This document shows, piece after piece, positions 1-64,000 of a stretch of 64,000 nt of DNA. Where the stretch lies: the IMG/VR virus record IMGVR_UViG_3300024308_000016, positions 208,394 to 272,393 of that record, one strand, 5' to 3'. The translations under genes were made by a program, and so were the position numbers. How positions within the stretch are numbered: position 1 is the first letter of the stretch; every line of letters begins with the position of its first letter. Below the pieces are notes generated by a model. That model saw only the letters and a program-made list of their open reading frames with translations, did no database searches and had not been told where the DNA came from.

Positions 1-1
1 A

Positions 2-73
2 CTGAAGGTTTACAGTGATGCAGAAGTCAGCGCATTCGTTCAATACAACCTCAGGGACCACAATTTGCTATGA
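2..73 (+). CDS. 3' end of an upstream CDS (partial; LKVYSDAEVSAFVQYNLRDHNLL*)
   Basis: Open frame from position 2 ending at TGA 71-73, overlapping the next ATG (ATGA coupling). Confidence 0.45.
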   Translation: MKVYSDAEVSAFVQYNLRDHNLL

Positions 74-750
74 GTGTCAACTTCATTAATGAGACCGGCT
101 ATATTCTGGCAGCCAATACTGCACCCGGGGCCGCGATCTACATGAACCAGTACCCTAGTACGACAGTAGTGGTGGATATAACCATTACGCCAATAGGGGC
201 AAACACTATCCCGTTAAAGGTGACTATCCAAATATCGGGCCAGATTTTCGAGCTCATTCCAATTCGCCAACCCGATGAAACATATCGCTTGCAAGGCATC
301 ATTGTTCGATACCTGGAGATAATCAGGGCTATCGGTAATCCTTTTACCTTCAAGGTGACCGGTCTTCAGGAGACCAATGTGCTGCCTGCCGGAATGGATA
401 GCATCGCTACAGCCAATGCACTGCGAGAAGACCATTATGATCGCCCGCTTGGTTGGACGGAAACCGTTGCGTTGCCTTCCGCCAAATGGGGCTCGTGCAT
501 GGATGTGTGGATAACACCATTTACCGGATCTTCTTCCGTCGCCAAGCGGTTTACATTGTCAGTCCAATACCCTACTGGCGGCACCTACAAGGAGTATCGA
601 CCGTTTGATGTTCTTCCAATTACGGCACCGATGGTGTTCAGGAAACTGACCATTCCACCTGGGTCAACAGTTAAGGGTACCCTATATGGGAACATCGCAG
701 TGTATTACCAATGGGCTTGGCAGCGTATTGGTCCAACTCCGGATCTGTAA
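70..750 (+). CDS. Hypothetical beta-rich protein, possibly virion/tail-associated (226 aa)
   Basis: ORF coupled to neighbours by ATGA and TAATG overlaps; alternating hydrophobic beta-strand pattern in two ~110 aa halves; function inferred only. Confidence 0.7.
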   Translation: MSVNFINETGYILAANTAPGAAIYMNQYPSTTVVVDITITPIGANTIPLKVTIQISGQIFELIPIRQPDETYRLQGIIVRYLEIIRAIGNPFTFKVTGLQETNVLPAGMDSIATANALREDHYDRPLGWTETVALPSAKWGSCMDVWITPFTGSSSVAKRFTLSVQYPTGGTYKEYRPFDVLPITAPMVFRKLTIPPGSTVKGTLYGNIAVYYQWAWQRIGPTPDL

Positions 751-1424
751 TGTCATACAACATCGCTAGCGGCGATCTCGCCTCCTCCTACCAAAAGACC
801 GTCTATGGAACCACCTGGAACGACTCTCGGGTCTACCAGGTGTGCTCCGTGAAGGTTACCGCCTACGGCACTGAGCCGTTGGTCTTCACCCTGGGCACCA
901 AGTTCGTTGAAGGCTCCGCCAACAACGACATCCAATACCGGATGCTCGCACGCAGGATCACCATCCAGCCAGGCGAGAGCTACGAGCTCGACTGCATTCC
1001 CACGTACTACAATCAGCAAGTGTATGTACGTCAGCTGTCGGGCAATGGGATCGCGTACATCTACGCCACGCCCTATGTCCCCAAAACCAATGCGCCTGTG
1101 CGCTTCATCGGCACCACGTCTTACCAGACTGGCGCCGGTGGTCAGGCCATCTACTATATGCAGCCTGCTCAAGGGCACTACTGCATCATGGACATCTTCG
1201 TGGGCGCCATCAGCGGCTCCCCGACGGTGAATATCATCACAGGTGCGACTGCCCCGTCAAACCTGCAAAACCCGGATTACATCATCCGCGGCGGCAAGGT
1301 GCTGGACTCTGAACCCTATATCTACCGCAAAGCCATGATGAAGCCATCCACCTACATGGTCGTTCAGGTTTCTAATGGCGTCGTCGATGTCACGATGCTG
1401 GGACTCGGTGTCTCGAACACATAA
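750..1424 (+). CDS. Hypothetical beta-sandwich repeat protein, possibly virion/tail-associated (224 aa)
   Basis: Start taken at ATG 750, overlapping TAA of the previous gene; phage-like codon bias; two beta-rich halves (e.g. ITIQPGESYELDCIP...VYVRQ). Confidence 0.75.
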   Translation: MSYNIASGDLASSYQKTVYGTTWNDSRVYQVCSVKVTAYGTEPLVFTLGTKFVEGSANNDIQYRMLARRITIQPGESYELDCIPTYYNQQVYVRQLSGNGIAYIYATPYVPKTNAPVRFIGTTSYQTGAGGQAIYYMQPAQGHYCIMDIFVGAISGSPTVNIITGATAPSNLQNPDYIIRGGKVLDSEPYIYRKAMMKPSTYMVVQVSNGVVDVTMLGLGVSNT

Positions 1425-1430
1425 CCACAT

Positions 1431-1464
1431 CTCCCTGGAGCTCCCTTGCGGGGGCTCCAGGGAG
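1431..1464. terminator. 15-bp hairpin between convergent genes
   Basis: CTCCCTGGAGCTCCC-TTGC-GGGGGCTCCAGGGAG (one G-U); loop is GCAA on the - strand. Confidence 0.7.
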
Positions 1465-1474
1465 GTATGACGTG

Positions 1475-2281
1475 TTAGTGAGGACCGTGGCCTCCGGGAA
1501 AGTGGGCATAGCCGCTGACTTGCAGGCTGCCTCGGATCTGTACGTTGCCACTGAAGATGGAGCTGGGAGCTTCAACATAAAAGCCCTTGGGTCCCGTGAT
1601 CTTGGGGTGACCATCCCGGGTCTCAAACCGACCTCCCGATGCATCGGTGAGCGAAACGTTGTTGTTGGCGCTGTCGAGCTCGATGATGTTTCCGACGTTG
1701 TCCTTGATGATGACTTTGTTCTCACCTGGGAAGATGTTGAACTCGTACATGAACTGCTCGCCGTCGCTTTGCGTGGTCACAAACTTGATGCTTTTGGCAT
1801 TCATCGTATCCCAGCGCATGTAGTAGGAACTGTCAAGGTCCCATGGAGTCAGCGTCGGGTCTCTCAGGTTTCCGATTCCCCAGATCACATCCTCCAGTCT
1901 TCGAAGCATGGGTTCCCGAAACTGTGTATTCCAGTACAGTTGTTCAGAGTCAGCGTACTTGTAGATCATCACCGTCTCATTGGCCCGCACATCTGGGGAA
2001 CTCATGAGGTGATTGTCGCCCATGGGGATCCAGATGGCTTCGACGATGGCGCGGGCGTCGGCCTTCACCGAAGTAGGCACTCCTTGCGCGTTGATGGGCT
2101 GCAGGTCATATTCCACCTTGGACTCATCAACCATCCCGCTTTGCATAGTCACCCGCTCGACTGGGTAGACACGGATGGTGTCGCTGCCTTCTTCTTTGTC
2201 TGCGGTGACGATCCCAATACTATACTCCCGAAGTCCGGACTGGAACTCATCGAGCAGTGTTCTAAATTGTGGCTGTTCCAT
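1475..2281 (-). CDS. Baseplate central spike protein (gpV/gp5-like)
   Basis: N-terminal OB-fold-like segment (YSIGIVTADKEEGSDTIRVYP), beta-helix-like repeats, and a C-terminal GNVQIRGSLQVSG...HFPGGHGPH apex typical of gpV spikes. Confidence 0.6.
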   Translation of the reverse strand: MEQPQFRTLLDEFQSGLREYSIGIVTADKEEGSDTIRVYPVERVTMQSGMVDESKVEYDLQPINAQGVPTSVKADARAIVEAIWIPMGDNHLMSSPDVRANETVMIYKYADSEQLYWNTQFREPMLRRLEDVIWGIGNLRDPTLTPWDLDSSYYMRWDTMNAKSIKFVTTQSDGEQFMYEFNIFPGENKVIIKDNVGNIIELDSANNNVSLTDASGGRFETRDGHPKITGPKGFYVEAPSSIFSGNVQIRGSLQVSGYAHFPGGHGPH

Positions 2282-2339
2282 AGATCCATTCCTTTTTGAT
2301 ACGTTGGATTCATGTTATGTATACTCCAGAAAGCCGGCT

Positions 2340-4841
2340 ATGCATCACGAACAATTGGTCATGAAGAAGAACAAACGAATGAAGTTGAGGGACATCGACT
2401 CATTCGTGCTTAACCCAGTAGCTAGGCTGCAGATGATCCTGGGCTCCAATGGCTCGGGCAAGAGTACAGTGCTCGAAGCGCTGTCTCTGCAACCCGCATT
2501 ACCTGCCCACTATGACAGGGGGGGCTTACAGTCTCATATCGTCACTCACCGAGGCTCCAGGTACGAGCTGGTGTATGATTTCACTGGCCAAAAGAACCAC
2601 TACTCCATTACCAAGGACGACGAGGTCGTGTATTCGGGCCATGTCTCCTCAGCGTGTGCGCAATATGTGGCTGAGCATTTAGGTTTGAGCCGAGAAGTGC
2701 ATGAAGTATGCATTGGGCGCCGCCGCTTTACCAAGATGAGCACAGCGGACCGACGTGCTTGGTTCACCAAGCTGTCCCCCATCGACTACTCGTATGCGAT
2801 TGGCTACTACAAACGCCTGAGCGACGCGTATCGGGACTTGGAAGGCACAGTCACTCGTCTGAGTGATCGACTGCTCAAGGAAAAGGACAAGCAGATCGAC
2901 GATATACGAGCCGATCAGATCCGCGAAGAGATCAAACGCTTGAGAGTATCCAAAGACGAGATGCTCAAACAATGGTCTCCTGTCAATATGACGATGGACG
3001 AGGCTCTCGCCCAGGTCGATGATGTCGATCGCAGGCTCACCCAACTGCACGATGACTACATGCGGTCCCTGAGTGTGTTCTCTGACCGTGGGGACTTTAA
3101 AAGCATCGACGATGTCCGTAAATTGGACTCCGACATCCGGGGCAAAGTCGCATTCCATCAAGCCTCCATCGACAAGCTATACAACCAGGTGGAGGAAAAC
3201 CGCGCACTGATTGCTAAGAGCCAGTTCATCGCTTCCCAGGACATGGCGGAAGTGGACGAGAAGATCCGTACCTGCAATGAAGCCGTCCAGAAAGCGGAAC
3301 ACGGTGTGCAGATCCGAGGGTATGCAGACAATGCATACGCCCTCAATGCGCTGGTGGGTATCTGGCATGAATTGATCAAGACACTGGGCCGTATAGAACC
3401 AGATCCGTACGGCAACATCACTGATCAGGCCATCGCAACTACAACCGATGCCATCAACCAAACCCGCATCCAGATCCAAAACGTTCAATGGGGCGTCAAC
3501 AAGTTGCGCGACGATCTCCATAAATGGGAGCACCGTACCGAGGACGATGTAGTCAACTGTCCAAAGTGTCGACACAGCTTCACTCCTGGAATGGACGAGG
3601 CTATGGCCGATGAGACCCGGAGGAAACTGGCTCTGCAGCTGGAGAGCCTGGACAAGAACACAACTATGCTCCGGGAGATGGAGGTGGACTTGCAACACAA
3701 GAGCGAGCAGCGGGCTTTACACAAGTATCTGTTTGCTATGATCCAGGGCACACACTCAGCACTGGAGCCTTTGTGGAACACCCTGATGGATGATAACCTC
3801 CTGAAGGGCAATCCCGGCAAAGCCATGATGCTACTAGAGATCGCTCGTACCGATCTTCAGTACCTCATCGAAGCTGACAAGGCCCGCCAGACGCTCACAG
3901 GTCTGTACGAGCTGAGAGAGATGAGCCAAAAGACGGCAGGTGTAAACTTGCAAGAGCTCCAGCACAAGAATGCACTTTTGGAGCGTGAGCTCTACGACCA
4001 CCAGCTCAAAAGCCAGACTTATTCCCGAAGACTCGATATCTTGGCTGTGATCCAAAAGGAATGGACGCTCCAGGAGAACACATTCGAGGCCCTGGATAAG
4101 CTCAAAGTCACTCGGGACTACGCCATCCTCCAGGCGGAGGAAGCTAATAAGAAGATCGTCATCAACTCCATCATGGCGCACTTGGATCAGGAGATCCTCG
4201 CTCAGGAAAAGGCCATCAGTCAGATCGATTCCCACAAAGCTGTGGTTCAAGCTTTGGAGACGGATATCGAAGAGTACAAGAGAAAGGCGAGGCTGCTCAA
4301 GAAGTCCATGGATGCTCTATCTCCGGCCAAGGGACTGATCGCCAAGGGACTGACCGGCTTCATCAACCACTTTGTTGAGCAGATGAATGCAGTGATCGCC
4401 AAGGTCTGGCTCTACCCTCTGCGGATCTGTCCGGTAAAGATCGACGATACCGAAGGCACGGTGGATTTGAAGTACAACTTCACCTACACCTATGACGACA
4501 ACCCCGGGGCAGATGACGTCAAGGACGCCTCAGGTGCTCAAAAGGAGATCTTCGATCTGGCTTTCATGTTGGTGTCGATGAAGCATCTGGGGATGGACGA
4601 CTATCCGATCTTCCTCGACGAGTTCTCCGTGAACATGGACTACGCTCACCGCAAGGAGGCGATGAAGCTGGTGCTCGATCTCCTGAACAGCTCCAACTTC
4701 TCTCAGATCTTCATGGTCTCGCACTATGAAGGCAGCTATGGCTCGCTGCACAATGCCGACATCACGGTGCTGTGCCCCGAGAACATCGAGATGCCAGCAG
4801 GCATGGAGTACAACGTCAACTCCAACATCGAGTACGCATAA
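2340..4841 (+). CDS. sbcC: SbcC/Rad50-like SMC ATPase (833 aa)
   Basis: Walker A GSNGSGKS, long coiled coils, CPKC zinc hook, signature ASGAQK, Walker B IFLDEF, H-loop SH. Start moved to ATG 2340. Confidence 0.93.
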   Translation: MHHEQLVMKKNKRMKLRDIDSFVLNPVARLQMILGSNGSGKSTVLEALSLQPALPAHYDRGGLQSHIVTHRGSRYELVYDFTGQKNHYSITKDDEVVYSGHVSSACAQYVAEHLGLSREVHEVCIGRRRFTKMSTADRRAWFTKLSPIDYSYAIGYYKRLSDAYRDLEGTVTRLSDRLLKEKDKQIDDIRADQIREEIKRLRVSKDEMLKQWSPVNMTMDEALAQVDDVDRRLTQLHDDYMRSLSVFSDRGDFKSIDDVRKLDSDIRGKVAFHQASIDKLYNQVEENRALIAKSQFIASQDMAEVDEKIRTCNEAVQKAEHGVQIRGYADNAYALNALVGIWHELIKTLGRIEPDPYGNITDQAIATTTDAINQTRIQIQNVQWGVNKLRDDLHKWEHRTEDDVVNCPKCRHSFTPGMDEAMADETRRKLALQLESLDKNTTMLREMEVDLQHKSEQRALHKYLFAMIQGTHSALEPLWNTLMDDNLLKGNPGKAMMLLEIARTDLQYLIEADKARQTLTGLYELREMSQKTAGVNLQELQHKNALLERELYDHQLKSQTYSRRLDILAVIQKEWTLQENTFEALDKLKVTRDYAILQAEEANKKIVINSIMAHLDQEILAQEKAISQIDSHKAVVQALETDIEEYKRKARLLKKSMDALSPAKGLIAKGLTGFINHFVEQMNAVIAKVWLYPLRICPVKIDDTEGTVDLKYNFTYTYDDNPGADDVKDASGAQKEIFDLAFMLVSMKHLGMDDYPIFLDEFSVNMDYAHRKEAMKLVLDLLNSSNFSQIFMVSHYEGSYGSLHNADITVLCPENIEMPAGMEYNVNSNIEYA

Positions 4842-4849
4842 GACCCCAT

Positions 4850-4875
4850 CCTCAGGAGCCTTGCGGCTCCTGAGG
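4850..4875. terminator. 11-bp perfect hairpin between convergent genes
   Basis: CCTCAGGAGCC-TTGC-GGCTCCTGAGG. Confidence 0.7.
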
Positions 4876-4893
4876 TGAGTGCTTATGTCCGTG

Positions 4894-5517
4894 CTACGGA
4901 GTGAGGTTCTGGATGATGTAGTCCTCCAGCTGCCGGATCTTGCCCTGTGCGTCGAGCAGATCGTTTTGCAGCCTGGATACCTGGGACGCAAACGTGGTGT
5001 CTGAGCCGATCACCACCTTGCGGCTGGCTTGCTCGGTCAGGTGCTTGTTCACATCCACCATCTGTACAGCAGTGGTCTCCACCATCTCGTGCGTGGCATC
5101 TACTCCTGCCTGGCTCTTGATCACTTCCTTCATGGAGTTGACCAAGAAGTCCAAGTTCTGCTGCACAGGCATGGGCGGCAGCTTCATGAAGACGCCGACG
5201 CCATGGTAGGGGACGCCATCTTGGATGGGATAGCCTTCCACGTAACTGACCGGCACCTGGATACGGTAGCCCCGGGTAGTAACCAGGACTGCGATTTCCA
5301 AGTTGCGAGCCAGATCTGTCTCGTACTCGCTTTTTTGCAGACCAGCGGGCTCGTAGATCTCCGCCCACGGGTCTTGGTTCTCAGCGATGTACTCCGACAG
5401 TTTGCGAAGTGCGATACACTCGCAGCGCTCCCGAGGTAGTGTGGTAAAGGGGGTTTTCAGCTGAAAGACCCCCGTCACTCCGGGAGACGGCGCCATGAAT
5501 TGCAGTTGTACACTCAT
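4894..5517 (-). CDS. Hypothetical protein (207 aa)
   Basis: ORF with phage codon bias, directly downstream of 5524-6834; C-terminal coiled coil. Confidence 0.8.
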   Translation of the reverse strand: MSVQLQFMAPSPGVTGVFQLKTPFTTLPRERCECIALRKLSEYIAENQDPWAEIYEPAGLQKSEYETDLARNLEIAVLVTTRGYRIQVPVSYVEGYPIQDGVPYHGVGVFMKLPPMPVQQNLDFLVNSMKEVIKSQAGVDATHEMVETTAVQMVDVNKHLTEQASRKVVIGSDTTFASQVSRLQNDLLDAQGKIRQLEDYIIQNLTP

Positions 5518-5523
5518 AGCTGC

Positions 5524-6834
5524 TTACTTGTTGTAGAAGGGGTTGGAGCGAGCGGCCATCAGGTACGATGCCGACGCATGCGTGGCTGTGATGAACAGCT
5601 TGCCACCGCGGTTGATCTTGCGGATGCCCTGAGGCACGACACTCATGTTGGTGACCTTCTCCGCCTCGATGGTCATCCACAGCATGAACTGTACCCATTC
5701 CTGGGTCTCGGGCTTCATGCGCTGGAAGTCCGGAGATGTAGAAGGCACATCGATGAAGTCCGGATACAGGGTCTTCAGATCCTTCATGCCGGGCTGGTTG
5801 TTTTCCCCGTTCACGCTCAGCAGCGTCACCGACTTGTACGTCATGGGGAAGACGTTCAGATTGGCGCGCACATGGTTGGCGTTCATGAAATTGGTCAGCG
5901 TCACTGCGAAGTTCATGGACTCCTGGACATTGCTCATTGGCGAGTACAGGCCACTGAGCGTAGTCATGTTGGGGACCGAATGCAGATCCCAGCGTGGGTA
6001 AATCACGAATTCGGTACGCTTGAACAGGTCCGGGAACCAGGGTTCGAGCTCATGCTCCGGCGCTCCCGTGGATTCGACCAAGTCCTTGATCACTGCGTCC
6101 TTGATGGCGTCGGTGTTGTCACCGGCGGCTCCATAGATCAAGATACCCCAGTTGGTGGTGATCCGCTGGTCGGGATTGAACTTGTTGACGTAGTCAGTCT
6201 CGAAGATCGTGAAGACCGTCTCGGGCTTCAGGTTCTTGGCGGTCTGTGCCTCCAGCACAATGTCAGTGACGCTCTTTTTGTTGAGCTCATTGACGGCGAG
6301 CTGCCAGTCGCGCAGGAAGATCCGAGGATCTGGCACCGGACGGATGATCTTGTGATGATACTCCGGATACTCGGTGAGAAACACATCGTTGCTCATCCAG
6401 ATCTTGAAGTTGCTCAGATCTTCAAGCTTGGAGGTGAAGCTGAACCAGCTGGGAAGAGCGATGCCGGCGCCGTCGACCAAATCACCGAACTGAAGATCCT
6501 CGATCTCAGCGTAGTACTCAGCGGCAATGGCTGCGAGGAAATCCTGTGGGTTCGTCACCCCCAAGTGTGCCAGCGCATACTCATGGATGGACCGGATCAC
6601 CCGAAGGCCCTGATTGCTTTCGATGGTCGACAGCATCACTTCTTGGTTGCTGTTGGCATCTCGGCTGCTCATGGAGATCAGACGGTAGCCGGAGATCGAA
6701 GGATCCCAGTACTCGCCCTTCTCCATACTGTAGGTCTCACCCCACGTCGACAGCTCACCCACCGGGGAGTTGATCCCGGGGGTATTGATCAGCAAATCTG
6801 CGATCGTCGAAAAGCCTAGTATTTTCTTACGCAC
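5524..6834 (-). CDS. Putative virion structural protein (436 aa)
   Basis: Long ORF with GTG start after a GGAG SD; resembles phiKZ-family structural proteins near sbcC (recalled, not searched). Confidence 0.7.
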   Translation of the reverse strand: MRKKILGFSTIADLLINTPGINSPVGELSTWGETYSMEKGEYWDPSISGYRLISMSSRDANSNQEVMLSTIESNQGLRVIRSIHEYALAHLGVTNPQDFLAAIAAEYYAEIEDLQFGDLVDGAGIALPSWFSFTSKLEDLSNFKIWMSNDVFLTEYPEYHHKIIRPVPDPRIFLRDWQLAVNELNKKSVTDIVLEAQTAKNLKPETVFTIFETDYVNKFNPDQRITTNWGILIYGAAGDNTDAIKDAVIKDLVESTGAPEHELEPWFPDLFKRTEFVIYPRWDLHSVPNMTTLSGLYSPMSNVQESMNFAVTLTNFMNANHVRANLNVFPMTYKSVTLLSVNGENNQPGMKDLKTLYPDFIDVPSTSPDFQRMKPETQEWVQFMLWMTIEAEKVTNMSVVPQGIRKINRGGKLFITATHASASYLMAARSNPFYNK

Positions 6835-6876
6835 GCTAGGTACTCCTATTTAAGTATATTCCCTACGGAGGTAACG

Positions 6877-7260
6877 ATGGGATTGTTAAAGATTCTGATG
6901 TCCATCATCCGGGACACATTAAGCATCCGAACCGGGGAGCTGAGGCTCCAAAGCAAGACGTTCAATGCCAAGAAGCTCTTTGCATTGACGCTGATGATAG
7001 TGCTGAGTGTCTCATGTGTGATGCTGAGCAAAAAGCTCATCAAGACCACGAACTTGCTACGCAAAGAGCGCGCAGAACACGCCAAAATGGTCCAGGATTG
7101 CGAGTCAAAAAACAAGACATCCAAGTCATCTGATAGCGGGAATGGCCTTAGGCCTACGTCGACTTGGATCTACCAAGACGGCAGCACGAATTACTCCGGA
7201 TGCCGGGCAGATGAGTGCGCATTTCTCAATCAGCAGTCCGTTTACGGAGAAACACATTGA
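6877..7260 (+). CDS. Small single-pass membrane protein with coiled coil
   Basis: GGAGG SD; hydrophobic LFALTLMIVLSVSCVML followed by a charged helix; stop overlaps the TTG start of RNase H (TTGA). Confidence 0.7.
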   Translation: MGLLKILMSIIRDTLSIRTGELRLQSKTFNAKKLFALTLMIVLSVSCVMLSKKLIKTTNLLRKERAEHAKMVQDCESKNKTSKSSDSGNGLRPTSTWIYQDGSTNYSGCRADECAFLNQQSVYGETH

Positions 7261-8804
7261 TCGAACTTGACCAGACCAAGAACTGGGGCATCGTCGCCTA
7301 CACTGACGGTGGCGCACGTCCCAATCCCGGCGCCACCGGCGCTGGGATACACGCCTATCTGTACGAGATAGATGCCAAGCCCGATCGCATCAAAGCCATG
7401 CGCTTTACCGTGGAAGATGTCTCACGTTACGCCATCCCCACGGTCAATGGCTATAAATACACCGACAAGGACGGAAAGATCTCGGCAGCCAAGGATAAGG
7501 AAGCCGTCCCTGTCAAGCCATCGTTCTTCCTGGAGATCTCCAAGAGCTCTTCAGGACAGCTGTCGAACAACTACGCCGAGCTCGAAGCCTTTCACCAAGT
7601 GCTGCTCACGTGCCGAGCGTACCTGTTCAAGCGCCTGCATGTCTGCGCGGACTCCATGTATGTGATCAATGGGATCACCGACTGGTGCAAGGGATGGGAG
7701 CGTAACGGCTTTCGCAACCGCTTCGGCGAACATATCAGCAACCGCGATCTATGGATGGCAGTCTGGGATCAGTTCAAGCTCATGCGCACTGAGGGCTACC
7801 AGATCTCGATCTCTCACGTCAAAGGTCATGCCGGACATCCGGGCAACAACCAAGCAGATTGGCTCGCTACCATCGGAGTGCTCCGAAGTCGAGACCTGCT
7901 GGACCAGACTGATGTGCGGCTGTACACGCCCAAGGAGTACTGGGAGCCCAAGCGAGAGCGCCATCCACTTCTGTGCCTGAAGCGCTTGTACTTCGACCGC
8001 CTGGGTGAGAACTACCAGCCGGGCAAGTATTTCATGGCTGACCCTGGTAAAGACGAGTCGTTGATCGGCAAACCCATGCCCGAGACCGTGTATGCCATCG
8101 TCCGCATGCATGAGCCTCACCCTATCATCGAGGCAGTGATGCGCAAGCAGTTCAACTACGGACAAGACTTCAACGAAGTCATGCGGATCAAGACGGACAA
8201 CTTGTTCGTGCCGGATGTGTACCGCATCATCCAGTCGCATGGTGCTTACGGGATGCTGCAGTTGTCATCAGCCAACAGCAATATCTACTGCGTCAATGAA
8301 GTGCCACTGACCCAGGAGCTGCGGCCTATCGGAATCATGATGCGAGCCATCGATTCCCTGAACTCCCTCGACGGCGTCTTTGACCAGTATCTGGAGATGA
8401 AGAAGTCGCCCGAGGCATTTGCGCTCACCAACAACCAGCTGCTCCAAGCTCATGATCTCACAGGTGAGTTCTACGAGACAGTGGAAAAGAAGGTCGGAAA
8501 GGAAGTCCGGCTTTCCAAGGTCTTGAAGAAGACCATTGGTGTGGGCTACAAAGACCATCCCATCGAGTTCAGTCTTGCCAACAAGGACGGCACTTCCCAG
8601 GATCGCAAGCTCAAGCTCAAGCTCGCTCTCGACCTTCCGGAACGTAATATGCTGAAACAATTGGAAACCGAGGATGTAACAGTAGAACTTATCACTTGGA
8701 GAGAGTCCGAACTCTCCGTCCGCTACGCGACTGTGATAAGCTGCTCAGCTGGGATGGCTATCTGGTCGAACTTTTATGCTGACCGCCTGATCTTGAAAGA
8801 GTGA
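7257..8804 (+). CDS. rnhA: Ribonuclease HI with long C-terminal extension
   Basis: AYTDGG, NNYAELEA, ADSMYV and HVKGHAGHPGNNQADWLA motifs; start TTG 7257 after GGAG. Confidence 0.92.
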   Translation: MIELDQTKNWGIVAYTDGGARPNPGATGAGIHAYLYEIDAKPDRIKAMRFTVEDVSRYAIPTVNGYKYTDKDGKISAAKDKEAVPVKPSFFLEISKSSSGQLSNNYAELEAFHQVLLTCRAYLFKRLHVCADSMYVINGITDWCKGWERNGFRNRFGEHISNRDLWMAVWDQFKLMRTEGYQISISHVKGHAGHPGNNQADWLATIGVLRSRDLLDQTDVRLYTPKEYWEPKRERHPLLCLKRLYFDRLGENYQPGKYFMADPGKDESLIGKPMPETVYAIVRMHEPHPIIEAVMRKQFNYGQDFNEVMRIKTDNLFVPDVYRIIQSHGAYGMLQLSSANSNIYCVNEVPLTQELRPIGIMMRAIDSLNSLDGVFDQYLEMKKSPEAFALTNNQLLQAHDLTGEFYETVEKKVGKEVRLSKVLKKTIGVGYKDHPIEFSLANKDGTSQDRKLKLKLALDLPERNMLKQLETEDVTVELITWRESELSVRYATVISCSAGMAIWSNFYADRLILKE

Positions 8805-8829
8805 GGGCTCGCTAAAGTAGAGTCCATGA

Positions 8830-9291
8830 ATGCACAGTTTCCTTAACGCTACCGCTCCTGTCGGGGTTCCATCGATCTCCGCCGCTGCGCTTTCCGTGAT
8901 GGGTAAGATATTCCCGTCACGCATCAAACGACTCATGTTCGTCTTCAGTGTCCTTGGTTTCGTAGACGAGGCCATCGAAGATGACATGAAACTCATCGAT
9001 CAGCTCAATGGTCTACTGCGCTTACCTAAATCGCCAGACGTCTGCAAGGCGTCCATGCAAGTCAAGCATGCGATCTGGCAGGGCACAGGGATCAACTTCG
9101 AGTACATGGACCTTCATAGGCCCATGGAGGCGAGGAGAGCTGCTCTTGCCAATGACCGCGATCGCATGGTCACGTACTTTATCGACAACTGCCCCAAGTG
9201 GTTGCGATATGGACACGAGACTGCCGACATGCGCCGTGATCTCAACCATCTGTTCAAAGTCGTCGGGGAACTCCAACCCGAACTGGCTTGA
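8830..9291 (+). CDS. Hypothetical protein (up to 153 aa; start uncertain)
   Basis: ORF fills the gap between rnhA and a terminator hairpin. Confidence 0.6.
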   Translation: MHSFLNATAPVGVPSISAAALSVMGKIFPSRIKRLMFVFSVLGFVDEAIEDDMKLIDQLNGLLRLPKSPDVCKASMQVKHAIWQGTGINFEYMDLHRPMEARRAALANDRDRMVTYFIDNCPKWLRYGHETADMRRDLNHLFKVVGELQPELA

Positions 9292-9307
9292 TGGCAGCAG
9301 GCCATAT

Positions 9308-9344
9308 ACCTATACCCCGTCCCCACAAGGGACGAGGTATAGGT
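9308..9344. terminator. Long hairpin between convergent genes
   Basis: ACCTATACCCCGTCCC-CACAA-GGGACGAGGTATAGGT. Confidence 0.65.
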
Positions 9345-9375
9345 TCTATGATGTCCAGTTTTCGGAAGATGTGCC

Positions 9376-10242
9376 TTAACCGGCGACGTTCTTCAGGCCG
9401 GTCAGCCGTTCAGCCATCTTGCCCACTGCGCCGATGGCTTCTTCCAGACGGTGGCGGAACACCCCCAGGAACTCGACATAATGGGCCACAGCCAAGGCAC
9501 CCTGGGCGATGGAGTTTGCCGCAGGTGCCGAGATGTTCTCGATGGCCTGTTCGTTGGAGCGCTCGATCACCAGGTTCAGGAGAGCAGAGATGTCCTTGAC
9601 GTTACCCATCACGTCCTTACGGTCGGTCTGGATGCGGACTTTGTTGACGTCCTTGGCCAGGTTGACCGTATCCACGATGTCCATGCCTTGGTCAAACACA
9701 GCGTACAGAGGCAGGACGCTGACGGTGCTCTTGGGGTTGAAGTAGCTCGCCAGCTGCTTGCGCTGCTCGTTCATCCGCCTTTCGATCCCTTGATAAACAG
9801 ACGAATAATCGCGAAGCGCCGTTTTAGCGTCGGCAGAAGAGATGAAAGCAGAAAGCGCACGACGGTAGTCCTCCAGTAGTTTGTCGCGTTCCTTGAGGAT
9901 CTCGTTGCCGGTCTCCTTGAGGAATTTCAGATAGGGTACATACTTTGCGTTCAGCCCCTGCGGCACCGCCACCAGCAGCTCGTCCATGGCGACGAAGTTC
10001 ATCGCCAGCGCGTTGTGCTCATAGGTGGAGAAGGCGCGGGTCTGCTTGTCGAAGTCAAACTCCACGTCGTCCTTGGCGGTGAATGCCCGGATGGAGTCCT
10101 CCAGATACTGGGACACCGAGGGGAAGACATTTCGAAACACATTGATCACATTGGCTGTGACCAGACCCTCCAAATTGAGGGTGTTGACCGCAGTGACGGC
10201 GGCTCGCTCGATGGGCGGGAGAGTGGAGAGTTCAATCGTCAT
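9376..10242 (-). CDS. Putative virion (head) protein (288 aa)
   Basis: Start moved to ATG 10242 after AAAGGA; helical protein divergent from uvsX, as in the phiKZ-family layout (recalled). Confidence 0.7.
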   Translation of the reverse strand: MTIELSTLPPIERAAVTAVNTLNLEGLVTANVINVFRNVFPSVSQYLEDSIRAFTAKDDVEFDFDKQTRAFSTYEHNALAMNFVAMDELLVAVPQGLNAKYVPYLKFLKETGNEILKERDKLLEDYRRALSAFISSADAKTALRDYSSVYQGIERRMNEQRKQLASYFNPKSTVSVLPLYAVFDQGMDIVDTVNLAKDVNKVRIQTDRKDVMGNVKDISALLNLVIERSNEQAIENISAPAANSIAQGALAVAHYVEFLGVFRHRLEEAIGAVGKMAERLTGLKNVAG

Positions 10243-10339
10243 TTTACGTCCTTTGCTCCCCGATTTCGGGCAGCAGAAAAATAGCTGAGGATGCCATAGT
10301 ATGGCGTAACTGACACCCCTGAGTATACAAGGAAAATCA

Positions 10340-11827
10340 ATGCAACATAAAGCAAGAGTCGCATTTCCGGTGGCCAACCAAATGCCGTCTTCGCCAAACG
10401 TTAAGGTGATGCTTAACGTCGGCGCCGGTATGGATATCCCTACCGGTCGCTGGCTGCCTGGCAAGTTCGGTGAGCAGATCCTCAATGGGGGTCTAGCCAT
10501 CGTGGAGGCCATCGCTGGCAAGGGCAACAACTTCAAGAGCACAATCTTGGAGTACAAGATGCACAAGGCGGCATCTCGTGTGGTTCGGGAGATGGATACC
10601 AACATCACCACCCACGATACCGAGGAAAACAAAGACGAAGACCGGATCACCAGTCTTTATCAGCGTATCCCGGAGTTCGCTGATCGGGACTTGTTCGCTG
10701 AAGGCGTGTACGTCATTACTGGCAAGAGCCAGCTCAAGGGCGAGCAGTGGTGGGAAAACCTCAAGGATTTCCTGGAGAACAAGAAGAAGAATGCCAAGGA
10801 CTTGATGGTCGAGACGCCGTTTCTCATGCGGGACCGCGTCACACGCCTGAAGATCATGCAGCCGACGTTCTCGCTGGTGGATTCCATCTCCGAGTTCGAG
10901 ACATCGGACGTCTCCAAGATCCTCGACGAGAACGTGATCGGTGACTCCGCGGGCAACATGGTCCACATGCGCGCAGGTCTTGCCAAGACGCGATTCCTGA
11001 TGGAGTACCCCACTCAGGGCATCGCCAACCAGCACTACCTGACCATGGCTGGTCACTGGGGCAAGGACGGCATGATCGCACAGGGTCCGCACTCGGCGCC
11101 TCCGGAGAAGAAGATGAACTCCATGCCCCAAGGCGAGAAGGTCAAGGGCGTGCCGGACAAGTTCTACTACCTGATCCACTGGGCTGGTCTGGCCACGGGC
11201 TCTCGACTGCACCTGAACAAGGATACACGGGCATGCGACTACCCCGCTGATGAGCACGACAAGGAAAAGGGTCACACCGACCTGTGGCTGGTGCCCATCA
11301 CCACTCTGCGCTCGAAGTTCGGGTCGTCTAGCTGGTCATTCAACCTGCTGATCTCCCAAGCCGAAGGTGTGCAGCCTGGTCTGACCGAGTTTCACATGCT
11401 CAAGGAGTCCAGGTATGGCCTGGATGGTAACCTGATCAACTACTGGTGCGATCTGATCCCAGATGTGAAACTGTCGCGCTCTGTGATCCGCGGCAAGATC
11501 AACACCAACGCCAAGCTGCGTCGTGCGATCAACATCTGTTCGGAAATGTACCAGATGACGATCTTTCACCGGGACATCCGCTACGAGATCCCATCTCCCA
11601 AGGAGCTGTACGAAAAGCTCAAAGCCGCCGGCTACGACTGGGACATGATCTTGGGCCGCACTCGTGGCTGGTGGAAGCCCAACAACGAGAGCCATCCACT
11701 GCTGTTCTTGTCGACAATGGACCTTATCAATATGGCGGCTGGCAAATACCATCCATATTGGTTGGAAGATGACAAGAAGACGATCAAACCTGAATACATC
11801 GTCGACGAGCCATACGAGTTCGTGTAA
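10340..11827 (+). CDS. uvsX: UvsX/RecA-like recombinase
   Basis: NVGAGMDIPTG...LNGG...AGKGNNFKST (phiKZ-type Walker A) and LVDSISEF Walker B; 495 aa. Confidence 0.85.
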   Translation: MQHKARVAFPVANQMPSSPNVKVMLNVGAGMDIPTGRWLPGKFGEQILNGGLAIVEAIAGKGNNFKSTILEYKMHKAASRVVREMDTNITTHDTEENKDEDRITSLYQRIPEFADRDLFAEGVYVITGKSQLKGEQWWENLKDFLENKKKNAKDLMVETPFLMRDRVTRLKIMQPTFSLVDSISEFETSDVSKILDENVIGDSAGNMVHMRAGLAKTRFLMEYPTQGIANQHYLTMAGHWGKDGMIAQGPHSAPPEKKMNSMPQGEKVKGVPDKFYYLIHWAGLATGSRLHLNKDTRACDYPADEHDKEKGHTDLWLVPITTLRSKFGSSSWSFNLLISQAEGVQPGLTEFHMLKESRYGLDGNLINYWCDLIPDVKLSRSVIRGKINTNAKLRRAINICSEMYQMTIFHRDIRYEIPSPKELYEKLKAAGYDWDMILGRTRGWWKPNNESHPLLFLSTMDLINMAAGKYHPYWLEDDKKTIKPEYIVDEPYEFV

Positions 11828-11845
11828 CTCCATCCACCACCATGC

Positions 11846-11865
11846 CCTAGAGCTTCGGCTCTAGG
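11846..11865 (+). terminator. UUCG-capped hairpin after uvsX
   Basis: CCTAGAGC-TTCG-GCTCTAGG; no U tract. Confidence 0.55.
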
Positions 11866-11908
11866 ACATATGGTGCCTCTTTGTTTACTCTCAGTTAGGG
11901 AATCCCAA

Positions 11909-12271
11909 ATGTCGGAACTCAAAAACAACTATGAAGCGGGCGTGGCTCTGTACCACGAACCCAAGCCCGAAAACGATCGGGACCTGGTCAAGGAAGTGCG
12001 CGGCATCTTCAAGGACGCCGGCGTCTCCGAGGAAGGCCTCAAGCGCAACTACGATGAGCACCGCCATATCGCCACCAGCGTGGACAAGGTCTCGGTCGTG
12101 CAGCAAGTCATGATCAACCGCTACATGGACGTGACGCTCAAGCGCAGCCCCAAGAGCACCATCCAGCTGCGCGCGGAACTCCTGGCCAATGGCAATATCG
12201 ACAACTGGGTCGGCCAGGTCAAGAACAAGATCGCTCCCTTCATGACCGAGACTCGGCTGCTGGAGCGATGA
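11909..12271 (+). CDS. Hypothetical protein (120 aa)
   Basis: ATG 11909 after AGGGA; strong codon bias; ATGA-coupled to the RNAP subunit gene. Confidence 0.8.
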   Translation: MSELKNNYEAGVALYHEPKPENDRDLVKEVRGIFKDAGVSEEGLKRNYDEHRHIATSVDKVSVVQQVMINRYMDVTLKRSPKSTIQLRAELLANGNIDNWVGQVKNKIAPFMTETRLLER

Positions 12272-12927
12272 ACCGCAAGGCCTTTGAGAAGGTCGTCCTG
12301 TCGGGCATCCAGGAGCTCACGCGCAGCAAAGAAAACGTGGCGTTTTACCAAAACCTGTTTGCGTCCATGAACGACAAGCAGTTGGCGGTGTTCGTCAACG
12401 ATCTGAAGGAGCGTCGTAAGCGCCTGTCGATCATCGTACCTAACTTTTCGGAAAGTCCCTCCAATGAGGAGATCAAGGACTTTGGCAAGAAGATCGGCTA
12501 CGAGCCTATGGAGCAGCTATACGTGGAAGGCCAAGACGGCAAGCCCACGTACCTGACTCCGGTGGCTTTTTTGATCCTGATGATCCCGGTGCGGCGAGCT
12601 TCACAGCTGCTGACCAAAAAGATCAGCGTCCCCCCACACACCAAGGTGCGGGACATATTGACTGGCCAAGTCACTGGCGAGTCCAAAGGCACACGGGTCT
12701 CTGGCCCTGAAGTGCAGATCTTGGCTGGCATGGGCGCGACAGCGTCAGCCATCGAGATGATGAAGTTCCGAGGCGGCGACTTGCGGGGCGAGGCTGCTTT
12801 GGTGGCGATGCTCTCCAAGTACGGCAGGGCCAGCCAAGAGGTGCTGGACAACTTCTCGTCTGGCGTGCAAGCGAAGACCGCTCTTCGCACTTATCTGACT
12901 GCAGCAATGCATAGGACCAACTTGTGA
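12268..12927 (+). CDS. rpoB: Virion RNA polymerase beta subunit, C-terminal fragment (phiKZ gp149-like)
   Basis: LTGQVTGESKGTRVSGPEVQILAG...EMMKFRGGD aligns by eye with the RpoB C-terminus ([24 protein letters not shown]...LTVKSDD). Confidence 0.82.
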   Translation: MNRKAFEKVVLSGIQELTRSKENVAFYQNLFASMNDKQLAVFVNDLKERRKRLSIIVPNFSESPSNEEIKDFGKKIGYEPMEQLYVEGQDGKPTYLTPVAFLILMIPVRRASQLLTKKISVPPHTKVRDILTGQVTGESKGTRVSGPEVQILAGMGATASAIEMMKFRGGDLRGEAALVAMLSKYGRASQEVLDNFSSGVQAKTALRTYLTAAMHRTNL

Positions 12928-13772
12928 TCGAAGGAAAACCATCGCAGATTGGAGCGATGCTGATATCTCTGGACTGTGTCTTGGACACAGTCCAGGGTAC
13001 ATTGGCTGCCATCTCTCCGACACTCTACGCTACCAACGCAGCCAAGGGCTACTTCAGCCGCCTAAGAGATGAGTTCGAAGGCATCTCCAAGGAAGACTTC
13101 CAAAAGGCGTACGCCAATCGAGGAGCCAAGGAGCTAATGCTCTCGACCGCCACACCGGCGCTCGCACTGATCATCGACTTTGTCAAGAAGGTCAACACCC
13201 TATCCATCCACTCCCCAGTGGCTATGGTCCCGAGGGTGGATGTGAACTTCTTTCCCTTCATGCCGCCTGAGCATGTCCGGGAATCCATCCTGATGGCGAT
13301 TCGCGCGCATGTCAAAGAGCGTTTTGACCTGAATGCGATTTGTGTGGACCCCAAACACATCACGTTCGACTACGTGCGGGTGAACTACGACCATATCGTC
13401 ATGTACGATCTGGGTCCGTGGCTGGAAGCGCAGGTGCAGGATGGCAAACTCGAACGCGCCATACCGAACGTCACGCTGATGGGGCCCATCATCAACCGCA
13501 GTGACGAAGAGCTCACGCTCGATGAACTGCACAACCGAGCAATGGTCGCAGGAGAGGACTTTGCACCCTTGTTCAACCTTGTGCTCATTCCGCTGGAAGC
13601 ATTTTGCAGCGCTATGAATCCCAATCGCATCAAACCCCCACCGCCCAGAGCCGAAGCTCCGAGCAGTGGGGATGTGTCAAAATCGGACCAAGAAGATATA
13701 CCTAATGAGGTTTTGCCTGCAAATGAGGCCGAGCCGACAGATGAGGATATCTTCGGGCCGCAGTTCAGTTAA
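12924..13772 (+). CDS. Hypothetical protein, possibly degenerate HAD-like fold
   Basis: GTG start coupled to the previous stop; ISLDCVLDT resembles HAD motif I; acidic/Pro-rich tail. Confidence 0.7.
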   Translation: MIEGKPSQIGAMLISLDCVLDTVQGTLAAISPTLYATNAAKGYFSRLRDEFEGISKEDFQKAYANRGAKELMLSTATPALALIIDFVKKVNTLSIHSPVAMVPRVDVNFFPFMPPEHVRESILMAIRAHVKERFDLNAICVDPKHITFDYVRVNYDHIVMYDLGPWLEAQVQDGKLERAIPNVTLMGPIINRSDEELTLDELHNRAMVAGEDFAPLFNLVLIPLEAFCSAMNPNRIKPPPPRAEAPSSGDVSKSDQEDIPNEVLPANEAEPTDEDIFGPQFS

Positions 13773-14215
13773 GCGGTGATCTTGATCGATTCGTCAGCCA
13801 AGATGGCCGCCGTGTCGATTGGCTGAGTGCCGATGTGAGACATGCCTGGCACTTCCTCGAACTCCTCGTCTACCAAGACCTCCCTGATGCCGCCTGCCGG
13901 CATCGGGGGGCGTTGACGCAGCACGTCTGCCGTGCTTTGCGCGATTGCGATGGCCAGCGCTTCCTGAGACTGGGCCTGCTTCTCGGTGCTCTTGATGCGC
14001 TTGACGCCAATCGCCGCACCAGACATGTCCTTCAATGCCGCCAGGAAGAAGATTCGATCTTCCTTGTCCTTGGGCATCTTGCCATCTTCACCGATTATGT
14101 CTTCAACAAACTTCTTGCGCAGATCCTGGGTATACTGGATCAAGCGATCGTTTTCATCCGTCTCCTCGGTAGCCGCCGATTGGCGGATGGGAGCATTGCT
14201 GCTTTGGTCTGACAT
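13769..14215 (-). CDS. Hypothetical protein (148 aa)
   Basis: GGAG SD, helical ORF, convergent overlap with the previous gene. Confidence 0.75.
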   Translation of the reverse strand: MSDQSSNAPIRQSAATEETDENDRLIQYTQDLRKKFVEDIIGEDGKMPKDKEDRIFFLAALKDMSGAAIGVKRIKSTEKQAQSQEALAIAIAQSTADVLRQRPPMPAGGIREVLVDEEFEEVPGMSHIGTQPIDTAAILADESIKITA

Positions 14216-14253
14216 AGGTGGGCTCCTTAATGCCGTTTTGAAAAGTGTTCAGG

Positions 14254-14273
14254 CACTTACACCTTACTTGAGG
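14254..14273 (+). promoter_or_regulatory. Conserved 20-bp motif, copy 1 (candidate phage promoter)
   Basis: CACTTACACCTTACTTGAGG; matches four other intergenic copies. Confidence 0.7.
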
Positions 14274-14315
14274 ACACAGCCCGTTGTTTCTTGTCTCAAG
14301 GAGGAGTATCATGGC

Positions 14316-14780
14316 CTGACGCATATTGAAACCATCTCACCAGCCCACGAAGAGCTGGCGTACTTATTAGCGAAGATTGACGTCTCGCAAATTCGGACGT
14401 ATAGCTCACTGGATAATACGTCGGCTACCACGGTCTACGGAAAAAACATAGAGACGCACACTACGTTCATTGGCGAGATCACCGCCGTGATCGGCAAGGG
14501 AAAGGCCGTGACTCGTAAAAAGGTCAGAGAAGCCGAGCATCTATACAACGACCGGGACTACTTCATCTCACAGGACGGATTCATCATTGATCGCCACTTT
14601 GCACTGGAGCGCTTGTTCCTGCGCATGCAGTTGCTGATCGATGCATACGCCCGGCTTTTGGCAAGTGCCGATGACTCCATCACCGCTACTCATAACAGGG
14701 AGCTGGTGGCGCCGATCATTGATAACTGCCTGAAGATGGTCAAATCTATCCAACTTAAACCAAATGGCACAAGCTACTGA
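14316..14780 (+). CDS. Hypothetical protein with probable non-ATG start (CTG 14316)
   Basis: Open frame downstream of a strong AAGGAGGAG SD; the only nearby ATG (14311) is out of frame and reads M-A-stop. Confidence 0.55.
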   Translation: MTHIETISPAHEELAYLLAKIDVSQIRTYSSLDNTSATTVYGKNIETHTTFIGEITAVIGKGKAVTRKKVREAEHLYNDRDYFISQDGFIIDRHFALERLFLRMQLLIDAYARLLASADDSITATHNRELVAPIIDNCLKMVKSIQLKPNGTSY

Positions 14781-15528
14781 TTTTCGTGATATCCGCACGG
14801 GAGAGCCGGATGCAGTGCTGGCTGGCATATGGCGCCAGATCATGCGCAACTACGGAATGGACTTTGCCCGCTTGGACGATCTGGTCACAGATTACTCCAA
14901 GATGATGACGTTCATGACGCCGGAGAAACAAAGCCAGTATCGTGGCAATGTTTTATCCGATCTCAAGAGCGAGAAGATGACCTGGGGGACCTTCCTTCGG
15001 GGTATCCGTTGCTTGAAGATGCAGAAGATGGATTTCATCCTTCACCTGCACCATTTGCAGTACATCACCGAGCATACGCTGGTCAAGGAGTTTGCGCCTC
15101 CTGAGGTGGACATCGACTTGCCGCTGCCTAATGGCGACAAGCCTCCCACCGAGCTGTACTACCTGTATACTTCGATCCGTCATGATCTTGGTATATCGGT
15201 GGCTGACACCCAGCAGCTGCTCACCAAGTACATGATCCGCTGTCAGATACCACTGACACACAAGAACAAGACCAGTGTCCGGGGAAACATCAAGAAGGAC
15301 TTATTTGGGGAACGCCTATCATGGGCCTCCCTGATACGAGGCTTGAACTTCCTGGAGATTGTCAAGTTCGATGTAGAGATCGTCCTGTATCCGAAGAAAG
15401 GCAAAAGCACCCGACATCGTCGCACTATCATTTTGAATGACCCGCACGATCTTAGGGAAGAGCTCGAAGCCATCAACGAGAGAAAGGACGCAAATGACAC
15501 TCAACTCAAACCAGCTACCCCTACTTGA
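14764..15528 (+). CDS. Hypothetical protein with two internal repeats (254 aa)
   Basis: RGNVLSDLKSEKMTWGTFLRGIRCL and RGNIKKDLFGERLSWASLIRGLNFL. Confidence 0.8.
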   Translation: MAQATDFRDIRTGEPDAVLAGIWRQIMRNYGMDFARLDDLVTDYSKMMTFMTPEKQSQYRGNVLSDLKSEKMTWGTFLRGIRCLKMQKMDFILHLHHLQYITEHTLVKEFAPPEVDIDLPLPNGDKPPTELYYLYTSIRHDLGISVADTQQLLTKYMIRCQIPLTHKNKTSVRGNIKKDLFGERLSWASLIRGLNFLEIVKFDVEIVLYPKKGKSTRHRRTIILNDPHDLREELEAINERKDANDTQLKPATPT

Positions 15529-16018
15529 CCGCGTCGTCAAGGAAGCCAACGATCTGATCTCGCAACATCTGAAGCTGATGATCTCGTTGAGCTCCACTGA
15601 GAACGATAAAGCTCTCAGCATTGTACGTATCTTGGTAAGCATGACCATAGAAACCGGACCGTCCATGTTCTTCAGTGAGCAAAACATCCGGGATCTGGAA
15701 GACCATGTCGACAAGAACATGGCTTTCCGGTCGCTTGTTGATAAAGTTGCAGGCCGTGTCTGCGACTTGTTGGTGTTCTCGGGGTCTTCGCACCGCGCGT
15801 TCTCCAACAGCATCATCGAGGGCTTCATAGCCAAGGAGCAGCCAGCGACAGAAAGCAGCTCCGGCACCTGGCCCGGTATGTTCCGTGATGACGAAGGGAA
15901 ATTCCTTTGTGCTCGTGAGAACTTCTGGATCATCTGCCTGTACATCGTTACCAGTACCTTTCACTACGCTAACTGGCACGACCAGTTCGACGTTTTGGAA
16001 ACACCGCCTTCTAATTGA
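15494..16018 (+). CDS. Hypothetical protein (174 aa)
   Basis: ATG 15494 after GAAAGGA. Confidence 0.7.
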   Translation: MTLNSNQLPLLDRVVKEANDLISQHLKLMISLSSTENDKALSIVRILVSMTIETGPSMFFSEQNIRDLEDHVDKNMAFRSLVDKVAGRVCDLLVFSGSSHRAFSNSIIEGFIAKEQPATESSSGTWPGMFRDDEGKFLCARENFWIICLYIVTSTFHYANWHDQFDVLETPPSN

Positions 16019-16030
16019 AAGACTCGACAA

Positions 16031-17593
16031 ATGGCACTCGCTGACAACATCTCTCGCCGCAACAAGAACAATGGCGCTCGCAAGAGCGAAGCGGCTGTGG
16101 AACGCCTGCTGGATCTGGACGCACGCAAGAGCCAGGGCATGTACCATGATGCATCGGCCGGCATCTATCGCCAAGCGCCTGCGTGGACATCAACTACGCC
16201 GCTGGATGAATCGATCCGTCATCTGAACATCAGCCTGAGCAGCCGCTCGGACCTGGGCAAGGCCCTGGATCCGGAGTTCAACCTGGAATGGGAGCACCCG
16301 GACTTTGGCCGTTTCATGAGCCTGAAGGCCTTTTGGCATTATGTGCTGGGCAGGGAAGCAGACAACCGCATTCGCATGCTTCGGTCCCGGGAACTGCGTG
16401 AGTTTGCGGCCAATCGGCGTGGCACGCTCGACCGCAACAAGATCCCCAACTTCCAGGCGCTGATCCTCAAGGCAGCCTACGACCGCATCACATCGCTGCC
16501 GGGGCTGTACAAGCTGGTCATGGACTCCAACCTCCCGTTTGAGAACTACATTCCTGGCACTCGGGACAGCGGCGCTCGCCGTGCCGATCATGCCAGTTGG
16601 TTTATTCCGGGCATGGAGATCATCCGCTTTGCACTGATCAAGGGCGAGCATCCGGACTTCACGGACTTCCTGAATTCCCAAGAGACCTACGATGACATCG
16701 TTCGTCAGCTCAAGAGCCGTGAAGTTGTGGATGTGCCCAAGGTCGCATCCATCCCCAACCTGTCGCAGTTCCTGAGCCACGGACCCGCGGCCAACGATCC
16801 CAAGGTCCCCAGGGCCAAGGGCGTCAAGGCCGCTCCTGCCCAAACCCCCAAGGCAAAGCCTACCCAGCCCAGGGCAGCCAAGCCAGCGGGCCCCATGTCC
16901 ACCCTGGCGGCCAAGGACGTGATGGACTGGGTCGATCGCGGCGGCTATATCGCAGGTCAAAAGCCCGACCCCAAAGCAGCCAAGTCTGCCGACAAGAAGG
17001 GACCCAAGCCCGCGCCTGTGAAAACCAAGGAAGACCGTATGGTCGAGATCAAGACCTACATCAACACCCTGGACGGCGCCTACCCGGTGGCCATCGTGAC
17101 GTTCGAAGAACGCGCACATGCCATCCGCTTCATCTTCGGGGCGATGGACAAGCTGGCCAAGGCCAACAGCAATGAGCTGGATGTGGATCTGGGCGGCGGA
17201 ACGCTGTACATGGGTGACGCCATGGAAGGTGTGCAAGCCAATGACGGCACCACCAAGGTCGTGATCTATGATCACAACGGCCAGACCAACCTCATGCGTC
17301 TGCAGGACGGCTCCTTCGACAACCCCTTCAATGACTCGATCCAGATCGGGCTGGAGTTGCCTGAAGGCGAGGACCTGCTGGACTATGTGGTCAATGAGTC
17401 GCGGTGCCCGGCTAGCTTCATCCATCACTGGCGTCGGCCCCAGTCCAGGAAGGAAGCAACGCTGATCGACGAGGAGAAATTCCGTCGTGAATGCCTGAAG
17501 ATCGCCCAAGAAGCGGGCGCGCCAGAAGCTGTGGCTGCGGTGCTGGATGTGGAACCTGTCAGCGAACCCACTGCTGAGCCTGCTGCCGAGTAA
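16031..17593 (+). CDS. Protein with N-terminal NADAR-like (T4 30.3/YbiA-like) domain, Pro/Lys/Ala-rich linker and unknown C-terminal domain
   Basis: HLNISLSSRSDLGKAL...HPDFGRFMSLKAFWHYV...NFQALILKA...SNLPFENY resembles the phage NADAR pattern (by eye). Confidence 0.55.
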   Translation: MALADNISRRNKNNGARKSEAAVERLLDLDARKSQGMYHDASAGIYRQAPAWTSTTPLDESIRHLNISLSSRSDLGKALDPEFNLEWEHPDFGRFMSLKAFWHYVLGREADNRIRMLRSRELREFAANRRGTLDRNKIPNFQALILKAAYDRITSLPGLYKLVMDSNLPFENYIPGTRDSGARRADHASWFIPGMEIIRFALIKGEHPDFTDFLNSQETYDDIVRQLKSREVVDVPKVASIPNLSQFLSHGPAANDPKVPRAKGVKAAPAQTPKAKPTQPRAAKPAGPMSTLAAKDVMDWVDRGGYIAGQKPDPKAAKSADKKGPKPAPVKTKEDRMVEIKTYINTLDGAYPVAIVTFEERAHAIRFIFGAMDKLAKANSNELDVDLGGGTLYMGDAMEGVQANDGTTKVVIYDHNGQTNLMRLQDGSFDNPFNDSIQIGLELPEGEDLLDYVVNESRCPASFIHHWRRPQSRKEATLIDEEKFRRECLKIAQEAGAPEAVAAVLDVEPVSEPTAEPAAE

Positions 17594-17609
17594 TCGGTAA
17601 CTACCACTT

Positions 17610-17656
17610 CCCCAGACGCCTTCGGGCGTCTGGGGGAGAGGCTCTCTTTTTTTTTT
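17610..17656 (+). terminator. Intrinsic terminator
   Basis: CCCCAGACGCC-TTCG-GGCGTCTGGGG followed by a long T tract. Confidence 0.85.
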
Positions 17657-17693
17657 GTCCCGATGCTATGACTTATTTGAATAGGAGTGTATA

Positions 17694-18746
17694 ATGATCC
17701 CAGCACAGCGGATGCAGTTTCTGGACAAAGAAACCAACGTCGGCTTGGTCGACCCTCTGAAGGTCAAAGCCAATGACATCCTGAACGTCGCAACCAACCA
17801 GCTCAACGAGATCACCTCGGGACTGGCGGACTTTATCAAGAACATCCAGCAGCAAGCATCAGCTCCGGCAGGTATGCTGCAAAGCCTGCTGGATCAAGGC
17901 ATACGCCTGACACGCGATGCCTTCAGTGCTATGAGCGACATCTCCAAGCTCAACCCCCGAGCCATCGAGTCAGCCATCGCATCCATGCTGCCAGGAAATG
18001 CAGCAGTGCAAAACGCCTTCAAGAACATCACTGCCCAGTGTCGCAACAAGGGTCTGGGAACCAACTCAGGCTTCAAGCCCTACAACGACTCGTTCGGCTG
18101 CGGCAAGGGCCAAGGCGCTTGCAACAGCTCTGAGGTACGGGGATTGCTCGACAAGATCACTGGGGGCGCGGCTTCTCAGTTCACCCGTTCCCTGAACTCC
18201 ATGCTCAAGAGTGTGTTGGCTCTTGGCCGAATGGGCTATGACGCAGGTCTGTGCAAGGTGTTCGGTGAACTCATCAAGGGCATGCCTGGTAACATCGTCC
18301 AGCGCGGCGCAGCTGGCTTGCTTGGCCTGATGGGCTCCAATGGCAATACCTCGGCTGTACTGGACATCACTGCCAACATGGGAAATGCCATCCCCAGCTT
18401 GGAGATCCCGGGACTGGTCGGCATCGCCATGAGCAACTTCACCACGCCCAAGAACTACAACCCCAACACCTTCTCGGATCTTGCCGACGGCTATATGACT
18501 GCGATGGATGGGATCCAGCCCGGCTGGAACAAGACAGCCGATGGCATGACCACCATGGCCAACGTAGGTGATACCCGCAGTGGCGACTTCATGAATGTGC
18601 TGGACAACGTGTGCTCGCGTACTCCGTTTGATCCGGACGATCTGACCGGTGTGGTGGGTGGTCCACTCGACGCCTTCACCGGTGCTTACAAGTCGGTCTC
18701 CTCTGTCAAAGGTCTGACCAGTGGTCTGAGCTCTTTGTTTGGCTAA
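17694..18746 (+). CDS. Putative virion structural protein (350 aa)
   Basis: AGGAG SD; Gly/Ala/Asn-rich with a small Cys cluster; adjacent to the tail module. Confidence 0.7.
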   Translation: MIPAQRMQFLDKETNVGLVDPLKVKANDILNVATNQLNEITSGLADFIKNIQQQASAPAGMLQSLLDQGIRLTRDAFSAMSDISKLNPRAIESAIASMLPGNAAVQNAFKNITAQCRNKGLGTNSGFKPYNDSFGCGKGQGACNSSEVRGLLDKITGGAASQFTRSLNSMLKSVLALGRMGYDAGLCKVFGELIKGMPGNIVQRGAAGLLGLMGSNGNTSAVLDITANMGNAIPSLEIPGLVGIAMSNFTTPKNYNPNTFSDLADGYMTAMDGIQPGWNKTADGMTTMANVGDTRSGDFMNVLDNVCSRTPFDPDDLTGVVGGPLDAFTGAYKSVSSVKGLTSGLSSLFG

Positions 18747-18761
18747 AGCGCCATACATACT

Positions 18762-18794
18762 CCACTACCCGCCCCTTTCGGGGACGGGTAGTGG
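18762..18794. terminator. Hairpin between convergent genes
   Basis: CCACTACCCGCCCC-TTTC-GGGGACGGGTAGTGG; loop is GAAA on the - strand. Confidence 0.7.
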
Positions 18795-18806
18795 GTATAT
18801 GCCGTG

Positions 18807-20900
18807 CTATCGGCCGATAGCGGTTTCAGTGCCTCGCACAGCGCCTTCCAATACGTGCCCTGCTCCCAGAGTGACGTACTGCAAGAAACCGGTTGTGGCG
18901 CTGTTGTGGGTGGCGGCTGCCCAGAACGCGGGAGACGTCCATTTGCCGTAGTTGATAGCAGCCTTGGCCAAACGCAGACGCGCTGCGCTCATAGGGAAGA
19001 TCTGCGAGTAGATGTCCTGGGACGCAAGTACTGCCAGGTAGTCGGACAAGATGTTGTCCTCATCGAGCGTCATGTCCACGCCGAAAATCTCGCCCCCGGA
19101 CACAGGCATATGCATCACACTGGACAGATCGACCACGGAGAACGACACCTCAAACGCCAGTGGGTTACCACGAGAGTCAAAGCCGATGTTGGCTCCAGCC
19201 CCAGCTGTGATGGTCAGCGACTCGATCATCCCCAGTCGGATCTGAGCGCGACCCTTATCGAAGATCTGGCACAGGAAGGGAGCCGTGTACGCCTGCTTGC
19301 CGATGGAGCGTGGGAGCGTCCCTGCCAAGATCATCGCTAGCGGGATGTACAGCTTCATCATGCGCTGCATGGGCGTGTTGTACGTCGCCATCAAGGTGAA
19401 CGAGTACGTGGTCCGGGGCAGCGACACCGAGGAGCTTTGCCAGTGCTTGGGGACATCCACATAACCGTCACCTAGGATACCCTGCACGAAGGATGCCATA
19501 TCAAGGGTCACGCCGTTGATCAGGCCCGACGCTGCATCGCCCAGAGCACCCATCACATCCTTGACGGTCTCGCCAATGAAGTTGCCTTCAGCCAGCGCAA
19601 AGCGCGCAGAGCGAACAGTCGAGGATGCATTGTTGAGCTTTTGCTGCAGCTGCGATTCCACAGCAGAGTTGTTGAAGCTCGTCGCCTGTGGACCTGTGAA
19701 GTCCACATTGAACGTTGCAAACTGAGACCCCATCCGGAACTCCGCATCGAAGTACTCGGCATACTGGTGCAGCCAGGACTTGTCTTGCTCCTTGCCCTCC
19801 GGGGAGTTGGTATCGATGCGCGGGTCGGTCTCACTAACGGCTGAGGAGTTGTCCTCCGCCCGAAACACGTTGGCCAACTTCAGCGTCTCATCGAGCAAAT
19901 CCGCCAGCCGGTGCTTGCCCTGTTTGTTGGTGACCTTGGTGGAGTGAGTGCCGTCTCCAGACAGCTCACGCTTCAAGTATCCCACATAGTCAGTAGCTGT
20001 GCCGTTGTCAGCAGCGTTGTACTCCTGGGTGTGGATCTCGTTGGCCAAGCGTTGGGCGCGATTGGCGATGGAGTGGACGTCGAAGTAGTTCTGTTCGCCG
20101 AACACATCGGGCATGATGCGATTCAATTGGGTCAGGTAGTCTTGGTCGATCGTAAACGGCCTGCCCAACTTTTGAGTGTCGTCCGCATTGGCGCCCAAGA
20201 TAGCTGGAAAGATACCGATATTCACCGCCAGCGTGTTGGCCAGTGTGTTCACCGTGGACCAATACGCGAACATCAGCGGCTTCATGGTGTAGAACTTGCT
20301 AGTGCTTCGGTTGAAGAAGAACCCAGCCACCCGTCCAGCCAACACAGTGATCGCCACTGCTGGGAACGTCACTACCGTGATGAAGGTACCCAGCAGTTTA
20401 CCTGCCGTATAAAAGGCGCTCGGCATACGGCCTGTGCGAGCAAACGTGGATTGACCTGGATCAAATGCTCGACTGAGGAAATTCACCAAGGAGTTGAACC
20501 TGGGGACACCGAAGCGCAAAAAGATCGTCTGCTTGGTGTCGTCCACTGCCTCGGAGTAGTAGTGACCCCAACCATAGTTGCCCGAGGAGTTGTAGATCGA
20601 CAGCTCTGCACGGTCAGCCATGCGGCCTGGCACCGGGAAGTCGGCGTACGGTGTGTACTGCGGGGCGTTGTTGATGCCGATGTTTCCACCTAGACGCGAG
20701 TCGGTGAACTTGCTCGACGCAGTGGACCAAAAGCGGTTGGTCTTGTCGACTTCATCTTCAAAGTCATCATTGGTCAGCATGAACGACGTGCGGACCCAAT
20801 CGGAGTCCAGCAGGTCGTAGGGGTTTTCTCCGCCGATGGCGGTGTTGGTTTTTTGGATCGCCTTGCCAGAGCGGAAGGCGTCGCGAAGATTGGAAGCCAT
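18807..20900 (-). CDS. Tail/baseplate structural protein (phiKZ gp182-like, 697 aa)
   Basis: Start moved to ATG 20900; immediately downstream of the tape-measure gene; C-terminal YTAPFLCQIFDKG...GMIESLTIT segment resembles tube-like/hub folds. Confidence 0.65.
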   Translation of the reverse strand: MASNLRDAFRSGKAIQKTNTAIGGENPYDLLDSDWVRTSFMLTNDDFEDEVDKTNRFWSTASSKFTDSRLGGNIGINNAPQYTPYADFPVPGRMADRAELSIYNSSGNYGWGHYYSEAVDDTKQTIFLRFGVPRFNSLVNFLSRAFDPGQSTFARTGRMPSAFYTAGKLLGTFITVVTFPAVAITVLAGRVAGFFFNRSTSKFYTMKPLMFAYWSTVNTLANTLAVNIGIFPAILGANADDTQKLGRPFTIDQDYLTQLNRIMPDVFGEQNYFDVHSIANRAQRLANEIHTQEYNAADNGTATDYVGYLKRELSGDGTHSTKVTNKQGKHRLADLLDETLKLANVFRAEDNSSAVSETDPRIDTNSPEGKEQDKSWLHQYAEYFDAEFRMGSQFATFNVDFTGPQATSFNNSAVESQLQQKLNNASSTVRSARFALAEGNFIGETVKDVMGALGDAASGLINGVTLDMASFVQGILGDGYVDVPKHWQSSSVSLPRTTYSFTLMATYNTPMQRMMKLYIPLAMILAGTLPRSIGKQAYTAPFLCQIFDKGRAQIRLGMIESLTITAGAGANIGFDSRGNPLAFEVSFSVVDLSSVMHMPVSGGEIFGVDMTLDEDNILSDYLAVLASQDIYSQIFPMSAARLRLAKAAINYGKWTSPAFWAAATHNSATTGFLQYVTLGAGHVLEGAVRGTETAIGR

Positions 20901-20926
20901 AAAAATAGTTCTCGCAAAAGGTGACA

Positions 20927-20954
20927 GCAGTAGCTCCCTTGCGGGAGCTACTGC
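20927..20954 (-). terminator. 12-bp perfect hairpin after the tape-measure gene
   Basis: GCAGTAGCTCCC-TTGC-GGGAGCTACTGC. Confidence 0.6.
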
Positions 20955-20964
20955 GGTCGGTGGA

Positions 20965-23900
20965 TCAAAGCACTCGCCGGTTATCAAAGGATGAGGTCGA
21001 CGCTTCCGCAAACTTCGGTGTCTTGTACACCGGAGCGACGGGTTGCGGGGCCTCGGGCTTGGCGCCTCCTTGTTCAACCATGACTTGTCCCAGTCCGGTC
21101 AGTGCCTGACTCATGCCCTGCAGTATCGGAACGATCTGCGTGACAAGCGTCTCACTGATGGTGGCTACGTACTTATTGGAGTCATTGCCGATTTGGACCA
21201 GCTCATCGATGCCTTGGCTATTTTGGCCCTTGGCGATGGCGGTCAGTGCGGGATCAGGTCTTGCCATGGAGGGGACAGTGATCCGACGCTCAGCTGCTGC
21301 CGAAGCTTTAGCTGGTGCGGCGCTCGCTGTACTCACCGTCCGCATAGCGGAGCTGGGTACATTGAACGACGCGGTCGTGGTAGCGGTAGGTGTCGATCGA
21401 TCAGCGTCAGCCGCCACAGCCTTGCCGGTAGTGTTACCTACCTTGGGGCCTCCCATGCCCTTAGGGGCGTAGGGAATGTTGAACTGCTGTGCCTTGTTCT
21501 CGATCTTGTTTTCGATGCGGTCGTACATCTCCGAGGTGGTCAGAGGACGATTGTTCGCATAGAACAGTTTGGCGTTGATGGGGTTGGCCGCTGCCTTTTG
21601 GAAGAGGCTGGCTGCCGGTGTATCGGGAGAGGCACTGAAGAACTTCCTGGCTCCGCCCAGACCCAGGTAGTGGGCCATGTAGCCGTCAGTGAAGTCGGGG
21701 TTTGGACGTACAGACTCCAAACCCTTCAGATTTTGCTTCAGATACTCCGCACCCATCAAGGTGTTGGCTCTTGGATCAGTGCGATCTTCGTTGCCCTTCA
21801 AGCCGTACTTGGAGCCGGTCTTGCGCATGGTGTCGTTCCATGCAGCGGGGAAGAACTGGTTCAAGCCGACCGCATTGCCAGCTTTGGCAGCGGGGTTCAT
21901 ACTCGACTCCATCGCGCTCATCAAGAGCATGTCGTTGGGATTGACGCCTGCTTCCTTGGCAGCGGAGGTGATGGTGCCTCGGATGCCTTGCTCTGCAGGT
22001 TTTCCACCACCCACAGATTCGGAAGGACGGGTTTCTCCGTCTTCGGCAAGTTTGCCCTTGTCAGTGTCGATCTTAGCACTTGGCTTGTAGGCCACTTGCT
22101 GCGTGCCCGAGGAGAACTTGTCTGGAGCGCCAGTGGTGGCGATCGCAGCCGCTGTAGGCGCTTGAGCCTGAGCGGTCATGCTCTTTTCCTCGGTGACTCC
22201 GGTCTTGGCCTTGATGCCTTGGTCCGCCTGGCTTGCAGTCTCGCCTGGAACCTGGGGCATTTTCAGATCGTTGATCGGAGAAGCTCCCTTGACCGCTGGG
22301 TCAGTGACAGTAGCACCGCCCTTGGCGTTGTACAGGTCACGAGCGAGCTTGGGGTTGCGGGTGCCGAGCTTGGAACCCTTGATAGAGCCTTGGCCTCCGC
22401 CTCCTCGTCCCAGCGACGACTGGATCGCAATGTCCGCATAACTCTTGTCGGTTTTGGCCAGTTTCTCCGAGCCTTGGTAGCCGGCTGCTTCGATGTGCCA
22501 CGTCTCTCCGCCCACAGGGCGAGTGAAGCCGTACTTGCGAAGCAATCCCATCTGCTCGAGTTCTTCCAGTTGGACGCTGGAGACGTCAAGCGCCAGGCCA
22601 TGCTCGTGCATGGAGTTGCCGGGCTTGGCTGCCTTGGCTGGGTTTTGTCGGTGAAGCGCTGCTTGTCTTTGATAGCTTCGGAAAGCCTCATTGACTTGCA
22701 AGCTTTTGCCAGTGGCCTCCCCATACTCCTGGGCCATAGACAAGAAGTGCTTGAGCAGGCGCGGTTGCATCCCTTCCAGGACGGCGTCCTTGCCCAACTT
22801 CACGTACTTCATGCCGCCGGAGCCATCCGCCATTTGACCACCCGCCAGTGCAGGCACCTTGGTCATCCCGGTGGAGGAGTCCGAGCCATCGGCCTGGCCA
22901 TTGGAGATGATGGTGGAGTTTTGGGTCTTGGACTGGGGAGGATCCTCAGGAGTGGCCACATCGAAGGGCTTGGCACTCGGAGCTTTGTTGAGCTCTCCGA
23001 CTTGCTTGGACTCCACCGCAGGGGTGTTGGGGATCGCCTCACTCTTGATCTGATCGCCAGCCGCCACGATGACTGCCTTGGCATTCTTCTTGTCAGCTCC
23101 CTTAGGATCGATCTCCCCAGCTTTGATCGCCGCTTTGACGCTCTTTTGCTGCTCCAGTCCCAGCGTCTTGATCTTGGCGTTGACCAGATTGAACGCAGGC
23201 TGGACGTTCGTGTTCAGAGAGTTCAGTCCCTTGAACGGAGAAACCGTCACGTCGTAGGGGCCCGACTCGAACGCTGCCTTGGACAGGTATTCGAGCTTTT
23301 GTTCGGGCTTGAGCTTGTCGAGTTCATCGAGCTTGACCTTCATGTCCACCTGAGCCAAGATAGCCAGGTGGTGCAAGAATACGGGTTTGAATCGCTGGTC
23401 GATCCACTCCGTCAGGTTCTGAACCATCTGCGACTCCTTGGGATCGATGGAGAAGATCTCCAAGATGTCCTTGGTGTCGATGGCACGCTCGTTGATGTAG
23501 GGCTGCTTGCCACGGTATCCGATACGGCCGTCCAGCAGGTACTTCTCCAGGCCCATGACCTGGCTGTTGTACATCTCGGTAGCGTCAGTGCCGTCCAGAC
23601 CGTACTGGATCACGCGGATGCGTTGCCAATCGTCGAGTCGGTTGCGGGTGAGGTACTTGTACAGCTTGTAGCCGCCATAAGCGGTTCCAGCCACAGCAGC
23701 GGCGCCGAGCACGACCGGAGAAGTGAGAACAGCCGCCAGCGAAGTGGCTGCGGCTCCCAAAGCGCCGATGATAGCACCGCCGGAACCACCAGCTGCCAGA
23801 CCTACGGTCATAGCTGCACGAGCTGCGAAGCCACCGAAGCGGGCAACAGAGGCTGCACCTGGCAGTCGGGCCAACAGACCACCACCTGCCTTAGCGGCAC

Positions 23901-26900
23901 CCGCCAAAGGTGTGCCCACTGTCCGAAAAGCTGTCGGGATCTTGCTCAGACCGGAGCCGAGCAAGCTCGCGCCTCCCATCAAGCCGCGACCGAGCAGTCC
24001 AGCTCCGCCTTTGAGGCCGCGACCCAGCAAGGAACCCGCGCCCTTGAGCAGTCCGCCCTTTCCACCCAGACCAAGCAATCCTATCGCCCCACTCATGATA
24101 GAGCCAGCGGCTGATGCGATAGTACCCATCATGCCGGTAGCCATCTTAAAGATGGTACTGAGCATGTCTGAGCCTTCCATGTACTTGTTCTTCTCCAGCC
24201 CTGCTTCGGACTTTTGCTGGGCTTCGAGCTTGCGCTGCTCATTGGCTTGGCGCATGTCTTCGTTTTGTTGCATGCGGTCAGCAGCTCCGCCATCGCGCTG
24301 TCCATCACCGTCTCGGTCGTTGAACTGGCCCGTAGCCTTGCGGTACGCCTTCATAGCGCGTTGCTTGGCTTTGTTGACCATGTTGCGCATGCCGGAGCCA
24401 GACTCTTGAGAAGTCTCCTCCTGAGCGGGGCCTTGCTGCTGATTGCCGGCTTGGTCCTTATTGCCGGAGAACATACCAGACAAGAAACCTGCACCCTTGG
24501 CCAAACTTCCACCCAGACCTCCGAGCAATCCTGCTCCACGACCGAGCAAGCCTCCCAGACGACCTCCGCGTTTAGCGCCCAGGCCTGCGACCCTGGAGCC
24601 AGCCTTAGAGGCCATAGAGCCGATACCGCCGATGGCGCCCGGAAGCATAGAGGCGACACCTCCGAGCAATCCACCCAAGTTGCCACCAGCGTACTTGTTC
24701 ATGATACGCTGGCCAGTCGGGATCTGGGGACCTAGATCCACGCCAGATGGGAACATGGGACCTACGAAGTCGTCCGTTCCAGGCTGAGGAGCCGAGCCAA
24801 ACATCTTGGCCCAGTCTTTCATCTTCTTGATGGTGCTGGAGTTGGCAGCTCCCGTGGTCTTGTCCTTGAGGAAGTCCCCGATACGAGCGCCTTGACCCAA
24901 GATAGAGTCCACGATCTTGGAGTCTTTGCCCACCAAGCTGATGTCCCGGATCTGAGTGAGCAGCGAGCGGTTGGTCTTGTCGACCGAGTCGTCCGATACT
25001 TCCTCAGGTGTCGCCGCCTGCATGGGCTTGGCCCCTGTGCGGTTCAAGATAGAACGCACGCGTCGACCACCCTTGCCCATTGCCAGGAGATCCCGGATCT
25101 GTTCGAGCACTTCTGTGGGCTTTTGCCAGCAGGTGCAGTCTCCGCCGGCTTGGAGCTGGGGAAGAGCTTGCAGTGCCTTGGAGACAGACTCTCCGATAGA
25201 TGCCGACAGCTCTCCCATACGCTCCTTCGACGATGCCCACATTGCGGCCATCCCTTCAGCGGAGTTTTGCCACGCTTGTCCAGCCATGGCTTTACCGTCT
25301 TCGTACATCTGGCCCGCGCCCTGCACTCCGTGCTGGTACATGCTCTTGGCTTTACCGCCGAAGGACTTGGCTCTATCGCGAGCGAAGTCATACGCCTTGG
25401 ATGCGCCGCTCATGAGCATGCCTGCAGCTCCTCGGCCCCGAGTGAACGCCTCGCCGGCCTTCTTCTTGATCCAGTCCAGCGCTTGGCGGGTCAAGGTACG
25501 CACAGGCTTGCCGTCTGCAGTAAACAGGCCGTCGACCATGTCGTCGATCGTCAGAACCACCTTGCCGTGGTGATCGATCACGTTGCCGGAGATGCGCGAC
25601 AGGTCCTCCAAGTTCTTGATGGGCTTTCCGGTGCTCTCGTCCTTGTAAGCACCGAGCTCCATGAGCTTGGCGCGCAACACCGGTGCGGGATTGCCCGGCA
25701 TGTACACGTCCTGGGGACCGTTGACCAAGTTGATAGCCATGCCCTTGGCCTTATCGAGCATCATCCGTGCGGTCTTGACGGTGGCGGGCACCTTTTGGAA
25801 CAACACGTCAGAACCAAAATCCACAGCTCTGCGAGTAGCGTTGACCGCTGCCTCGTAGACGCTGGACATCAGATTCTTGGCAGGCTCCTTAGCTGCTCCA
25901 GCAGCCGACTTGCCCATATCCCACCCAGGCATGATCACCTTGTCCTTGAGCCAAGATGCCGTATCGATGGTGGTGCCTGTGAGTTTGGCAGCACCAGCAG
26001 CGGCTGCGTTGACCACACCAGCGATCAGGTTACCCATCAGGCCTTGGCCCTTCAGACCAAACCCGCGGGAAGCCATAGAACCGCCTTCTTGACCGCCCTC
26101 GCCCCCAAAGCCCATGAAACCACCGCCCTTGGCTTGTTGGGCGGAGATCTTCTTGACTTGCTCATCGATACTCTTGAGGTATTGAACGCCTTCTGAACCC
26201 ACACCACTGTCGAACTTCTCACCCAGCGCCTTGATGGCGGCGAGCATGTGACCTTGGGCCGAGATCGGATCGATGGAGGTGCCCCCTGGTGCTGTCTCCT
26301 CTCCCAGATTTCGGTTCACGTCCTGAGCCATAGGACCGAAGTGCGTGGACTTGCCCAATCCCGCAGCTGCTTTGTAGTTCCAGCTGTAGTTGTCAGTGTT
26401 CATGATCCCCTTCAGGCTAGCTGTGGGGTTCTTGGGTGCGTAGGAGCGGATGTTCTCCTTTTGGGTCTGGTCAGACGTCATCCGGCCGCCTTGGTCGATG
26501 AGCTTGTAGTACTCATCTTCCACGATCTCGTAGTTGCCGTCCTTGTCACGCTTCAAGAAGCCCGCTTCCACCAGTCCTTCAGCATTGCCGTCAGCGATGG
26601 CTTGCTGGATAACGCCTCGGTGGTCCTTCACAGAGCTTCTGAGCTCCGAAGACCGGGACGTGAGCGAATACTTGCGGGTCAGCGCCTCCAGGGAGTCGCC
26701 GCTGTAGTTGGTCTGCAAGATCTTCCTGACCGTTTCCTGGGCTGAAGGGCTCAGGTTGCGGAACTCCACGGTGTCCATCATCCGGTCACCGTCATAGTCG
26801 AAGTTGCGCCTGCGGCTCAACTTGCCCAGATAGTCCTTTACTTCGTCTCGGTCCGCGTCTGGAACAGTGGCACCCTTGGTGAAGTCGTCGTAGGTCTCAT

Positions 26901-28476
26901 TCAGGCGATCCTTGTAACTGGACTCAGATGCTGCCTTCTTGATACCCATCAAGATGTCCGAGGACAGCTCGCGTTGGGTCTTGAACTTGCCGGTGTTGGG
27001 ATCGTACACAGTCAGTGCCGTGGAGGTGTCTCCAGTGCGCAGCACGGTGATCTCTCGCAAGATGCGGGCCAAGTAGCCTGGGATCACATCGACCTGCGCG
27101 CGAGCCACTCTCTTGGCGGTGTACAGGGCATCTTCCCCTTCTCCCCCGATGCCAGAGTTCTTGATAGTCATATCCGGCGTTTGATCACCGAAGATATCCA
27201 TCAGGCCTTCGAGCATCTCTCGGATAAGACCAGAGGGACCTCCCGCGTAGCCGAAGTCCTGGAACTTGTCAGAGCGTTTGATCCGATCGATCAGACCGCC
27301 GGGGTTGTGCCCATAGCGGCCAGCCAGCATGGAGGCGCGCATGATGTTGGGGTTCTTCTCGGCAAGGGCTTTCAAGCGCTTGGAGACGTTCTTGCTCACC
27401 CACTCACCAGCGGCAGCCCCCACGCCAGAGCCCACTGTGCGCCACCCCGAGTGCTTTTCCCCGGTGATCTCCGCCATGTCCCGGGCCATTTCGTTTTCGG
27501 AGATGATGTTCTCCAGCATGTCATCGACCAAGGAGATGTTGTCCTTGAAGTCGTCCATCTGCTCTTTGATCTTGGCTCGGATCTTCTTGCTGGCGTTGGC
27601 GATTCGGTCGGTGGTACCAAACAGGCTGTCCTGGATCGCGCCGAACGCCTTGTTCTTGGCGATGTTGGAGAAACGCTCGGTTTCCTTGATCTTGGCAGCA
27701 TCCGGCAGTCCGGTATTCTTCAAGATCCCAGCACCCGTGGTCTCAGCGACCTTGCGGTACTCGTTGAAGCTCTTGACCAGCGAGGCCATAGCGAAGTAGC
27801 TCCGGTACTGCAGCTCAAGCGACTTCTTTTGGAAGTTCATGTTGAACGTCTGCTGGTAATCCCGGATGCTGTTGACACCGACGGCGATCTGCTGCTGGAC
27901 CTTAAACGAAGTGTTGAAGCGCTTGGTGTCGATCTTGTCGCTCAAGATCTTGCGGGCCTCATCCTCGACGCGATCTTCCTCGGTCTGAGCCATCATGCGC
28001 CCAAACGTCTCACCCAGCATACGCTCCACGCCCTGGTCCACCGCATCGGTGTTGTCCCAGTCGGTCTTGCGCGAGCCGCTCAGGGAGTCCGCCAGTGCCT
28101 TGGTCGTTTGCTTCAGACGCGTGGCCGAATCAGGTACGAGCTTGTCGATCTTTCTCATGATGGAAGCCAGCTGAGGCTTGACTTCCGAGATAGATTGATC
28201 GTATAGACGCGAGGCATCTGACGTGATCTGATCCGTCGCCTCCCATGCTTTGCCGATGCCCTCGGGCAATGCGTCACGCGCTATCTGCGTATAGGTGGAG
28301 GGATCAGTGAACTTGTTACGCATGCTGGTCTTGACGCCTTCGAGGACGTGGTCGACTGGCTTGCGGTCGCGCTTGGGGCGCTCATCAGGGAAGTCTCCCC
28401 CGGAATAATCAAAGTCAAGATCCCGATCAAATTCGAAATCCCCGTAATCATTACGGTTATCATCACGAGTCGCCAT
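20965..28476 (-). CDS. Tail tape-measure/virion lysin (phiKZ gp181-like, 2503 aa) with M15 peptidase and lytic transglycosylase domains
   Basis: Very long helical, Gly/Ala-rich ORF; EAFRSYQRQ...PGNSMHEHGLALDV...ETWHIE (M15) at ~22480-22810; SAMESSMNP...GLNQF...YMAHYLG (SLT) at ~21500-21990. Confidence 0.88.
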   Translation of the reverse strand: MATRDDNRNDYGDFEFDRDLDFDYSGGDFPDERPKRDRKPVDHVLEGVKTSMRNKFTDPSTYTQIARDALPEGIGKAWEATDQITSDASRLYDQSISEVKPQLASIMRKIDKLVPDSATRLKQTTKALADSLSGSRKTDWDNTDAVDQGVERMLGETFGRMMAQTEEDRVEDEARKILSDKIDTKRFNTSFKVQQQIAVGVNSIRDYQQTFNMNFQKKSLELQYRSYFAMASLVKSFNEYRKVAETTGAGILKNTGLPDAAKIKETERFSNIAKNKAFGAIQDSLFGTTDRIANASKKIRAKIKEQMDDFKDNISLVDDMLENIISENEMARDMAEITGEKHSGWRTVGSGVGAAAGEWVSKNVSKRLKALAEKNPNIMRASMLAGRYGHNPGGLIDRIKRSDKFQDFGYAGGPSGLIREMLEGLMDIFGDQTPDMTIKNSGIGGEGEDALYTAKRVARAQVDVIPGYLARILREITVLRTGDTSTALTVYDPNTGKFKTQRELSSDILMGIKKAASESSYKDRLNETYDDFTKGATVPDADRDEVKDYLGKLSRRRNFDYDGDRMMDTVEFRNLSPSAQETVRKILQTNYSGDSLEALTRKYSLTSRSSELRSSVKDHRGVIQQAIADGNAEGLVEAGFLKRDKDGNYEIVEDEYYKLIDQGGRMTSDQTQKENIRSYAPKNPTASLKGIMNTDNYSWNYKAAAGLGKSTHFGPMAQDVNRNLGEETAPGGTSIDPISAQGHMLAAIKALGEKFDSGVGSEGVQYLKSIDEQVKKISAQQAKGGGFMGFGGEGGQEGGSMASRGFGLKGQGLMGNLIAGVVNAAAAGAAKLTGTTIDTASWLKDKVIMPGWDMGKSAAGAAKEPAKNLMSSVYEAAVNATRRAVDFGSDVLFQKVPATVKTARMMLDKAKGMAINLVNGPQDVYMPGNPAPVLRAKLMELGAYKDESTGKPIKNLEDLSRISGNVIDHHGKVVLTIDDMVDGLFTADGKPVRTLTRQALDWIKKKAGEAFTRGRGAAGMLMSGASKAYDFARDRAKSFGGKAKSMYQHGVQGAGQMYEDGKAMAGQAWQNSAEGMAAMWASSKERMGELSASIGESVSKALQALPQLQAGGDCTCWQKPTEVLEQIRDLLAMGKGGRRVRSILNRTGAKPMQAATPEEVSDDSVDKTNRSLLTQIRDISLVGKDSKIVDSILGQGARIGDFLKDKTTGAANSSTIKKMKDWAKMFGSAPQPGTDDFVGPMFPSGVDLGPQIPTGQRIMNKYAGGNLGGLLGGVASMLPGAIGGIGSMASKAGSRVAGLGAKRGGRLGGLLGRGAGLLGGLGGSLAKGAGFLSGMFSGNKDQAGNQQQGPAQEETSQESGSGMRNMVNKAKQRAMKAYRKATGQFNDRDGDGQRDGGAADRMQQNEDMRQANEQRKLEAQQKSEAGLEKNKYMEGSDMLSTIFKMATGMMGTIASAAGSIMSGAIGLLGLGGKGGLLKGAGSLLGRGLKGGAGLLGRGLMGGASLLGSGLSKIPTAFRTVGTPLAGAAKAGGGLLARLPGAASVARFGGFAARAAMTVGLAAGGSGGAIIGALGAAATSLAAVLTSPVVLGAAAVAGTAYGGYKLYKYLTRNRLDDWQRIRVIQYGLDGTDATEMYNSQVMGLEKYLLDGRIGYRGKQPYINERAIDTKDILEIFSIDPKESQMVQNLTEWIDQRFKPVFLHHLAILAQVDMKVKLDELDKLKPEQKLEYLSKAAFESGPYDVTVSPFKGLNSLNTNVQPAFNLVNAKIKTLGLEQQKSVKAAIKAGEIDPKGADKKNAKAVIVAAGDQIKSEAIPNTPAVESKQVGELNKAPSAKPFDVATPEDPPQSKTQNSTIISNGQADGSDSSTGMTKVPALAGGQMADGSGGMKYVKLGKDAVLEGMQPRLLKHFLSMAQEYGEATGKSLQVNEAFRSYQRQAALHRQNPAKAAKPGNSMHEHGLALDVSSVQLEELEQMGLLRKYGFTRPVGGETWHIEAAGYQGSEKLAKTDKSYADIAIQSSLGRGGGGQGSIKGSKLGTRNPKLARDLYNAKGGATVTDPAVKGASPINDLKMPQVPGETASQADQGIKAKTGVTEEKSMTAQAQAPTAAAIATTGAPDKFSSGTQQVAYKPSAKIDTDKGKLAEDGETRPSESVGGGKPAEQGIRGTITSAAKEAGVNPNDMLLMSAMESSMNPAAKAGNAVGLNQFFPAAWNDTMRKTGSKYGLKGNEDRTDPRANTLMGAEYLKQNLKGLESVRPNPDFTDGYMAHYLGLGGARKFFSASPDTPAASLFQKAAANPINAKLFYANNRPLTTSEMYDRIENKIENKAQQFNIPYAPKGMGGPKVGNTTGKAVAADADRSTPTATTTASFNVPSSAMRTVSTASAAPAKASAAAERRITVPSMARPDPALTAIAKGQNSQGIDELVQIGNDSNKYVATISETLVTQIVPILQGMSQALTGLGQVMVEQGGAKPEAPQPVAPVYKTPKFAEASTSSFDNRRVL

Positions 28477-28532
28477 AGTGCGAACCCTTTCTTTTATTAT
28501 GCGGACCAAAAAACACTCAAAGGATCACAGCC

Positions 28533-30553
28533 ATGGCAAAAGACATTGACCCACTGAAGATAGAGCTGCTCATCCCCATGAAGACGGACTTGCAGGGTGT
28601 CAAGCCCGTGCTGGTCATGGACATCATGAGCGGCATGAGCAAGAACTTCCACCCTGAGGGCTTGTTCTCGGTGGAGATCTTCGGTAAAGTCGGAGAAACT
28701 ACACGCTCGGCCACCTTCGCCTATATCAACTTGAATATCCCGGTGTTTCACCCGCTGCTGTTCAAGGTGATCTGCGATTTGAAGGAGCTGTACCAAGACA
28801 TCATGGCCGGTAAGGCCTACGCAGTGTTCGATGAGGAAAAGAAGGACTTCTTCAAGAGCAACATTGCAGAAGGTGAAACCGGCTTTGCGTTCTTTTTGAA
28901 GCACTTCCCCAAGCTGCAGTTCGAAGAGCGTAAATCCATCACCCGGGCTGAGTACATCCGTCTGGTGGAGATGTACCGCGATAACCCCTTCATCGAGCAA
29001 CTGGTCATCTTGCCCGCCGGTGTGCGGGACTATGTGGTCGAAGAAGACGGCAAGCCTTCGGAAGACGAGATCAACGGTATGTACCGCTCCATCATGGCAG
29101 TGGCTGGCTCCATGGAGAACGTGCGCGCTGATGTGAACCCTGAGTTCATCGATGCGTCCAGATACAACCTGCAAGTCAAGCTGCTGGAGATCTACCGATA
29201 CCTGATCGGCCTGATCTTGGGCAAGCACAAGATGGTCCAAGGCGCGTTCTTGAGCCGCAAGGTCTCCAACACCACGCGAAACGTGATCACCTCTTATATC
29301 CCGAACGTGCAAGAGTTCGGCGATGCCAGAAGCGTGCGTGCTGACCAGACGGTGATCGGCCTGTACCAGTTCACCCGAGACATCATGCCGCTGGCGGTGC
29401 ATGCCATTGTGGGCAAGTACCTGCCCAAGGTTTTCACGGGTCCCAATACCCCGGCTCAGCTGGTCAATCCAAAAACCCTGCACAAGGAAATGGTGACCGT
29501 CAACCCCCGGGAGTACAAGAAGTGGATGACCTACGAAGGCATCGAGAAGATGGCCGATCGATTCTCCGAAGAGTCGATGCGCCATTACCCGATCATGATC
29601 GAAGGCTACTACATGGGCCTCGTGTACAAGGGCAATGACGGCACGTTCAAGTTCATCCAGGACATCGACGAGATCCCGGAGTCCCGCTCCAAAGATAGCG
29701 TCACTCCCATCACCATGGCGGAGTTCCTGTACATGTGCCTGTACGAGGAAGCCCTGGACGCCTGGGGTTATACCACTCGGTATCCTATCTCCGGCTATGG
29801 ATCGACCTACCCGGGTGGGGTCGCTCTGAGAACTACCGTGCGATCGGAAGTGCGCACTGAGCTGGACGACTACTGGCAACCGATGCCTCACCAAGCGGTG
29901 AGCTTTCCGTTGCCGGGTGCGCAGTTCTTCAACTCCATGAGCCCAGCTGTCCGCCAAATTGGCCGGCTGGGGGCTGATATAAATACAGCTTTCACTCCCC
30001 TAAATCGCATATACAGCTATCCCAGACGAGGGATGTGAGTGACTAAGGGTGTAAGCGTATATGTCCTTCTGTCTAGTAATAGACAGTCGAAACTTCTTTA
30101 ATTGCTGGAAACCCCTGAGAGCCGACCACACCACTGCGAGCGGTAACGTAAAGCGACGGTTTTAAGAAATGGGCGGATTGGGCAATCAGCAGCCAAGCCT
30201 CTTACTGAGAGGAAGGTCCAACGATCATCGGGTAGCTCCGAGTAAAGCCCCAAGCGGGGAAGAAATGGGAAGGGTCCTACCAGGTCATGCTGGGGATCTT
30301 GATATGATCTGCTCCTCATGGAAACATGAGGCGGGTGTCTGTAGCACACCGGGACTGCGTAGCGAGCAGTCTGGACAATAGGTACGACGGGGACCAATGT
30401 TCTCACTATTGTGTACTGACCCAGGAAGCCAAGCGAGAAGTCAAGCGTATGCTCGCTAGCAGGGATTATTACATGAACCTGGACGGCACCATGGCGTTCA
30501 GCCAAAACAACGACTACATCTCTTTGGCGCTCAAGTATCTTACTGCGCGCTGA
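28533..30553 (+). CDS. rpoC: Virion RNA polymerase catalytic beta' subunit (phiKZ gp180-like); spliced join(28533..29978,30383..30553), 538 aa
   Basis: HPEGLFSVEIFG and TRYPI motifs; splicing restores GRLGAD-YDGDQ, the Mg-binding DxDGD motif. Confidence 0.92.
29979..30382 (+). ncRNA. Group I intron (IA-like, ORF-less, 404 nt) in the beta' gene
   Basis: P1 GAUAUA/UAUGUC with U-G at the 5' splice site; P10 UACG/CGUA; P element AATTGCTGGAAA, Q element AATCAGCAGCCAA; P7 GATCA(30223-27)/TGATC(30305-09); P9 CTCATG-GAAA-CATGAG; terminal G at 30382. Confidence 0.93.
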
Positions 30554-30570
30554 TCTTTGAGGATTTCACA

Positions 30571-33500
30571 ATGGGCTTTCAGCAATACAAGGATTGGTAT
30601 CGGGATCATGGCACACGCAATGCGCTGAGCCTGATGAACGTCGATCCCACGCCGGTCAAGAACCTGCCCCAGGGCTCGACCCTGCACTACCTGGGCTCCG
30701 ATGATGCCCCACTGCCTGATCTGTCTGATCCCCTGTTTGCTGGGTACTCTAATAAGATCGAGCTGCACTCCATCACGGAGTACAACGGAGCCACCGAGCC
30801 CCACGGCTCCAAGCTAGCGGTACAGGTGGTCAAACAAACCACGGACTTTGCGTCTCGCAGCAAGCTGTTCCACTACTTGAAGACCCTGAACCTGTCCACA
30901 GTCTCCAACAGCCAGCTGGTGGTGGTGAGCTACGGCTTCTTGGATTTGATGTACCGCTATCCGGCAGTATCGACTTCCAAGTACTATCAGTTTCGCAACA
31001 AACTGCAGACGTTTGTCTCCACGGTGAACTTCCTGAACCGGGACAAGCCCAGGAACAACTTCATTGTGCTGACGGTGCCATCCGAGCTGGTAGGCCGCAA
31101 CACGCTGGACAACCGGGCGCTGGGCCAACCCAAGCAAGTCGCCAGCATCTTTGACACCGAGGAGAAGGTGGTGTTGCGCGAGATGTGGCTGTGGTGTAAT
31201 CCCGATACCCGGGACCATTCGGTCTTCGCTGACATGAGCGAGACTGATATGCGGCACTTGAACTTGATGTTCAAGACTTACACAGGTGAATACACCACGG
31301 TCTCGTTTGGCTATCTGTACAGCTGGATGAAGGGCAACCCCAACTACACCACAGTCTCTGCTGTGATGCAGGTGAGCTTCATCGAGCTGCAAAAGTACTG
31401 GCTCAAGTACTTGATGGTGCTGCAAACTATCAACGCCAATGGTGCATCGCTGGCCGAGCAGGAGAAAGCCGCAGCCGAGGCGATGGTCAAGGCAGAGACC
31501 GCCACTGATCCCGACAAGGAGGCTCCTGAGGGCGACCAGCCCCAGGAAGAGCGATTTCCCGAAGTACCGACTGAAGGACACTCTGGACTGGGAACAAGTA
31601 GCTCAGGCGACGGGCGTGACACCGCAACAAGCAAGGCTACTGCTGGCGACACTATTGAAGCCGAGATCGATATTACCCAGCAGCTCAAAGAACTCGACGC
31701 GGATATAGCCGCGCTCGATGCACTGGACAAGCGCAAGTTCGACAACAAGTTCGTGGTCAAGAAAGACGCCGATGGTGAAGAGCTCATCGACGTCAAGGAC
31801 GTGACACCGGAAGTATATACCTCCGACATCCCGGAGACTGCTGAAGCCATCGCGGCGAAGATCTTCACCGCCAAGACCGCCAAGCAAGCTCTCCTGGACA
31901 AGATCGACGCAGCCGCTGATGAAGGCCGCATCTCCGTGTCCGACTACCGCAAGCTCAGCGAGCAAGCCAGGAAGTCCGACCAAGCGCAAGACCCCTTCGG
32001 CTCCGACAAGACTATTGCCGAGGCTATGAAGATCGAGCCCGGGGAGCTGGAGATCACCCAGCAAGAAGCAGCACTGAATGTGCCGCCCACTGTGCTCGAT
32101 CCGTCGATGGCCGCAGCTCCCCTGTCGGTGATGGATCGCAAGTACAACACCTCTATCATCTACAAGGATGTGCTGAGGTCGGTGCAGGCTATCCAAAAGG
32201 CTGGCATCATCGTACGTCGCCATGAGGTGGAGACCAAGTACTCGGAAATGGGTACGTTCGATGTGCACACCATCGAGCTCAAACCCGTCAACGGCAACCC
32301 CTCCATCATCCGGGCACGCATACCGCGCGTCGACGAAGAAGGCATCTTCGTGGTGCGGGGTGTGCGCTACTTGGCGCGTAGCCAGATGGTGGACAAGCCC
32401 ATCCGCCGCATCGGTGTCAACCGTGTGGGCCTGACCAGCTACTACGGCAAGAGCTTCGTAGACCGGGCAACCAAGAAAGCCGATAGCTACTTGGAGACCA
32501 TCATCCGACGCCTGAACCGTGGCACCATCGAGCCAGACCAAGACATCCGGGACGTCTCTCCGGGTGATGTGTTCGACAACTACTTCGAAGCGCCCTACAT
32601 CTACAACGGTCTGGCGGCAAAGTTCCGTTCGTTCAGAGCTGGTCCGTACTTGCTGAACATGAACCACAAGGACCGGGAAAAGGCAACGACTCCCGAGATC
32701 CTCGCCAAGCTGGAAGTCAAAGGACGACGCCTGATCGGTCAGGGCCCTGGCTCTCGTCCGCTGGTGGTGGACATGGACAACCAGTTTTACCTGATCGGCC
32801 CTGACGGGGAGACTCCCGTAGGAGACATCTTTGACATCATGAAGATGGACCGCCACAATGCACCTGTGGACTTTGCGGAAGTGAAGGTCTTCTCCAAGGG
32901 GATTCCGGTCGGTGTGTTCATCGGCTACAACCTGGGATTTCGGGCACTGGTCAAGTACCTGGGAGCTCGCCACCGTCTGGTGGAAGGACGCCAGCAAAAG
33001 AAGATGGGACCCTACGAGTACGCCGTGCAGTTCAAGGACGTGGCCTACATCTTTGACCGCAGGGACAAGGCTGCATCATTGGTGCTCGCTGGTTTCCGGG
33101 CGTTTGAGAAGGACACCAAGGCGTACGACGCCGTCGAGTTCGACAACAAGGCCGTCTATACCCGACTGATGGAGTCCCGGGGTCTGACGAGTATCTATCT
33201 CAAGGAGATGGAGAACTTGGTGGACATGTTCGTTGACCCGATCACCGAGGACTTGCTCAAGGAGCTCAACGAGCCACAGACCTTTATGGGGCTGCTGGTG
33301 CGCTCGTGCGAGTTGCTCGACACCTACCACCATCCGGCGTCCCAGGACATGAACAACCAGCGTGTGCGGGGCTATGAGCGCTTCGCTGGCTTCCTGTACA
33401 AGGAGATGGCCAACTCGGTAAGGGCATTCAAGTCCAAGAACACGACAGGACGCGCTAAGGTGGACATGAGTCCGTTTGCAGTGTGGTCGCTTGTCACGCG

Positions 33501-35265
33501 TGACAACTCCGTCAAGCAAGCCGAGGACATCAATCCCATCCAGGCGCTGAAAGGCTCGGAAGCCATCACCTATGTGGGAGAAGGTGGCCGCTCCAAGGAG
33601 TCGATGAACAAGGCATCCCGCGCTCTGCACACCTCCAACCTGGGCGTGGTGTCGGTCGATGCTTCCGTAGACTCTTCGGACGTGGGTATCAACATCTTTA
33701 CCTCCGCCAACCCTGGCTTCAACTCCGTGCGTGGAATGAGCAAGAAGGGTCGTGAGATGGGACCCGCCAACCTCCTGGGCACCAGCGCGATGCTGGCACC
33801 CTTTGCGATCAATGACGATCAAACAGGTCCGCACTACTGGAGACGGTATTGTGTATCTCCCTCAATTGCGAGAACCCCCTGAGAGCTCCACTACCACTGC
33901 TAGCCGCGAGGCGAAGCGAAGGTTCTAACAAAGCTGGAGATTGGGAAACCCGCAGCCAAGCCTCTCTAGTCAGAGGAAGGTTCAACGACTATGGCAGTTT
34001 GTCAGCCATAGGGCCGAAGTGGCCCGAAACAGGGAGCATCTCTTAATCTAGAGATGAAGATATAGTCTCGACATCTGGGGAAAACCCAGAGCTGCTCTTA
34101 TACTAGAGCGGGGCAAGCGTAACGAACTTGCCTGAAGGTATCGCCAAAACGTGTCGCATTTATCTCCATCCAGCAGGCCCACACCGTGGCCACCACTGGC
34201 TACCACGCACCCGTGGTGCGTACTGGCTACGAGTCCGTGATCGGACAGCGTACTGGTGAGATGTTCGCTTCGGCTGCTCGGATGGACGGCAAGGTGATCT
34301 CGGTATCGGACTCCGGCATCTTGGTGGAGTACGCAGACGGTGAACAAAAGGGCTACACCTTGGGCACGATGTACGGACGTGCGGAAGGCTCCACCTATCC
34401 ACACAACCTCATCACTGAGATGAAGCCCGGTCAGAAGTTCAAGAAAGGCGAGTACATCTCGTACAACACCAACTTCTTTGAACCCGACCCGATCTTGCCA
34501 GGCTCCGTGGTCTACAAGGGTTCCATGCTTACGCGTGTGGCTCTGATCGAATCCTCCAACACCCATGAGGACTCCTCGACTATCAGTGAAGAACTGTCCA
34601 AGTCGATGACCACCACCACCGCCAAGGTCAAGAAGTACGCCGTGAACTTCCGGCAAAACCTGCTCAACATGGTCAAGATCGGCCAGCAGGTCAACCCTGA
34701 AGACATCATCATGACCATCGAAGATGAGATCACTGCGATGGACGACAGCTTCGGAGATGCGTCGATGGAGATCCTGGCCGCCCGTGCCAAGAACTCTCCG
34801 ACGTCCGGCTACCGTGGCCGAGTCTCTGACATCGATGTGATCTACCACGGCGACAAATCCGATATGTCCGCATCTTTGAAAGCCTTGGCTGATCGCTCCG
34901 ATCGCCGAAGAGCCGACAAGGCCAAGGCCACGGGTCGACCTGCTGTGACCGGAGCTGTTGACTCCGACTACTCGCACGACGGTGCACCGCTGATGCTCAA
35001 CAAAGCGATCATCATCGTCTACATCACCGTCTCTGAAGGAGCGGGCGTTGGTGACAAGTTGGTATTCTCCAACCAGCTCAAGAGCGTGATCGGTGAGGTC
35101 ATGCCCTACAAGCTCACCACCAAGTCTGGCCTTCCCGTGCATGCCAAGTTCGGTGCCAAGAGCTTCGCTGCCCGTATCGTGAACTCTATGATCTCGATCG
35201 GATTGCGGGGCGCAGTCCTCGACCGGCTGACTGATGTCGCCGTCGAAGCTTACGAAGGAAAGTAA
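30571..35265 (+). CDS. rpoB: Virion RNA polymerase beta subunit, N-terminal part (phiKZ gp178-like); spliced join(30571..33819,34144..35265), 1456 aa
   Basis: Splicing restores PFAINDD-PKRVAFISIQQAH (cf. RpoB [21 protein letters not shown]); THEDSS and GVGDKL motifs in exon 2. Confidence 0.92.
33820..34143 (+). ncRNA. Group I intron (IA2-like, ORF-less, 324 nt) in the beta gene
   Basis: P1 GAUC/GGUC with U-G; P3 CTCCCT/AGGGAG; R element GTTCAACGACTA and S element AAGATATAGTC; P7.1, P7.2, P8 and P9-P9.2 hairpins; terminal G at 34143. Confidence 0.94.
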
Positions 35266-35280
35266 GTAAAAGATGTCCCA

Positions 35281-35308
35281 GATCTGGCACCCCAAAAGGG
35301 TGCCAGAT
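35281..35308 (+). terminator. 12-bp perfect hairpin after the beta gene
   Basis: GATCTGGCACCC-AAAA-GGGTGCCAGATC. Confidence 0.6.
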
Positions 35309-35388
35309 CCGGTGCATTGTATGCAATCAAGTGGGCGTTTTGCCGTAATGGCACAAGCGCAGAATTTCTACCCCTTATAGAGGACATC

Positions 35389-35628
35389 ATGCAAGACAAG
35401 AGCACTCTCCCTGTCCAGCCGCAGCCGGTGGACCAAACCACTACCATGGCGCTGGCCAACTGTGCAGCCATCGCCGTGGGTGTGGTGCAGCACATCTCGG
35501 GAACGTCGATCTCAAAGACCATCAACAACAGCCCGATGACCCAAGAAGCGATCGCCAACATGGCGCTGCAGCGCATCGTTCGCAACCTCACCAATCGCAG
35601 CCTGCGCGCCAGCGCCATCGGAGCCTGA
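35389..35628 (+). CDS. Small hypothetical protein (79 aa)
   Basis: ATG 35389 after GAGGA; phage codon bias. Confidence 0.65.
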   Translation: MQDKSTLPVQPQPVDQTTTMALANCAAIAVGVVQHISGTSISKTINNSPMTQEAIANMALQRIVRNLTNRSLRASAIGA

Positions 35629-35630
35629 AC

Positions 35631-37076
35631 ATGATCTCGCAAGCAATCTACAACGTCGCACAAGCGCAGTCCGCTGGCCTGAAGGCAGCCATCGGCAAAC
35701 AGGTGCTGCCTGGCTCCAAGAGCCTGCTCAACGCACTGATCAACATGAGCTTCGTATCGGCCTCGCCCTCCGACGTGGCCGTGCAGATCGAAGAAGTCAC
35801 TACTGGCGCCCCCGGTCAAGTCACCGGCCATACGGCAGCGCTGGGCGCCATCGTCGATGAACTGGCCACTGCCGCTCAGACGCACGTCGAGTATGTGCAA
35901 AACACCGTGCGTCCGGCGGTCACCGCCATGATGGACGAGCTGTACAACTTCCGCAAGGAAAACGAAGCTCAGGGTCCAGGCTCTTTGTTCGACATCCAGG
36001 TGGTGGTGCCTCCTCCGTCCATGACGGATGACTCCCTGCGCACCATGATCGACTCCATGGCTCAGGAAGGCATGCAGGAACCCATGCGCCTGATGACGCT
36101 GCCGGCGGCCACCTATGAGCAGATCGTCGAGTGGATGAGCGTCTCCAGCGCCTCGGTCAACAAGACCGTGCAGGAATGGCTGGCCACGCGTGGCCAAGAA
36201 TGGCTCACCAACATCTACGCCTACTACTTCGCCAGCTCCAACATGGCCGTGACCACGCCAGGCCTGTACAAGGGCGGCCTGGCTGAAATCAATGCACTGC
36301 CTGCATTCACTCGCGTGGAACTGGGCACCGTGCTGTACCTGATCAGCCGCGGCTTGTACAACGTCGCGCTTGATGAGCCCACTGGCATGAACGCCAACCA
36401 GTGGAAGCAGGCCATGGATGCCTATTCCCGTTATGCGGCGCTCACGTTCAAGTTCGCCTCTCGTGTGGTGGACGTGTACGAGCGCAACAAGACACTGATC
36501 ATGAGCGTGCTGGACCAAGGCAAAGTCGGGATCGTGTATGGCCCTGTCTACAACGCGTGGCTCGCCGAGGGCAACGATGCGGCGACCATCCTGGGCGCCA
36601 TGATCTCGGGCAAGGCCACGTCGTTCACCGTGCAGGACATCAACGACTCCGACGTGTGCTATGGCGACGTGTGGTGCAACTACGAAAAGACCGCCGAAGC
36701 GACGCTGCGTGCTCGTCTGGATGTGGCCATGCGCGCCCATGCACTGGGTATCATGCAGGGCATGTGCGGCAAGTTCACTCCCGCGGAGCAGGCTCTGTTC
36801 GGCGAGGACAACACCTCCGTGTTCAACACCATGGTGTCGGAAGCTCGCAACTGGCTCAGCCAGATCCCCACGGACACGGCGCTGGACCCCGAGAAGGTGG
36901 CTCTGAAGCTGGTCGCCGGCATCCGCTACAAGCATACGCCCGCCTTCCAGTTCCTGAGCGACATGCTGGAGCTGGGCCGCCAAGGTGTGGAAGATCCCCG
37001 CGAAGCCGCAGCTATCGCAGCGATCAACTACATCGCCGACTACCTGTCCACTGAGCTGGCTCTGACGCAGGCATGA
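35631..37076 (+). CDS. Conserved phiKZ-family protein (gp177-like, 481 aa)
   Basis: Long, strongly biased ORF between RNAP beta and protease (recalled synteny). Confidence 0.75.
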   Translation: MISQAIYNVAQAQSAGLKAAIGKQVLPGSKSLLNALINMSFVSASPSDVAVQIEEVTTGAPGQVTGHTAALGAIVDELATAAQTHVEYVQNTVRPAVTAMMDELYNFRKENEAQGPGSLFDIQVVVPPPSMTDDSLRTMIDSMAQEGMQEPMRLMTLPAATYEQIVEWMSVSSASVNKTVQEWLATRGQEWLTNIYAYYFASSNMAVTTPGLYKGGLAEINALPAFTRVELGTVLYLISRGLYNVALDEPTGMNANQWKQAMDAYSRYAALTFKFASRVVDVYERNKTLIMSVLDQGKVGIVYGPVYNAWLAEGNDAATILGAMISGKATSFTVQDINDSDVCYGDVWCNYEKTAEATLRARLDVAMRAHALGIMQGMCGKFTPAEQALFGEDNTSVFNTMVSEARNWLSQIPTDTALDPEKVALKLVAGIRYKHTPAFQFLSDMLELGRQGVEDPREAAAIAAINYIADYLSTELALTQA

Positions 37077-37792
37077 ACTACAAGCGCAACCCCGAGGCCG
37101 TGAGGGCGAACTTTGCGGTCAACAAGGCCAAGCAGGTCATCTGCCGACAGCCTTGCACCATCCAGGTGCCCAAGACGTACTTTGACTCCGGCCTGGGGCA
37201 GCTGGGCGTAGACACCAAGATCTATGGCCTGTTTCCCGTCATCTTGGAGGACGGTCAGTACTCCTTGGTGAACACCACTGCCATGTTCTCGATCTCTCCG
37301 TCGGCGACCACCATCCGCACGGTCGATGAGATCGAGTACTATGAGTTCTACTTCGCCAAGGACACGGTGGTCTGGAAAACGACAGGCTTGCTGAGCGATG
37401 CCAAGCTGATCTATGAAGTGTTCCAAGCGTTCTTCTTCATGGGTCGGGTGCCCTGGTATGTCAGCTACGACGATCACGGGCGGGTGCTGGATACAGCACC
37501 TACCTTCGCAGGCTTCGGTGCTGTGAAGAATCCCGAGGTGGTGGAATTCCTCACCGCCATGATCGCCCGAAAGGCCAACTCCATCGACAACGAGTTCCTG
37601 CGTCTGCTCATCAAGAGCTACGAGGACACGAAGATCGGCAAGGTGGAGTTCGTGCCCATGGGCTCTGTCGTAGCCTCTGTCAAGAGCTCGCTCAACAAGA
37701 TCTCGGCCGCCTACGCTCAGGACGGCATCATCAGCGCCATCGTCTCCCCAGGAGAAGATGTCGGTGTCGTCGAGAAGATCGTACGAGCATAA
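37073..37792 (+). CDS. Conserved phiKZ-family protein (gp176-like, 239 aa)
   Basis: ATGA-coupled ORF in the same operon. Confidence 0.75.
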   Translation: MNYKRNPEAVRANFAVNKAKQVICRQPCTIQVPKTYFDSGLGQLGVDTKIYGLFPVILEDGQYSLVNTTAMFSISPSATTIRTVDEIEYYEFYFAKDTVVWKTTGLLSDAKLIYEVFQAFFFMGRVPWYVSYDDHGRVLDTAPTFAGFGAVKNPEVVEFLTAMIARKANSIDNEFLRLLIKSYEDTKIGKVEFVPMGSVVASVKSSLNKISAAYAQDGIISAIVSPGEDVGVVEKIVRA

Positions 37793-37811
37793 CTCAAGAA
37801 AGGCATCTGTC

Positions 37812-38582
37812 GTGAGCGACATCATCTACACATCCACCATGCTCGCCGGCACTGGCCGCAAGGGCATCATCAAGCCAGACGCTGCGGGCTACTACACCTC
37901 GTGCATCGGGGCACTCGGCATCAAGAACGCCGCCGGCGTCATCTATGATGCCAAGATCGGCGCCAAGCTGTTCGAGTCCAACAGTGACCTGATGCGGCGC
38001 ATCGCCACGGGCAACCTGCGAGGAGAAGTCGGCCATCCTCGGCGCCAAGCTGGTATGAGCGACGACGAGTTCTTCCAGCGTTGCCTGGACATCGCTGAGC
38101 CCAACGTCTGCGTGTACTGGGCCGAGATCGGCCTGGACGAACAGTACGGCAGGAAGAACCCTGAGCTGGGCCTTCCAGAGATGGTCGGCATCATGGCGCG
38201 TTTCCGTCCAGGCGGCGCTCGTGGTGACTTCCTGGCGCGCGATATGGAAGACCCCAACACCAACGTGTGCTTCTCCATCCGCGCGTTCTCGGTGCCCTTC
38301 AAGCAAATGGGCCGCCCCATGTACGGGCTGCAGACCATTGCTACCTGGGACTACGTCAATGAGCCGGGCTTGTCGCCAGCCAACAAGTTCCAATCGCTGA
38401 CCTGCGAGGCCCTGAACACGGAAGTGATCAAGGACGCCACCGTGCAGCGCGCTTTGCGCGAGATCGAATCCGGTCATCTGACCGTGAGCTTCGAGTCGGC
38501 TGCGGCTATCCGCACGCTGGCACAACTGAGCCGCCGTCCTGCAGACGTCGCCGCTCCCACCACTTTCCTGACTGGCTGGTAA
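37812..38582 (+). CDS. Prohead (head maturation) serine protease, phiKZ gp175/T4 gp21-like
   Basis: RGEVGHP (His), CFSIRA (Ser) and TWDYVNEPG motifs; GTG start after GAAAGG. Confidence 0.88.
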   Translation: MSDIIYTSTMLAGTGRKGIIKPDAAGYYTSCIGALGIKNAAGVIYDAKIGAKLFESNSDLMRRIATGNLRGEVGHPRRQAGMSDDEFFQRCLDIAEPNVCVYWAEIGLDEQYGRKNPELGLPEMVGIMARFRPGGARGDFLARDMEDPNTNVCFSIRAFSVPFKQMGRPMYGLQTIATWDYVNEPGLSPANKFQSLTCEALNTEVIKDATVQRALREIESGHLTVSFESAAAIRTLAQLSRRPADVAAPTTFLTGW

Positions 38583-38604
38583 GCCAAAAAGAAAAGACCA
38601 TATC

Positions 38605-38634
38605 CTCCAGGGCCCCCGAAAGGGGGCCCTGGAG
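38605..38634 (+). terminator. 13-bp perfect hairpin
   Basis: CTCCAGGGCCCCC-GAAA-GGGGGCCCTGGAG. Confidence 0.65.
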
Positions 38635-38669
38635 TGGTATGTTCTATGCCGCACGTAAACAATTTCAGT

Positions 38670-38689
38670 CACATATACCTTACCTGAGG
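38670..38689 (+). promoter_or_regulatory. Conserved 20-bp motif, copy 2
   Basis: CACATATACCTTACCTGAGG. Confidence 0.7.
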
Positions 38690-38843
38690 ATGGCCACGAT
38701 CTTTTCGTAGCTGTCTCCATTCCCTCTTCCCGGAGTCCATAGAGACTCCCGTAATATAAACGAGATATCGCACCAGTGCAGGAATTCTCCTGGCTGGTTC
38801 CTCAGGTTTAACTGTCGTATACCCGGCAGAAAGGTTGGCTATT

Positions 38844-39425
38844 ATGTTCGTCGCTCCTAACACCTTCAAGCAAGCTGCATACAATGCGTTTGTTCCTGTC
38901 TTGATTGCGGACCATCTGTTCCGTACTTTGCTGATCGCCAGCTACCTGGCTGTGTGCCTGATGATCTCCTTCATCAAGGTCGATGGCTTGTTTCTTGTGA
39001 TCTACTCTTTGCTGTGCGCTGGCGTCTATGCGCTTACCTATGTGCACCTGGGCATCGCTAACCACCTGCGTTTGTATTTCGACCTCCAAGAGCTCGAACT
39101 CGCAGATGAGGTCAAGTACTGCCGAGAAGCCTACCGCGTCGTGGTGGGCCGCGTACACGCCTTGCTGCGTGTGTTCACGGTGATGGTACTGTTCACTTCT
39201 GGTATGACGGTGTTTTGCACGCTGGGCGCTGTGATGAAAGTCCACGACTCGCTGCTGAGCATCGCCATCGGTGGTAACTTGGTCAGTGCCGCCATCATGC
39301 TGGTGCTGGGTCTGACGGGTGCTTATAAGTACATGTCCACCAACTTCATCCAAGAACGTCTGGAGGACATCAGCTTCCCCCATATCCGCATCATGCTCAG
39401 CCGCGTCAAGCGCGAAGGCGTGTAA
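38844..39425 (+). CDS. Integral membrane protein (about 4 TM helices)
   Basis: Four hydrophobic segments; ATG 38844 after GAAAGG. Confidence 0.75.
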   Translation: MFVAPNTFKQAAYNAFVPVLIADHLFRTLLIASYLAVCLMISFIKVDGLFLVIYSLLCAGVYALTYVHLGIANHLRLYFDLQELELADEVKYCREAYRVVVGRVHALLRVFTVMVLFTSGMTVFCTLGAVMKVHDSLLSIAIGGNLVSAAIMLVLGLTGAYKYMSTNFIQERLEDISFPHIRIMLSRVKREGV

Positions 39426-39449
39426 AGGGAACCAGGTAGCCATATCACT

Positions 39450-39818
39450 ATGGCTATCTTAATTCCCTTAGTTTCGATGTTCAAACCCGATCCTACAGCT
39501 AAGGTGGTGTTTTACGCGATACGCCAAAACCTCAGCTCTGGGGTCTTGGATTGTTACCCGTACCCTACACCCCGATTTGATGTAGAGAGACTCCCAGTAG
39601 AGAAAGGTGCCAGATGGAGAGTTAATCTAGTTCTTGATCCCGACCTCGGGTTTACGGACAATATGACGTCTAGATCCGACGTCCTCAGCTATTTGCTGCG
39701 AGCGCCCAAGTACATCGATGATACAGATGCATCGACGGTCCGGTCTTCGGTGACCCGGCTGCTGATGCACTGGGCTGAGATGTTTCCTTGTGGCGTACCA
39801 GATCGCATCCTCGACTGA
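39450..39818 (+). CDS. Hypothetical protein (122 aa), atypical AT-richer codon use
   Basis: ORF following the membrane protein gene; many A/T-ending codons. Confidence 0.6.
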   Translation: MAILIPLVSMFKPDPTAKVVFYAIRQNLSSGVLDCYPYPTPRFDVERLPVEKGARWRVNLVLDPDLGFTDNMTSRSDVLSYLLRAPKYIDDTDASTVRSSVTRLLMHWAEMFPCGVPDRILD

Positions 39819-39908
39819 AAAAGTGGTGGAAAAAATCTGGCTCTATCCCATCGCTGTGGGAGGATGAGCGAGATCGCGAAAGGATCCCCCTTTCTAAATT
39901 GGTCAAAG

Positions 39909-39928
39909 CACATATACTCTACTTGAGG
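39909..39928 (+). promoter_or_regulatory. Conserved 20-bp motif, copy 3
   Basis: CACATATACTCTACTTGAGG. Confidence 0.7.
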
Positions 39929-40048
39929 AGTGCGCGTTGACTTCTTTAGTTTCGCGAACGAACCTCCCCTATTGGCATACTTGCGTTTTGCGATTCGCCT
40001 TTAGCTTTTAGCTTTTTCCCTTTTCAACAAAGACTTTCTGGAGAGATC

Positions 40049-40510
40049 ATGTCCGATACCAAAACCCTGAGCGCCACTGCTGCCAAGGTTTCCGAAATGC
40101 TGGTCAACGATGCCGCGGCCCGCGATACCGTTTTCGAAAAGACCCTGCCCGAACACCTGAACATGGGCATCGTCGAAGAAGTCGCTCAACACCATGTCGA
40201 CGTGGCCGCGGGCACCGTCAATGCCGTCACCATCCTGGGCATCAAGGCAGCCAAGGAAAGCGGCGACAACAAGACCCAGACCTCGCTGCGCGTCAAGACC
40301 GGCAAGGGCAGCCACATCGACGCCACCTACACCCCCAAGAAGGAAGGCACCCTGCCGGCACGCAACGGCGGCGAACCCACGCACTACACCAGCTGGGGCG
40401 CTGTGAGCGTGGGCGTCAAGACCTCCATGGACTCCAAGGGCGGCCAGATGGGCACCGCGCTGGACCTGGCCAAGTCGATGACCGAAGAAGCGCTGGGCGG
40501 CACCAAGTAA
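40049..40510 (+). CDS. Probably abundant small protein (153 aa), possible HU-like fold
   Basis: GGAGAG SD, extreme codon bias, own motif and terminator; fold guess from the sequence pattern only. Confidence 0.8.
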   Translation: MSDTKTLSATAAKVSEMLVNDAAARDTVFEKTLPEHLNMGIVEEVAQHHVDVAAGTVNAVTILGIKAAKESGDNKTQTSLRVKTGKGSHIDATYTPKKEGTLPARNGGEPTHYTSWGAVSVGVKTSMDSKGGQMGTALDLAKSMTEEALGGTK

Positions 40511-40567
40511 TCACTGGGCAGCCGGCATGACGGGCTAAGCCTGTCTTAGAACGTCAAAGATACCTCC

Positions 40568-40612
40568 CTCCCACCAGCCGCGAGGCTGGTGGGAGAGGGG
40601 CTCTTTATTTTT
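40568..40612 (+). terminator. Intrinsic terminator
   Basis: CTCCCACCAGCC-GCGA-GGCTGGTGGGAG followed by a T-rich tract. Confidence 0.8.
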
Positions 40613-40628
40613 TGCCTGCTTTTGCCGA

Positions 40629-41504
40629 TTACGCGCCGGTGAGCACGTTCTCGTCAGCAGTGCGGCGCATACCTGCGTACAGGCCGGTGTTGGCAGCAGC
40701 TGCCACGTCAGGTGCGATCTCGTTGAGCCACGCACGACGGTTGTAGGGATCAGCGCCCACACGGCTGGAGCTGTTCATGATCTCCTGGGCAAACGCATTG
40801 ATGCCGTTGCCCACAGCCGAGATGCCGGAGAAGGGGATCGACAGACGCGTCAGGGCCGAGGGTTCGGTCAGGTCGCGCAGGCCGATGATTTCACCGGTAC
40901 CCAGAGGGTAGAAGTTGGTGGTGAGCCACGCCTTCTCAATGCCGTTGTGCACGGGGTCTGCTTCGTAGGCCAGGATCGTTGCCGAGTACCAGTCAGCCAG
41001 CAGGTCCGAGGGGACGTTGGACGGCAGCGTGGTGAGCATGGCATACTTGACTTCCGGGTCCATGATGGCGTAGCGGATCCAGATGTCGATGAAGCGCTGG
41101 ATGGGGCGGCCGTACTTCTCGATGAAGTTGAGCACAGGCTCGGTACGGGCGCGCTTGGAGTCAACAGGCTCCTGCATCATTTCACCAGCGCCACCCACAG
41201 CGTGATCGTCGGTGGACACCGTCAGAGCGGCGTTGAAGCCTTCTGCGCGGATGACCTTGGTCTCCATCATGTTGCGGAACGATGCTTGCCAGCGAAGCGG
41301 GTCGGGCATCAGGTTGAAGAAGCGCGGCGACTCCAGCACCACCAGCTCCAGTGGCTTGCGGACATACGCTTGGTCAGACAGGTAGTTGCCCAGGTCAGGG
41401 GACCAACCAAAGAAACCGCCAACGTCCAGGGACACTGCGTTGGGGTTGCCACCCATCAGGCCATAAGCCGATTGTCCGATAATGGTATCTTCTCTACGTG
41501 CCAT
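40629..41504 (-). CDS. Tail tube protein (phiKZ gp30-like)
   Basis: 291 aa, directly downstream of the sheath gene; tube-like beta pattern. Confidence 0.75.
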   Translation of the reverse strand: MARREDTIIGQSAYGLMGGNPNAVSLDVGGFFGWSPDLGNYLSDQAYVRKPLELVVLESPRFFNLMPDPLRWQASFRNMMETKVIRAEGFNAALTVSTDDHAVGGAGEMMQEPVDSKRARTEPVLNFIEKYGRPIQRFIDIWIRYAIMDPEVKYAMLTTLPSNVPSDLLADWYSATILAYEADPVHNGIEKAWLTTNFYPLGTGEIIGLRDLTEPSALTRLSIPFSGISAVGNGINAFAQEIMNSSSRVGADPYNRRAWLNEIAPDVAAAANTGLYAGMRRTADENVLTGA

Positions 41505-41536
41505 TTCGGTTTAACTCCTAATCTTGTCAAATAAGC

Positions 41537-41561
41537 AGCGAGAAGCCCGAAGGCTCTCGCT
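41537..41561 (-). terminator. Hairpin between sheath and tube genes
   Basis: AGCGAGAAGCC-CGAA-GGCTCTCGCT (UUCG loop on the - strand). Confidence 0.5.
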
Positions 41562-41577
41562 ATTGCTTTGCTAGAGC

Positions 41578-43650
41578 TTACTGCTCGGCTTCCAGGCGCT
41601 TGCGGCGGTCCGCTTGCACGCTCAGGGTCTGCACGGTCTTCATGCCGTTGGCGCCGATCTTGATCGGCAGCGTCCAGCTGAAGCCTTGCTGCTCATCGAG
41701 CGCCGAGATGTTGGCCTCGGGGATGATGATGAAGCGGCCATCGAACTTGTCCTTGACAGCGTTGCGCACGTAGTCGTCGACGCGTTCGGTCAGCTGCAGA
41801 TCCGTGAGGTCGGAACGACCCACGAAGGTGCGGTGGCAGGCATGGCCGATCTTGTTGAGCGTGCAGCATGCGAACGTGGTGAGCACCGAGGTGAGCACCG
41901 ACGTGTCGTACGGGTACACGGTCTTGTAGGCCGGGATGTAGTACTGCTCGCGGTCGAAGCGGCCGATCCAGTTCAGACCCACGTCCCAGAAGCGCGTACG
42001 CAGGGACTCGTTGACGAACGTCTCGTTGATGTCGATCAGTTCGTTGACGATGGAGCCAGGATCACCTTCAGGGTTGAAGGAGCCGTTCCAGCGGCCGTTG
42101 CCAGCGCCCATGTAGCGCGCGAACTTCACAGCGACTTCGTACGTTGCAGGCACACGGTAGACCGTGTTGCGCACCACGCCCGAGCAGCCCATGATCATGC
42201 AGCGCACGGTCGGAGTGCCGTAGTAGTCCGATTCCGGGTAGTTCTGCACACGAGCGCGCAGAGCCACCGCCAGGGAGTGCTCTTCGCTCAGTGTCAGCTT
42301 GCGCTCGCCCCATTGGTGAGTGCCCAGCACCAGGAACGTGTCATGGCGCTGCGAGATGAAGCTGGTCAGCTCCATCTTGGTGTCCACGTCGAAGCCGGAG
42401 TCGTAGAAGATCGACTCGACGTGGTAGGCCACGTCCATCACGGCGTTGTCACGGTCACGGTAGCGACGGATCTCCTGCGCCACCATGGCGTTGTAGACCT
42501 CGTTGCTCATGGTGCCATCGGAGCCACCAGCGGCCAGCACGTCCGTGAACTGCGAGAACGTGATGGACTCGGGGCTGTTGACGAAGATGAAACTGTGGTA
42601 GGGGACGCCCGTGGTCGTCACACCAGTGATGATGTTGAACAGGCCGTAGTCGTCGGGTTCAGCGGAGAAGTCGCTGTGCTCGTCGATGAACGGAACTTCA
42701 GCATCGAAGAACTGCTGAGTGACCGTGTCCACGTTCTTTTGGTAGATGTGGAACTGGCCAAACGGCGGGTACTGGATGTTGTAGCGCGGATCGGTCGTGT
42801 TGCCATACAGGGGCACCACGCGGTCGCCGATGTACAGGTTCTGACGGGTGATCGGGTCGATCGAGTTGGGCTTGAGCGTGACCGTGATGGACTGCTCGCC
42901 GAACACCGTGGGCTTGTTGACCGGGCTGGTCAGGTCGCTTTCGCGCTCGATGATGGAGAACAGGTACGGGAACGCCTTGTTCTGGTTCATCATCTTGAAG
43001 GGCACCTGGTTGAGCTCGGCACGCGGAGACCACATGCGGATGCCCAGGTTGTTGCCGTACGCACCCTGGGAGTCCACGACAAAGTCGAAGATCGGGTAGC
43101 GCAGCGACTGCTTCATGGTCGCGGGATCGAACTGGTCGCCGGGTTGCATCGACTGGATGCCGAAGTTGGCCGCTGCCTGGTGCGTGGACGCCGAGGTGGC
43201 CACCCACTTGACCTTGTAGCCGGGGGTGGTGCCCACGACGATGGGGTCGCCCAGCGTGTTGGTCTTGATGGAGCCGTCGGGCAGACGCTCGTAGAGATCC
43301 ACACGGGTTTCCAGCACATCGAGCCACAGCGTGATGTTGGACTTGGGTCCAGCGTCGACCGGGATCAGACGCTTGTACATGGCTGCGTTGCCTTGGGCAT
43401 TGGTCGCGTTGGCGAACAGGGTGCCGTGGTTGAAGTAGGGCGAGCCATCGGTGAAGGTGGCCGTGCCGTACACATTGTCCCGCTCGACACCGATCAGCAG
43501 TTCTTCCTCCGGACGCCCCTTCTGGCAGAAGAGGTAGTACTTTGGCAGATGCTGTGGCAAAGGCCGGCTTGCCCGCGGTACTTGGACAATCGAACCGTCG
43601 TGGATGCCAAGGTCGATGGTGTTTGGCGCTGCATTAGCTGCGGTTACCAT
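41578..43650 (-). CDS. Contractile tail sheath protein (phiKZ gp29-like, 690 aa)
   Basis: Start moved to ATG 43650 after GAAAGGA; QHLPKYYLFCQKG, GAYGNNLGI, FYDSGF and C-terminal FSWTLPIKI segments resemble phiKZ-type sheaths. Confidence 0.88.
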   Translation of the reverse strand: MVTAANAAPNTIDLGIHDGSIVQVPRASRPLPQHLPKYYLFCQKGRPEEELLIGVERDNVYGTATFTDGSPYFNHGTLFANATNAQGNAAMYKRLIPVDAGPKSNITLWLDVLETRVDLYERLPDGSIKTNTLGDPIVVGTTPGYKVKWVATSASTHQAAANFGIQSMQPGDQFDPATMKQSLRYPIFDFVVDSQGAYGNNLGIRMWSPRAELNQVPFKMMNQNKAFPYLFSIIERESDLTSPVNKPTVFGEQSITVTLKPNSIDPITRQNLYIGDRVVPLYGNTTDPRYNIQYPPFGQFHIYQKNVDTVTQQFFDAEVPFIDEHSDFSAEPDDYGLFNIITGVTTTGVPYHSFIFVNSPESITFSQFTDVLAAGGSDGTMSNEVYNAMVAQEIRRYRDRDNAVMDVAYHVESIFYDSGFDVDTKMELTSFISQRHDTFLVLGTHQWGERKLTLSEEHSLAVALRARVQNYPESDYYGTPTVRCMIMGCSGVVRNTVYRVPATYEVAVKFARYMGAGNGRWNGSFNPEGDPGSIVNELIDINETFVNESLRTRFWDVGLNWIGRFDREQYYIPAYKTVYPYDTSVLTSVLTTFACCTLNKIGHACHRTFVGRSDLTDLQLTERVDDYVRNAVKDKFDGRFIIIPEANISALDEQQGFSWTLPIKIGANGMKTVQTLSVQADRRKRLEAEQ

Positions 43651-43689
43651 AGCCTGATTCCTTTCTAGAAAAATCCGTTGGAGAACGTA

Positions 43690-44724
43690 ATGACAATTTT
43701 TGTTGATCCCTACCACACCCCGATCGGTGCGGTCCATGACATGCGAAAGGAGGTCCGGTTGTTGGAAGAGTCAACCGTGCGCGATCCTCTGCAGGGGACA
43801 AACCTGGGAGTGCGTGCCGAGGACGGCATCACTCCGGTGTTTATCACAGGATGTCGTGACAGTGAAAAAATGATTCCACTATTCACCCATCCAATATCCG
43901 TTAAAAATTCGAACGGGAAATCATATCTTTTCACCGATATGAGGCTGTACATCCGTGCAGGCGCGGATCTGTACAACATCGGGCAGTTTGTCCGAAGGGC
44001 CGAAGAGTTCGAGTTCAACAGGAACCGCGGCATCGCGTCTTTGGCGTGGGCCGCTCGTGACACGGGTCGCTTCGAGATGGGCATGCGGTTTGCGGGGCTG
44101 GTGTTTGCCTCGGTGATCGGTCAAGCCCTGGGCCGCACAGAGACGCTGGACTATGTCGAGCAGATCAAGGTGCAGATCGTGGCGCTTGCATATTACAATA
44201 CGTTGTTCCACGAAGGCCCGGTCGACTACAAGGAAAACGAAGGCCTGCGCATGGCTGTGGCCCAGTACGCCTCGCAGAACATGCGCATGCCGACCACCGA
44301 GGTCACAAACCTTCTGAAGACATTCGAGCCCATGGGCACGTTTGCCGACATGTGCTCTCAGATCTCCAAGACCATCCAAAGCTCACTGCTCAAGGAACTG
44401 AACCCTCGTGTGATGCTCAACTTGCTGAGCACCATCTGGTTTTCCACCAACAGTCAGCAACTGCTGGCCGTGGCCATGGAGCATCCGCCAACTTGGTGCT
44501 CTATCTTGTACTACGTCATGTCGTACAACAACAACATGCGTTCGACCATCGGTCAGACCATCCAGGCCCAAGGCCGCGGTGGCAAGGGTGCGGACTTCGG
44601 GGCTGCCTACAAGAAGATGATCGATGAGTACCTCACACCTGTGGCTGGGTTGCGCTCCGTGATGGAGTACCTCAAGCCTGAGGCATATGCTGGCGATCTC
44701 ATGGAGCCCACAGCAACCGAGTAA
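43690..44724 (+). CDS. Virion structural protein (phiKZ gp28-like, 344 aa)
   Basis: ATG 43690 after GGAG; divergent from the sheath gene (recalled synteny). Confidence 0.7.
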   Translation: MTIFVDPYHTPIGAVHDMRKEVRLLEESTVRDPLQGTNLGVRAEDGITPVFITGCRDSEKMIPLFTHPISVKNSNGKSYLFTDMRLYIRAGADLYNIGQFVRRAEEFEFNRNRGIASLAWAARDTGRFEMGMRFAGLVFASVIGQALGRTETLDYVEQIKVQIVALAYYNTLFHEGPVDYKENEGLRMAVAQYASQNMRMPTTEVTNLLKTFEPMGTFADMCSQISKTIQSSLLKELNPRVMLNLLSTIWFSTNSQQLLAVAMEHPPTWCSILYYVMSYNNNMRSTIGQTIQAQGRGGKGADFGAAYKKMIDEYLTPVAGLRSVMEYLKPEAYAGDLMEPTATE

Positions 44725-44729
44725 TACCT

Positions 44730-44785
44730 CACACCACCGGGCACTCCCTAGCGGAGGCCCGGTGTGGTGTGCTTTTTCTTTTTTC
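44730..44785 (+). terminator. Intrinsic terminator
   Basis: CACACCACCGGGC...GCCCGGTGTGGTGTG followed by a T tract. Confidence 0.75.
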
Positions 44786-44802
44786 GTATTGGAACTAACC
44801 AG

Positions 44803-47412
44803 ATGGCCAAATATGAATACATGCTCCAGCGAGCAATGAGGGAGGTCTGGTGCAACCCGCTGATGGACAATCAGCATGTGTTCGCGCCAGCCCGTATCTC
44901 CCAGGGCTACGGAGCTTTGAACCGGTTCTTTGCACTGGATCGGTTCATCCCCACTCCCAAGCCCGACATCCACTATCACATCTTTCAGATCGGCCAGCTC
45001 ACGCCCGCTCAGCTGAACCTTCTGGAGCGCAATCCCTCCTGGACTGCGGAGAAGTGGTTCACGTTCACGGAGGCGATGAACAAGCTCAAGCTGTATGTGA
45101 ACATCTACAACGCCGAAGGGGTCAATATCCCCAGATTCACATCGTACTTCATGTTCACTCGGGAAAAGTGCCTGATGTTCGCGGTTGAACGCGACGCTCG
45201 CATCCGGATGAACTCCGATGAAGGACAGATCTACTTTCGGGTCTACACCAACGCTTACTTCTCCAGTCGCCTGGGTGTGAGCCGAGGAGCCACCATCGAG
45301 ACCAAGGGCTACACGCTCTCTAATATGCAGGACCTGCTCAATGCCCAGATGGACTACCGTCGGGCACTGGCCAAGCCCGGCTATGCGGAAGCGTTTGTCA
45401 ATGGCTTCTTGGTCAATGACATCAATCCCGGCACCGCCAGGACCGGAGACCGCGTAGAGTGGATCCAAGACGGCTCGGTCAAGCGCATCGTCACTTGGCG
45501 AGTCGGGGACCTGACGCCGTTTACCTCGACGATGGACAAGAAGTTCAAGCACCTGCTGCACTACGAAAGTCCAGACCCGCATCAGATCGACTATCAAGAC
45601 GATCTGGACGTGGCGCTGCACACGCCTAATATAGATACCCGCGGCTACAGGGGCAGGTACTATCCCAAGAACATGCCCTCAGCTATGCGCAACGTCACCC
45701 ACCGGGACTACTCGGTGATGGGGGCAACTGTGAAGTATGTGTGCGACGGCATCATTCGGGATATGGGCAAGGATGCACCTGGTAGCTATCAGGACATGAA
45801 GCTGATGCTCAAGATCCGGGAAGGCGGCTACCAACGGCCACTGATCAAGGACAATGCCCGCATCTTCGAGTTGTACAAGTTGAAGGACGCCGACATCCTG
45901 GCGGCCATGAGCGGCATCATCTCTGCTCCTCCGGTATGGCATGCGGCTGATCTGGAGGCCAATGACTATCCCAAGGTCATGCGCACGCTCCTGGAGAAGA
46001 TGACCATACTGGATGTGGAGGGATGCTACGGCTACAACTCTATGAGTCAGATCCTGGCCGACACTCCGCAAAAGACGTACAACATCGGCAACTTCAATGT
46101 GGTCAACCCTCCTGAACTGCTTCAGCGGGACTCCACGTTTTATGAGTTTGATGAGCAGGGAGCATTGCTGGGTTGGCATTACCACGTCAACGATGACGAC
46201 TACTCCACTCGCTCTCCGGTGGCCAAGATGGTCGAAGGGATCGTGGGCCGCGGCACTGAACGCACCAGTGTGACGTTCGGGCAGTCGGGCATCAAGGTGC
46301 CGGCTGATGCCCAGTACCGTGTCTACTACCGCCGGGTGCTGGTCGGCCAGCCCCAGGACAAGTGGACCGATGTGACGGGAGACGCCAGGTATCGCATCAT
46401 CAACAACACCCTGGAATGGACAGATCCCAACCGAAACTACGAGCTGATGGTACGCACCAATCAGACGTTCCTGGCGTATGACACCAAGATCAAGATGGTC
46501 CAGGGTATGCTCCGGTTTACGCTGTCGGAAACACTGAACAAGGGCTCGGGTTTTCAACCCTACGCCATGGAAGTGCCGATGGGGCAGCTGCAGATCTGGA
46601 TGAACTCCCGAAACCTGGTGCGTGGTGTGGACTACATCCTGGACTTCCCCAACGTCTACATCAACAGCTACCCATTCCTGAACCAGCCAGCAGCGACTGC
46701 CGAACAGCTCATCCATGTCCGGTTTACGGGATTTTGCACGCCAGCTATGCAGCTCGACGATGAGCAGCAGTTCGGCTTTGTGGAGCACGGTGCGCTGAGC
46801 AACAACCGCAGGTATGACCTTTGTGACGACAAGGTACTCCATATCTCGGTAGGCGGCAACACGATGGATCGTAGTGACCTGAAGTTCTTCGAGGACCGCC
46901 CAGGCTACGATATCCAAAATCCGTTGAACGGACGACCTTACCAGATCACGGCGATAGTTCCGCCTTTGCGGGACTACACCAAGACTGCGTGGCCAGAGCT
47001 GCGTAAAAAGAGCCTGGCCATCGACAAGGTGGTCTCCGACTACATGACCGAGTACATGCCGCCTCTGGGGCCGTGGAAGAATAGCTCTTCCATCAGCCGT
47101 TGGCCACTGTTTTCCCCGTTCTTCAGCCATATCCTGTACCGTCTGTCGACAGGTGGCTTTTTCCTCGTCACTGACGCGGAGTGGACGGACGAAGAAGTGA
47201 TCACCATGTGCAAGCCCTACGAGTCCCTGTTTGCGACCGACCCCTTGGAGGAGACGATCGCGCTGCCGGACAAGTTTGTGGTGATCCGGCCTCACCCCTA
47301 CAACAACACCGTGAACCTGACCAAAACTCAGTACCGGTTCTTGATGCAGGTGGTCAAGCTGTATGGTCGTGGCAAGATCGGCATCAACAACTTCGTGACT
47401 TTCACCGCCTAG
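44803..47412 (+). CDS. Large virion/baseplate structural protein (phiKZ gp27-like, 869 aa)
   Basis: Long, biased ORF in the tail module; start ATG 44803. Confidence 0.75.
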   Translation: MAKYEYMLQRAMREVWCNPLMDNQHVFAPARISQGYGALNRFFALDRFIPTPKPDIHYHIFQIGQLTPAQLNLLERNPSWTAEKWFTFTEAMNKLKLYVNIYNAEGVNIPRFTSYFMFTREKCLMFAVERDARIRMNSDEGQIYFRVYTNAYFSSRLGVSRGATIETKGYTLSNMQDLLNAQMDYRRALAKPGYAEAFVNGFLVNDINPGTARTGDRVEWIQDGSVKRIVTWRVGDLTPFTSTMDKKFKHLLHYESPDPHQIDYQDDLDVALHTPNIDTRGYRGRYYPKNMPSAMRNVTHRDYSVMGATVKYVCDGIIRDMGKDAPGSYQDMKLMLKIREGGYQRPLIKDNARIFELYKLKDADILAAMSGIISAPPVWHAADLEANDYPKVMRTLLEKMTILDVEGCYGYNSMSQILADTPQKTYNIGNFNVVNPPELLQRDSTFYEFDEQGALLGWHYHVNDDDYSTRSPVAKMVEGIVGRGTERTSVTFGQSGIKVPADAQYRVYYRRVLVGQPQDKWTDVTGDARYRIINNTLEWTDPNRNYELMVRTNQTFLAYDTKIKMVQGMLRFTLSETLNKGSGFQPYAMEVPMGQLQIWMNSRNLVRGVDYILDFPNVYINSYPFLNQPAATAEQLIHVRFTGFCTPAMQLDDEQQFGFVEHGALSNNRRYDLCDDKVLHISVGGNTMDRSDLKFFEDRPGYDIQNPLNGRPYQITAIVPPLRDYTKTAWPELRKKSLAIDKVVSDYMTEYMPPLGPWKNSSSISRWPLFSPFFSHILYRLSTGGFFLVTDAEWTDEEVITMCKPYESLFATDPLEETIALPDKFVVIRPHPYNNTVNLTKTQYRFLMQVVKLYGRGKIGINNFVTFTA

Positions 47413-47419
47413 GATAGAA

Positions 47420-49120
47420 ATGGACAATATCAACAACCCCAACTTGGAGTTTATCCCAGCTCCGGTCAAGGGCACCGATGGTGCCAATCCGCTGTACAAC
47501 GAAAACGGTCCCTGGAGGTGGTGGAGTATCGACGATATCTACACCGGCTTTGTGGGTGCCAAGAAGTTTGTACCCAAGGTCCTGGACTACGTGATCTCCC
47601 CGGAGAACTACATGGTCTGGATTGTGCGGGCCATTGACCCTGTCAAACTGATCCCCACGCTCGATGAGATCCGCCCCTACGGCATGTTCAACCCCATCGA
47701 GGAATCGGACGTGTTGTTTGGTGTGGGTCCAGGCACTCAGGCGCAACTGCTTCGGGTGTACCTCAACCGCTCCAGCTATCCGTATCGCCTCACGGTGGAT
47801 ACCCATTGCTTCGTGGGTGGTGACAACAACGCCTACGCTATCCTGTACAAGGGTGGCGTGCCGTCCATGGGCGGGCAGCCTGTGTCCCAGATGTACGATG
47901 CCTCCGGGCAGTTCATCACGGACCGCGTGCCGCTGGAAGCCATCAAGCTCGACAGCCACGAGGTGCAAAACCTCAAGGTGGTCAGCGAGTGCTTCACAAC
48001 GTTGGATCTGGCCGACGGTACTCCGATCACCGTGGTGTTTTACTCGCTCGATGGCGTGCCCCAGAGCAAGTCCATGCTGCTGCTGGAGAACACCACCTAC
48101 ATCCGGGGTGTGGACATCAAGCGACGCTTCATCACCAACATCACCATGAGCTCGCCATGGATCAGTCCAGCTGATCCCAACACGCTGCGCTTCCCGCTGA
48201 ACATCCCTGCCAATGCACTGGGACTGATGGGTACCGTACATTATTCGGACGGCGACTCCATGACGCTGCCCGTCGACGGCAACAAGTTCAGCATCCTGGG
48301 TCTGGACGGCTACCTGTCGACCATCATCGGTGAGGAGCAAGACTTGGTGCTGCGCTATGCGCTTGGCAAAGACGAAATCAACTACGCAGGCCAAGGCCAG
48401 TGGAGCCAAGACTTCGTCACCCAAGGCTACAAGTTCGTCACCGAGATGATGGAAGCCGGCTATACGGTCAAGTTGTTCCCGTATCCCTTCTGGGATCAGC
48501 AGCTGCAGGGCTACCGGCTGCGCTGGTGGCTGCTGGACCTGGAGCGCACAGCGTTCAAGGAAGTCACCAACTTGGTGGAGTGGTCGGCTCAATCCGGAGC
48601 CTGGGATCCCCAGAACTACGGCATGATCCAGCGCTTTCAGATCAACCTGAACCTGCGCAAGGTCTCCCAGGCGTACAAAGCCATGATCCACACCCAGCAG
48701 TGCGAGATCACTTTGTTCTCGCCCCCCTGGGAGCAACCCACTCCGTGGCTGGTGGCCAACCAACCCATGCCCAACATGCCGGCATATGGCCGTGAGGCCA
48801 AGGCCAAGATCGTGATGCTCAACAAGGTCAACCTGTCCGCTGGACGCGCCAACCTTGACGAGTGGATCGAGGACATCTACGGCACTACGTACCCGCTGAT
48901 CGATCGGCGTTCGGAAGTACGGGCCCCAAGGCCCAACAACTTCGCTCTGTCCATCGATGACGGCCAGACCTGGACCGAGTATCCGGTGCAGCGCTGGAAT
49001 GAGGACATCCTGTTCACGAGACCCCTGTCTCCGAACCGCAACATCCTCATCCGCTTCTTCCGACGCACCTCGCAGCAGGGCACTTTGACCCTGAGTATTG
49101 CGGCTATGACCCTGGAATAA
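47420..49120 (+). CDS. Virion/baseplate structural protein (phiKZ gp26-like, 566 aa)
   Basis: Beta-rich ORF co-oriented with the previous gene; AGGA SD. Confidence 0.75.
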   Translation: MDNINNPNLEFIPAPVKGTDGANPLYNENGPWRWWSIDDIYTGFVGAKKFVPKVLDYVISPENYMVWIVRAIDPVKLIPTLDEIRPYGMFNPIEESDVLFGVGPGTQAQLLRVYLNRSSYPYRLTVDTHCFVGGDNNAYAILYKGGVPSMGGQPVSQMYDASGQFITDRVPLEAIKLDSHEVQNLKVVSECFTTLDLADGTPITVVFYSLDGVPQSKSMLLLENTTYIRGVDIKRRFITNITMSSPWISPADPNTLRFPLNIPANALGLMGTVHYSDGDSMTLPVDGNKFSILGLDGYLSTIIGEEQDLVLRYALGKDEINYAGQGQWSQDFVTQGYKFVTEMMEAGYTVKLFPYPFWDQQLQGYRLRWWLLDLERTAFKEVTNLVEWSAQSGAWDPQNYGMIQRFQINLNLRKVSQAYKAMIHTQQCEITLFSPPWEQPTPWLVANQPMPNMPAYGREAKAKIVMLNKVNLSAGRANLDEWIEDIYGTTYPLIDRRSEVRAPRPNNFALSIDDGQTWTEYPVQRWNEDILFTRPLSPNRNILIRFFRRTSQQGTLTLSIAAMTLE

Positions 49121-49134
49121 TCCAGAAACCCTAC

Positions 49135-49174
49135 GTGTATACCAGCGCTCCCGCGAGGGAGCGCTGGTATACAC
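49135..49174 (+). terminator. 18-bp perfect inverted repeat
   Basis: GTGTATACCAGCGCTCCC-GCGA-GGGAGCGCTGGTATACAC. Confidence 0.7.
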
Positions 49175-49195
49175 CCCTTTGTAAGCTTTTTTATC

Positions 49196-49215
49196 CACTT
49201 AGACCTTACTTGAGG
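49196..49215 (+). promoter_or_regulatory. Conserved 20-bp motif, copy 4
   Basis: CACTTAGACCTTACTTGAGG. Confidence 0.7.
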
Positions 49216-49248
49216 AATAGCCCTCTATTTTTCTATTTGGAGGATGAA

Positions 49249-49983
49249 ATGCCCAAACATCACGGATCCAAGCAGCAGCCCAAAACTGCTCAATCTCTCG
49301 ACGAGCTCGCTGCGCTGATGAAAGCCGCTGATGAAGCGGCCCAGGAAATCGGTGATCAAACCGAAACCACTGCTCGTGTGGAGCAGACTTACGTCCCAGC
49401 GCAAACTCATACCAAGGTCTCGCTCAACGGCGAGATGCTGTATACCTCGACCCGTCTGAACTATGACGGCTCCGAGCAAACGGATCAAGAGATCGAATCT
49501 CGATCGGTCCAAGCCAAAAGCCTGGGCGAGAAGTTCTTTGACAAGAACAATCCGTTCGATTCGTTCATCAAGGCAGTTCCGAAGCTGGAGCTGCCCGATG
49601 GCGAAGAGCCCGCACCACTGGCAGCGCTGCAGCAAATGCGCGACTGTGGCAAGGAGCTGACATTTGCTCGGCTGTCCACTCCCTGGGGCGCCACTAGTTT
49701 GGTGGACCGCGCCATGGTCGAGTCTCTCAAGCCTGGCGAGGTAGTATGGAGCTACCTGAAGGACGGCATCTCCGTCATCTACGTTCTCAAGGACAAGGCC
49801 ACTGACTCCAAAGACTACGCTGTGGTCCTGAAGGTGTACAAGACCAACTCCATGCAGTACGACACCTGGGTGTTCGGTGATCTTCGCCATATCACGGCGA
49901 TGAAAAACGACCACCTGCGCTACTACGAAAGCTTGCCCGAGCTCGATCCCAGCCTGTGGCAAAAGCTCAAGAACCTGTTCTAA
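49249..49983 (+). CDS. Hypothetical protein (244 aa)
   Basis: ATG 49249 after GGAGG; disordered N-terminus, globular C-terminus. Confidence 0.8.
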   Translation: MPKHHGSKQQPKTAQSLDELAALMKAADEAAQEIGDQTETTARVEQTYVPAQTHTKVSLNGEMLYTSTRLNYDGSEQTDQEIESRSVQAKSLGEKFFDKNNPFDSFIKAVPKLELPDGEEPAPLAALQQMRDCGKELTFARLSTPWGATSLVDRAMVESLKPGEVVWSYLKDGISVIYVLKDKATDSKDYAVVLKVYKTNSMQYDTWVFGDLRHITAMKNDHLRYYESLPELDPSLWQKLKNLF

Positions 49984-50048
49984 AAGCAGGCCGCAGATCG
50001 ATAAAGTGGTGAATCCTATCAATCTGCCTATTTCCCATAAGGAGACGT

Positions 50049-50558
50049 ATGTCCATCGCTGAACTGTTGGCCGCCAATGACGAGCAGGCCAAACAAACCA
50101 TGAACCTGTACCATGGCTCGGGCTTCAAGCAAACGGAGCTCAAGCCCGGCTTTGCCCATACAGGGGAGCTGGTCAACTGGGACAGGTACGAGTCCAATGA
50201 CTATTTGTACGCAAGCAGTCACAAAAACTCAGCGATCCTACTGGGCATCGTCTCCGCATGGGAAAAGAAGTTCCCTATTTCCCGAACCAAGATCGACGAG
50301 CCGGGTCGCCAGATCCGCTTGGAGTTCGAGGACAAGGTGCCCAGTCCGGACGATCTCAATCGGGTCGATGCCTGGCTGTATACCATCGCTCGTGATGACG
50401 CAGCCGACGGCTGGGTCCACAACCACAACCCTTTCAACAACATCAAGACGGAGTACAAGACCAAAAGTACCATCAAGAAAAACATCCTCAGCATCGAGAA
50501 GATCAATATCGAGTCCACCTTAAAAGGATTCGTGATCCATTCCAGCGTCGCAAAGTAA
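50049..50558 (+). CDS. Putative ADP-ribosyltransferase-fold (Arr-like) protein
   Basis: AAGGAG SD; LYHGS...LKPG...YLYASS...A...WLYTI...EYKT order of ART core motifs (by eye). Confidence 0.45.
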   Translation: MSIAELLAANDEQAKQTMNLYHGSGFKQTELKPGFAHTGELVNWDRYESNDYLYASSHKNSAILLGIVSAWEKKFPISRTKIDEPGRQIRLEFEDKVPSPDDLNRVDAWLYTIARDDAADGWVHNHNPFNNIKTEYKTKSTIKKNILSIEKINIESTLKGFVIHSSVAK

Positions 50559-50597
50559 ACCCCGGTTCCCCTTCTCTTTATATAGAAAGCATTTGAA

Positions 50598-52049
50598 ATG
50601 ACAGCATCGAACAACGCAGCCGACAACAATAACAACGCATCCGCTGGCGGTGGCAGCCTGAGCGATTTCCGATCCTCCATGCTCAGCAAGCTGGGTGTGA
50701 CGGCTGCTCCGAAGTACGAACGTCGTGGCCCCAACCAGCATGAAATGCTGGACGACACGATCCGTGAGCTCAATGGCGAATTTCGTGCCAAGATGGCCCG
50801 CGTACTGGAAGACTCCGGCGTCTTCACCCGCGTCACCTATCCCGAGGGGCTCAATGCCCGTGAAGTGGCCGCTGATGTCAGCTTCGAATCCCGCATCGCC
50901 TCCATCAAGGGCTTCCAATCGGTGCGCGACTTCATGATCTTCTACCCCCGTATCCAGGGCGACATCGAAGACATCATCAAGTGCAACGCCATGCTCGATG
51001 GCCTGAGCCCGGTGATCGGCCGCACCAATGGCCTGAGCAAGTCCATGACGCTCAAGGACCAGACCTCCATCAACGAGCTGGTGCTCGATCTGCATGAAGC
51101 TGGCTTCTACGGCGTGCACGACAGCGACGACGTGATGGCGTTCGATGAAAAGAACATCCCCACGTTCCGTGCCGGCATCTCGTTCACTCGCAAGGGCAAC
51201 CTGGGCACTCAGTCCATGGAAGTGTCCGTGCGCTGGGCGGCCAACAACGAGCTGGTGGAAAAGTTCATCCGCATCGTCCGCAACCACGTGGCCGTCTCCG
51301 GTGCCATTGACGCTGGCGTTTACGACACCATCATCGGCATCACCGGCGGCAAGATGGACATCAAGAGCGAGTCCCTGCAGGACTCCCAGGAAGCGGTGCC
51401 TGCGTTCTACCCCTGGATGAACGAGACGGACATCGCCCAGTACTTCCTGGACTTCCTGAACTCTTCGGCCAACGTGCTGATCCTGTACGGCCCTCCCGGC
51501 ACCGGCAAGACCACCATGATCCGTACGGCCGTCAAGCGCCTGGGCCTTCGCGCTCTGGGCACTGCTGATCAGACCCTGATGAGCATGCCTGGCTTCGTGC
51601 AGATCTGCGGCACCCACATGTCGGGCGGCGGCGAAAACGGCAAGTACGATGTGCTGGTGGCCGAGGACTCGGAAATCCTCACCAAGAAGCGCCTCAACGA
51701 AGAAGGCCAGGTGGTCAACCCGGTGATGGCATCGCTGCTCAATGCGGTCGACGGCGTCTCCAAGGAAACCAGCTTCAAGCTGGTGATCACCACCAACCTT
51801 CCCAACCTGCTGGACATGGACACGGCACTACTGCGCCCTGGCCGCTGCTTCGACGTGATGGAATTCGGCCGCCTGACGGCTGAGCAAGGCATGACCATCC
51901 GCGCCATGCTGGGCAAGGAAAACAAGCGCCTGGCAAGCCCGAACGGCTACCTGCTGGCCGAGATCCTGAACATGGACACCACCAAGAGCGAACTGATCGA
52001 CGGTCACGCCATCGTCTCGCCCCGCTTCCCGCTGCCCAAGAAGAAGTAA
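50598..52049 (+). CDS. AAA+ ATPase paralogue 1 (BCS1-like C-terminal domain)
   Basis: GPPGTGKT, DVLVAEDSE, ITTN, DTALLRPGRCFD. Confidence 0.9.
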   Translation: MTASNNAADNNNNASAGGGSLSDFRSSMLSKLGVTAAPKYERRGPNQHEMLDDTIRELNGEFRAKMARVLEDSGVFTRVTYPEGLNAREVAADVSFESRIASIKGFQSVRDFMIFYPRIQGDIEDIIKCNAMLDGLSPVIGRTNGLSKSMTLKDQTSINELVLDLHEAGFYGVHDSDDVMAFDEKNIPTFRAGISFTRKGNLGTQSMEVSVRWAANNELVEKFIRIVRNHVAVSGAIDAGVYDTIIGITGGKMDIKSESLQDSQEAVPAFYPWMNETDIAQYFLDFLNSSANVLILYGPPGTGKTTMIRTAVKRLGLRALGTADQTLMSMPGFVQICGTHMSGGGENGKYDVLVAEDSEILTKKRLNEEGQVVNPVMASLLNAVDGVSKETSFKLVITTNLPNLLDMDTALLRPGRCFDVMEFGRLTAEQGMTIRAMLGKENKRLASPNGYLLAEILNMDTTKSELIDGHAIVSPRFPLPKKK

Positions 52050-52066
52050 GTTCTTCTATCCCTCCA

Positions 52067-52103
52067 CTTCCTGCGGCCCTTCGGGGCTGCGGGAAGGTCT
52101 TTT
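52067..52103 (+). terminator. Intrinsic terminator between AAA paralogues 1 and 2
   Basis: CTTCCTGCGGCCC-TTCG-GGGCTGCGGGAAG then TCTTTTGT. Confidence 0.7.
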
Positions 52104-52143
52104 GTCAGTTTCCCTTTTAAATAGTAAGCATTAGGAGCTACCC

Positions 52144-53805
52144 ATGTCCGAGAACAACAACCCCGAATCCACCAACCCCGCGTCCGAGCAACCCGCTCCC
52201 ATCATCGCCACTCCCGTCTACGAACAAACCGAAGTGACCATGGGCGCGGACGGCGAAGGCGCCACTGAATCTGCTGGTGAAGAAGCTGGTGAAGCGGCTG
52301 AAGCTGTCGCCTCAGCCTCTCCCTCTGTCGAGATGCTGAATCTTGAGCTTCCTGACCTCACCACCAAGAGTTTCGTGAAACGCATGATGGGCAACTCCAT
52401 GGTCGGCTTGATGTCGTCCTCCATGCTGGAGGCGTTGCGGTCCCAGTCGCCGGTGGCCGCTCGCGTGGCCTCCCGCAACCGTGTCAAGTCGGTGCGCCAG
52501 GCATTCGAGGAAGCCGTGGAAACGGTCGACAAGGTGCACTACTGCCGCGCCCGCTTCAAGCACACCATGGACTACATGGCGATCACGAACCCGAGTGGGA
52601 TCATGGATCTGGGCGAGTTCTACGACAAGAAGGGCAAGTACCAAGAGCGCCTGATGCTCGCCCGTGCTCGGGAAGTGGGCTTTGCCTCCATCCATCGCGC
52701 CATCTCCTTCACTGAGAGCTTCGGTATGCTGGAGAAGATCTGCGACCAGATGTCGATGTACGATGGCGCGGGTAAGACGTTCGATCGTCGCCTGGGCATG
52801 AACCAGATCCACCTAAAGCCCAATGCTCGTATCGAGATCGTGCAAGCGTTCATCGACGAAGGCTGGGTCTTTGTGGGTGGTGACACCATCTGCAAGTTTG
52901 ACGAAAAGAACCGTCCCATCGGCGGCATCAACTTCGACTGGCATGGCGGCTCTGAAGGTGGCGAATGCTACTCCAACACCCCGACGGTCTGGGGTATCGG
53001 TGAAAACCACATGCCTCGCCTGATCGAGCTGTTCCGTGAACGCCTGGCAGAGCGCACTCTGGGCACGGCCAAGCTGACCACCATCCAGGCCATCAACCCG
53101 ATGAGCGGTCTGGAGACAGTGGATGACGATCTGTCCGACGTGCGTCTGGCCGACTCCACGTTCTTCCCCTGGATGAACGGCACGCCGATCACCGAGTACT
53201 TCATGGACTTCCTGACCAGCGACGCCAACGTCCTGATCCTGTACGGCCCTCCGGGCACGGCAAAGTCGACCATGATCCGTACCGCGGTCAAGCAGCTGGG
53301 TCTGCGTGCCCTGGGCACGTCCAACCAAAAGCTGATCGGAAACCCGCAGTTCCTGACTGCATGCGGCTCTCGCATGTCCGGCCGTGGCGGCGACGCTCCG
53401 TACGACGTGCTGATCGCTGAAGACGCGGAAATCCTGGTGCGCAGCCGCGACCTGGGCAACCCGCTGATGTCCACGCTGCTGGACGTCACCAACGGCATGA
53501 GCGCCAAGCACTCGTTCAAGTTGATCCTGACCATGAACTCGGACAACCTCAACGACGTGGACACGGCGCTGCTGCGCCCTGGCCGGTGCTTCGACATCAT
53601 GCACTTCGGCTACCTGGACGCCAAGCAAGCAGCCAACGTGCGCACCGCACTGAAGCTGCCTGAGGTGCCGATCAAGGAAGGCAAGTACGTGCTGGCTGAA
53701 GTCGTCAACATGGGCATCATCAAGACCGACCTGATCGAAGGCAAGGCCATCGTCAAGCCGCGTTTCCCGCTGCCCAACGATCGCGTGATCGATCGTTCGC
53801 TGTAA
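52144..53805 (+). CDS. AAA+ ATPase paralogue 2
   Basis: GPPGTAKS, DVLIAEDAE, DTALLRPGRCFD; acidic disordered N-terminus. Confidence 0.9.
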   Translation: MSENNNPESTNPASEQPAPIIATPVYEQTEVTMGADGEGATESAGEEAGEAAEAVASASPSVEMLNLELPDLTTKSFVKRMMGNSMVGLMSSSMLEALRSQSPVAARVASRNRVKSVRQAFEEAVETVDKVHYCRARFKHTMDYMAITNPSGIMDLGEFYDKKGKYQERLMLARAREVGFASIHRAISFTESFGMLEKICDQMSMYDGAGKTFDRRLGMNQIHLKPNARIEIVQAFIDEGWVFVGGDTICKFDEKNRPIGGINFDWHGGSEGGECYSNTPTVWGIGENHMPRLIELFRERLAERTLGTAKLTTIQAINPMSGLETVDDDLSDVRLADSTFFPWMNGTPITEYFMDFLTSDANVLILYGPPGTAKSTMIRTAVKQLGLRALGTSNQKLIGNPQFLTACGSRMSGRGGDAPYDVLIAEDAEILVRSRDLGNPLMSTLLDVTNGMSAKHSFKLILTMNSDNLNDVDTALLRPGRCFDIMHFGYLDAKQAANVRTALKLPEVPIKEGKYVLAEVVNMGIIKTDLIEGKAIVKPRFPLPNDRVIDRSL

Positions 53806-53812
53806 AGCGCTA

Positions 53813-53841
53813 CTCCACGGGCCCTTTACGGGCCCGTGGAG
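53813..53841 (+). terminator. Hairpin between AAA paralogues 2 and 3
   Basis: CTCCACGGGCCC-TTTAC-GGGCCCGTGGAG. Confidence 0.65.
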
Positions 53842-53896
53842 GTGTTTGCATTTTCAATAATCAGTATTCTCTCCCTTCTCTATTAGAAAGCGTCAC

Positions 53897-55309
53897 ATGT
53901 CCGCAGTTCCTACCCCTGAAAACTTCGCAACTACCCTGCTGAGCGCCGCCGCTACTGCCATCCGCCAGCGCCAAAGCGCCGCCGGCAGCCGCATCCTGAA
54001 CCGCTCCAAGCCCAGGACGGTGGTCGAACGCTTCGACTACACCGTTGATGTGGCCATGAAGAAGGCCGGTGCCTTCGAGGACATCCCCCAGCCTCCCCAC
54101 CACGACCGCGGCGACTCCGTCACGTCGGTGGTCCTGAACCGCGATTTCTACTGCGGCGAAGGCCGCCTGCTGATGGACTCCTTCATCAGCCAGGTGATCG
54201 CCGCTGATGGCTTCCGTAGCTCTCTGGACCTCATGGTCATGGACCTGGGCTACGGCGGCATGCTGGACATCGCTCGCGCCAACATGCAGACCTACTACGA
54301 CCAGCTGCCCGTGAAGGGGGGCTTCTGTGCCGGCAACATGTACGTCAAGGAAGGCGGTGAGCGCGCTCTGTTTGAAGCCTTCGTCAAGCGTGGCTGGCGC
54401 ATCATGAACCATGATCACCTGGTGCTGCTGGATCATCGCAACCTCCCGATCGCTGGCGTGGACCTGGACCTGTGCCGTGACCGTCACCACGACGTGTACA
54501 TGGACGACATCCAGTTCTTCGGTCTGAGCACCGCTGTGCTCGACGAGATCACGGGCATCCTGCGCTCGGTGCTGGCGGACCGCATGATGGGCAACGCCTC
54601 CATGACCACGATCCAGTCCATCGACAAGCGCGGCGAGATGCAGACGTCCACGGATGACATGTCCGAAGGCCTGACGGCTACGAGCGCCTTCTATCCCCAG
54701 ATGGAGGGCGCCTCGATCCGTGAGTACTTCATGGACTTCTTCAACTCCAAGGCGTCGGTGCTGGTCCTGTACGGCCCTCCCGGCACTGCTAAGTCGACCA
54801 TGATTCGCACAGCCATCATCGAGCTGGGCCTGCGTGCACTGGGCACTTCCAACCCCAGCGTGTACGCCAGTCCCAATTTCATCTCGGTGTGCGGCTCCCG
54901 TATGGCGGGCGCCAACGGTGAGACGCCCTTCGACGTGCTGATCACGGAAGATGCGGAAGCTCTGGTGGCTCCTCGCTCGGCAGGCAACGCCAAGATGGCT
55001 GAGCTGCTCGATGCCACCGACGGCATCGGCACTCAGCACAAGTTCAAGATGATCATCACTTTGAACTCGCGCGATCTGTCGAACGTGGACACAGCACTGC
55101 TGCGCCCTGGCCGTTGCTTCGACATCATGGAGTTCGGCCATCTCACGGCCGAAGAAGCCATGGTGGTGCGGCGCACTCTGGATCTGCCCGAGATCGCCAT
55201 CAAGCCCGGCAAGTACCTGCTGGCCGAGGTGGTGAACATGGACGACACCAAGAGCGAGACCATCGACGGCCATGCCATCGTGACTCCGCGCTTCAAGCTC
55301 AAGAAGTAA
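53897..55309 (+). CDS. AAA+ ATPase paralogue 3
   Basis: GPPGTAKS, DVLITEDAE, DTALLRPGRCFD. Confidence 0.9.
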   Translation: MSAVPTPENFATTLLSAAATAIRQRQSAAGSRILNRSKPRTVVERFDYTVDVAMKKAGAFEDIPQPPHHDRGDSVTSVVLNRDFYCGEGRLLMDSFISQVIAADGFRSSLDLMVMDLGYGGMLDIARANMQTYYDQLPVKGGFCAGNMYVKEGGERALFEAFVKRGWRIMNHDHLVLLDHRNLPIAGVDLDLCRDRHHDVYMDDIQFFGLSTAVLDEITGILRSVLADRMMGNASMTTIQSIDKRGEMQTSTDDMSEGLTATSAFYPQMEGASIREYFMDFFNSKASVLVLYGPPGTAKSTMIRTAIIELGLRALGTSNPSVYASPNFISVCGSRMAGANGETPFDVLITEDAEALVAPRSAGNAKMAELLDATDGIGTQHKFKMIITLNSRDLSNVDTALLRPGRCFDIMEFGHLTAEEAMVVRRTLDLPEIAIKPGKYLLAEVVNMDDTKSETIDGHAIVTPRFKLKK

Positions 55310-55332
55310 GCCGCGTCCCGTGGTAAAACAGT

Positions 55333-55370
55333 AAGAGGAGCCGGCATCTGCTGGCTCCTCTTATTTTTTT
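55333..55370 (+). terminator. Intrinsic terminator
   Basis: AAGAGGAGCCGGC-ATCT-GCTGGCTCCTCTT then a T tract. Confidence 0.8.
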
Positions 55371-55393
55371 GTCTCTATTGAAAGGATATCATC

Positions 55394-56176
55394 GTGAACA
55401 AGAACCAAGTAACCGCTATCGGGCGTTTCATCCAAGGCAGACTTCAGTTTTCGGAACTGCTCAACACAGCAGCTCGATTCATAGAAGCACAGAGCTGGAT
55501 CAACCAGTCCGGCGAGCTGGACAAGGGTATTGGCAAGCGCCGCACCAGCATGGCTGTCGCTGACTTGTTGAAAGCCACGCATCAGCCCCTGAATGTACAG
55601 GAGGTGCTGATCAACTATTACGCTGACCTGATAGTCACCTCCATCAACCTGGACATCGCGGCTAAGGAGCTGCAAATCACTGTCATCTTGTCTGACACCT
55701 CTGTCAGTGCCAAGGTGTCCCAGCAATACGTGTTGACCGTCACCGCGGGTACTTCGGCTGCTCAGCCCGATCCCGTTGCAATGGATCCCGCGGACTGGGC
55801 GCAGCATCCAGCCAATCGCGCAGATGCCCCGAAGAAGTCGCCAGCTCCCATTGCTCCTCCCGAAGCCGCTAAAAAGGCAGTCCAGGCCAAGGCACAGGTT
55901 ACGCTCCCTGTGGAGCAGCCTCCCCAGTTCCTGTATGCCGCCAAGGACAAGGTGCGCCAGTTGAGCACCCTGAATATGGCGCGTGTGCAGCCCTTCATCG
56001 AAGCAGCGAACTTTCCGATCGGCTACAAAGTGCATCGTGTCGTCTCCATCGATGGCCCGCTCAATGAAGGCATCGCTCGCATCGACGTGATCTCCACGTG
56101 GACAGGTCCCGGAAAAGGCCACCATTCCGAGATCCTTACTCCGCTGTACCTGAGCCAGCACCGCTTCTCCAAGTAA
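55394..56176 (+). CDS. Hypothetical two-domain protein with Pro/Ala/Lys linker (260 aa)
   Basis: GTG start after AAAGGA. Confidence 0.75.
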   Translation: MNKNQVTAIGRFIQGRLQFSELLNTAARFIEAQSWINQSGELDKGIGKRRTSMAVADLLKATHQPLNVQEVLINYYADLIVTSINLDIAAKELQITVILSDTSVSAKVSQQYVLTVTAGTSAAQPDPVAMDPADWAQHPANRADAPKKSPAPIAPPEAAKKAVQAKAQVTLPVEQPPQFLYAAKDKVRQLSTLNMARVQPFIEAANFPIGYKVHRVVSIDGPLNEGIARIDVISTWTGPGKGHHSEILTPLYLSQHRFSK

Positions 56177-56200
56177 CTGCTCCTTCTAAGGACCCCTAAA

Positions 56201-56554
56201 ATGAAAGCTACCGCATCCGCTTACTGCCGCATCGGCGTCTCCATCAACACCCTGCAAGAACTCACTGAAGCACTGACGGCTATTTCACAAGGGCGTAGTG
56301 ACCTGGAGATGGCCCGAGCTGTGGCCCATGCCGAGACGCTCGTGTATCGCCGCCTGGCTGATGTGCGCAAGGCGGGTGCGCGTATCATGCCGTTTCAGTC
56401 CCTGATCCCCAAAGAAGTGGTCTTCAGCATCGTGGAACAGGGGCCCAATTCGTTGCATTTCAAGATGGACAAGCACATGCGTACTTCCAGCAAGGGACAA
56501 GAGTCCCAGGAATCGATGTACAGCTTCGACATCATCATTACCCATCCCAACTAA
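56201..56554 (+). CDS. Hypothetical protein (117 aa)
   Basis: AAGGA SD. Confidence 0.75.
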   Translation: MKATASAYCRIGVSINTLQELTEALTAISQGRSDLEMARAVAHAETLVYRRLADVRKAGARIMPFQSLIPKEVVFSIVEQGPNSLHFKMDKHMRTSSKGQESQESMYSFDIIITHPN

Positions 56555-56568
56555 AGAAAGCTTTCACC

Positions 56569-57639
56569 ATGGCTACTGCCAAGAAAACCGCCACCAAGAC
56601 TGAGATAGTCAACTCAGCACTCAAGCGTGCCTCGGTCCGCAAAGCGACAGCCTCCAAGGAACTCAAAGCACATCTGGACAAGGCCGACGAGCTGGCAGTT
56701 CCCTCCACAGTACCTGTCATGCAAGACGCCAAAGCCGTGGCTGACGAGGCTTCGCTCGTGACCAGCCTGAACCTGCTGCTCGCCGGCAAAGCCACCCGGC
56801 GCCTCAAAGATGAGGCCCGCCTGATGTGGCAGTTGCGCGAAGTGCTCAAGAGCACCCAGACTCAGCTGCAAGGCACACTGATCAATGGCGGCGTCTCGGA
56901 CGCTACAGGTGCCCTGACCATGGAGGCGTATCGCAACGTCATGGAACTGCTGGGCTTGAAAGAGCTGGCCAAGGTCCCAAATCCGGGCCCTGAAGTGCGT
57001 TCGACTCGCTCCATGCGCCGCGCTTACACGCGTGGTCTGGTGCAAGTCCTGCAAAAGGGTATCAATGCCATCGACGAGTCGGTGCGCACCATCGGTGCCT
57101 ACAAGCAAGCTGGCGTCAAGACCCGCAAGAATCGGGCAGTTTCGGTGGACATCCCCCGCACTCCCATCGTGGAGACGCTCACGGTGCAGCGCATGCGTGG
57201 GCGCTCGGTCACGCATCACAACAGCCATCTGTTCGTCACCGCGGGCTACATCTGCCTGGCGGTCGATCACATCGCCAAGATCGTGATGGAGTCCAAGTCT
57301 CTTAACGAGATGACCAAGGCTGTACGTGACCGCACTGCCAGCTCCCGCCAGCGGCTGCTGCCCTTCCTGGCCAAGGAAGTGCCGGTCACCATCACCGAGG
57401 ACAACATCTTCATCCAGTCGGCCACTGGCTTCATCGACGGCCACTACGAAGTCGAAGTGCTGGTGCGCTATCCCCTGGGCCTGGGCGCTGAAGCCATCCA
57501 GGGCCTCAAACTGAAGGTGTACCGCGACAAGTCCATCGGTGCCTATGACCGCGTGATGCAGCACACCAGTGGCGTTACCAACATGGGTCGTGAAGACATC
57601 ACAGCTTTGGTGCAGCACGCTCATCGCCAACTGGGTTGA
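56569..57639 (+). CDS. Hypothetical basic protein (356 aa)
   Basis: Lys/Arg/Ala-rich N-terminus; strong codon bias. Confidence 0.8.
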   Translation: MATAKKTATKTEIVNSALKRASVRKATASKELKAHLDKADELAVPSTVPVMQDAKAVADEASLVTSLNLLLAGKATRRLKDEARLMWQLREVLKSTQTQLQGTLINGGVSDATGALTMEAYRNVMELLGLKELAKVPNPGPEVRSTRSMRRAYTRGLVQVLQKGINAIDESVRTIGAYKQAGVKTRKNRAVSVDIPRTPIVETLTVQRMRGRSVTHHNSHLFVTAGYICLAVDHIAKIVMESKSLNEMTKAVRDRTASSRQRLLPFLAKEVPVTITEDNIFIQSATGFIDGHYEVEVLVRYPLGLGAEAIQGLKLKVYRDKSIGAYDRVMQHTSGVTNMGREDITALVQHAHRQLG

Positions 57640-57642
57640 TAG

Positions 57643-57692
57643 CTCCCACCCCCGGCGCCTGCGGGCGTCGGGAGTGCGGTGCTTTCTTTTTG
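57643..57692 (+). terminator. Intrinsic terminator
   Basis: Imperfect GC-rich hairpin followed by TTTCTTTTT. Confidence 0.6.
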
Positions 57693-57715
57693 TCCCGTAT
57701 CTAGAAACTTTCAGT

Positions 57716-57735
57716 CACGTATACTCTACCTGAGG
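57716..57735 (+). promoter_or_regulatory. Conserved 20-bp motif, copy 5
   Basis: CACGTATACTCTACCTGAGG; shares upstream TTTCAGT with copy 2. Confidence 0.7.
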
Positions 57736-57782
57736 CATAACGCTTCAATATCTTTTAACCTTCAAATAGAAAGACCTCAACC

Positions 57783-58190
57783 ATGTACATCAAAGACGGC
57801 TACCTGATCCAGGGCTCCAACCGTTACAAGATCCTCAAGTCGTTTGAGACGACTGTGAAGCTGTTCTCCGACAAGGGTAAGCTCAAGCACGGTGAAAAGA
57901 AGTTCGCCTACGACGAGTTCCGCTTGTCGGGCTACGTAGTGGACGCCGAGGACAACCCCAAGACGCTGTATTACCGCATCGTGGGCACCGACATGATGAA
58001 CGCCTCGGCGATTGTCAAGGGCATCTTGGTCAATGGCTCCACCTTGCAGCCCGAGCACTACCCGATGGATGCGATCCATACCTACAGCCTGGAATCTACG
58101 CTCGATCCGTCCCAGCATGCGCTGGAGGACTGCGTCAAGCACATCAAGCGCGATCTGATCGCAGCTCGTGCCTCCATGGAACTGAACTGA
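57783..58190 (+). CDS. Hypothetical protein (135 aa)
   Basis: First ORF after motif copy 5. Confidence 0.8.
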   Translation: MYIKDGYLIQGSNRYKILKSFETTVKLFSDKGKLKHGEKKFAYDEFRLSGYVVDAEDNPKTLYYRIVGTDMMNASAIVKGILVNGSTLQPEHYPMDAIHTYSLESTLDPSQHALEDCVKHIKRDLIAARASMELN

Positions 58191-58202
58191 GCAGGAGCAT
58201 GT

Positions 58203-59231
58203 ATGACTGAACTTGTCAAATATGCCGGTCAGCGCGCACTGACGGACCTGGAGAGCTTTCTGGGCTCCCACATCACGGACGGTGAGGACATCCTCATCAA
58301 GGGCGCCAAGGATGTGTACGTCCTGTATACGGTCGACTCTCTGGACTCTCTGGTGGCTGCGGCTATCCTCCAGCGCATGCACTGGAAGCATGCCAAGTCG
58401 CTGGCAACGGCGGGCGTAACAACCCCCGATGCGCACTTCAACTTGCATATCGAGTCGATCGTCAACGCCTCCATCCCGGAGGATGCGCCTTTCGTGGTGT
58501 GGCTGGGCATGCAGCCTACTCCCGCGGTGTTCAAGACCGGACGGCCGGGCTTGTTCCAGTTCGGTGACCCCAAGATCCCCAAGGGCGTCAAAAACATCAC
58601 CGTGACTGCAAACCCTCAGAGCTATCCGGCCAATAGACCTTTCACCGAAGAAGTGGAGGCGATCTGGCAGGAGTGCTATGGAGGCGACCAGCCAGCTCCG
58701 GCGTATGGGCTCATCATCGATCTGTTCTCCAAGCTGGCCGAGCAGTTGAACTACTCAGCCAGCAACCCGATGATCTGCTACCCGAACCTGGCAGCCTACC
58801 TGATCGATGTGCAAACTGCGGTCAACCAGTTCGATATGCGGCACACCATGGACTTGCGCTCTCCCAAGGAGCAGTCCGCAGCTGTGGTCAAGGCGTTTGC
58901 TCTGGGCGTGGCGGCCTTGAAGACGCTCAAGCAAGCCGGCGGCATGATCGACATGACCGACGCTGACAAGGCCTACCGGATGGTGCTGAGCAATGTGCGC
59001 GCTCAGTTGGCCAGAAACGGCCACAGGGCTGAGTCCGCTCAGCGAGGCCCGGTGCTGCATGCTTGGTTCACCCACATCTCGGAGTTCTACTGGGTCGCTC
59101 GCCGTCAGGTGCAGCATTCCCACAAGTTCTACGTGAACGTGACCAAGTGCCGTACAGGTGACTTCATCTACACCAACGTGCCCTCGGGGCATACGGTGAA
59201 CATCAGCCAGCAGACCATCAGGTCGTCATAA
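58203..59231 (+). CDS. Hypothetical protein (342 aa), weak resemblance to a degenerate DHH-fold N-terminus
   Basis: AGGAG SD; VYVLYTVDSLDSLVAAAIL. Confidence 0.75.
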   Translation: MTELVKYAGQRALTDLESFLGSHITDGEDILIKGAKDVYVLYTVDSLDSLVAAAILQRMHWKHAKSLATAGVTTPDAHFNLHIESIVNASIPEDAPFVVWLGMQPTPAVFKTGRPGLFQFGDPKIPKGVKNITVTANPQSYPANRPFTEEVEAIWQECYGGDQPAPAYGLIIDLFSKLAEQLNYSASNPMICYPNLAAYLIDVQTAVNQFDMRHTMDLRSPKEQSAAVVKAFALGVAALKTLKQAGGMIDMTDADKAYRMVLSNVRAQLARNGHRAESAQRGPVLHAWFTHISEFYWVARRQVQHSHKFYVNVTKCRTGDFIYTNVPSGHTVNISQQTIRSS

Positions 59232-59234
59232 GCG

Positions 59235-59273
59235 CCTAGTCCACCACGCCCTTTTGGGGCGTGGTGGACTAGG
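59235..59273. terminator. 17-bp perfect inverted repeat between convergent genes
   Basis: CCTAGTCCACCACGCCC-TTTTG-GGGCGTGGTGGACTAGG, T tract on the + side. Confidence 0.75.
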
Positions 59274-59293
59274 TATGCCTATTTTTTTTTTGG

Positions 59294-61429
59294 CTATCGA
59301 CGAGCCACCACACGAGTGCGGTTGGCGCGTATCTGGGAGATGAGATCATCCGCAGACAGCACTTGGCGGTCCTCGTCAGTCATCTGAGCTTCCAGATACC
59401 GGAGCTTTTGCTCGTAGCGCTGGGCGATGTAGGGATCTCGCTCGTCTTGCAGACGATCGATGATCATGCTGACTTCGTCGCGCAGGCGCTGCTGCTTGAC
59501 GCGGTCGTACATCTTCTGCGTCGTTTCTTCCTCCTCGATCACCTCATTGTCACTGAGCATCTCCCGGGGGTTGATACCATAGTGCGAGACGTTGCGAGCG
59601 TTGGTGAGGAACCAGTAGCTGAGCAGCCACGATACCACCAAGTCGTCCTTGCCGCCTTGTGGGTGGTCAATACGTCCGCCGCGCGTGACCAACGCCAGGA
59701 TCTGGGAGATCAGTGGCATGTCGTAGACCTTGTCCCCGGTGTACTTGACAGCGCTCATGAAGACGCTGCCATACAGGCCATCCCGGGAGAAGATGCCGGA
59801 GCCTGCAGTCTTGAAGCCAAAGAAGCGCCTGTATTGATTGACAAACTCCTTGGGAACGCGGCCCTGGGTGACGATGGTCTTGTAGCGCTCCTTGAACTCC
59901 AAGTGCTCGTGCACAATGAGGTTGAAGATGCGCTTGAAGGGGTCGACATTGGCACCCACCAGTTCCATAAGCACGTAGTCGATGATCGTCACGCCGTTGA
60001 GCTTGTTCTCAGGGATCCAGGTGATGTTCTCGTACTTCAGGAGCAAGTGAGAGATCCACTTGGCGATCTCGATGGTGTTGGTATCGTTGACATTGGCCGC
60101 TCCGATCACCCGACCGTCCTTGACGTCCCGCAGCACGAGCGTGGAGTCGTCTCGACCGATGGCTTCAGAAGCGTCAAACGCCATGATGGTCTTGTTCTCG
60201 GCCATATAGCGCTCCAGGTTCTCCCGGGGCACGAACCAGCGCATGAGGAAAGGCCAGGGACGGCAGATCTCATCGAAGCTGACCATCTGGGAGTTGCGGA
60301 TACGCGCGGTGTCCTTGGTCGACAAGGGTGAGCTCTGGGAGCCATCCGTCCATACATTACCGAAGTCGCGATCTGCGGCATCTCCCGTGGACTTGGCAGC
60401 TATCATGGACTTCTTGAGCCAGTCATCCTTCAAGCCCAGTTGGCGGTGGTTGAACGAGCAGTGCACTTCAGGCACGCCTTCAGGGGAGGCGGCCATCACC
60501 ACATCGTACAGGTCAGAGCGGTTGACTGCGTCAAAGAACGCTTCCGACCACACAGCAGCTTCGTTGATGAGCTTGTAGATAAAGGCGCCGTCTTCGTCGT
60601 CCTTCTTGCCAGCGGTAGTGGCGATCACTGTGCCGTAGAAGATGCCGTCATTGTGGGCCTGGGTACGTGCGGCGTTACCGCCTGCGAGCATCGCGGGCAG
60701 CGTCACTGACACATAGCGAATGAAGGCAGCTTCGTCGATGAAGTACGTGGGTGCAGTCAAACCACGACCCACGTTGTTGGCCGCTTTGTCGGACGTTGCG
60801 GGCACCAAGCCCACGATCCGATTACCGGTGATCCCGAAGTGGATCTGTTCGGTATTGTTGATGTCCCCGCGCTTGTGGCCTGATAGGTAAAACGGTAGAT
60901 ACGCGTTGATCTCCCGTATCCGCTCCATGTTCTGCTTGCGAAGGTTGTCGTCCTTGGTTAGCAAGTTGATGAGCTTGTTATTGTAATGCAGGTTGTTCAA
61001 ATACTCACCCAAATGGTCCATGGACAGGGACTTGCCGGTCTGACGGATCTGGATGAGGTACACCGTGATAGCGTTGAAGAACAACCAGTACATACTCATG
61101 TTGCCGCGATTGGCACGAAAGTACGCTGGATTGTCCCGTGTGTTGCCTGGTGCTCTGGCTACTTCCCGGAAGTAGTAAAACGGATTGACCGCGCATTCCA
61201 TGCGAATCATCACCATCTGCTCAGGCGTTAGGTTCTCCACATCGTGGGGATCTACGTCCTTGAGAAGGGGGTTGTGCAGCTGTAGGCACCATTTATAGTT
61301 GGAGATTCCCATCTTCTTGAGCAAGTTGGCATACTTGATGAAGGAGATGTTCTTGGTCTCGTTGTGGACGACGGCATGCGGGTTCTTGGCCCAGTCTTCC
61401 TCAAACAAGATGACGCTAGGGGCTGTCAT
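59294..61429 (-). CDS. terL: Terminase large subunit (phiKZ gp25-like)
   Basis: IRQTGKS Walker A, YFIDEAAF Walker B, nuclease AFDASEAIGRD and KDDLVVSW; 711 aa. Confidence 0.93.
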   Translation of the reverse strand: MTAPSVILFEEDWAKNPHAVVHNETKNISFIKYANLLKKMGISNYKWCLQLHNPLLKDVDPHDVENLTPEQMVMIRMECAVNPFYYFREVARAPGNTRDNPAYFRANRGNMSMYWLFFNAITVYLIQIRQTGKSLSMDHLGEYLNNLHYNNKLINLLTKDDNLRKQNMERIREINAYLPFYLSGHKRGDINNTEQIHFGITGNRIVGLVPATSDKAANNVGRGLTAPTYFIDEAAFIRYVSVTLPAMLAGGNAARTQAHNDGIFYGTVIATTAGKKDDEDGAFIYKLINEAAVWSEAFFDAVNRSDLYDVVMAASPEGVPEVHCSFNHRQLGLKDDWLKKSMIAAKSTGDAADRDFGNVWTDGSQSSPLSTKDTARIRNSQMVSFDEICRPWPFLMRWFVPRENLERYMAENKTIMAFDASEAIGRDDSTLVLRDVKDGRVIGAANVNDTNTIEIAKWISHLLLKYENITWIPENKLNGVTIIDYVLMELVGANVDPFKRIFNLIVHEHLEFKERYKTIVTQGRVPKEFVNQYRRFFGFKTAGSGIFSRDGLYGSVFMSAVKYTGDKVYDMPLISQILALVTRGGRIDHPQGGKDDLVVSWLLSYWFLTNARNVSHYGINPREMLSDNEVIEEEETTQKMYDRVKQQRLRDEVSMIIDRLQDERDPYIAQRYEQKLRYLEAQMTDEDRQVLSADDLISQIRANRTRVVARR

Positions 61430-61478
61430 ATATGTTATCCTTGTGTTACAATTGAAGGGCGTGCATACACTATCCTAT

Positions 61479-61502
61479 CCCGGAAGCCCGAAGGCTCCCG
61501 GG
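61479..61502 (-). terminator. Hairpin upstream of terL
   Basis: CCCGGAAGCC-CGAA-GGCTCCCGGG. Confidence 0.45.
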
Positions 61503-61512
61503 GTAGTGGTGC

Positions 61513-61896
61513 TTATACTTGTTCAGCGATCATGCGCGCTCGCAACTCTTGCATGTAAAGTTGAACCAACAGGCGAGGCACTTTCATGTCACTCACCTTC
61601 TCCAGGTACGAGCTCTTGAACAAGAGGCTGAACCTGGAGCAGCGAAAGATCGGAGCTCCCACACTGGGCACATCGCACTTGACGACATACCCCGTGAAGG
61701 ACTTCCGACGGATACGGCCATACCTGTACTCGAAATTCACGCAGTTTTCCTTGTACAGGGAGAACACGATCTCCTGGTCTTCTATGGTACGCGTCCCCAA
61801 AGACATCAACACTGCCGACTGGGGCATCGCTGATGTCTCAAAGAACTTGATACCGGCGAAGAACAGATAGACCCGAAACAAAAGAGTCTGAAACAT
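61513..61896 (-). CDS. Hypothetical protein (127 aa)
   Basis: AAGGA SD; co-oriented with terL. Confidence 0.65.
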   Translation of the reverse strand: MFQTLLFRVYLFFAGIKFFETSAMPQSAVLMSLGTRTIEDQEIVFSLYKENCVNFEYRYGRIRRKSFTGYVVKCDVPSVGAPIFRCSRFSLLFKSSYLEKVSDMKVPRLLVQLYMQELRARMIAEQV

Positions 61897-61983
61897 CTGC
61901 GGTATCCTTGTTTGTCCCGTTGGTGGGGATCTTTTATATGCGTTTTCCCATAGAATCTGGAAATAGACCGTATATCCTATTGC

Positions 61984-63207
61984 TCAGCTTTGGTAACCAG
62001 TCATAACACGCAGCATGATGTACAAGATCACAGCCGTTCGGGTGGCCATGACGAGTGACTCGGAGATGCCCTTGTGCTGGGACACGATAAGTGCAGCTCC
62101 CTGCTCCCGGATGCTCAAAAGTGCTGGATCCATGGAGCGTGTGGACAGGAACAGGTTCTTCAGCGTGGTCAAGATGAAAGGCCAATCACGCCTTTTGCTC
62201 ACCGGCACGTTCTTGTCGATGTAGAAAGCGCTTTGCACGATCACATCGACCACGAACTTGTCGACCTTCTTGTTCCATTTCGGATCTGTGTAGGCGTGGC
62301 TCATCCATTCGAGCACCGAACGGATCATCTTGAACGAGGAGTTGGAGTTCATGTCCGCCACCACGGTGATCAGGTCGTTGTCGATCCAGCCATGTGGATC
62401 ATTCAACAAGTTCCTCACGTAGTTGACCAGGCTTTCAGTGCCTTTGGTCTTTTCCCGAAGCACCACATCTCCGTCCGCATCCACGATGGTGGCTGTGTTC
62501 ACACCGATGGACTCCCCGGAGGAATGCACACGGTCGAACTCGTCGTAGTAGATGCGAAATACGTCCTTGAAGCGTCCCTGCGAGTCACTGATCACGCCCG
62601 TGATGACGATGTCGTCGTTGAACATGCTCAGGCGGTCGTAGTTCAGACCATTGGGATCAACCATGGCCTCTGCCCGATACTCGCATAGCTTCTTCCACGA
62701 ACCCAGCGTCTTGATCAGGTTTTTGTTGCTCATGTTGGCGTACGCCGCCTGAGCCACCTTCGGATCTGCGTTGTAGTGGAAGTAGTTGTTGGTCAGCGCG
62801 ATCACCGTGCGGTAGCAAAAGATCATCGCCGTATCGAATGCTCCACGCAGGCGCATCTTGTCCGTCAGATGCGGCGTGTGGTAGAACCTGTGGATCATGT
62901 ACATGAGCGTCAGGTTCAGGATGTCCGCGGTGATGGAGTTTTCCTGGTAGATGGTGTCCAGCCTTCGGATATCGCGCTCCAGTGACGAGTAGTCCACCCC
63001 GATGGTGCGGTCAAAGAACCTTAAGATCTCCCGAGGCAGCAGCCGAAGTGTCTGCACTCCCAGCAAAGCGGAGCCAAAGAACTGGATGTGGTCTTGGTTC
63101 TTGGTGGCGATGAAGAGCTGATACTCGTAGACTCCACGAGCTAAGTTCTTGTCGAACTTGACCTTTTCAAAGTGTCGGTCAAAGACATCTGCGAGGGAGT
63201 GATCCAT
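61984..63207 (-). CDS. Conserved phiKZ-family protein (407 aa)
   Basis: Long helical, biased ORF upstream of terminase. Confidence 0.8.
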   Translation of the reverse strand: MDHSLADVFDRHFEKVKFDKNLARGVYEYQLFIATKNQDHIQFFGSALLGVQTLRLLPREILRFFDRTIGVDYSSLERDIRRLDTIYQENSITADILNLTLMYMIHRFYHTPHLTDKMRLRGAFDTAMIFCYRTVIALTNNYFHYNADPKVAQAAYANMSNKNLIKTLGSWKKLCEYRAEAMVDPNGLNYDRLSMFNDDIVITGVISDSQGRFKDVFRIYYDEFDRVHSSGESIGVNTATIVDADGDVVLREKTKGTESLVNYVRNLLNDPHGWIDNDLITVVADMNSNSSFKMIRSVLEWMSHAYTDPKWNKKVDKFVVDVIVQSAFYIDKNVPVSKRRDWPFILTTLKNLFLSTRSMDPALLSIREQGAALIVSQHKGISESLVMATRTAVILYIMLRVMTGYQS

Positions 63208-63213
63208 GACTTA

Positions 63214-63834
63214 TCACTTCCCCGAGGTCTTCTTGGCCATCTGCACGACCATCTGGCCGATTGCCATAGGCCGGATAGCCACTTGCACGCCCAAGCTGGT
63301 CGCGTGCTTGACCAAGCTCTCAGCGGTATGGCACAGTTTGCCCTCTGCCGCCAGCACCACGCCCACATTAGCGTTGGGGTTTTCATTCTTGCGCTCGATC
63401 AGCCGGCTCATCACACGTGTGAGTTCCGTGCTGGGCAGATCTGTGCCATCGGCCACATACAGATAGCCTTGGGAAGTGCCGTGCTCACCATTCTTGGCCA
63501 CGCCATCAGCGCTCACGTCCACAAAGCCAGTAGGCGTGCCACTGGTGGGACCCTTGGCGTCGTCTTCTTCCACGCTCAGAGCAGCCACAATAGCTCCCAT
63601 GCTCTCTTTGCTCAAGACCCTGTTCAAGATCTCGGTGTATTGGTGGCCCAACGGACCGTCCAGCATGATGGCGGGAGCTTTGCTCTTGTCGATGGTGATC
63701 CCGCCTTCCGTCACATCCACCTTGTAGGGTTTGTGGGTGATGGGGTCTGTACGAGTTTCCAGCTCACTGCTGGCTTTGACCAGCTTCGGATCATCTTCTA
63801 CTTCCTTTTGGGCCAAGCTGAGGTTAAACGTCAT
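63214..63834 (-). CDS. Hypothetical protein, possible processed head protein (206 aa)
   Basis: Start moved to ATG 63834 after AGGAG; several S/A-x-E sites (SKE, SVE). Confidence 0.7.
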   Translation of the reverse strand: MTFNLSLAQKEVEDDPKLVKASSELETRTDPITHKPYKVDVTEGGITIDKSKAPAIMLDGPLGHQYTEILNRVLSKESMGAIVAALSVEEDDAKGPTSGTPTGFVDVSADGVAKNGEHGTSQGYLYVADGTDLPSTELTRVMSRLIERKNENPNANVGVVLAAEGKLCHTAESLVKHATSLGVQVAIRPMAIGQMVVQMAKKTSGK

Positions 63835-63917
63835 GGTGCTACACTCCTGGATGTATATAGATAGGTGTTCGGGTAGATCATCGAAGATCAGTTCACTGGA
63901 TCTTGCGCAAAGTACCC

Positions 63918-63952
63918 CCTCACCCACACCCCGTAGCAGGAGTGTGGGTGAA
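63918..63952. terminator. Imperfect intergenic hairpin
   Basis: CTCACCCACACCCC-GTAGCA-GGAGTGTGGGTGA. Confidence 0.45.
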
Positions 63953-64000
63953 AGGATAAGATGACGTGTGTATTACCTGAGTAGTATCTAGGGGGGGGGG

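What the first reader, a model, noticed from the sequence alone, without database searches (positions are those of the whole stretch)
14254..57735. Five copies of a 20-bp motif CACNTANACYYTACYTGAGG head every non-structural + strand unit
Seen: identically spaced copies at 14254, 38670, 39909, 49196 and 57716, all intergenic and on the + strand. Three lie just downstream of a terminator hairpin, and none precedes a virion or RNAP gene. A degenerate copy may exist at 63963 (GACGTGTGTATTACCTGAGT). It has 15 invariant positions and does not resemble a sigma70 -35/-10 promoter. Known: phiKZ-like virion RNAPs use short phage-specific early promoters (TATATTAC in phiKZ). Inference: an unusually long, lineage-specific early promoter or operator defining this phage's early regulon.
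Basis: partly seen in the sequence, partly recalled or inferred. Interest (0 to 1): 0.72.

Follow-up and report, generated by a model that had tools for sequence, protein, structure and literature searches.

The report
Early promoter of a jumbo phage
The repeated 20-bp motif is real and is almost certainly the early-gene promoter read by the RNA polymerase that this uncultivated phiKZ-like giant phage injects with its DNA; this kind of signal is expected in such phages, but here it is long, two-part and conserved across a whole clade.

Summary
They belong to a set of 24 copies in the 272-kb phage genome. All 24 are on the + strand, intergenic and upstream of + strand genes. Each has a second conserved block (TTTGTA) 12 nt upstream, so the element is two-part and about 40 bp long.

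Motif-headed units encode small proteins of unknown function, the nuclear-shell protein chimallin, non-virion RNA polymerase (nvRNAP) subunits and DNA polymerase. Virion RNA polymerase (vRNAP), capsid, tail and terminase genes lack the motif. The same element sits at orthologous positions in nine related metagenomic phages (43–52% GC, proteins 40–60% identical) while the flanking DNA has diverged to random.

Corrections:
- The motif does not head every non-structural + strand unit.
- It does precede RNAP genes elsewhere in the genome (the non-virion set).
- The copy proposed at 63963 is background.
- The geometry is bacterial-like if transcription starts at the G of TTGAGG.

No transcription start could be measured. 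This is a new member of a known kind, of moderate interest.

The parts
14233..14273 (+). Promoter copy 1: upstream block TTTTGA (14236-14241), 12-nt spacer, core CACTTACACCTTACTTGAGG (14254-14273); predicted start near G 14270
   Evidence: (51.3 bits); orthologous copies in G001 at 8829 and in L052
38649..38689 (+). Promoter copy 2: upstream block CACGTA (38652-38657, degenerate), core CACATATACCTTACCTGAGG (38670-38689); predicted start near G 38686
   Evidence: (54.7 bits); G001 has a copy at the same place, just after the head-protease gene
39888..39928 (+). Promoter copy 3: upstream block TTTCTA (39891-39896), core CACATATACTCTACTTGAGG (39909-39928); predicted start near G 39925
   Evidence: (47.7 bits); orthologous G001 copy at 38443
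49175..49215 (+). Promoter copy 4: upstream block TTTGTA (49178-49183), core CACTTAGACCTTACTTGAGG (49196-49215); predicted start near G 49212
   Evidence: (60.7 bits); G001 copy at 47846 just after the orthologous 566-aa virion protein gene, with 12 further conserved leader bases
57695..57735 (+). Promoter copy 5: upstream block TATCTA (57698-57703), core CACGTATACTCTACCTGAGG (57716-57735); predicted start near G 57732; shares an about 95-nt promoter-plus-leader cassette with the copy at genome 96620
   Evidence: (61.4 bits)
38597..38638 (+). GC-rich stem-loop (dG -34.9 kcal/mol) closing the preceding virion-gene unit, 31 nt before core 2
   Evidence: not called a canonical terminator because it has no T-run
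49135..49174 (+). GC-rich stem-loop (dG -36.9), directly abutting the TTTGTA block of copy 4
57647..57676 (+). GC-rich stem-loop (dG -21.5) followed by a T-rich tail, 39 nt before core 5
39835..39874 (+). Weaker stem-loop (dG -19.0) before copy 3
14270..18746 (+). Predicted early unit 1: five + strand genes of unknown function, ending before the - strand virion genes
38686..39425 (+). Predicted early unit 2: one 193-aa gene with no family match
39925..40510 (+). Predicted early unit 3: one 153-aa gene with no family match
49212..57639 (+). Predicted early unit 4: eight genes, including three paralogous ATPase-like genes (50598-55309)
57732..59231 (+). Predicted early unit 5: two genes with no family match, ending before the - strand terminase gene
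28533..35265 (+). Context without the motif: vRNAP genes (phiKZ gp178 homologue and a probable gp180 homologue), interrupted by two group I introns
   Evidence: PMC10612078

Best explanation
The motif is the core of a two-part promoter of about 40 bp, cc-TTT(G/C)TA-N12-CAC(W)TA(Y)AC(YY)TAC(Y)TGAGG. It drives the early genes of an uncultivated phiKZ-like (chimallivirus-type) jumbo phage.

Proposed mechanism:
1. The multisubunit vRNAP is packaged in the capsid and injected with the DNA.
2. It recognises these 24 sites and starts transcription at or next to the G of TTGAGG. That placement puts TAnACy at about -12 to -7 and TTTGTA at about -34 to -29.
3. It transcribes rightward operons that are insulated from each other by GC-rich stem-loops.
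4. The early transcripts encode host-takeover proteins, the nuclear shell, DNA polymerase genes and the second, non-virion RNAP (nvRNAP). The nvRNAP then transcribes the motif-less middle and late genes, including the vRNAP and virion genes.

Shown: the existence, number, orientation and placement of the element, its gene content and its clade-wide conservation.
Inferred: that it is a promoter, that the vRNAP reads it, that it acts early, and the exact start site.
Weaker secondary inference: the transcribed TTGAGG pairs with the leader to form a hairpin at the 5' end of the mRNA.
For: 1. Not chance. There are 24 copies at 35-67 bits, the next-best site scores 13.8 and shuffled genomes reach at most 11. 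All are on the + strand (P about 1e-7). All lie in the 13% of the genome that is intergenic (P about 1e-21).
2. Each copy heads a + strand gene, most often 29-90 nt downstream by my gene calls; longer gaps hold likely uncalled starts. The one apparent exception, at 180607, has an uncalled 164-aa ORF with a ribosome-binding site.
3. Gene content fits the phiKZ programme.
   - Copies directly precede chimallin (genome 34115; PHROG nuclear shell protein, and Pfam Chimallin in relatives).
   - Copies directly precede the nvRNAP genes: genome 36653 matches phiKZ gp055 and 201phi2-1 gp107, and genome 124526-128760 matches gp071 and gp129.
   - Copies also head units that contain DNA polymerase genes.
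   - The vRNAP genes (gp149 and gp178 homologues, and a probable gp180 homologue), major capsid, protease, sheath, terminase, internal head and fibre genes have none.
   - In phiKZ, Gp55 is an early product and the vRNAP subunits are middle products (PMC10612078). PHIKZ054 has an early-promoter start site (PMC8244752).
4. Bootstrapping logic. The nvRNAP genes carry the motif, so an enzyme already present at injection must read it.
5. Phylogenetic footprint. G001 has 43% median protein identity and 47% GC, yet has about 24 copies, all on the + strand, including 11 at orthologous positions. The core matches at 10-19 of 20 bases while the flanks match at about 25-30%. Seven further relatives carry the element before chimallin and before the nvRNAP gene, and an eighth (L052) at the orthologous 14254 unit.
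6. Literature. A conserved motif marks early operons in every RNAP-encoding jumbo phage and is the vRNAP promoter where tested. The start site lies 6 nt downstream of the element (AR9: ...TATTAT-(6N)-G+1). phiKZ has an extended -10 box plus an upstream T-rich block (PMC7598289, PMC5312081, PMC8244752).
7. Complementarity between TTGAGG and the leader begins at the TT of TTGAGG in 17/24 copies here and 15/22 in G001, and it changes to match when the motif deviates.
Against: - No transcript 5' end was observed. The only RNA-library data are sparse low-depth contigs, two of which run across a copy from upstream. They are uninformative, and DNA carry-over is not excluded.
- The element is not AT-rich over its length, unlike the described vRNAP promoters.
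- The 5'-hairpin enrichment is modest: 19 observed against 13.5 expected, and 16 against 11.
- Virion packaging of the vRNAP is inferred from homology only.
- Several non-structural + strand units lack the motif, so it does not define all non-late transcription.
Confidence: 0.85

Rival explanations
1. It is an early promoter read by the host sigma70 RNA polymerase, as in T4, rather than by the phage's vRNAP.
For: With +1 at the G of TTGAGG, the geometry is bacterial: TTTGTA at -34 to -29, a 16-bp spacer and TAYACY at -12 to -7. The sub-variant TATACT matches TATAAT at 5 of 6 positions.
Against: - The sigma70 consensus scanner calls none of the copies examined.
- About half of the copies have C at the critical -7 position and C, A or G at -10.
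- The strongest conservation (CAC, TAC, TTGAG) lies outside the sigma70 hexamers.
- The element is identical in phages of 43-56% GC, which probably have different hosts.
- The phage carries a full vRNAP gene set, and phiKZ-type infection is independent of host RNAP (PMC7598289, PMC10612078).
Confidence: 0.06
2. It is a promoter for a phage enzyme made after infection: the nvRNAP in a middle class, a phage sigma-like factor, or a single-subunit RNAP.
For: Long, highly conserved phage-specific promoters are typical of T7-like RNAPs. Some motif-headed units carry replication genes that are 'middle' in other phages.
Against: - The nvRNAP genes are themselves headed by the motif, so the nvRNAP cannot be the first enzyme to read it.
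- The genome has no sigma70 r2 or r4 domain, and the positive controls rang.
- No T7-like RNAP domain was found, although that control was silent.
Confidence: 0.04
3. It is not a promoter. It is instead a binding site (operator) for a regulatory protein, or an RNA-level signal such as a processing site or leader element in longer transcripts.
For: The 3' part (TTGAGG) appears to be used in RNA pairing with the leader.
Against: - The motif has no dyad symmetry.
- It is strictly oriented with the downstream genes, and it sits just after strong stem-loops that would end upstream transcripts.
- A fixed-distance upstream block would have no role in an RNA element.
- Without it, no other promoter candidate exists for 24 operons, including chimallin and the nvRNAP genes.
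Confidence: 0.04

Closest known systems
phiKZ early promoters read by the vRNAP (28-32 sites; also 201phi2-1)
   Same: A highly conserved motif at the head of early, mostly rightward operons. It has an extended -10-like core plus a T-rich block further upstream, it drives PHIKZ054 (chimallin, by my own knowledge) and the early nvRNAP genes, and it is absent from virion genes. The number of sites is similar (PMC8244752, PMC10914365, PMC11512511).
   Different: The sequence differs: the phiKZ motif is AT-rich, whereas here the core is CACWTAYACYYTACYTGAGG with G/C at fixed positions. The conserved stretch runs through the predicted start site. The genome is 56% GC.
AR9 early promoter AAATATATATTAT-(6N)-G+1
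   Same: A long, nearly invariant element with a conserved G start 6 nt downstream. It was found bioinformatically first and then confirmed (33 of 34 predictions). The enzyme is very sensitive to single changes (PMC5312081).
   Different: AR9 is a uracil-DNA Bacillus phage and its motif is purely A/T. The start site here is only predicted.
Ralstonia phage RP12, sequence upstream of its chimallin gene
   Same: TACATATTACTATCTTGGAG lies about 100 nt before the chimallin gene and matches this core at 12 of 20 positions (ACATAT..CTTG..G).
   Different: It falls below the PWM threshold, no TTTGTA block is evident, and only one site was examined.
Bacterial sigma70 promoters
   Same: Two blocks with a 16-bp spacer; T and A are invariant at the predicted -12 and -11.
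   Different: It fails the consensus test. Conservation extends to -16/-14, -4/-3 and -1 to +4. The phage has no sigma gene.
T7-type single-subunit RNAP promoters
   Same: About 20 bp, nearly invariant, phage-specific, and overlapping the start site.
   Different: No such polymerase gene was detected (weak test). The element is two-part with a distal block. The phage has multisubunit RNAPs.
Promoter-plus-stem-loop cassettes of T4-type phages (recalled from memory, not checked here)
   Same: A stem-loop followed by an early promoter forms a repeated intergenic module. Some modules here share about 95 nt of promoter plus leader in front of unrelated genes.
   Different: Those cassettes use host sigma70 promoters. 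A role in gene shuffling was not tested here.

Membership tests
vRNAP-dependent early promoters of phiKZ-like jumbo phages | The phage encodes two multisubunit RNAP sets, virion and non-virion | tested here: met
   vRNAP homologues: phiKZ gp149 and gp178, plus a probable gp180 homologue annotated as virion-associated beta' in phage OBP (window 12268-12927, 28533-35265). nvRNAP homologues: gp055 and gp071 / 201phi2-1 gp107 and gp129 (genome 36653; 124526-128760).; PMC10612078, PMC11512511.
vRNAP-dependent early promoters of phiKZ-like jumbo phages | An over-represented conserved motif lies upstream of, and co-oriented with, presumed early operons | tested here: met
   24 of 24 copies are intergenic, on the + strand and ahead of + strand genes, with a clear score gap to background.
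vRNAP-dependent early promoters of phiKZ-like jumbo phages | It heads early genes (nvRNAP subunits, nuclear shell) and is absent from virion and vRNAP genes | tested here: met
   Temporal class is inferred from phiKZ (PMC10612078, PMC8244752).
vRNAP-dependent early promoters of phiKZ-like jumbo phages | An AT-rich element of about 10 nt centred near -10, with a conserved start about 6 nt downstream | tested here: inconclusive
   The core contains WTAYAC, and a conserved G lies 6 nt after TAnACy. However, the element is not AT-rich throughout and the start site was not measured (leader-pairing boundary).
vRNAP-dependent early promoters of phiKZ-like jumbo phages | Transcription starts within minutes of infection and resists rifampicin and chloramphenicol | not testable with these tools
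   The phage is uncultivated. Public RNA-library contigs were uninformative.
vRNAP-dependent early promoters of phiKZ-like jumbo phages | Promoter positions are conserved relative to homologous genes in related phages | tested here: met
   11 orthologous positions in G001. Seven further relatives carry it before chimallin and before the nvRNAP gene, and one more (L052) at the 14254 unit. The most distant relative has only a diverged version.
Bacterial sigma70 promoters | Match to TTGACA-N16-18-TATAAT (at least 9 of 12, with A at position 2 and T at position 6 of the -10 hexamer) | tested here: not met
   The scanner reports no site at 38670, 39909 or 49196. The -7 position is C in about half of the copies.
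Promoters of phage-encoded sigma factors | The phage encodes a sigma70-family protein | tested here: not met
   No Sigma70_r2 or r4 domain in any frame, and controls rang in 10 and 14 of 14 genomes. A non-homologous specificity subunit is not excluded.
T7-type single-subunit RNAP promoters | The phage encodes a T7-like RNAP (Pfam PF00940) | tested here: inconclusive
   No match, but the control genomes contain none either, so the search's sensitivity is unproven.

The most novel reading that the evidence does not exclude
The sigma-less vRNAP of this clade reads a promoter with full bacterial geometry: a -35-like TTTGTA, a 16-bp spacer, a -10-like TAnACy, and an invariant block from -4 to +4. 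This would imply an unrecognised virion-packaged specificity subunit or domain that does the job of sigma regions 2 and 4. In addition, the invariant transcribed TTGAGG would be kept because every early mRNA begins with a 5'-terminal hairpin that shields it from host 5'-end-dependent decay during takeover.
Probability: 0.25. Interest if true: 0.6.

Novelty: new member of a known kind. Interest (0 to 1): 0.4.

Why it matters
- It gives a ready-made map of the early regulon (24 units) of an uncultivated, widely distributed chimallivirus lineage. It shows which of the genes of unknown function are candidates for host takeover.
- The element is long and is kept across phages of 43-56% GC. That makes it a well-defined substrate for studying how a vRNAP with no known sigma factor finds promoters, which is still unsolved for phiKZ-type vRNAPs.
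- It is also a compact orthogonal promoter candidate for synthetic biology.
- The kind of element is what the field expects in any phage with two multisubunit RNAPs, so the result is not surprising.

Tried and rejected
1. Direct transcript evidence. Two run searches found RNA-type libraries holding parts of the phage. Laying four of them on the chimallin/nvRNAP stretch gave only a few contigs at depth 2-11. Two of them cross a motif copy from about 170-200 nt upstream. No start sites can be read, and DNA carry-over is possible.
2. The copy at 63963 is rejected: 6 mismatches, -4.6 bits, no upstream block and no gene downstream on the contig.
3. The weak site at genome 47492 (13.8 bits) was not pursued, because it is barely above the maximum seen in shuffles.
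4. An exact-pattern scan of IMG/VR gave 5 stretches on 4 contigs. Only one contig (G001) is a true relative and the other three look like chance matches. A protein-based IMG/VR scan found only G001 again.
5. De novo search for a second (middle or late) promoter upstream of 142 motif-less genes found only T-runs, stem-loop words and a ribosome-binding-site-like word. This agrees with the literature, which says such promoters are not predictable.
6. I considered that TTTGTA might simply be the U-tract of the preceding terminator. I rejected this because copies without a hairpin keep the block at the same 12-nt distance.
7. Searching the 182-kb relative behind L042 as a whole record was not possible.
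8. A megablast search against known phages found nothing. The nearest cultured phages are only about 31-42% identical in RNAP proteins.
Full report
WHAT THE SEQUENCE IS. The window is the last 64 kb of a single 272,393-bp virus contig of 55.9% GC, which CheckV rates as 100% complete. It has no nucleotide-level relative among 50,697 deposited phage genomes. Its proteins place it among phiKZ-like jumbo phages with multisubunit RNA polymerases. The best RNAP matches are Ralstonia, Xanthomonas and Klebsiella jumbo phages at about 31-42% identity. Near-identical DNA occurs in subsurface, wastewater and animal-gut sequencing runs.

THE OBSERVATION. The five exact matches are at the stated coordinates on the + strand. 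None is expected by chance, and no further site appears with up to three mismatches. Scanning the whole genome changes the picture. There are 24 clear copies, all on the + strand, and 17 of them lie in the left 125 kb. Aligning them shows a second conserved block, TTTGTA preceded by C-rich bases, exactly 12 nt upstream of the core. A 62-nt position weight matrix (PWM) separates the 24 copies (35-67 bits) from everything else. The next site scores 13.8 bits, and shuffled genomes reach at most 11. The proposed degenerate copy at 63963 scores -4.6 bits and lacks the upstream block, so I reject it.

PLACEMENT. I built a codon-usage gene model with 287 genes, 245 of them on the + strand, leaving 13.3% of the genome intergenic. 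All 24 copies are intergenic (P about 1e-21). All are on one strand (P about 1e-7). All lie ahead of a + strand gene, most often 29-90 nt before the called start codon. The one apparent exception, at genome 180607, is followed by an uncalled 164-aa ORF with a ribosome-binding site. About 15 copies sit 17-40 nt after a strong GC-rich stem-loop of dG -19 to -37 kcal/mol. In the window these are the copies at 38670, 49196 and 57716. Most of these hairpins lack a T-run, and the consensus scanner does not call them canonical terminators. Copies without a hairpin keep TTTGTA at the same distance, so that block belongs to the element and not to the terminator.

WHICH GENES CARRY THE MOTIF. Motif-headed units mostly encode small proteins with no family match. 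They also include:
- the nuclear-shell protein chimallin, at genome 34115 and directly after a copy;
- an RNAP subunit at genome 36653, also directly after a copy;
- two adjacent RNAP subunits plus a helicase at genome 124526-131180, directly after a copy;
- two DNA polymerase genes.
PhiPA3's cross-referenced annotation identifies these RNAP genes as homologues of phiKZ gp055 and gp071 and of 201phi2-1 gp107 and gp129. These are nvRNAP subunits (PMC11512511).

WHICH GENES LACK THE MOTIF. The RNAP genes in the window (12268-12927 and 28533-35265) have no copy. They are homologues of phiKZ gp149 and gp178, and of a gene annotated as virion-associated beta' in phage OBP. In phiKZ, Gp178, Gp180, Gp149 and Gp80 form the vRNAP and are made from middle genes, whereas Gp55 is an early product (PMC10612078). 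Also motif-less are the major capsid protein, head protease, tail sheath, terminase, internal head proteins, fibres and all - strand genes. Genome-wide the motif marks the non-virion set and avoids the virion set, which is the pattern an early promoter should show. The title claim fails, because + strand units with SbcC-like, RNase H and UvsX-like genes (window 750-13772) have no copy. These are probably middle genes.

CONSERVATION IN RELATIVES. One IMG/VR contig, G001 (168 kb, 46.7% GC), is syntenic with this phage but shares only 43% median protein identity. It has about 24 copies, all on its + strand, and the control pattern gave 0 forward and 2 reverse matches. Eleven of its copies lie at orthologous positions. 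These include before chimallin, before both nvRNAP units, after the head protease gene and after a 566-aa virion protein gene. At these positions the core matches at 10-19 of 20 bases and the upstream block at 4-10 of 11, while the flanking DNA matches at about 25-30%. Seven further metagenomic relatives (nvRNAP subunit 56-84% identical, 43-52% GC) carry the element upstream of chimallin and upstream of the nvRNAP gene. An eighth (L052, 77% identical in the first-gene product) carries it at the orthologous 14254 unit. A relative at 40% identity has only a diverged version, and RP12 has a 12-of-20 match at the same place. Over 63 sites in 10 phages the near-invariant bases are TTTnTA upstream and T5, A6, A8, C9, A13, C14, T16, G17 and A18 of the core.

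HOW IT MOST LIKELY WORKS. The review literature states that a conserved motif can be found upstream of early operons in every RNAP-encoding jumbo phage. Wherever transcripts were profiled, that motif proved to be the early promoter used by the injected vRNAP (PMC7598289). In AR9, 33 of 34 predicted sites were confirmed. The AR9 consensus is followed by a conserved G start after 6 nt, and phiKZ and phiR1-37 also start 6 nt downstream of their elements (PMC5312081). phiKZ early promoters combine an extended -10 box with a T-rich block further upstream, and one of them drives PHIKZ054 (PMC8244752). Here the nvRNAP genes are themselves motif-headed, so an enzyme present at injection must read the element. 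Applying the 6-nt rule puts +1 at the G of TTGAGG. That places TAnACy at -12 to -7 and TTTGTA at -34 to -29.

An independent hint supports that start site. The leaders contain a complement to TTGAGG more often than shuffled leaders do (19/24 against 13.5 expected here, and 16/24 against 11 in G001). The complement changes to match when the motif deviates. The helix begins at the TT of TTGAGG in 17/24 copies here and 15/22 in G001. This suggests that transcripts begin there with a 5' hairpin. The statistics are modest, and I treat this as a secondary inference.

RIVAL EXPLANATIONS.
- Host sigma70 polymerase is suggested by the geometry. Against it, the scanner calls no copy, half the copies have C at the critical -7 position, and the strongest conservation lies outside the hexamers. 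The element is also unchanged across phages of very different GC content.
- A phage sigma factor is unsupported, because no sigma70 domain was found and the positive controls worked.
- A T7-like polymerase was not found, but that search had no positive control.
- An operator or a purely RNA-level element does not explain the strict orientation, the position after stem-loops or the fixed-distance upstream block.

WHAT IS MISSING. No transcription start was measured. The RNA-library contigs that hold this phage are too sparse to use and may derive from DNA.

VERDICT. The interpretation as a lineage-specific early promoter is well supported by placement, gene content, logic and conservation. It is a new member of a known kind, distinguished by its length, its G/C-containing invariant positions, its clade-wide stability and its bacterial-like spacing.

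Noticed in passing
window 14298-14330 (also G001 8869-8891 and L052 about 1310-1335): The leader of the 14254 unit has a strong ribosome-binding site followed by ATG, one sense codon and a stop (ATG-GCC-TGA). This mini-ORF is in the +1 frame relative to a long open frame that has no canonical start nearby. Two relatives keep the same architecture with different codons (ATG-AAG-TAA and ATG-CGT-TAG). This looks like a conserved two-codon mini-ORF, perhaps with re-initiation at a nearby in-frame ATT. It recalls the lambda bar minigenes (from memory). The mechanism is unknown.
   Followed up: partly
window 30043-30331 and 33810-34091: Two full-length group I introns (Rfam RF00028, 58 and 65 bits) sit between and inside the vRNAP genes. 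This explains why the gp178-like gene appears as two ORFs with a 303-nt gap. PhiPA3 and phiKZ carry an endonuclease gene (gp179) at the corresponding place.
   Followed up: partly
genome-wide, e.g. window 57770-57782; genome 96660-96683: An RBS-like word, ATAGAAAG or AGGAAAG, lies 5-10 nt before many start codons, in both early leaders and motif-less genes (13 of 142 upstream regions against about 1 expected). It may reflect the 3' end of the unknown host's 16S rRNA.
   Followed up: partly
genome 96590-96683, 112150-112242; window 57686-57782: Some copies share an about 95-nt promoter-plus-leader cassette (80% identity) in front of genes that are not paralogous. This suggests cassette duplication or gene conversion.
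   Followed up: partly
all 24 copies: The core has two linked sub-variants: CACTTACAC(C/T)TTAC in 11 copies and CAC(A/T/G)TATACTCTAC in 8. Positions 4 and 7 co-vary. Most relatives use the second type. These may be strength or timing sub-classes.
   Followed up: partly
window 50598-55309: Three tandem paralogous genes (38-49% identical, PHROG 14322, with weak ATPase-like matches) lie inside early unit 4.
   Followed up: no
window 63990-64000 and genome 1-40: Both contig ends carry poly-G runs, which are probably a sequencing or assembly artefact. The true genome ends or junction are therefore uncertain.
   Followed up: no
window 14268-14780: The public gene call for this ORF (170 aa) starts at the TTG inside the promoter core, and in relative L052 at an ATG upstream of the promoter. 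N-terminal conservation begins only about 15 codons after the mini-ORF, so both calls are probably too long.
   Followed up: partly
L050 (Ralstonia phage RP12) 1155-1174: RP12 has TACATATTACTATCTTGGAG about 100 nt upstream of its chimallin gene. It is a likely early promoter related to both the phiKZ TATATTAC type and the element described here.
   Followed up: no

What the first reader, a model, noticed from the sequence alone, without database searches (positions are those of the whole stretch)
50598..55309. Three tandem BCS1-like AAA+ ATPases with a shared motor and diversified N-termini
Seen: three 470-553 aa paralogues, each followed by its own hairpin. All have F[YF]PxM..Y F.DF, Walker B hhhhED[SA]E and an identical DTALLRPGRCFD, and end in I[DE]G[HK]AIVxPRF. 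Walker A is GPPGTGKT in copy 1 and GPPGTAKS in copies 2 and 3. N-terminal halves are strongly diverged. Copies 1 and 3 share the leader CCCTTCTC...TAGAAAGC, implying whole-cassette duplication. Known: an ED-type Walker B with RPGR is typical of BCS1-like AAA proteins, which remodel or translocate folded substrates. Inference: a family of substrate-specific remodellers or a heterohexamer, perhaps disassembling host defence complexes or moving proteins at a phage compartment (speculative).
Basis: partly seen in the sequence, partly recalled or inferred. Interest (0 to 1): 0.66.

Follow-up and report, generated by a model that had tools for sequence, protein, structure and literature searches.

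The report
Three tandem phage AAA ATPase paralogues
A phiKZ-like, shell-encoding jumbo phage carries three side-by-side copies of an uncharacterised ATP-driven protein-remodelling enzyme that keep the same motor but have very different, and in one case swapped, front ends, which suggests a set of early accessory machines aimed at different targets.

Summary
They are the only PF00004 genes in a 272-kb phiKZ-like genome that also encodes chimallin and a PicA/Imp1 homologue.

They belong to a large, uncharacterised jumbo-phage family (PHROG 14322, phiKZ gp208). The family's hallmark is an ED Walker B, reported otherwise only for Bcs1 and YjoB. "BCS1-like" holds for the motor only. There is no BCS1_N domain and no membrane helix, and the N-domain has no solved relative.

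The "shared leader" is a genome-wide AT-rich motif (about 45 sites). It is probably the phage's early promoter, so it is not evidence of cassette duplication. Local tandem duplication is supported instead by a relative with a single gene at the same locus.

All copies are under purifying selection. Paralogue N-domains are 15-24% identical and motors 50-62%. Copy 1 evolves evenly. Copies 2 and 3 are sisters with a derived GPPGTAKS P-loop and fast-evolving N-domains. The copy-2 N-domain was replaced wholesale between two near-identical phages.

Best reading: early-expressed accessory remodellers whose N-domains set specificity. A heterohexamer or a role at the phage nucleus remains untested.

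The parts
50569..50594 (+). Gene-start motif (CCCTTCTCTTTATATAGAAAGC) 7 nt before the copy-1 ATG. It is one instance of the genome-wide AT-rich motif that is probably the early promoter.
   Evidence: PWM score 25.3; interpretation by analogy with PMC7598289
50598..51404 (+). Copy 1, N-terminal region (aa 1-269): low-complexity start, helices, then an alpha/beta domain. It evolves slowly (81% identical to the L006 orthologue).
51405..52049 (+). Copy 1, AAA motor (aa 270-483): FYPW, canonical Walker A GPPGTGKT, ED Walker B, sensor-1 TTN, RPGRCFD and a conserved C-terminal tail IDGHAIVSPRFPLPKKK.
52067..52106 (+). Terminator-like hairpin (13-bp stem) with a T-rich tail, after copy 1. Its fold is weakly supported (z -2.05).
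52108..52133 (+). Gene-start motif (TTTTAAATAGTAAGC) before copy 2, followed by a separate AGGAG ribosome-binding site.
   Evidence: PWM score 26.0
52144..53160 (+). Copy 2, N-terminal region (aa 1-339): a long acidic low-complexity start plus the N-domain. It evolves fast (34% identical to the orthologue) and is exchanged as a cassette between close relatives.
53161..53805 (+). Copy 2, AAA motor (aa 340-553) with the derived Walker A GPPGTAKS.
53813..53842 (+). GC-rich hairpin (12-bp stem) after copy 2, with a weak T-tract.
   Evidence: z -5.2
53870..53895 (+). Gene-start motif (CCCTTCTCTATTAGAAAGC) 5 nt before the copy-3 ATG.
   Evidence: PWM score 23.4
53897..54688 (+). Copy 3, N-terminal region (aa 1-264). 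The model has pLDDT 80: helices followed by an antiparallel beta-sheet/helix domain. It has no solved relative.
54689..55309 (+). Copy 3, AAA motor (aa 265-470) with the derived Walker A GPPGTAKS.
55330..55372 (+). Terminator-like hairpin (16-bp stem) plus T7 run, after copy 3.
   Evidence: z -6.7

Best explanation
The locus is a tandem array of three paralogous, soluble, single-module AAA ATPases. They belong to the jumbo-phage gp208 family, a branch of the classical AAA clade that shares the ED Walker B with Bcs1 and YjoB. The array arose by two local duplications of one ancestral gene that sat beside the terminase. Each copy is its own transcription unit, made of the phage's AT-rich gene-start motif (probably the early promoter read by the virion RNA polymerase), the gene and a hairpin terminator.

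The inferred mechanism is as follows. Each protein forms an ATP-driven ring. Its conserved motor remodels, unfolds or moves a protein substrate that the variable N-terminal domain selects. Copy 1, with a canonical P-loop and an evenly conserved sequence, would serve a conserved target. Copies 2 and 3 are sister paralogues with a derived GPPGTAKS P-loop and fast-evolving N-domains, and the copy-2 N-domain is exchangeable as an allele. They would serve variable targets, most plausibly host factors such as defence or host-takeover targets.

Shown here: paralogy, motifs, purifying selection, N-versus-motor rate asymmetry, cassette replacement, and a conserved unit architecture. Inferred: ring assembly, ATPase activity of copies 2 and 3, early timing, and the nature of the substrates.
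For: Family and motor. PF00004 scores above its cut-off in all three. PHROG 14322, which also holds phiKZ gp208, matches at E 1e-43 to 1e-45. VIA gives Z about 14 against classical AAA motors. ED Walker B occurs in 156 of 164 family members where the motif was found and is reported otherwise as a Bcs1/YjoB peculiarity. YjoB and Bcs1 are the top Foldseek hits for the full-length model.

Duplication history. The triplet is syntenic in L006, L007 and L014. A more distant relative, L013, has a single gene at the same place next to the terminase. In the tree, copies 2 and 3 are sisters (SH-aLRT 97) and orthologues group together.

Selection. dN/dS is 0.00-0.17 in every part at strain level and 0.03-0.05 in the motors between L006 and L007.

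N-versus-motor asymmetry. Identity to the L006 orthologue is 81/80% (N/motor) for copy 1, 34/80% for copy 2 and 43/75% for copy 3.

Cassette replacement. L006 and L007 are 90-100% identical in DNA through the flanks (87-93% in the copy-2 motor). About 800 nt of the copy-2 N-domain fall to 33-55% identity with sharp edges. dS there is 1.7 against 0.06-0.45 elsewhere. A third allele, P0008, is 76% and 46% identical in the N-domain to the other two, while the motors stay 94-97% identical.

Regulation. About 45 motif sites are found against 3-6 in shuffles, nearly all on the + strand, mostly 2-10 nt (up to 14) before an ATG. The motif-gene-hairpin units are conserved in L006. The motif fits the published description of jumbo-phage early promoters.

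Accessory nature. phiKZ orf208 tolerates a transposon insertion, and its knock-down has no effect on plaque formation.
Against: No substrate, oligomeric state or ATPase activity is shown for any family member. The N-domain has no solved relative, so its binding role rests on analogy with other AAA N-domains. The G-to-A change in the P-loop of copies 2 and 3 may weaken nucleotide binding, which fits a mixed ring better than independent rings. dS between the window and L006 is near saturation, so those dN/dS values are unreliable. At strain level the copy-2 N-domain shows dN/dS 0.17, so there is no positive selection signal. Early timing is inferred from a motif alone. The RNA-library contigs that match copies 1 and 2 could be DNA carry-over.
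Confidence: 0.55

Rival explanations
1. The three paralogues assemble into one hetero-oligomeric ring. Copy 1 would be the fully active subunit and copies 2 and 3 the catalytically weakened or regulatory subunits, as in Rpt1-6 or Pex1/Pex6. The different N-domains would together form one composite substrate-binding platform.
For: All three genes are kept together in every genome that has the array. They share the same gene-start motif and so probably the same timing. The P-loop variant GPPGTAKS is fixed in copies 2 and 3 and their orthologues, and is nearly absent elsewhere in the family (7 of 160). Asymmetric catalytic sites are typical of paralogous AAA hetero-rings (general knowledge).
Against: Most family members are single-copy, for example phiKZ, FLC9 and L013, so homo-oligomers are the ancestral state. 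The copy-2 N-domain was replaced while the N-domains of copies 1 and 3 stayed 98-100% identical, which argues against tight co-adapted contacts between N-domains. Copies 2 and 3 keep Walker B, sensor 1 and both SRH arginines. No complex prediction could separate homo- from hetero-rings with one job, so none was run on this question.
Confidence: 0.2
2. The proteins act at the phage nucleus as Bcs1-like movers of folded proteins, or as assembly or disassembly factors for the chimallin shell or its import machinery.
For: The genome encodes chimallin (E 1e-46) and a homologue of phiKZ gp69, the importer imp1 (E 3e-30; imp1/orf69 named). The gp69 homologue carries a weaker copy of the same gene-start motif (site 120685). 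Bcs1, the closest mechanistic analogue, moves a folded protein across a barrier.
Against: The family is present in CBB and GAP32, where the chimallin profile finds nothing although it scores in three positive controls. phiKZ gp208 is listed as non-core and its knock-down does not reduce plaques. orf208 tolerates a transposon insertion, whereas the imp genes do not. The proteins have no membrane or shell-anchoring segment.
Confidence: 0.1
3. The proteins are unfoldases that dock on a host peptidase through their conserved, probably flexible C-terminal tail (PRF-x-L here, phi-G-F in most of the family). They would redirect that peptidase to substrates chosen by the N-domain.
For: The tail is the most conserved element outside the motor and has low model confidence (pLDDT under 50 at residues 463-483). 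A phi-G-[FLYW] motif lies in the last 9 residues of 101 of 169 family members. An aromatic-hydrophobic pair sits at the pore-loop-1 position (P-x-F-V/L/I). The resemblance to the HslU C-terminal tail and the ClpX IGF motif is recalled from memory, so it is a lead only.
Against: Pore loop 1 lacks the canonical Ar-phi-Gly. The closest relatives, Bcs1 and YjoB, are not peptidase partners. In the window's proteins 2-9 extra residues follow the motif. The one complex job (3 x E. coli HslV plus the copy-3 tail) gave no answer and counts neither way. The host and its peptidases are unknown.
Confidence: 0.05
4. The copies are redundant recent duplicates, unexpressed or decaying.
For: None beyond the fact that the genes are duplicated.
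Against: All frames are intact. Orthologous triplets are kept across phages whose motors differ by 20-25%. dN/dS is 0-0.17. The paralogues are deeply diverged, not recent. Each keeps its own start motif and terminator. Exact-match contigs occur in two RNA libraries (weak evidence).
Confidence: 0.02

Closest known systems
phiKZ gp208 (PHIKZ208, 'AAA family ATPase', PHROG 14322) and its homologues in jumbo phages
   Same: They share the family profile (E 1e-43 to 1e-45 against 1.6e-182 for gp208 itself). They also share the [FY]YPW motif, ED Walker B, RPGRCF and a conserved C-terminal aromatic tail. Both occur in phiKZ-like phages.
   Different: gp208 is 366 aa with a short N-region of about 165 aa, and is single-copy. 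The window has three tandem copies with N-regions of 264-339 aa. The PHROG match covers only the motor. gp208 has no assigned function and is dispensable in the laboratory.
Bacillus subtilis YjoB (PDB 7W42), a cytoplasmic substrate-specific AAA chaperone
   Same: Both are soluble, with a single AAA module after an alpha/beta N-domain and an ED Walker B. YjoB is the best Foldseek hit for the full-length model (E 7e-11). VIA aligns it from model residue 234, which takes in the beta-hairpin ahead of the AAA core (Z 14.4).
   Different: The N-domain folded alone does not match the YjoB N-domain (Foldseek rank 31, E 0.46; absent from the VIA top 50). Sequence searches do not place YjoB among the best 60. 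YjoB is a bacterial stationary-phase protein, not a phage protein.
Mitochondrial Bcs1 (heptameric translocase of the folded Rieske protein)
   Same: It shares the ED Walker B, the N-domain-plus-single-AAA architecture, and Foldseek ranks 4-12 for the full-length model.
   Different: The phage proteins have no BCS1_N Pfam match and no membrane anchor. Their N-domain fold does not recover Bcs1. Ring size is unknown.
Afg2/Drg1, Cdc48/p97/VAT and proteasomal Rpt subunits (classical AAA unfoldases)
   Same: They are the best sequence matches among solved structures (per-domain scores about 40-56 bits). Motor fold similarity is equal (Z 13.6-14.7). They share the SRH with RPGR and the sensor-1 Asn.
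   Different: Those proteins have a DE Walker B, a canonical Ar-phi-Gly pore loop 1 and different N-domains, and many have two AAA modules.
Paralogous AAA hetero-rings (Rpt1-6, Pex1/Pex6, Ycf2-FtsHi)
   Same: They involve several paralogues with a shared motor and unequal nucleotide sites. This is a conceptual parallel for the rival explanation.
   Different: No evidence here shows that the three co-assemble, and they are not orthologous to any of those subunits.

Membership tests
Classical AAA clade / Pfam PF00004 | Profile match above the curated cut-off | tested here: met
   Scores are 48.6, 40.1 and 37.4 bits against a cut-off of 21.2. The genome scan confirms three matches.
Classical AAA clade / Pfam PF00004 | Walker A, Walker B, sensor-1 Asn, and second region of homology with two arginines | tested here: met
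   Present are GPPGT[GA]K[TS], hhhhED, T-x-N at N400, and R413/R416 in ALLRPGR. Walker B is in ED order. The Walker A of copies 2 and 3 has Ala in place of the Gly before Lys.
Bcs1/YjoB-type branch of classical AAA | ED instead of DE in Walker B | tested here: met
   The motif reads AEDSE, AEDAE and TEDAE. ED occurs in 156 of 164 family members where the motif was found. The literature describes it as exceptional to YjoB and Bcs1 (PMC9565160).
Bcs1/YjoB-type branch of classical AAA | Closest solved relatives are Bcs1 or YjoB | tested here: inconclusive
   Foldseek on the full-length model puts YjoB and Bcs1 first (7e-11 to 3e-9, against about 1e-8 for p97 and Rpt). VIA Z-scores are tied across classical AAA proteins. 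Sequence searches rank Afg2, Cdc48 and Rpt first, with no Bcs1 or YjoB in the best 60.
Bcs1 (mitochondrial chaperone BCS1) | BCS1_N domain (PF08740) / Bcs1-specific N-domain fold | tested here: not met
   No Pfam hit at E up to 0.1. The N-domain model (pLDDT 80) has no Bcs1 or YjoB N-domain among the top VIA or Foldseek matches.
Bcs1 (mitochondrial chaperone BCS1) | N-terminal transmembrane anchor | tested here: not met
   The maximum Kyte-Doolittle 19-residue hydropathy is 1.0-1.3 in the window's three proteins (up to 1.55 in the orthologues), below the usual 1.6 threshold.
Bcs1 (mitochondrial chaperone BCS1) | Heptameric ring with a substrate chamber | not testable with these tools
   The size limit of the complex tool (1000 residues) excludes a 6-7-mer, and no experiment is available.
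Jumbo-phage gp208-like AAA family (PHROG 14322) | Profile match and the family motifs ([FY]YPW, ED, RPGRCF, C-terminal aromatic tail) | tested here: met
   E-values are 2.8e-45, 3e-44 and 1.5e-43 over profile positions about 200-389 of 398. The motifs appear in the family alignment. There are 1164 representatives at E 1e-30 or better.
Chimallivirus nuclear import factors (Imp1/PicA and others) | Homology to a known importer, and essentiality | tested here: not met
   The gp69 homologue lies elsewhere in the genome. phiKZ orf208 tolerates an insertion whereas the imp genes do not.

The most novel reading that the evidence does not exclude
The array is a battery of early-expressed, Bcs1/YjoB-type remodelling rings. 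Their N-terminal recognition domains are swapped between phage strains as cassettes, much as receptor-binding proteins are swapped. This would let the phage dismantle, unfold or feed to a peptidase a changing set of host proteins such as defence complexes. On this reading the uncharacterised gp208 family would be a widespread, programmable counter-host machine of jumbo phages.
Probability: 0.2. Interest if true: 0.7.

Novelty: new variant of a known kind. Interest (0 to 1): 0.45.

Why it matters
The gp208-type AAA ATPase is one of the most widespread unexplained proteins of jumbo phages. The family has 1164 representative clusters at E 1e-30 or better, yet no function is known, and in phiKZ it is dispensable in the laboratory. 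The array provides a natural experiment: one motor with three N-domains that evolve at very different rates, one of them exchanged as a cassette between otherwise near-identical phages. This points to the N-domain as the specificity element and to variable, probably host-side, targets. It also gives concrete constructs for substrate-trap experiments. Finally, it extends the rare ED-Walker-B (Bcs1/YjoB) type of AAA motor to a large viral family.

Tried and rejected
1. A near-identical DNA search of the phage collection found nothing. A viral-contig scan with copy 3 found no relative.

2. PADLOC and NCBIfam gave only generic P-loop matches below their cut-offs. The proteins are not a known defence or named bacterial family.

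3. Sequence searches of the PDB with the motor, with the family profile and with the Walker-B-to-SRH segment never brought Bcs1 or YjoB into the best 60.

4. The N-domain model was searched in PDB by Foldseek, by VIA over all representatives, and by VIA over Foldseek's list. The best results were E 0.086 and Z 7.2 (adaptin appendage, KA1-like alpha+beta sandwiches), which lies within the tool's stated noise. The Atlas lead DUF5925 scored 0.80 and is not backed by Pfam.

5. The complex job (3 x HSLV_ECOLI plus residues 400-470 of copy 3) returned 'no answer' with score 0.00. It is not evidence for or against binding.

6. I ran no further search on homo- versus hetero-ring prediction. A pass between two homologous AAA motors would be expected under either hypothesis.

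7. dN/dS between the window and L006 was computed, but dS (0.65-1.2) is near saturation. Even deep paralogues give dS of only 0.6-1.1 under this codon bias. These ratios are therefore not relied on.

8. The 'shared leader means cassette duplication' argument was rejected.

9. The dRNA-seq paper on phiKZ does not mention gene 208.

No alternative genetic code was needed.
Full report
**Setting.** The window is the last 64 kb of a 272,393-bp virus record rated 100% complete. It is a distant phiKZ-like jumbo phage:
- The tail sheath carries the phiKZ_gp29PR domain, and its best isolate match is Burkholderia phage FLC9 at 40% identity.
- The window also holds split RNA polymerase beta subunits, an SbcC-like protein, RNase H, a UvsX-like recombinase, a 2514-aa tail-fibre/transglycosylase protein and the large terminase.
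- Elsewhere the genome encodes a chimallin homologue (PHROG 4795, E 1e-46) and a homologue of phiKZ gp69 (E 3e-30), which a later paper names as the importer imp1.
- The phage therefore carries the two hallmark genes of the nucleus-forming group.

**The observation.**
- Three intact + strand ORFs lie at 50598-52049, 52144-53805 and 53897-55309, encoding 483, 553 and 470 aa.
- The paralogues match each other at E 1e-74 to 1e-101, and they are the only PF00004 genes in the genome.
- N-terminal regions are 15-24% identical between paralogues, and motors are 50-62% identical.
- The N-regions are still alignable, with shared G-F-x-S, FDEKN-P and G-[IV]-x-F positions. They are diverged homologues, not unrelated domains.
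- Each 3' gap holds a GC-rich hairpin. The folds after copies 2 and 3 are well supported (z -5.2 and -6.7). The gap after copy 1 is weaker (z -2.05; 7 of 200 shuffles fold as well).

**What the proteins are.**
- Pfam finds only the AAA core.
- PHROGs places all three in family 14322, of unknown function. This is the family of phiKZ gp208, which itself scores E 1.6e-182.
- tblastn finds relatives in 135 phage records, all large genomes of about 267-378 kb in the rows listed.
- The exhaustive profile search finds 1164 representative clusters at E 1e-30 or better, many with a long N-region like these. I ran this costly search because the N-domain was left open by the word search and the family scans.
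- Family hallmarks are a [FY]YPW motif about 28 residues before Walker A, an ED Walker B (156 of the 164 of 169 sampled members where the motif was found), RPGRCF, and a conserved aromatic C-terminal tail. The tail reads PRF-x-L here and phi-G-F in most members.
- There is no membrane helix.

**Is it BCS1-like?**

In favour:
- The YjoB structure paper states that YjoB and Bcs1 [quoted passage not shown] (PMC9565160).
- Foldseek with the full-length copy-1 model (pLDDT 70) ranks YjoB first and Bcs1 in ranks 4-12, at 7e-11 to 3e-9. p97 and Rpt score about 1e-8.
- VIA aligns YjoB from model residue 234, which includes the beta-hairpin ahead of the AAA core.

Against:
- VIA Z-scores are tied across all classical AAA motors at 13.6-14.7.
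- Three sequence searches of the PDB put Afg2, Cdc48 and Rpt first, and never list Bcs1 or YjoB in the best 60.
- There is no BCS1_N match.
- The copy-3 N-region was folded alone with a 65-sequence alignment (pLDDT 80, pTM 0.70). It has no significant solved relative: Foldseek's best E is 0.086, VIA's best Z is 7.2, and YjoB sits at rank 31 with E 0.46.
- Its only clear matches are the N-regions of other phage AAA proteins (RP12 at 6e-5, CBB at 7e-4; Atlas rows).

The motor is therefore Bcs1/YjoB-type by one sharp marker and a marginal fold preference. The proteins are not members of the Bcs1 family. Like YjoB, they are soluble.

**The shared leader.**
- The strings upstream of copies 1 and 3 are real, but they belong to a genome-wide motif, YYCTYAAATAGAAAGC.
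- A weight matrix built from 22 seeds finds 48 sites scoring above 12, against 3-6 in shuffled genomes.
- Nearly all sites are on the + strand, and in most an ATG begins 2-10 nt (up to 14) beyond the scored window.
- They concentrate in 1-121 kb of the genome and again at 259-266 kb, which includes all three AAA genes.
- Copy 2 has the motif too, followed by a separate AGGAG. This argues that the motif is not itself the ribosome-binding site.
- A review of jumbo-phage transcription states that each such phage has a phage-specific, roughly 10-nt AT-rich conserved motif upstream of early operons. That motif defines the early promoters read by the virion RNA polymerase, whereas middle and late promoters cannot be found bioinformatically (PMC7598289).
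- By that analogy the three genes are predicted early genes, each with its own promoter and terminator. The same motif-gene-hairpin units are present in the relative L006.
- The leader therefore says nothing about cassette duplication.

**Duplication history.**
- The triplet occurs in the same order and the same neighbourhood (DUF7193 protein, virion protein, two small ORFs, then AAA x 3, with the terminase downstream on the other strand) in a 182-kb contig, L006. It is also in a near-identical strain, L014.
- The 5.9-kb fragment L007 holds copies 1-3 and two downstream ORFs in the same order.
- A more distant relative, L013, has a single 493-aa gene at the equivalent place beside the terminase.
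- In a quick maximum-likelihood tree of 129 motors, orthologues group together. Copies 2 and 3 are sisters (SH-aLRT 97). Copy 1 forms its own supported group. All lie in one clade with SH-aLRT 98.
- The GPPGTAKS P-loop is confined to the copy-2/3 clade plus one other family member, so it arose once before copies 2 and 3 split.
- There were thus two local duplications, both older than the split between the window phage and L006. There is no sign of gene conversion: paralogue identities are the same within and between genomes.
- Multi-copy states also arose elsewhere. Klebsiella phage FBKp24 has three copies, two of them 1.2 kb apart. phiKZ and FLC9 have one each.

**Selection and the N-domains.**
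- Against the near-identical strain L014, dN/dS is 0.00 for both halves of copy 1 and for the copy-2 motor. It is 0.17 for the copy-2 N-region (10 amino-acid changes), and 0.03 and 0.07 for the two halves of copy 3.
- Between L006 and L007 the motors give 0.03-0.05.
- The genes are therefore maintained, not decaying.
- Rates differ sharply by part. Identity of the window proteins to their L006 orthologues is 81/80% (N/motor) for copy 1, 34/80% for copy 2 and 43/75% for copy 3.
- The most telling result concerns L006 and L007. They are 90-100% identical in DNA through copy 1, copy 3 and the flanks, and 87-93% in the copy-2 motor. An 800-nt stretch with sharp edges inside the copy-2 N-region drops to 33-55% identity.
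- Synonymous divergence in that stretch is 1.7, against 0.06-0.45 around it. The stretch was therefore replaced by a divergent allele and did not evolve rapidly in place.
- The replaced part runs from about residue 47 to about 320. It stops just before the conserved beta-hairpin that belongs structurally to the motor.
- A third allele, P0008, is 76% and 46% identical to the other two in the N-region, with motors 94-97% identical.
- The N-domains of copies 1 and 3 stayed 98-100% identical through this exchange.

**Bearing on function.**
- Selecting substrates or adaptors is the usual role of AAA N-domains (introduction).
- An N-domain that can be exchanged alone behaves as an autonomous specificity module.
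- Its allelic diversity suggests variable targets, while the evenly conserved copy 1 suggests a conserved one.
- phiKZ gp208 is listed as non-core, and its knock-down gives no loss of plaques and only a weak drop in chimallin level (PMC12571901).
- A viable phiKZ with a transposon in orf208 was isolated, whereas the importer genes tolerate no disruptive insertions (PMC12676376).
- The family is present in CBB and GAP32, in which the chimallin profile finds nothing although it scores in phiKZ, FLC9 and FBKp24.
- Together these results make a core role at the phage nucleus unlikely and an accessory, host-directed role more likely.
- The aromatic-hydrophobic pair at the pore-loop-1 position (P-x-F-V/L/I, lacking the canonical Gly) leaves both threading and Bcs1/YjoB-style chamber mechanisms open.

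**Occurrence and expression.**
- Near-identical sequence is found in subsurface, soil, invertebrate-gut, wastewater and other metagenomes from 12 studies.
- One 61,987-bp contig spans the whole locus with 127 differences.
- Two RNA libraries hold short contigs that match exactly at 51631-52120 and 52368-52613. Further contigs at 52271-52394 and 52895-53020 carry 2-3 differences.
- The tool warns that DNA can be present in such libraries, so this is only a hint of transcription.

**Open points.**
- Homo- versus hetero-ring assembly could not be settled. The single complex job could not discriminate between them.
- I used that job instead on a speculative docking of the C-terminal tail to HslV, and it returned no answer.

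Noticed in passing
whole genome (G000:C1), e.g. 1395, 5416, 5789, 5999, 43545, 52635, 92487, 107519; window 50583, 52122, 53884, 57767: A genome-wide motif YYCTYAAATAGAAAGC has about 45 sites against 3-6 in shuffles. Nearly all are on the + strand, a few nt before an ATG, and confined to 1-121 kb and 259-266 kb. It is probably this phage's early (virion RNA polymerase) promoter and would map its early regulon.
   Followed up: partly
G000:C1:34082-36022 and G000:C1:120716-122101 (outside the window): A chimallin homologue (PHROG 4795, E 1e-46) and a homologue of phiKZ gp69/imp1 (E 3e-30) are present. The gp69 homologue has a weaker copy of the gene-start motif at 120685.
   Followed up: partly
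window 55310-56554 compared with L014: Strain-level mosaicism. Against a 97.5%-identical strain, divergence jumps from 0-1% (copy 1 and upstream) to 7% in the copy-3 motor and 9-14% in the next two ORFs and the gap (55394-56176, 56201-56554). This indicates a recombination boundary inside copy 3.
   Followed up: partly
C-termini of the three proteins (window 52005-52049, 53760-53805, 55270-55309) and the family alignment A3: The C-terminal tail is conserved and has low model confidence. It reads IV-x-PRF-x-L here and [RK]-phi-G-F at the very end in most of the family (101 of 169). From memory it resembles peptidase-docking tails or loops (HslU C-terminus, ClpX IGF). The one complex job gave no answer.
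   Followed up: partly
window 53861-55273, - strand: A 470-aa antisense ORF mirrors copy 3 almost exactly, and similar long antisense ORFs overlie copies 1 and 2. The Pfam and PHROG matches are on the + strand. Such shadow ORFs are common in GC-rich coding DNA.
   Followed up: no
Klebsiella phage FBKp24 NC_061421.1: 48766-49329, 50486-51100, 170737-171807: An isolated, cultivable chimallin-encoding phage carries three members of the same AAA family, two of them 1.2 kb apart. It could serve as a tractable model for paralogue function.
   Followed up: partly
window 50598-50660, 52144-52350; L006 and L007 copy-2 starts: Copies 1 and 2 begin with similar Asn/Ser/Pro/Glu-rich low-complexity peptides (MTASNN..., MSENNN..., MSDVNN...). 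In copy 2 the first 46 residues or so stay conserved between L006 and L007 even though the domain behind them was replaced.
   Followed up: no
window 20965-28509, - strand: A 2514-aa ORF combines a tail-fibre-type N-terminal part (PHROG 3201) with endolysin-like and transglycosylase regions. It probably encodes a phiKZ gp181-like cell-puncturing protein.
   Followed up: no
window 51631-52120, 52271-52613, 52895-53020: Short contigs from two RNA libraries (wastewater metatranscriptome, chicken-gut run) cover the 3' end of copy 1 and the 5' part of copy 2. Matches are exact at 51631-52120 and 52368-52613, with 2-3 differences in the other contigs. DNA carry-over is not excluded.
   Followed up: partly
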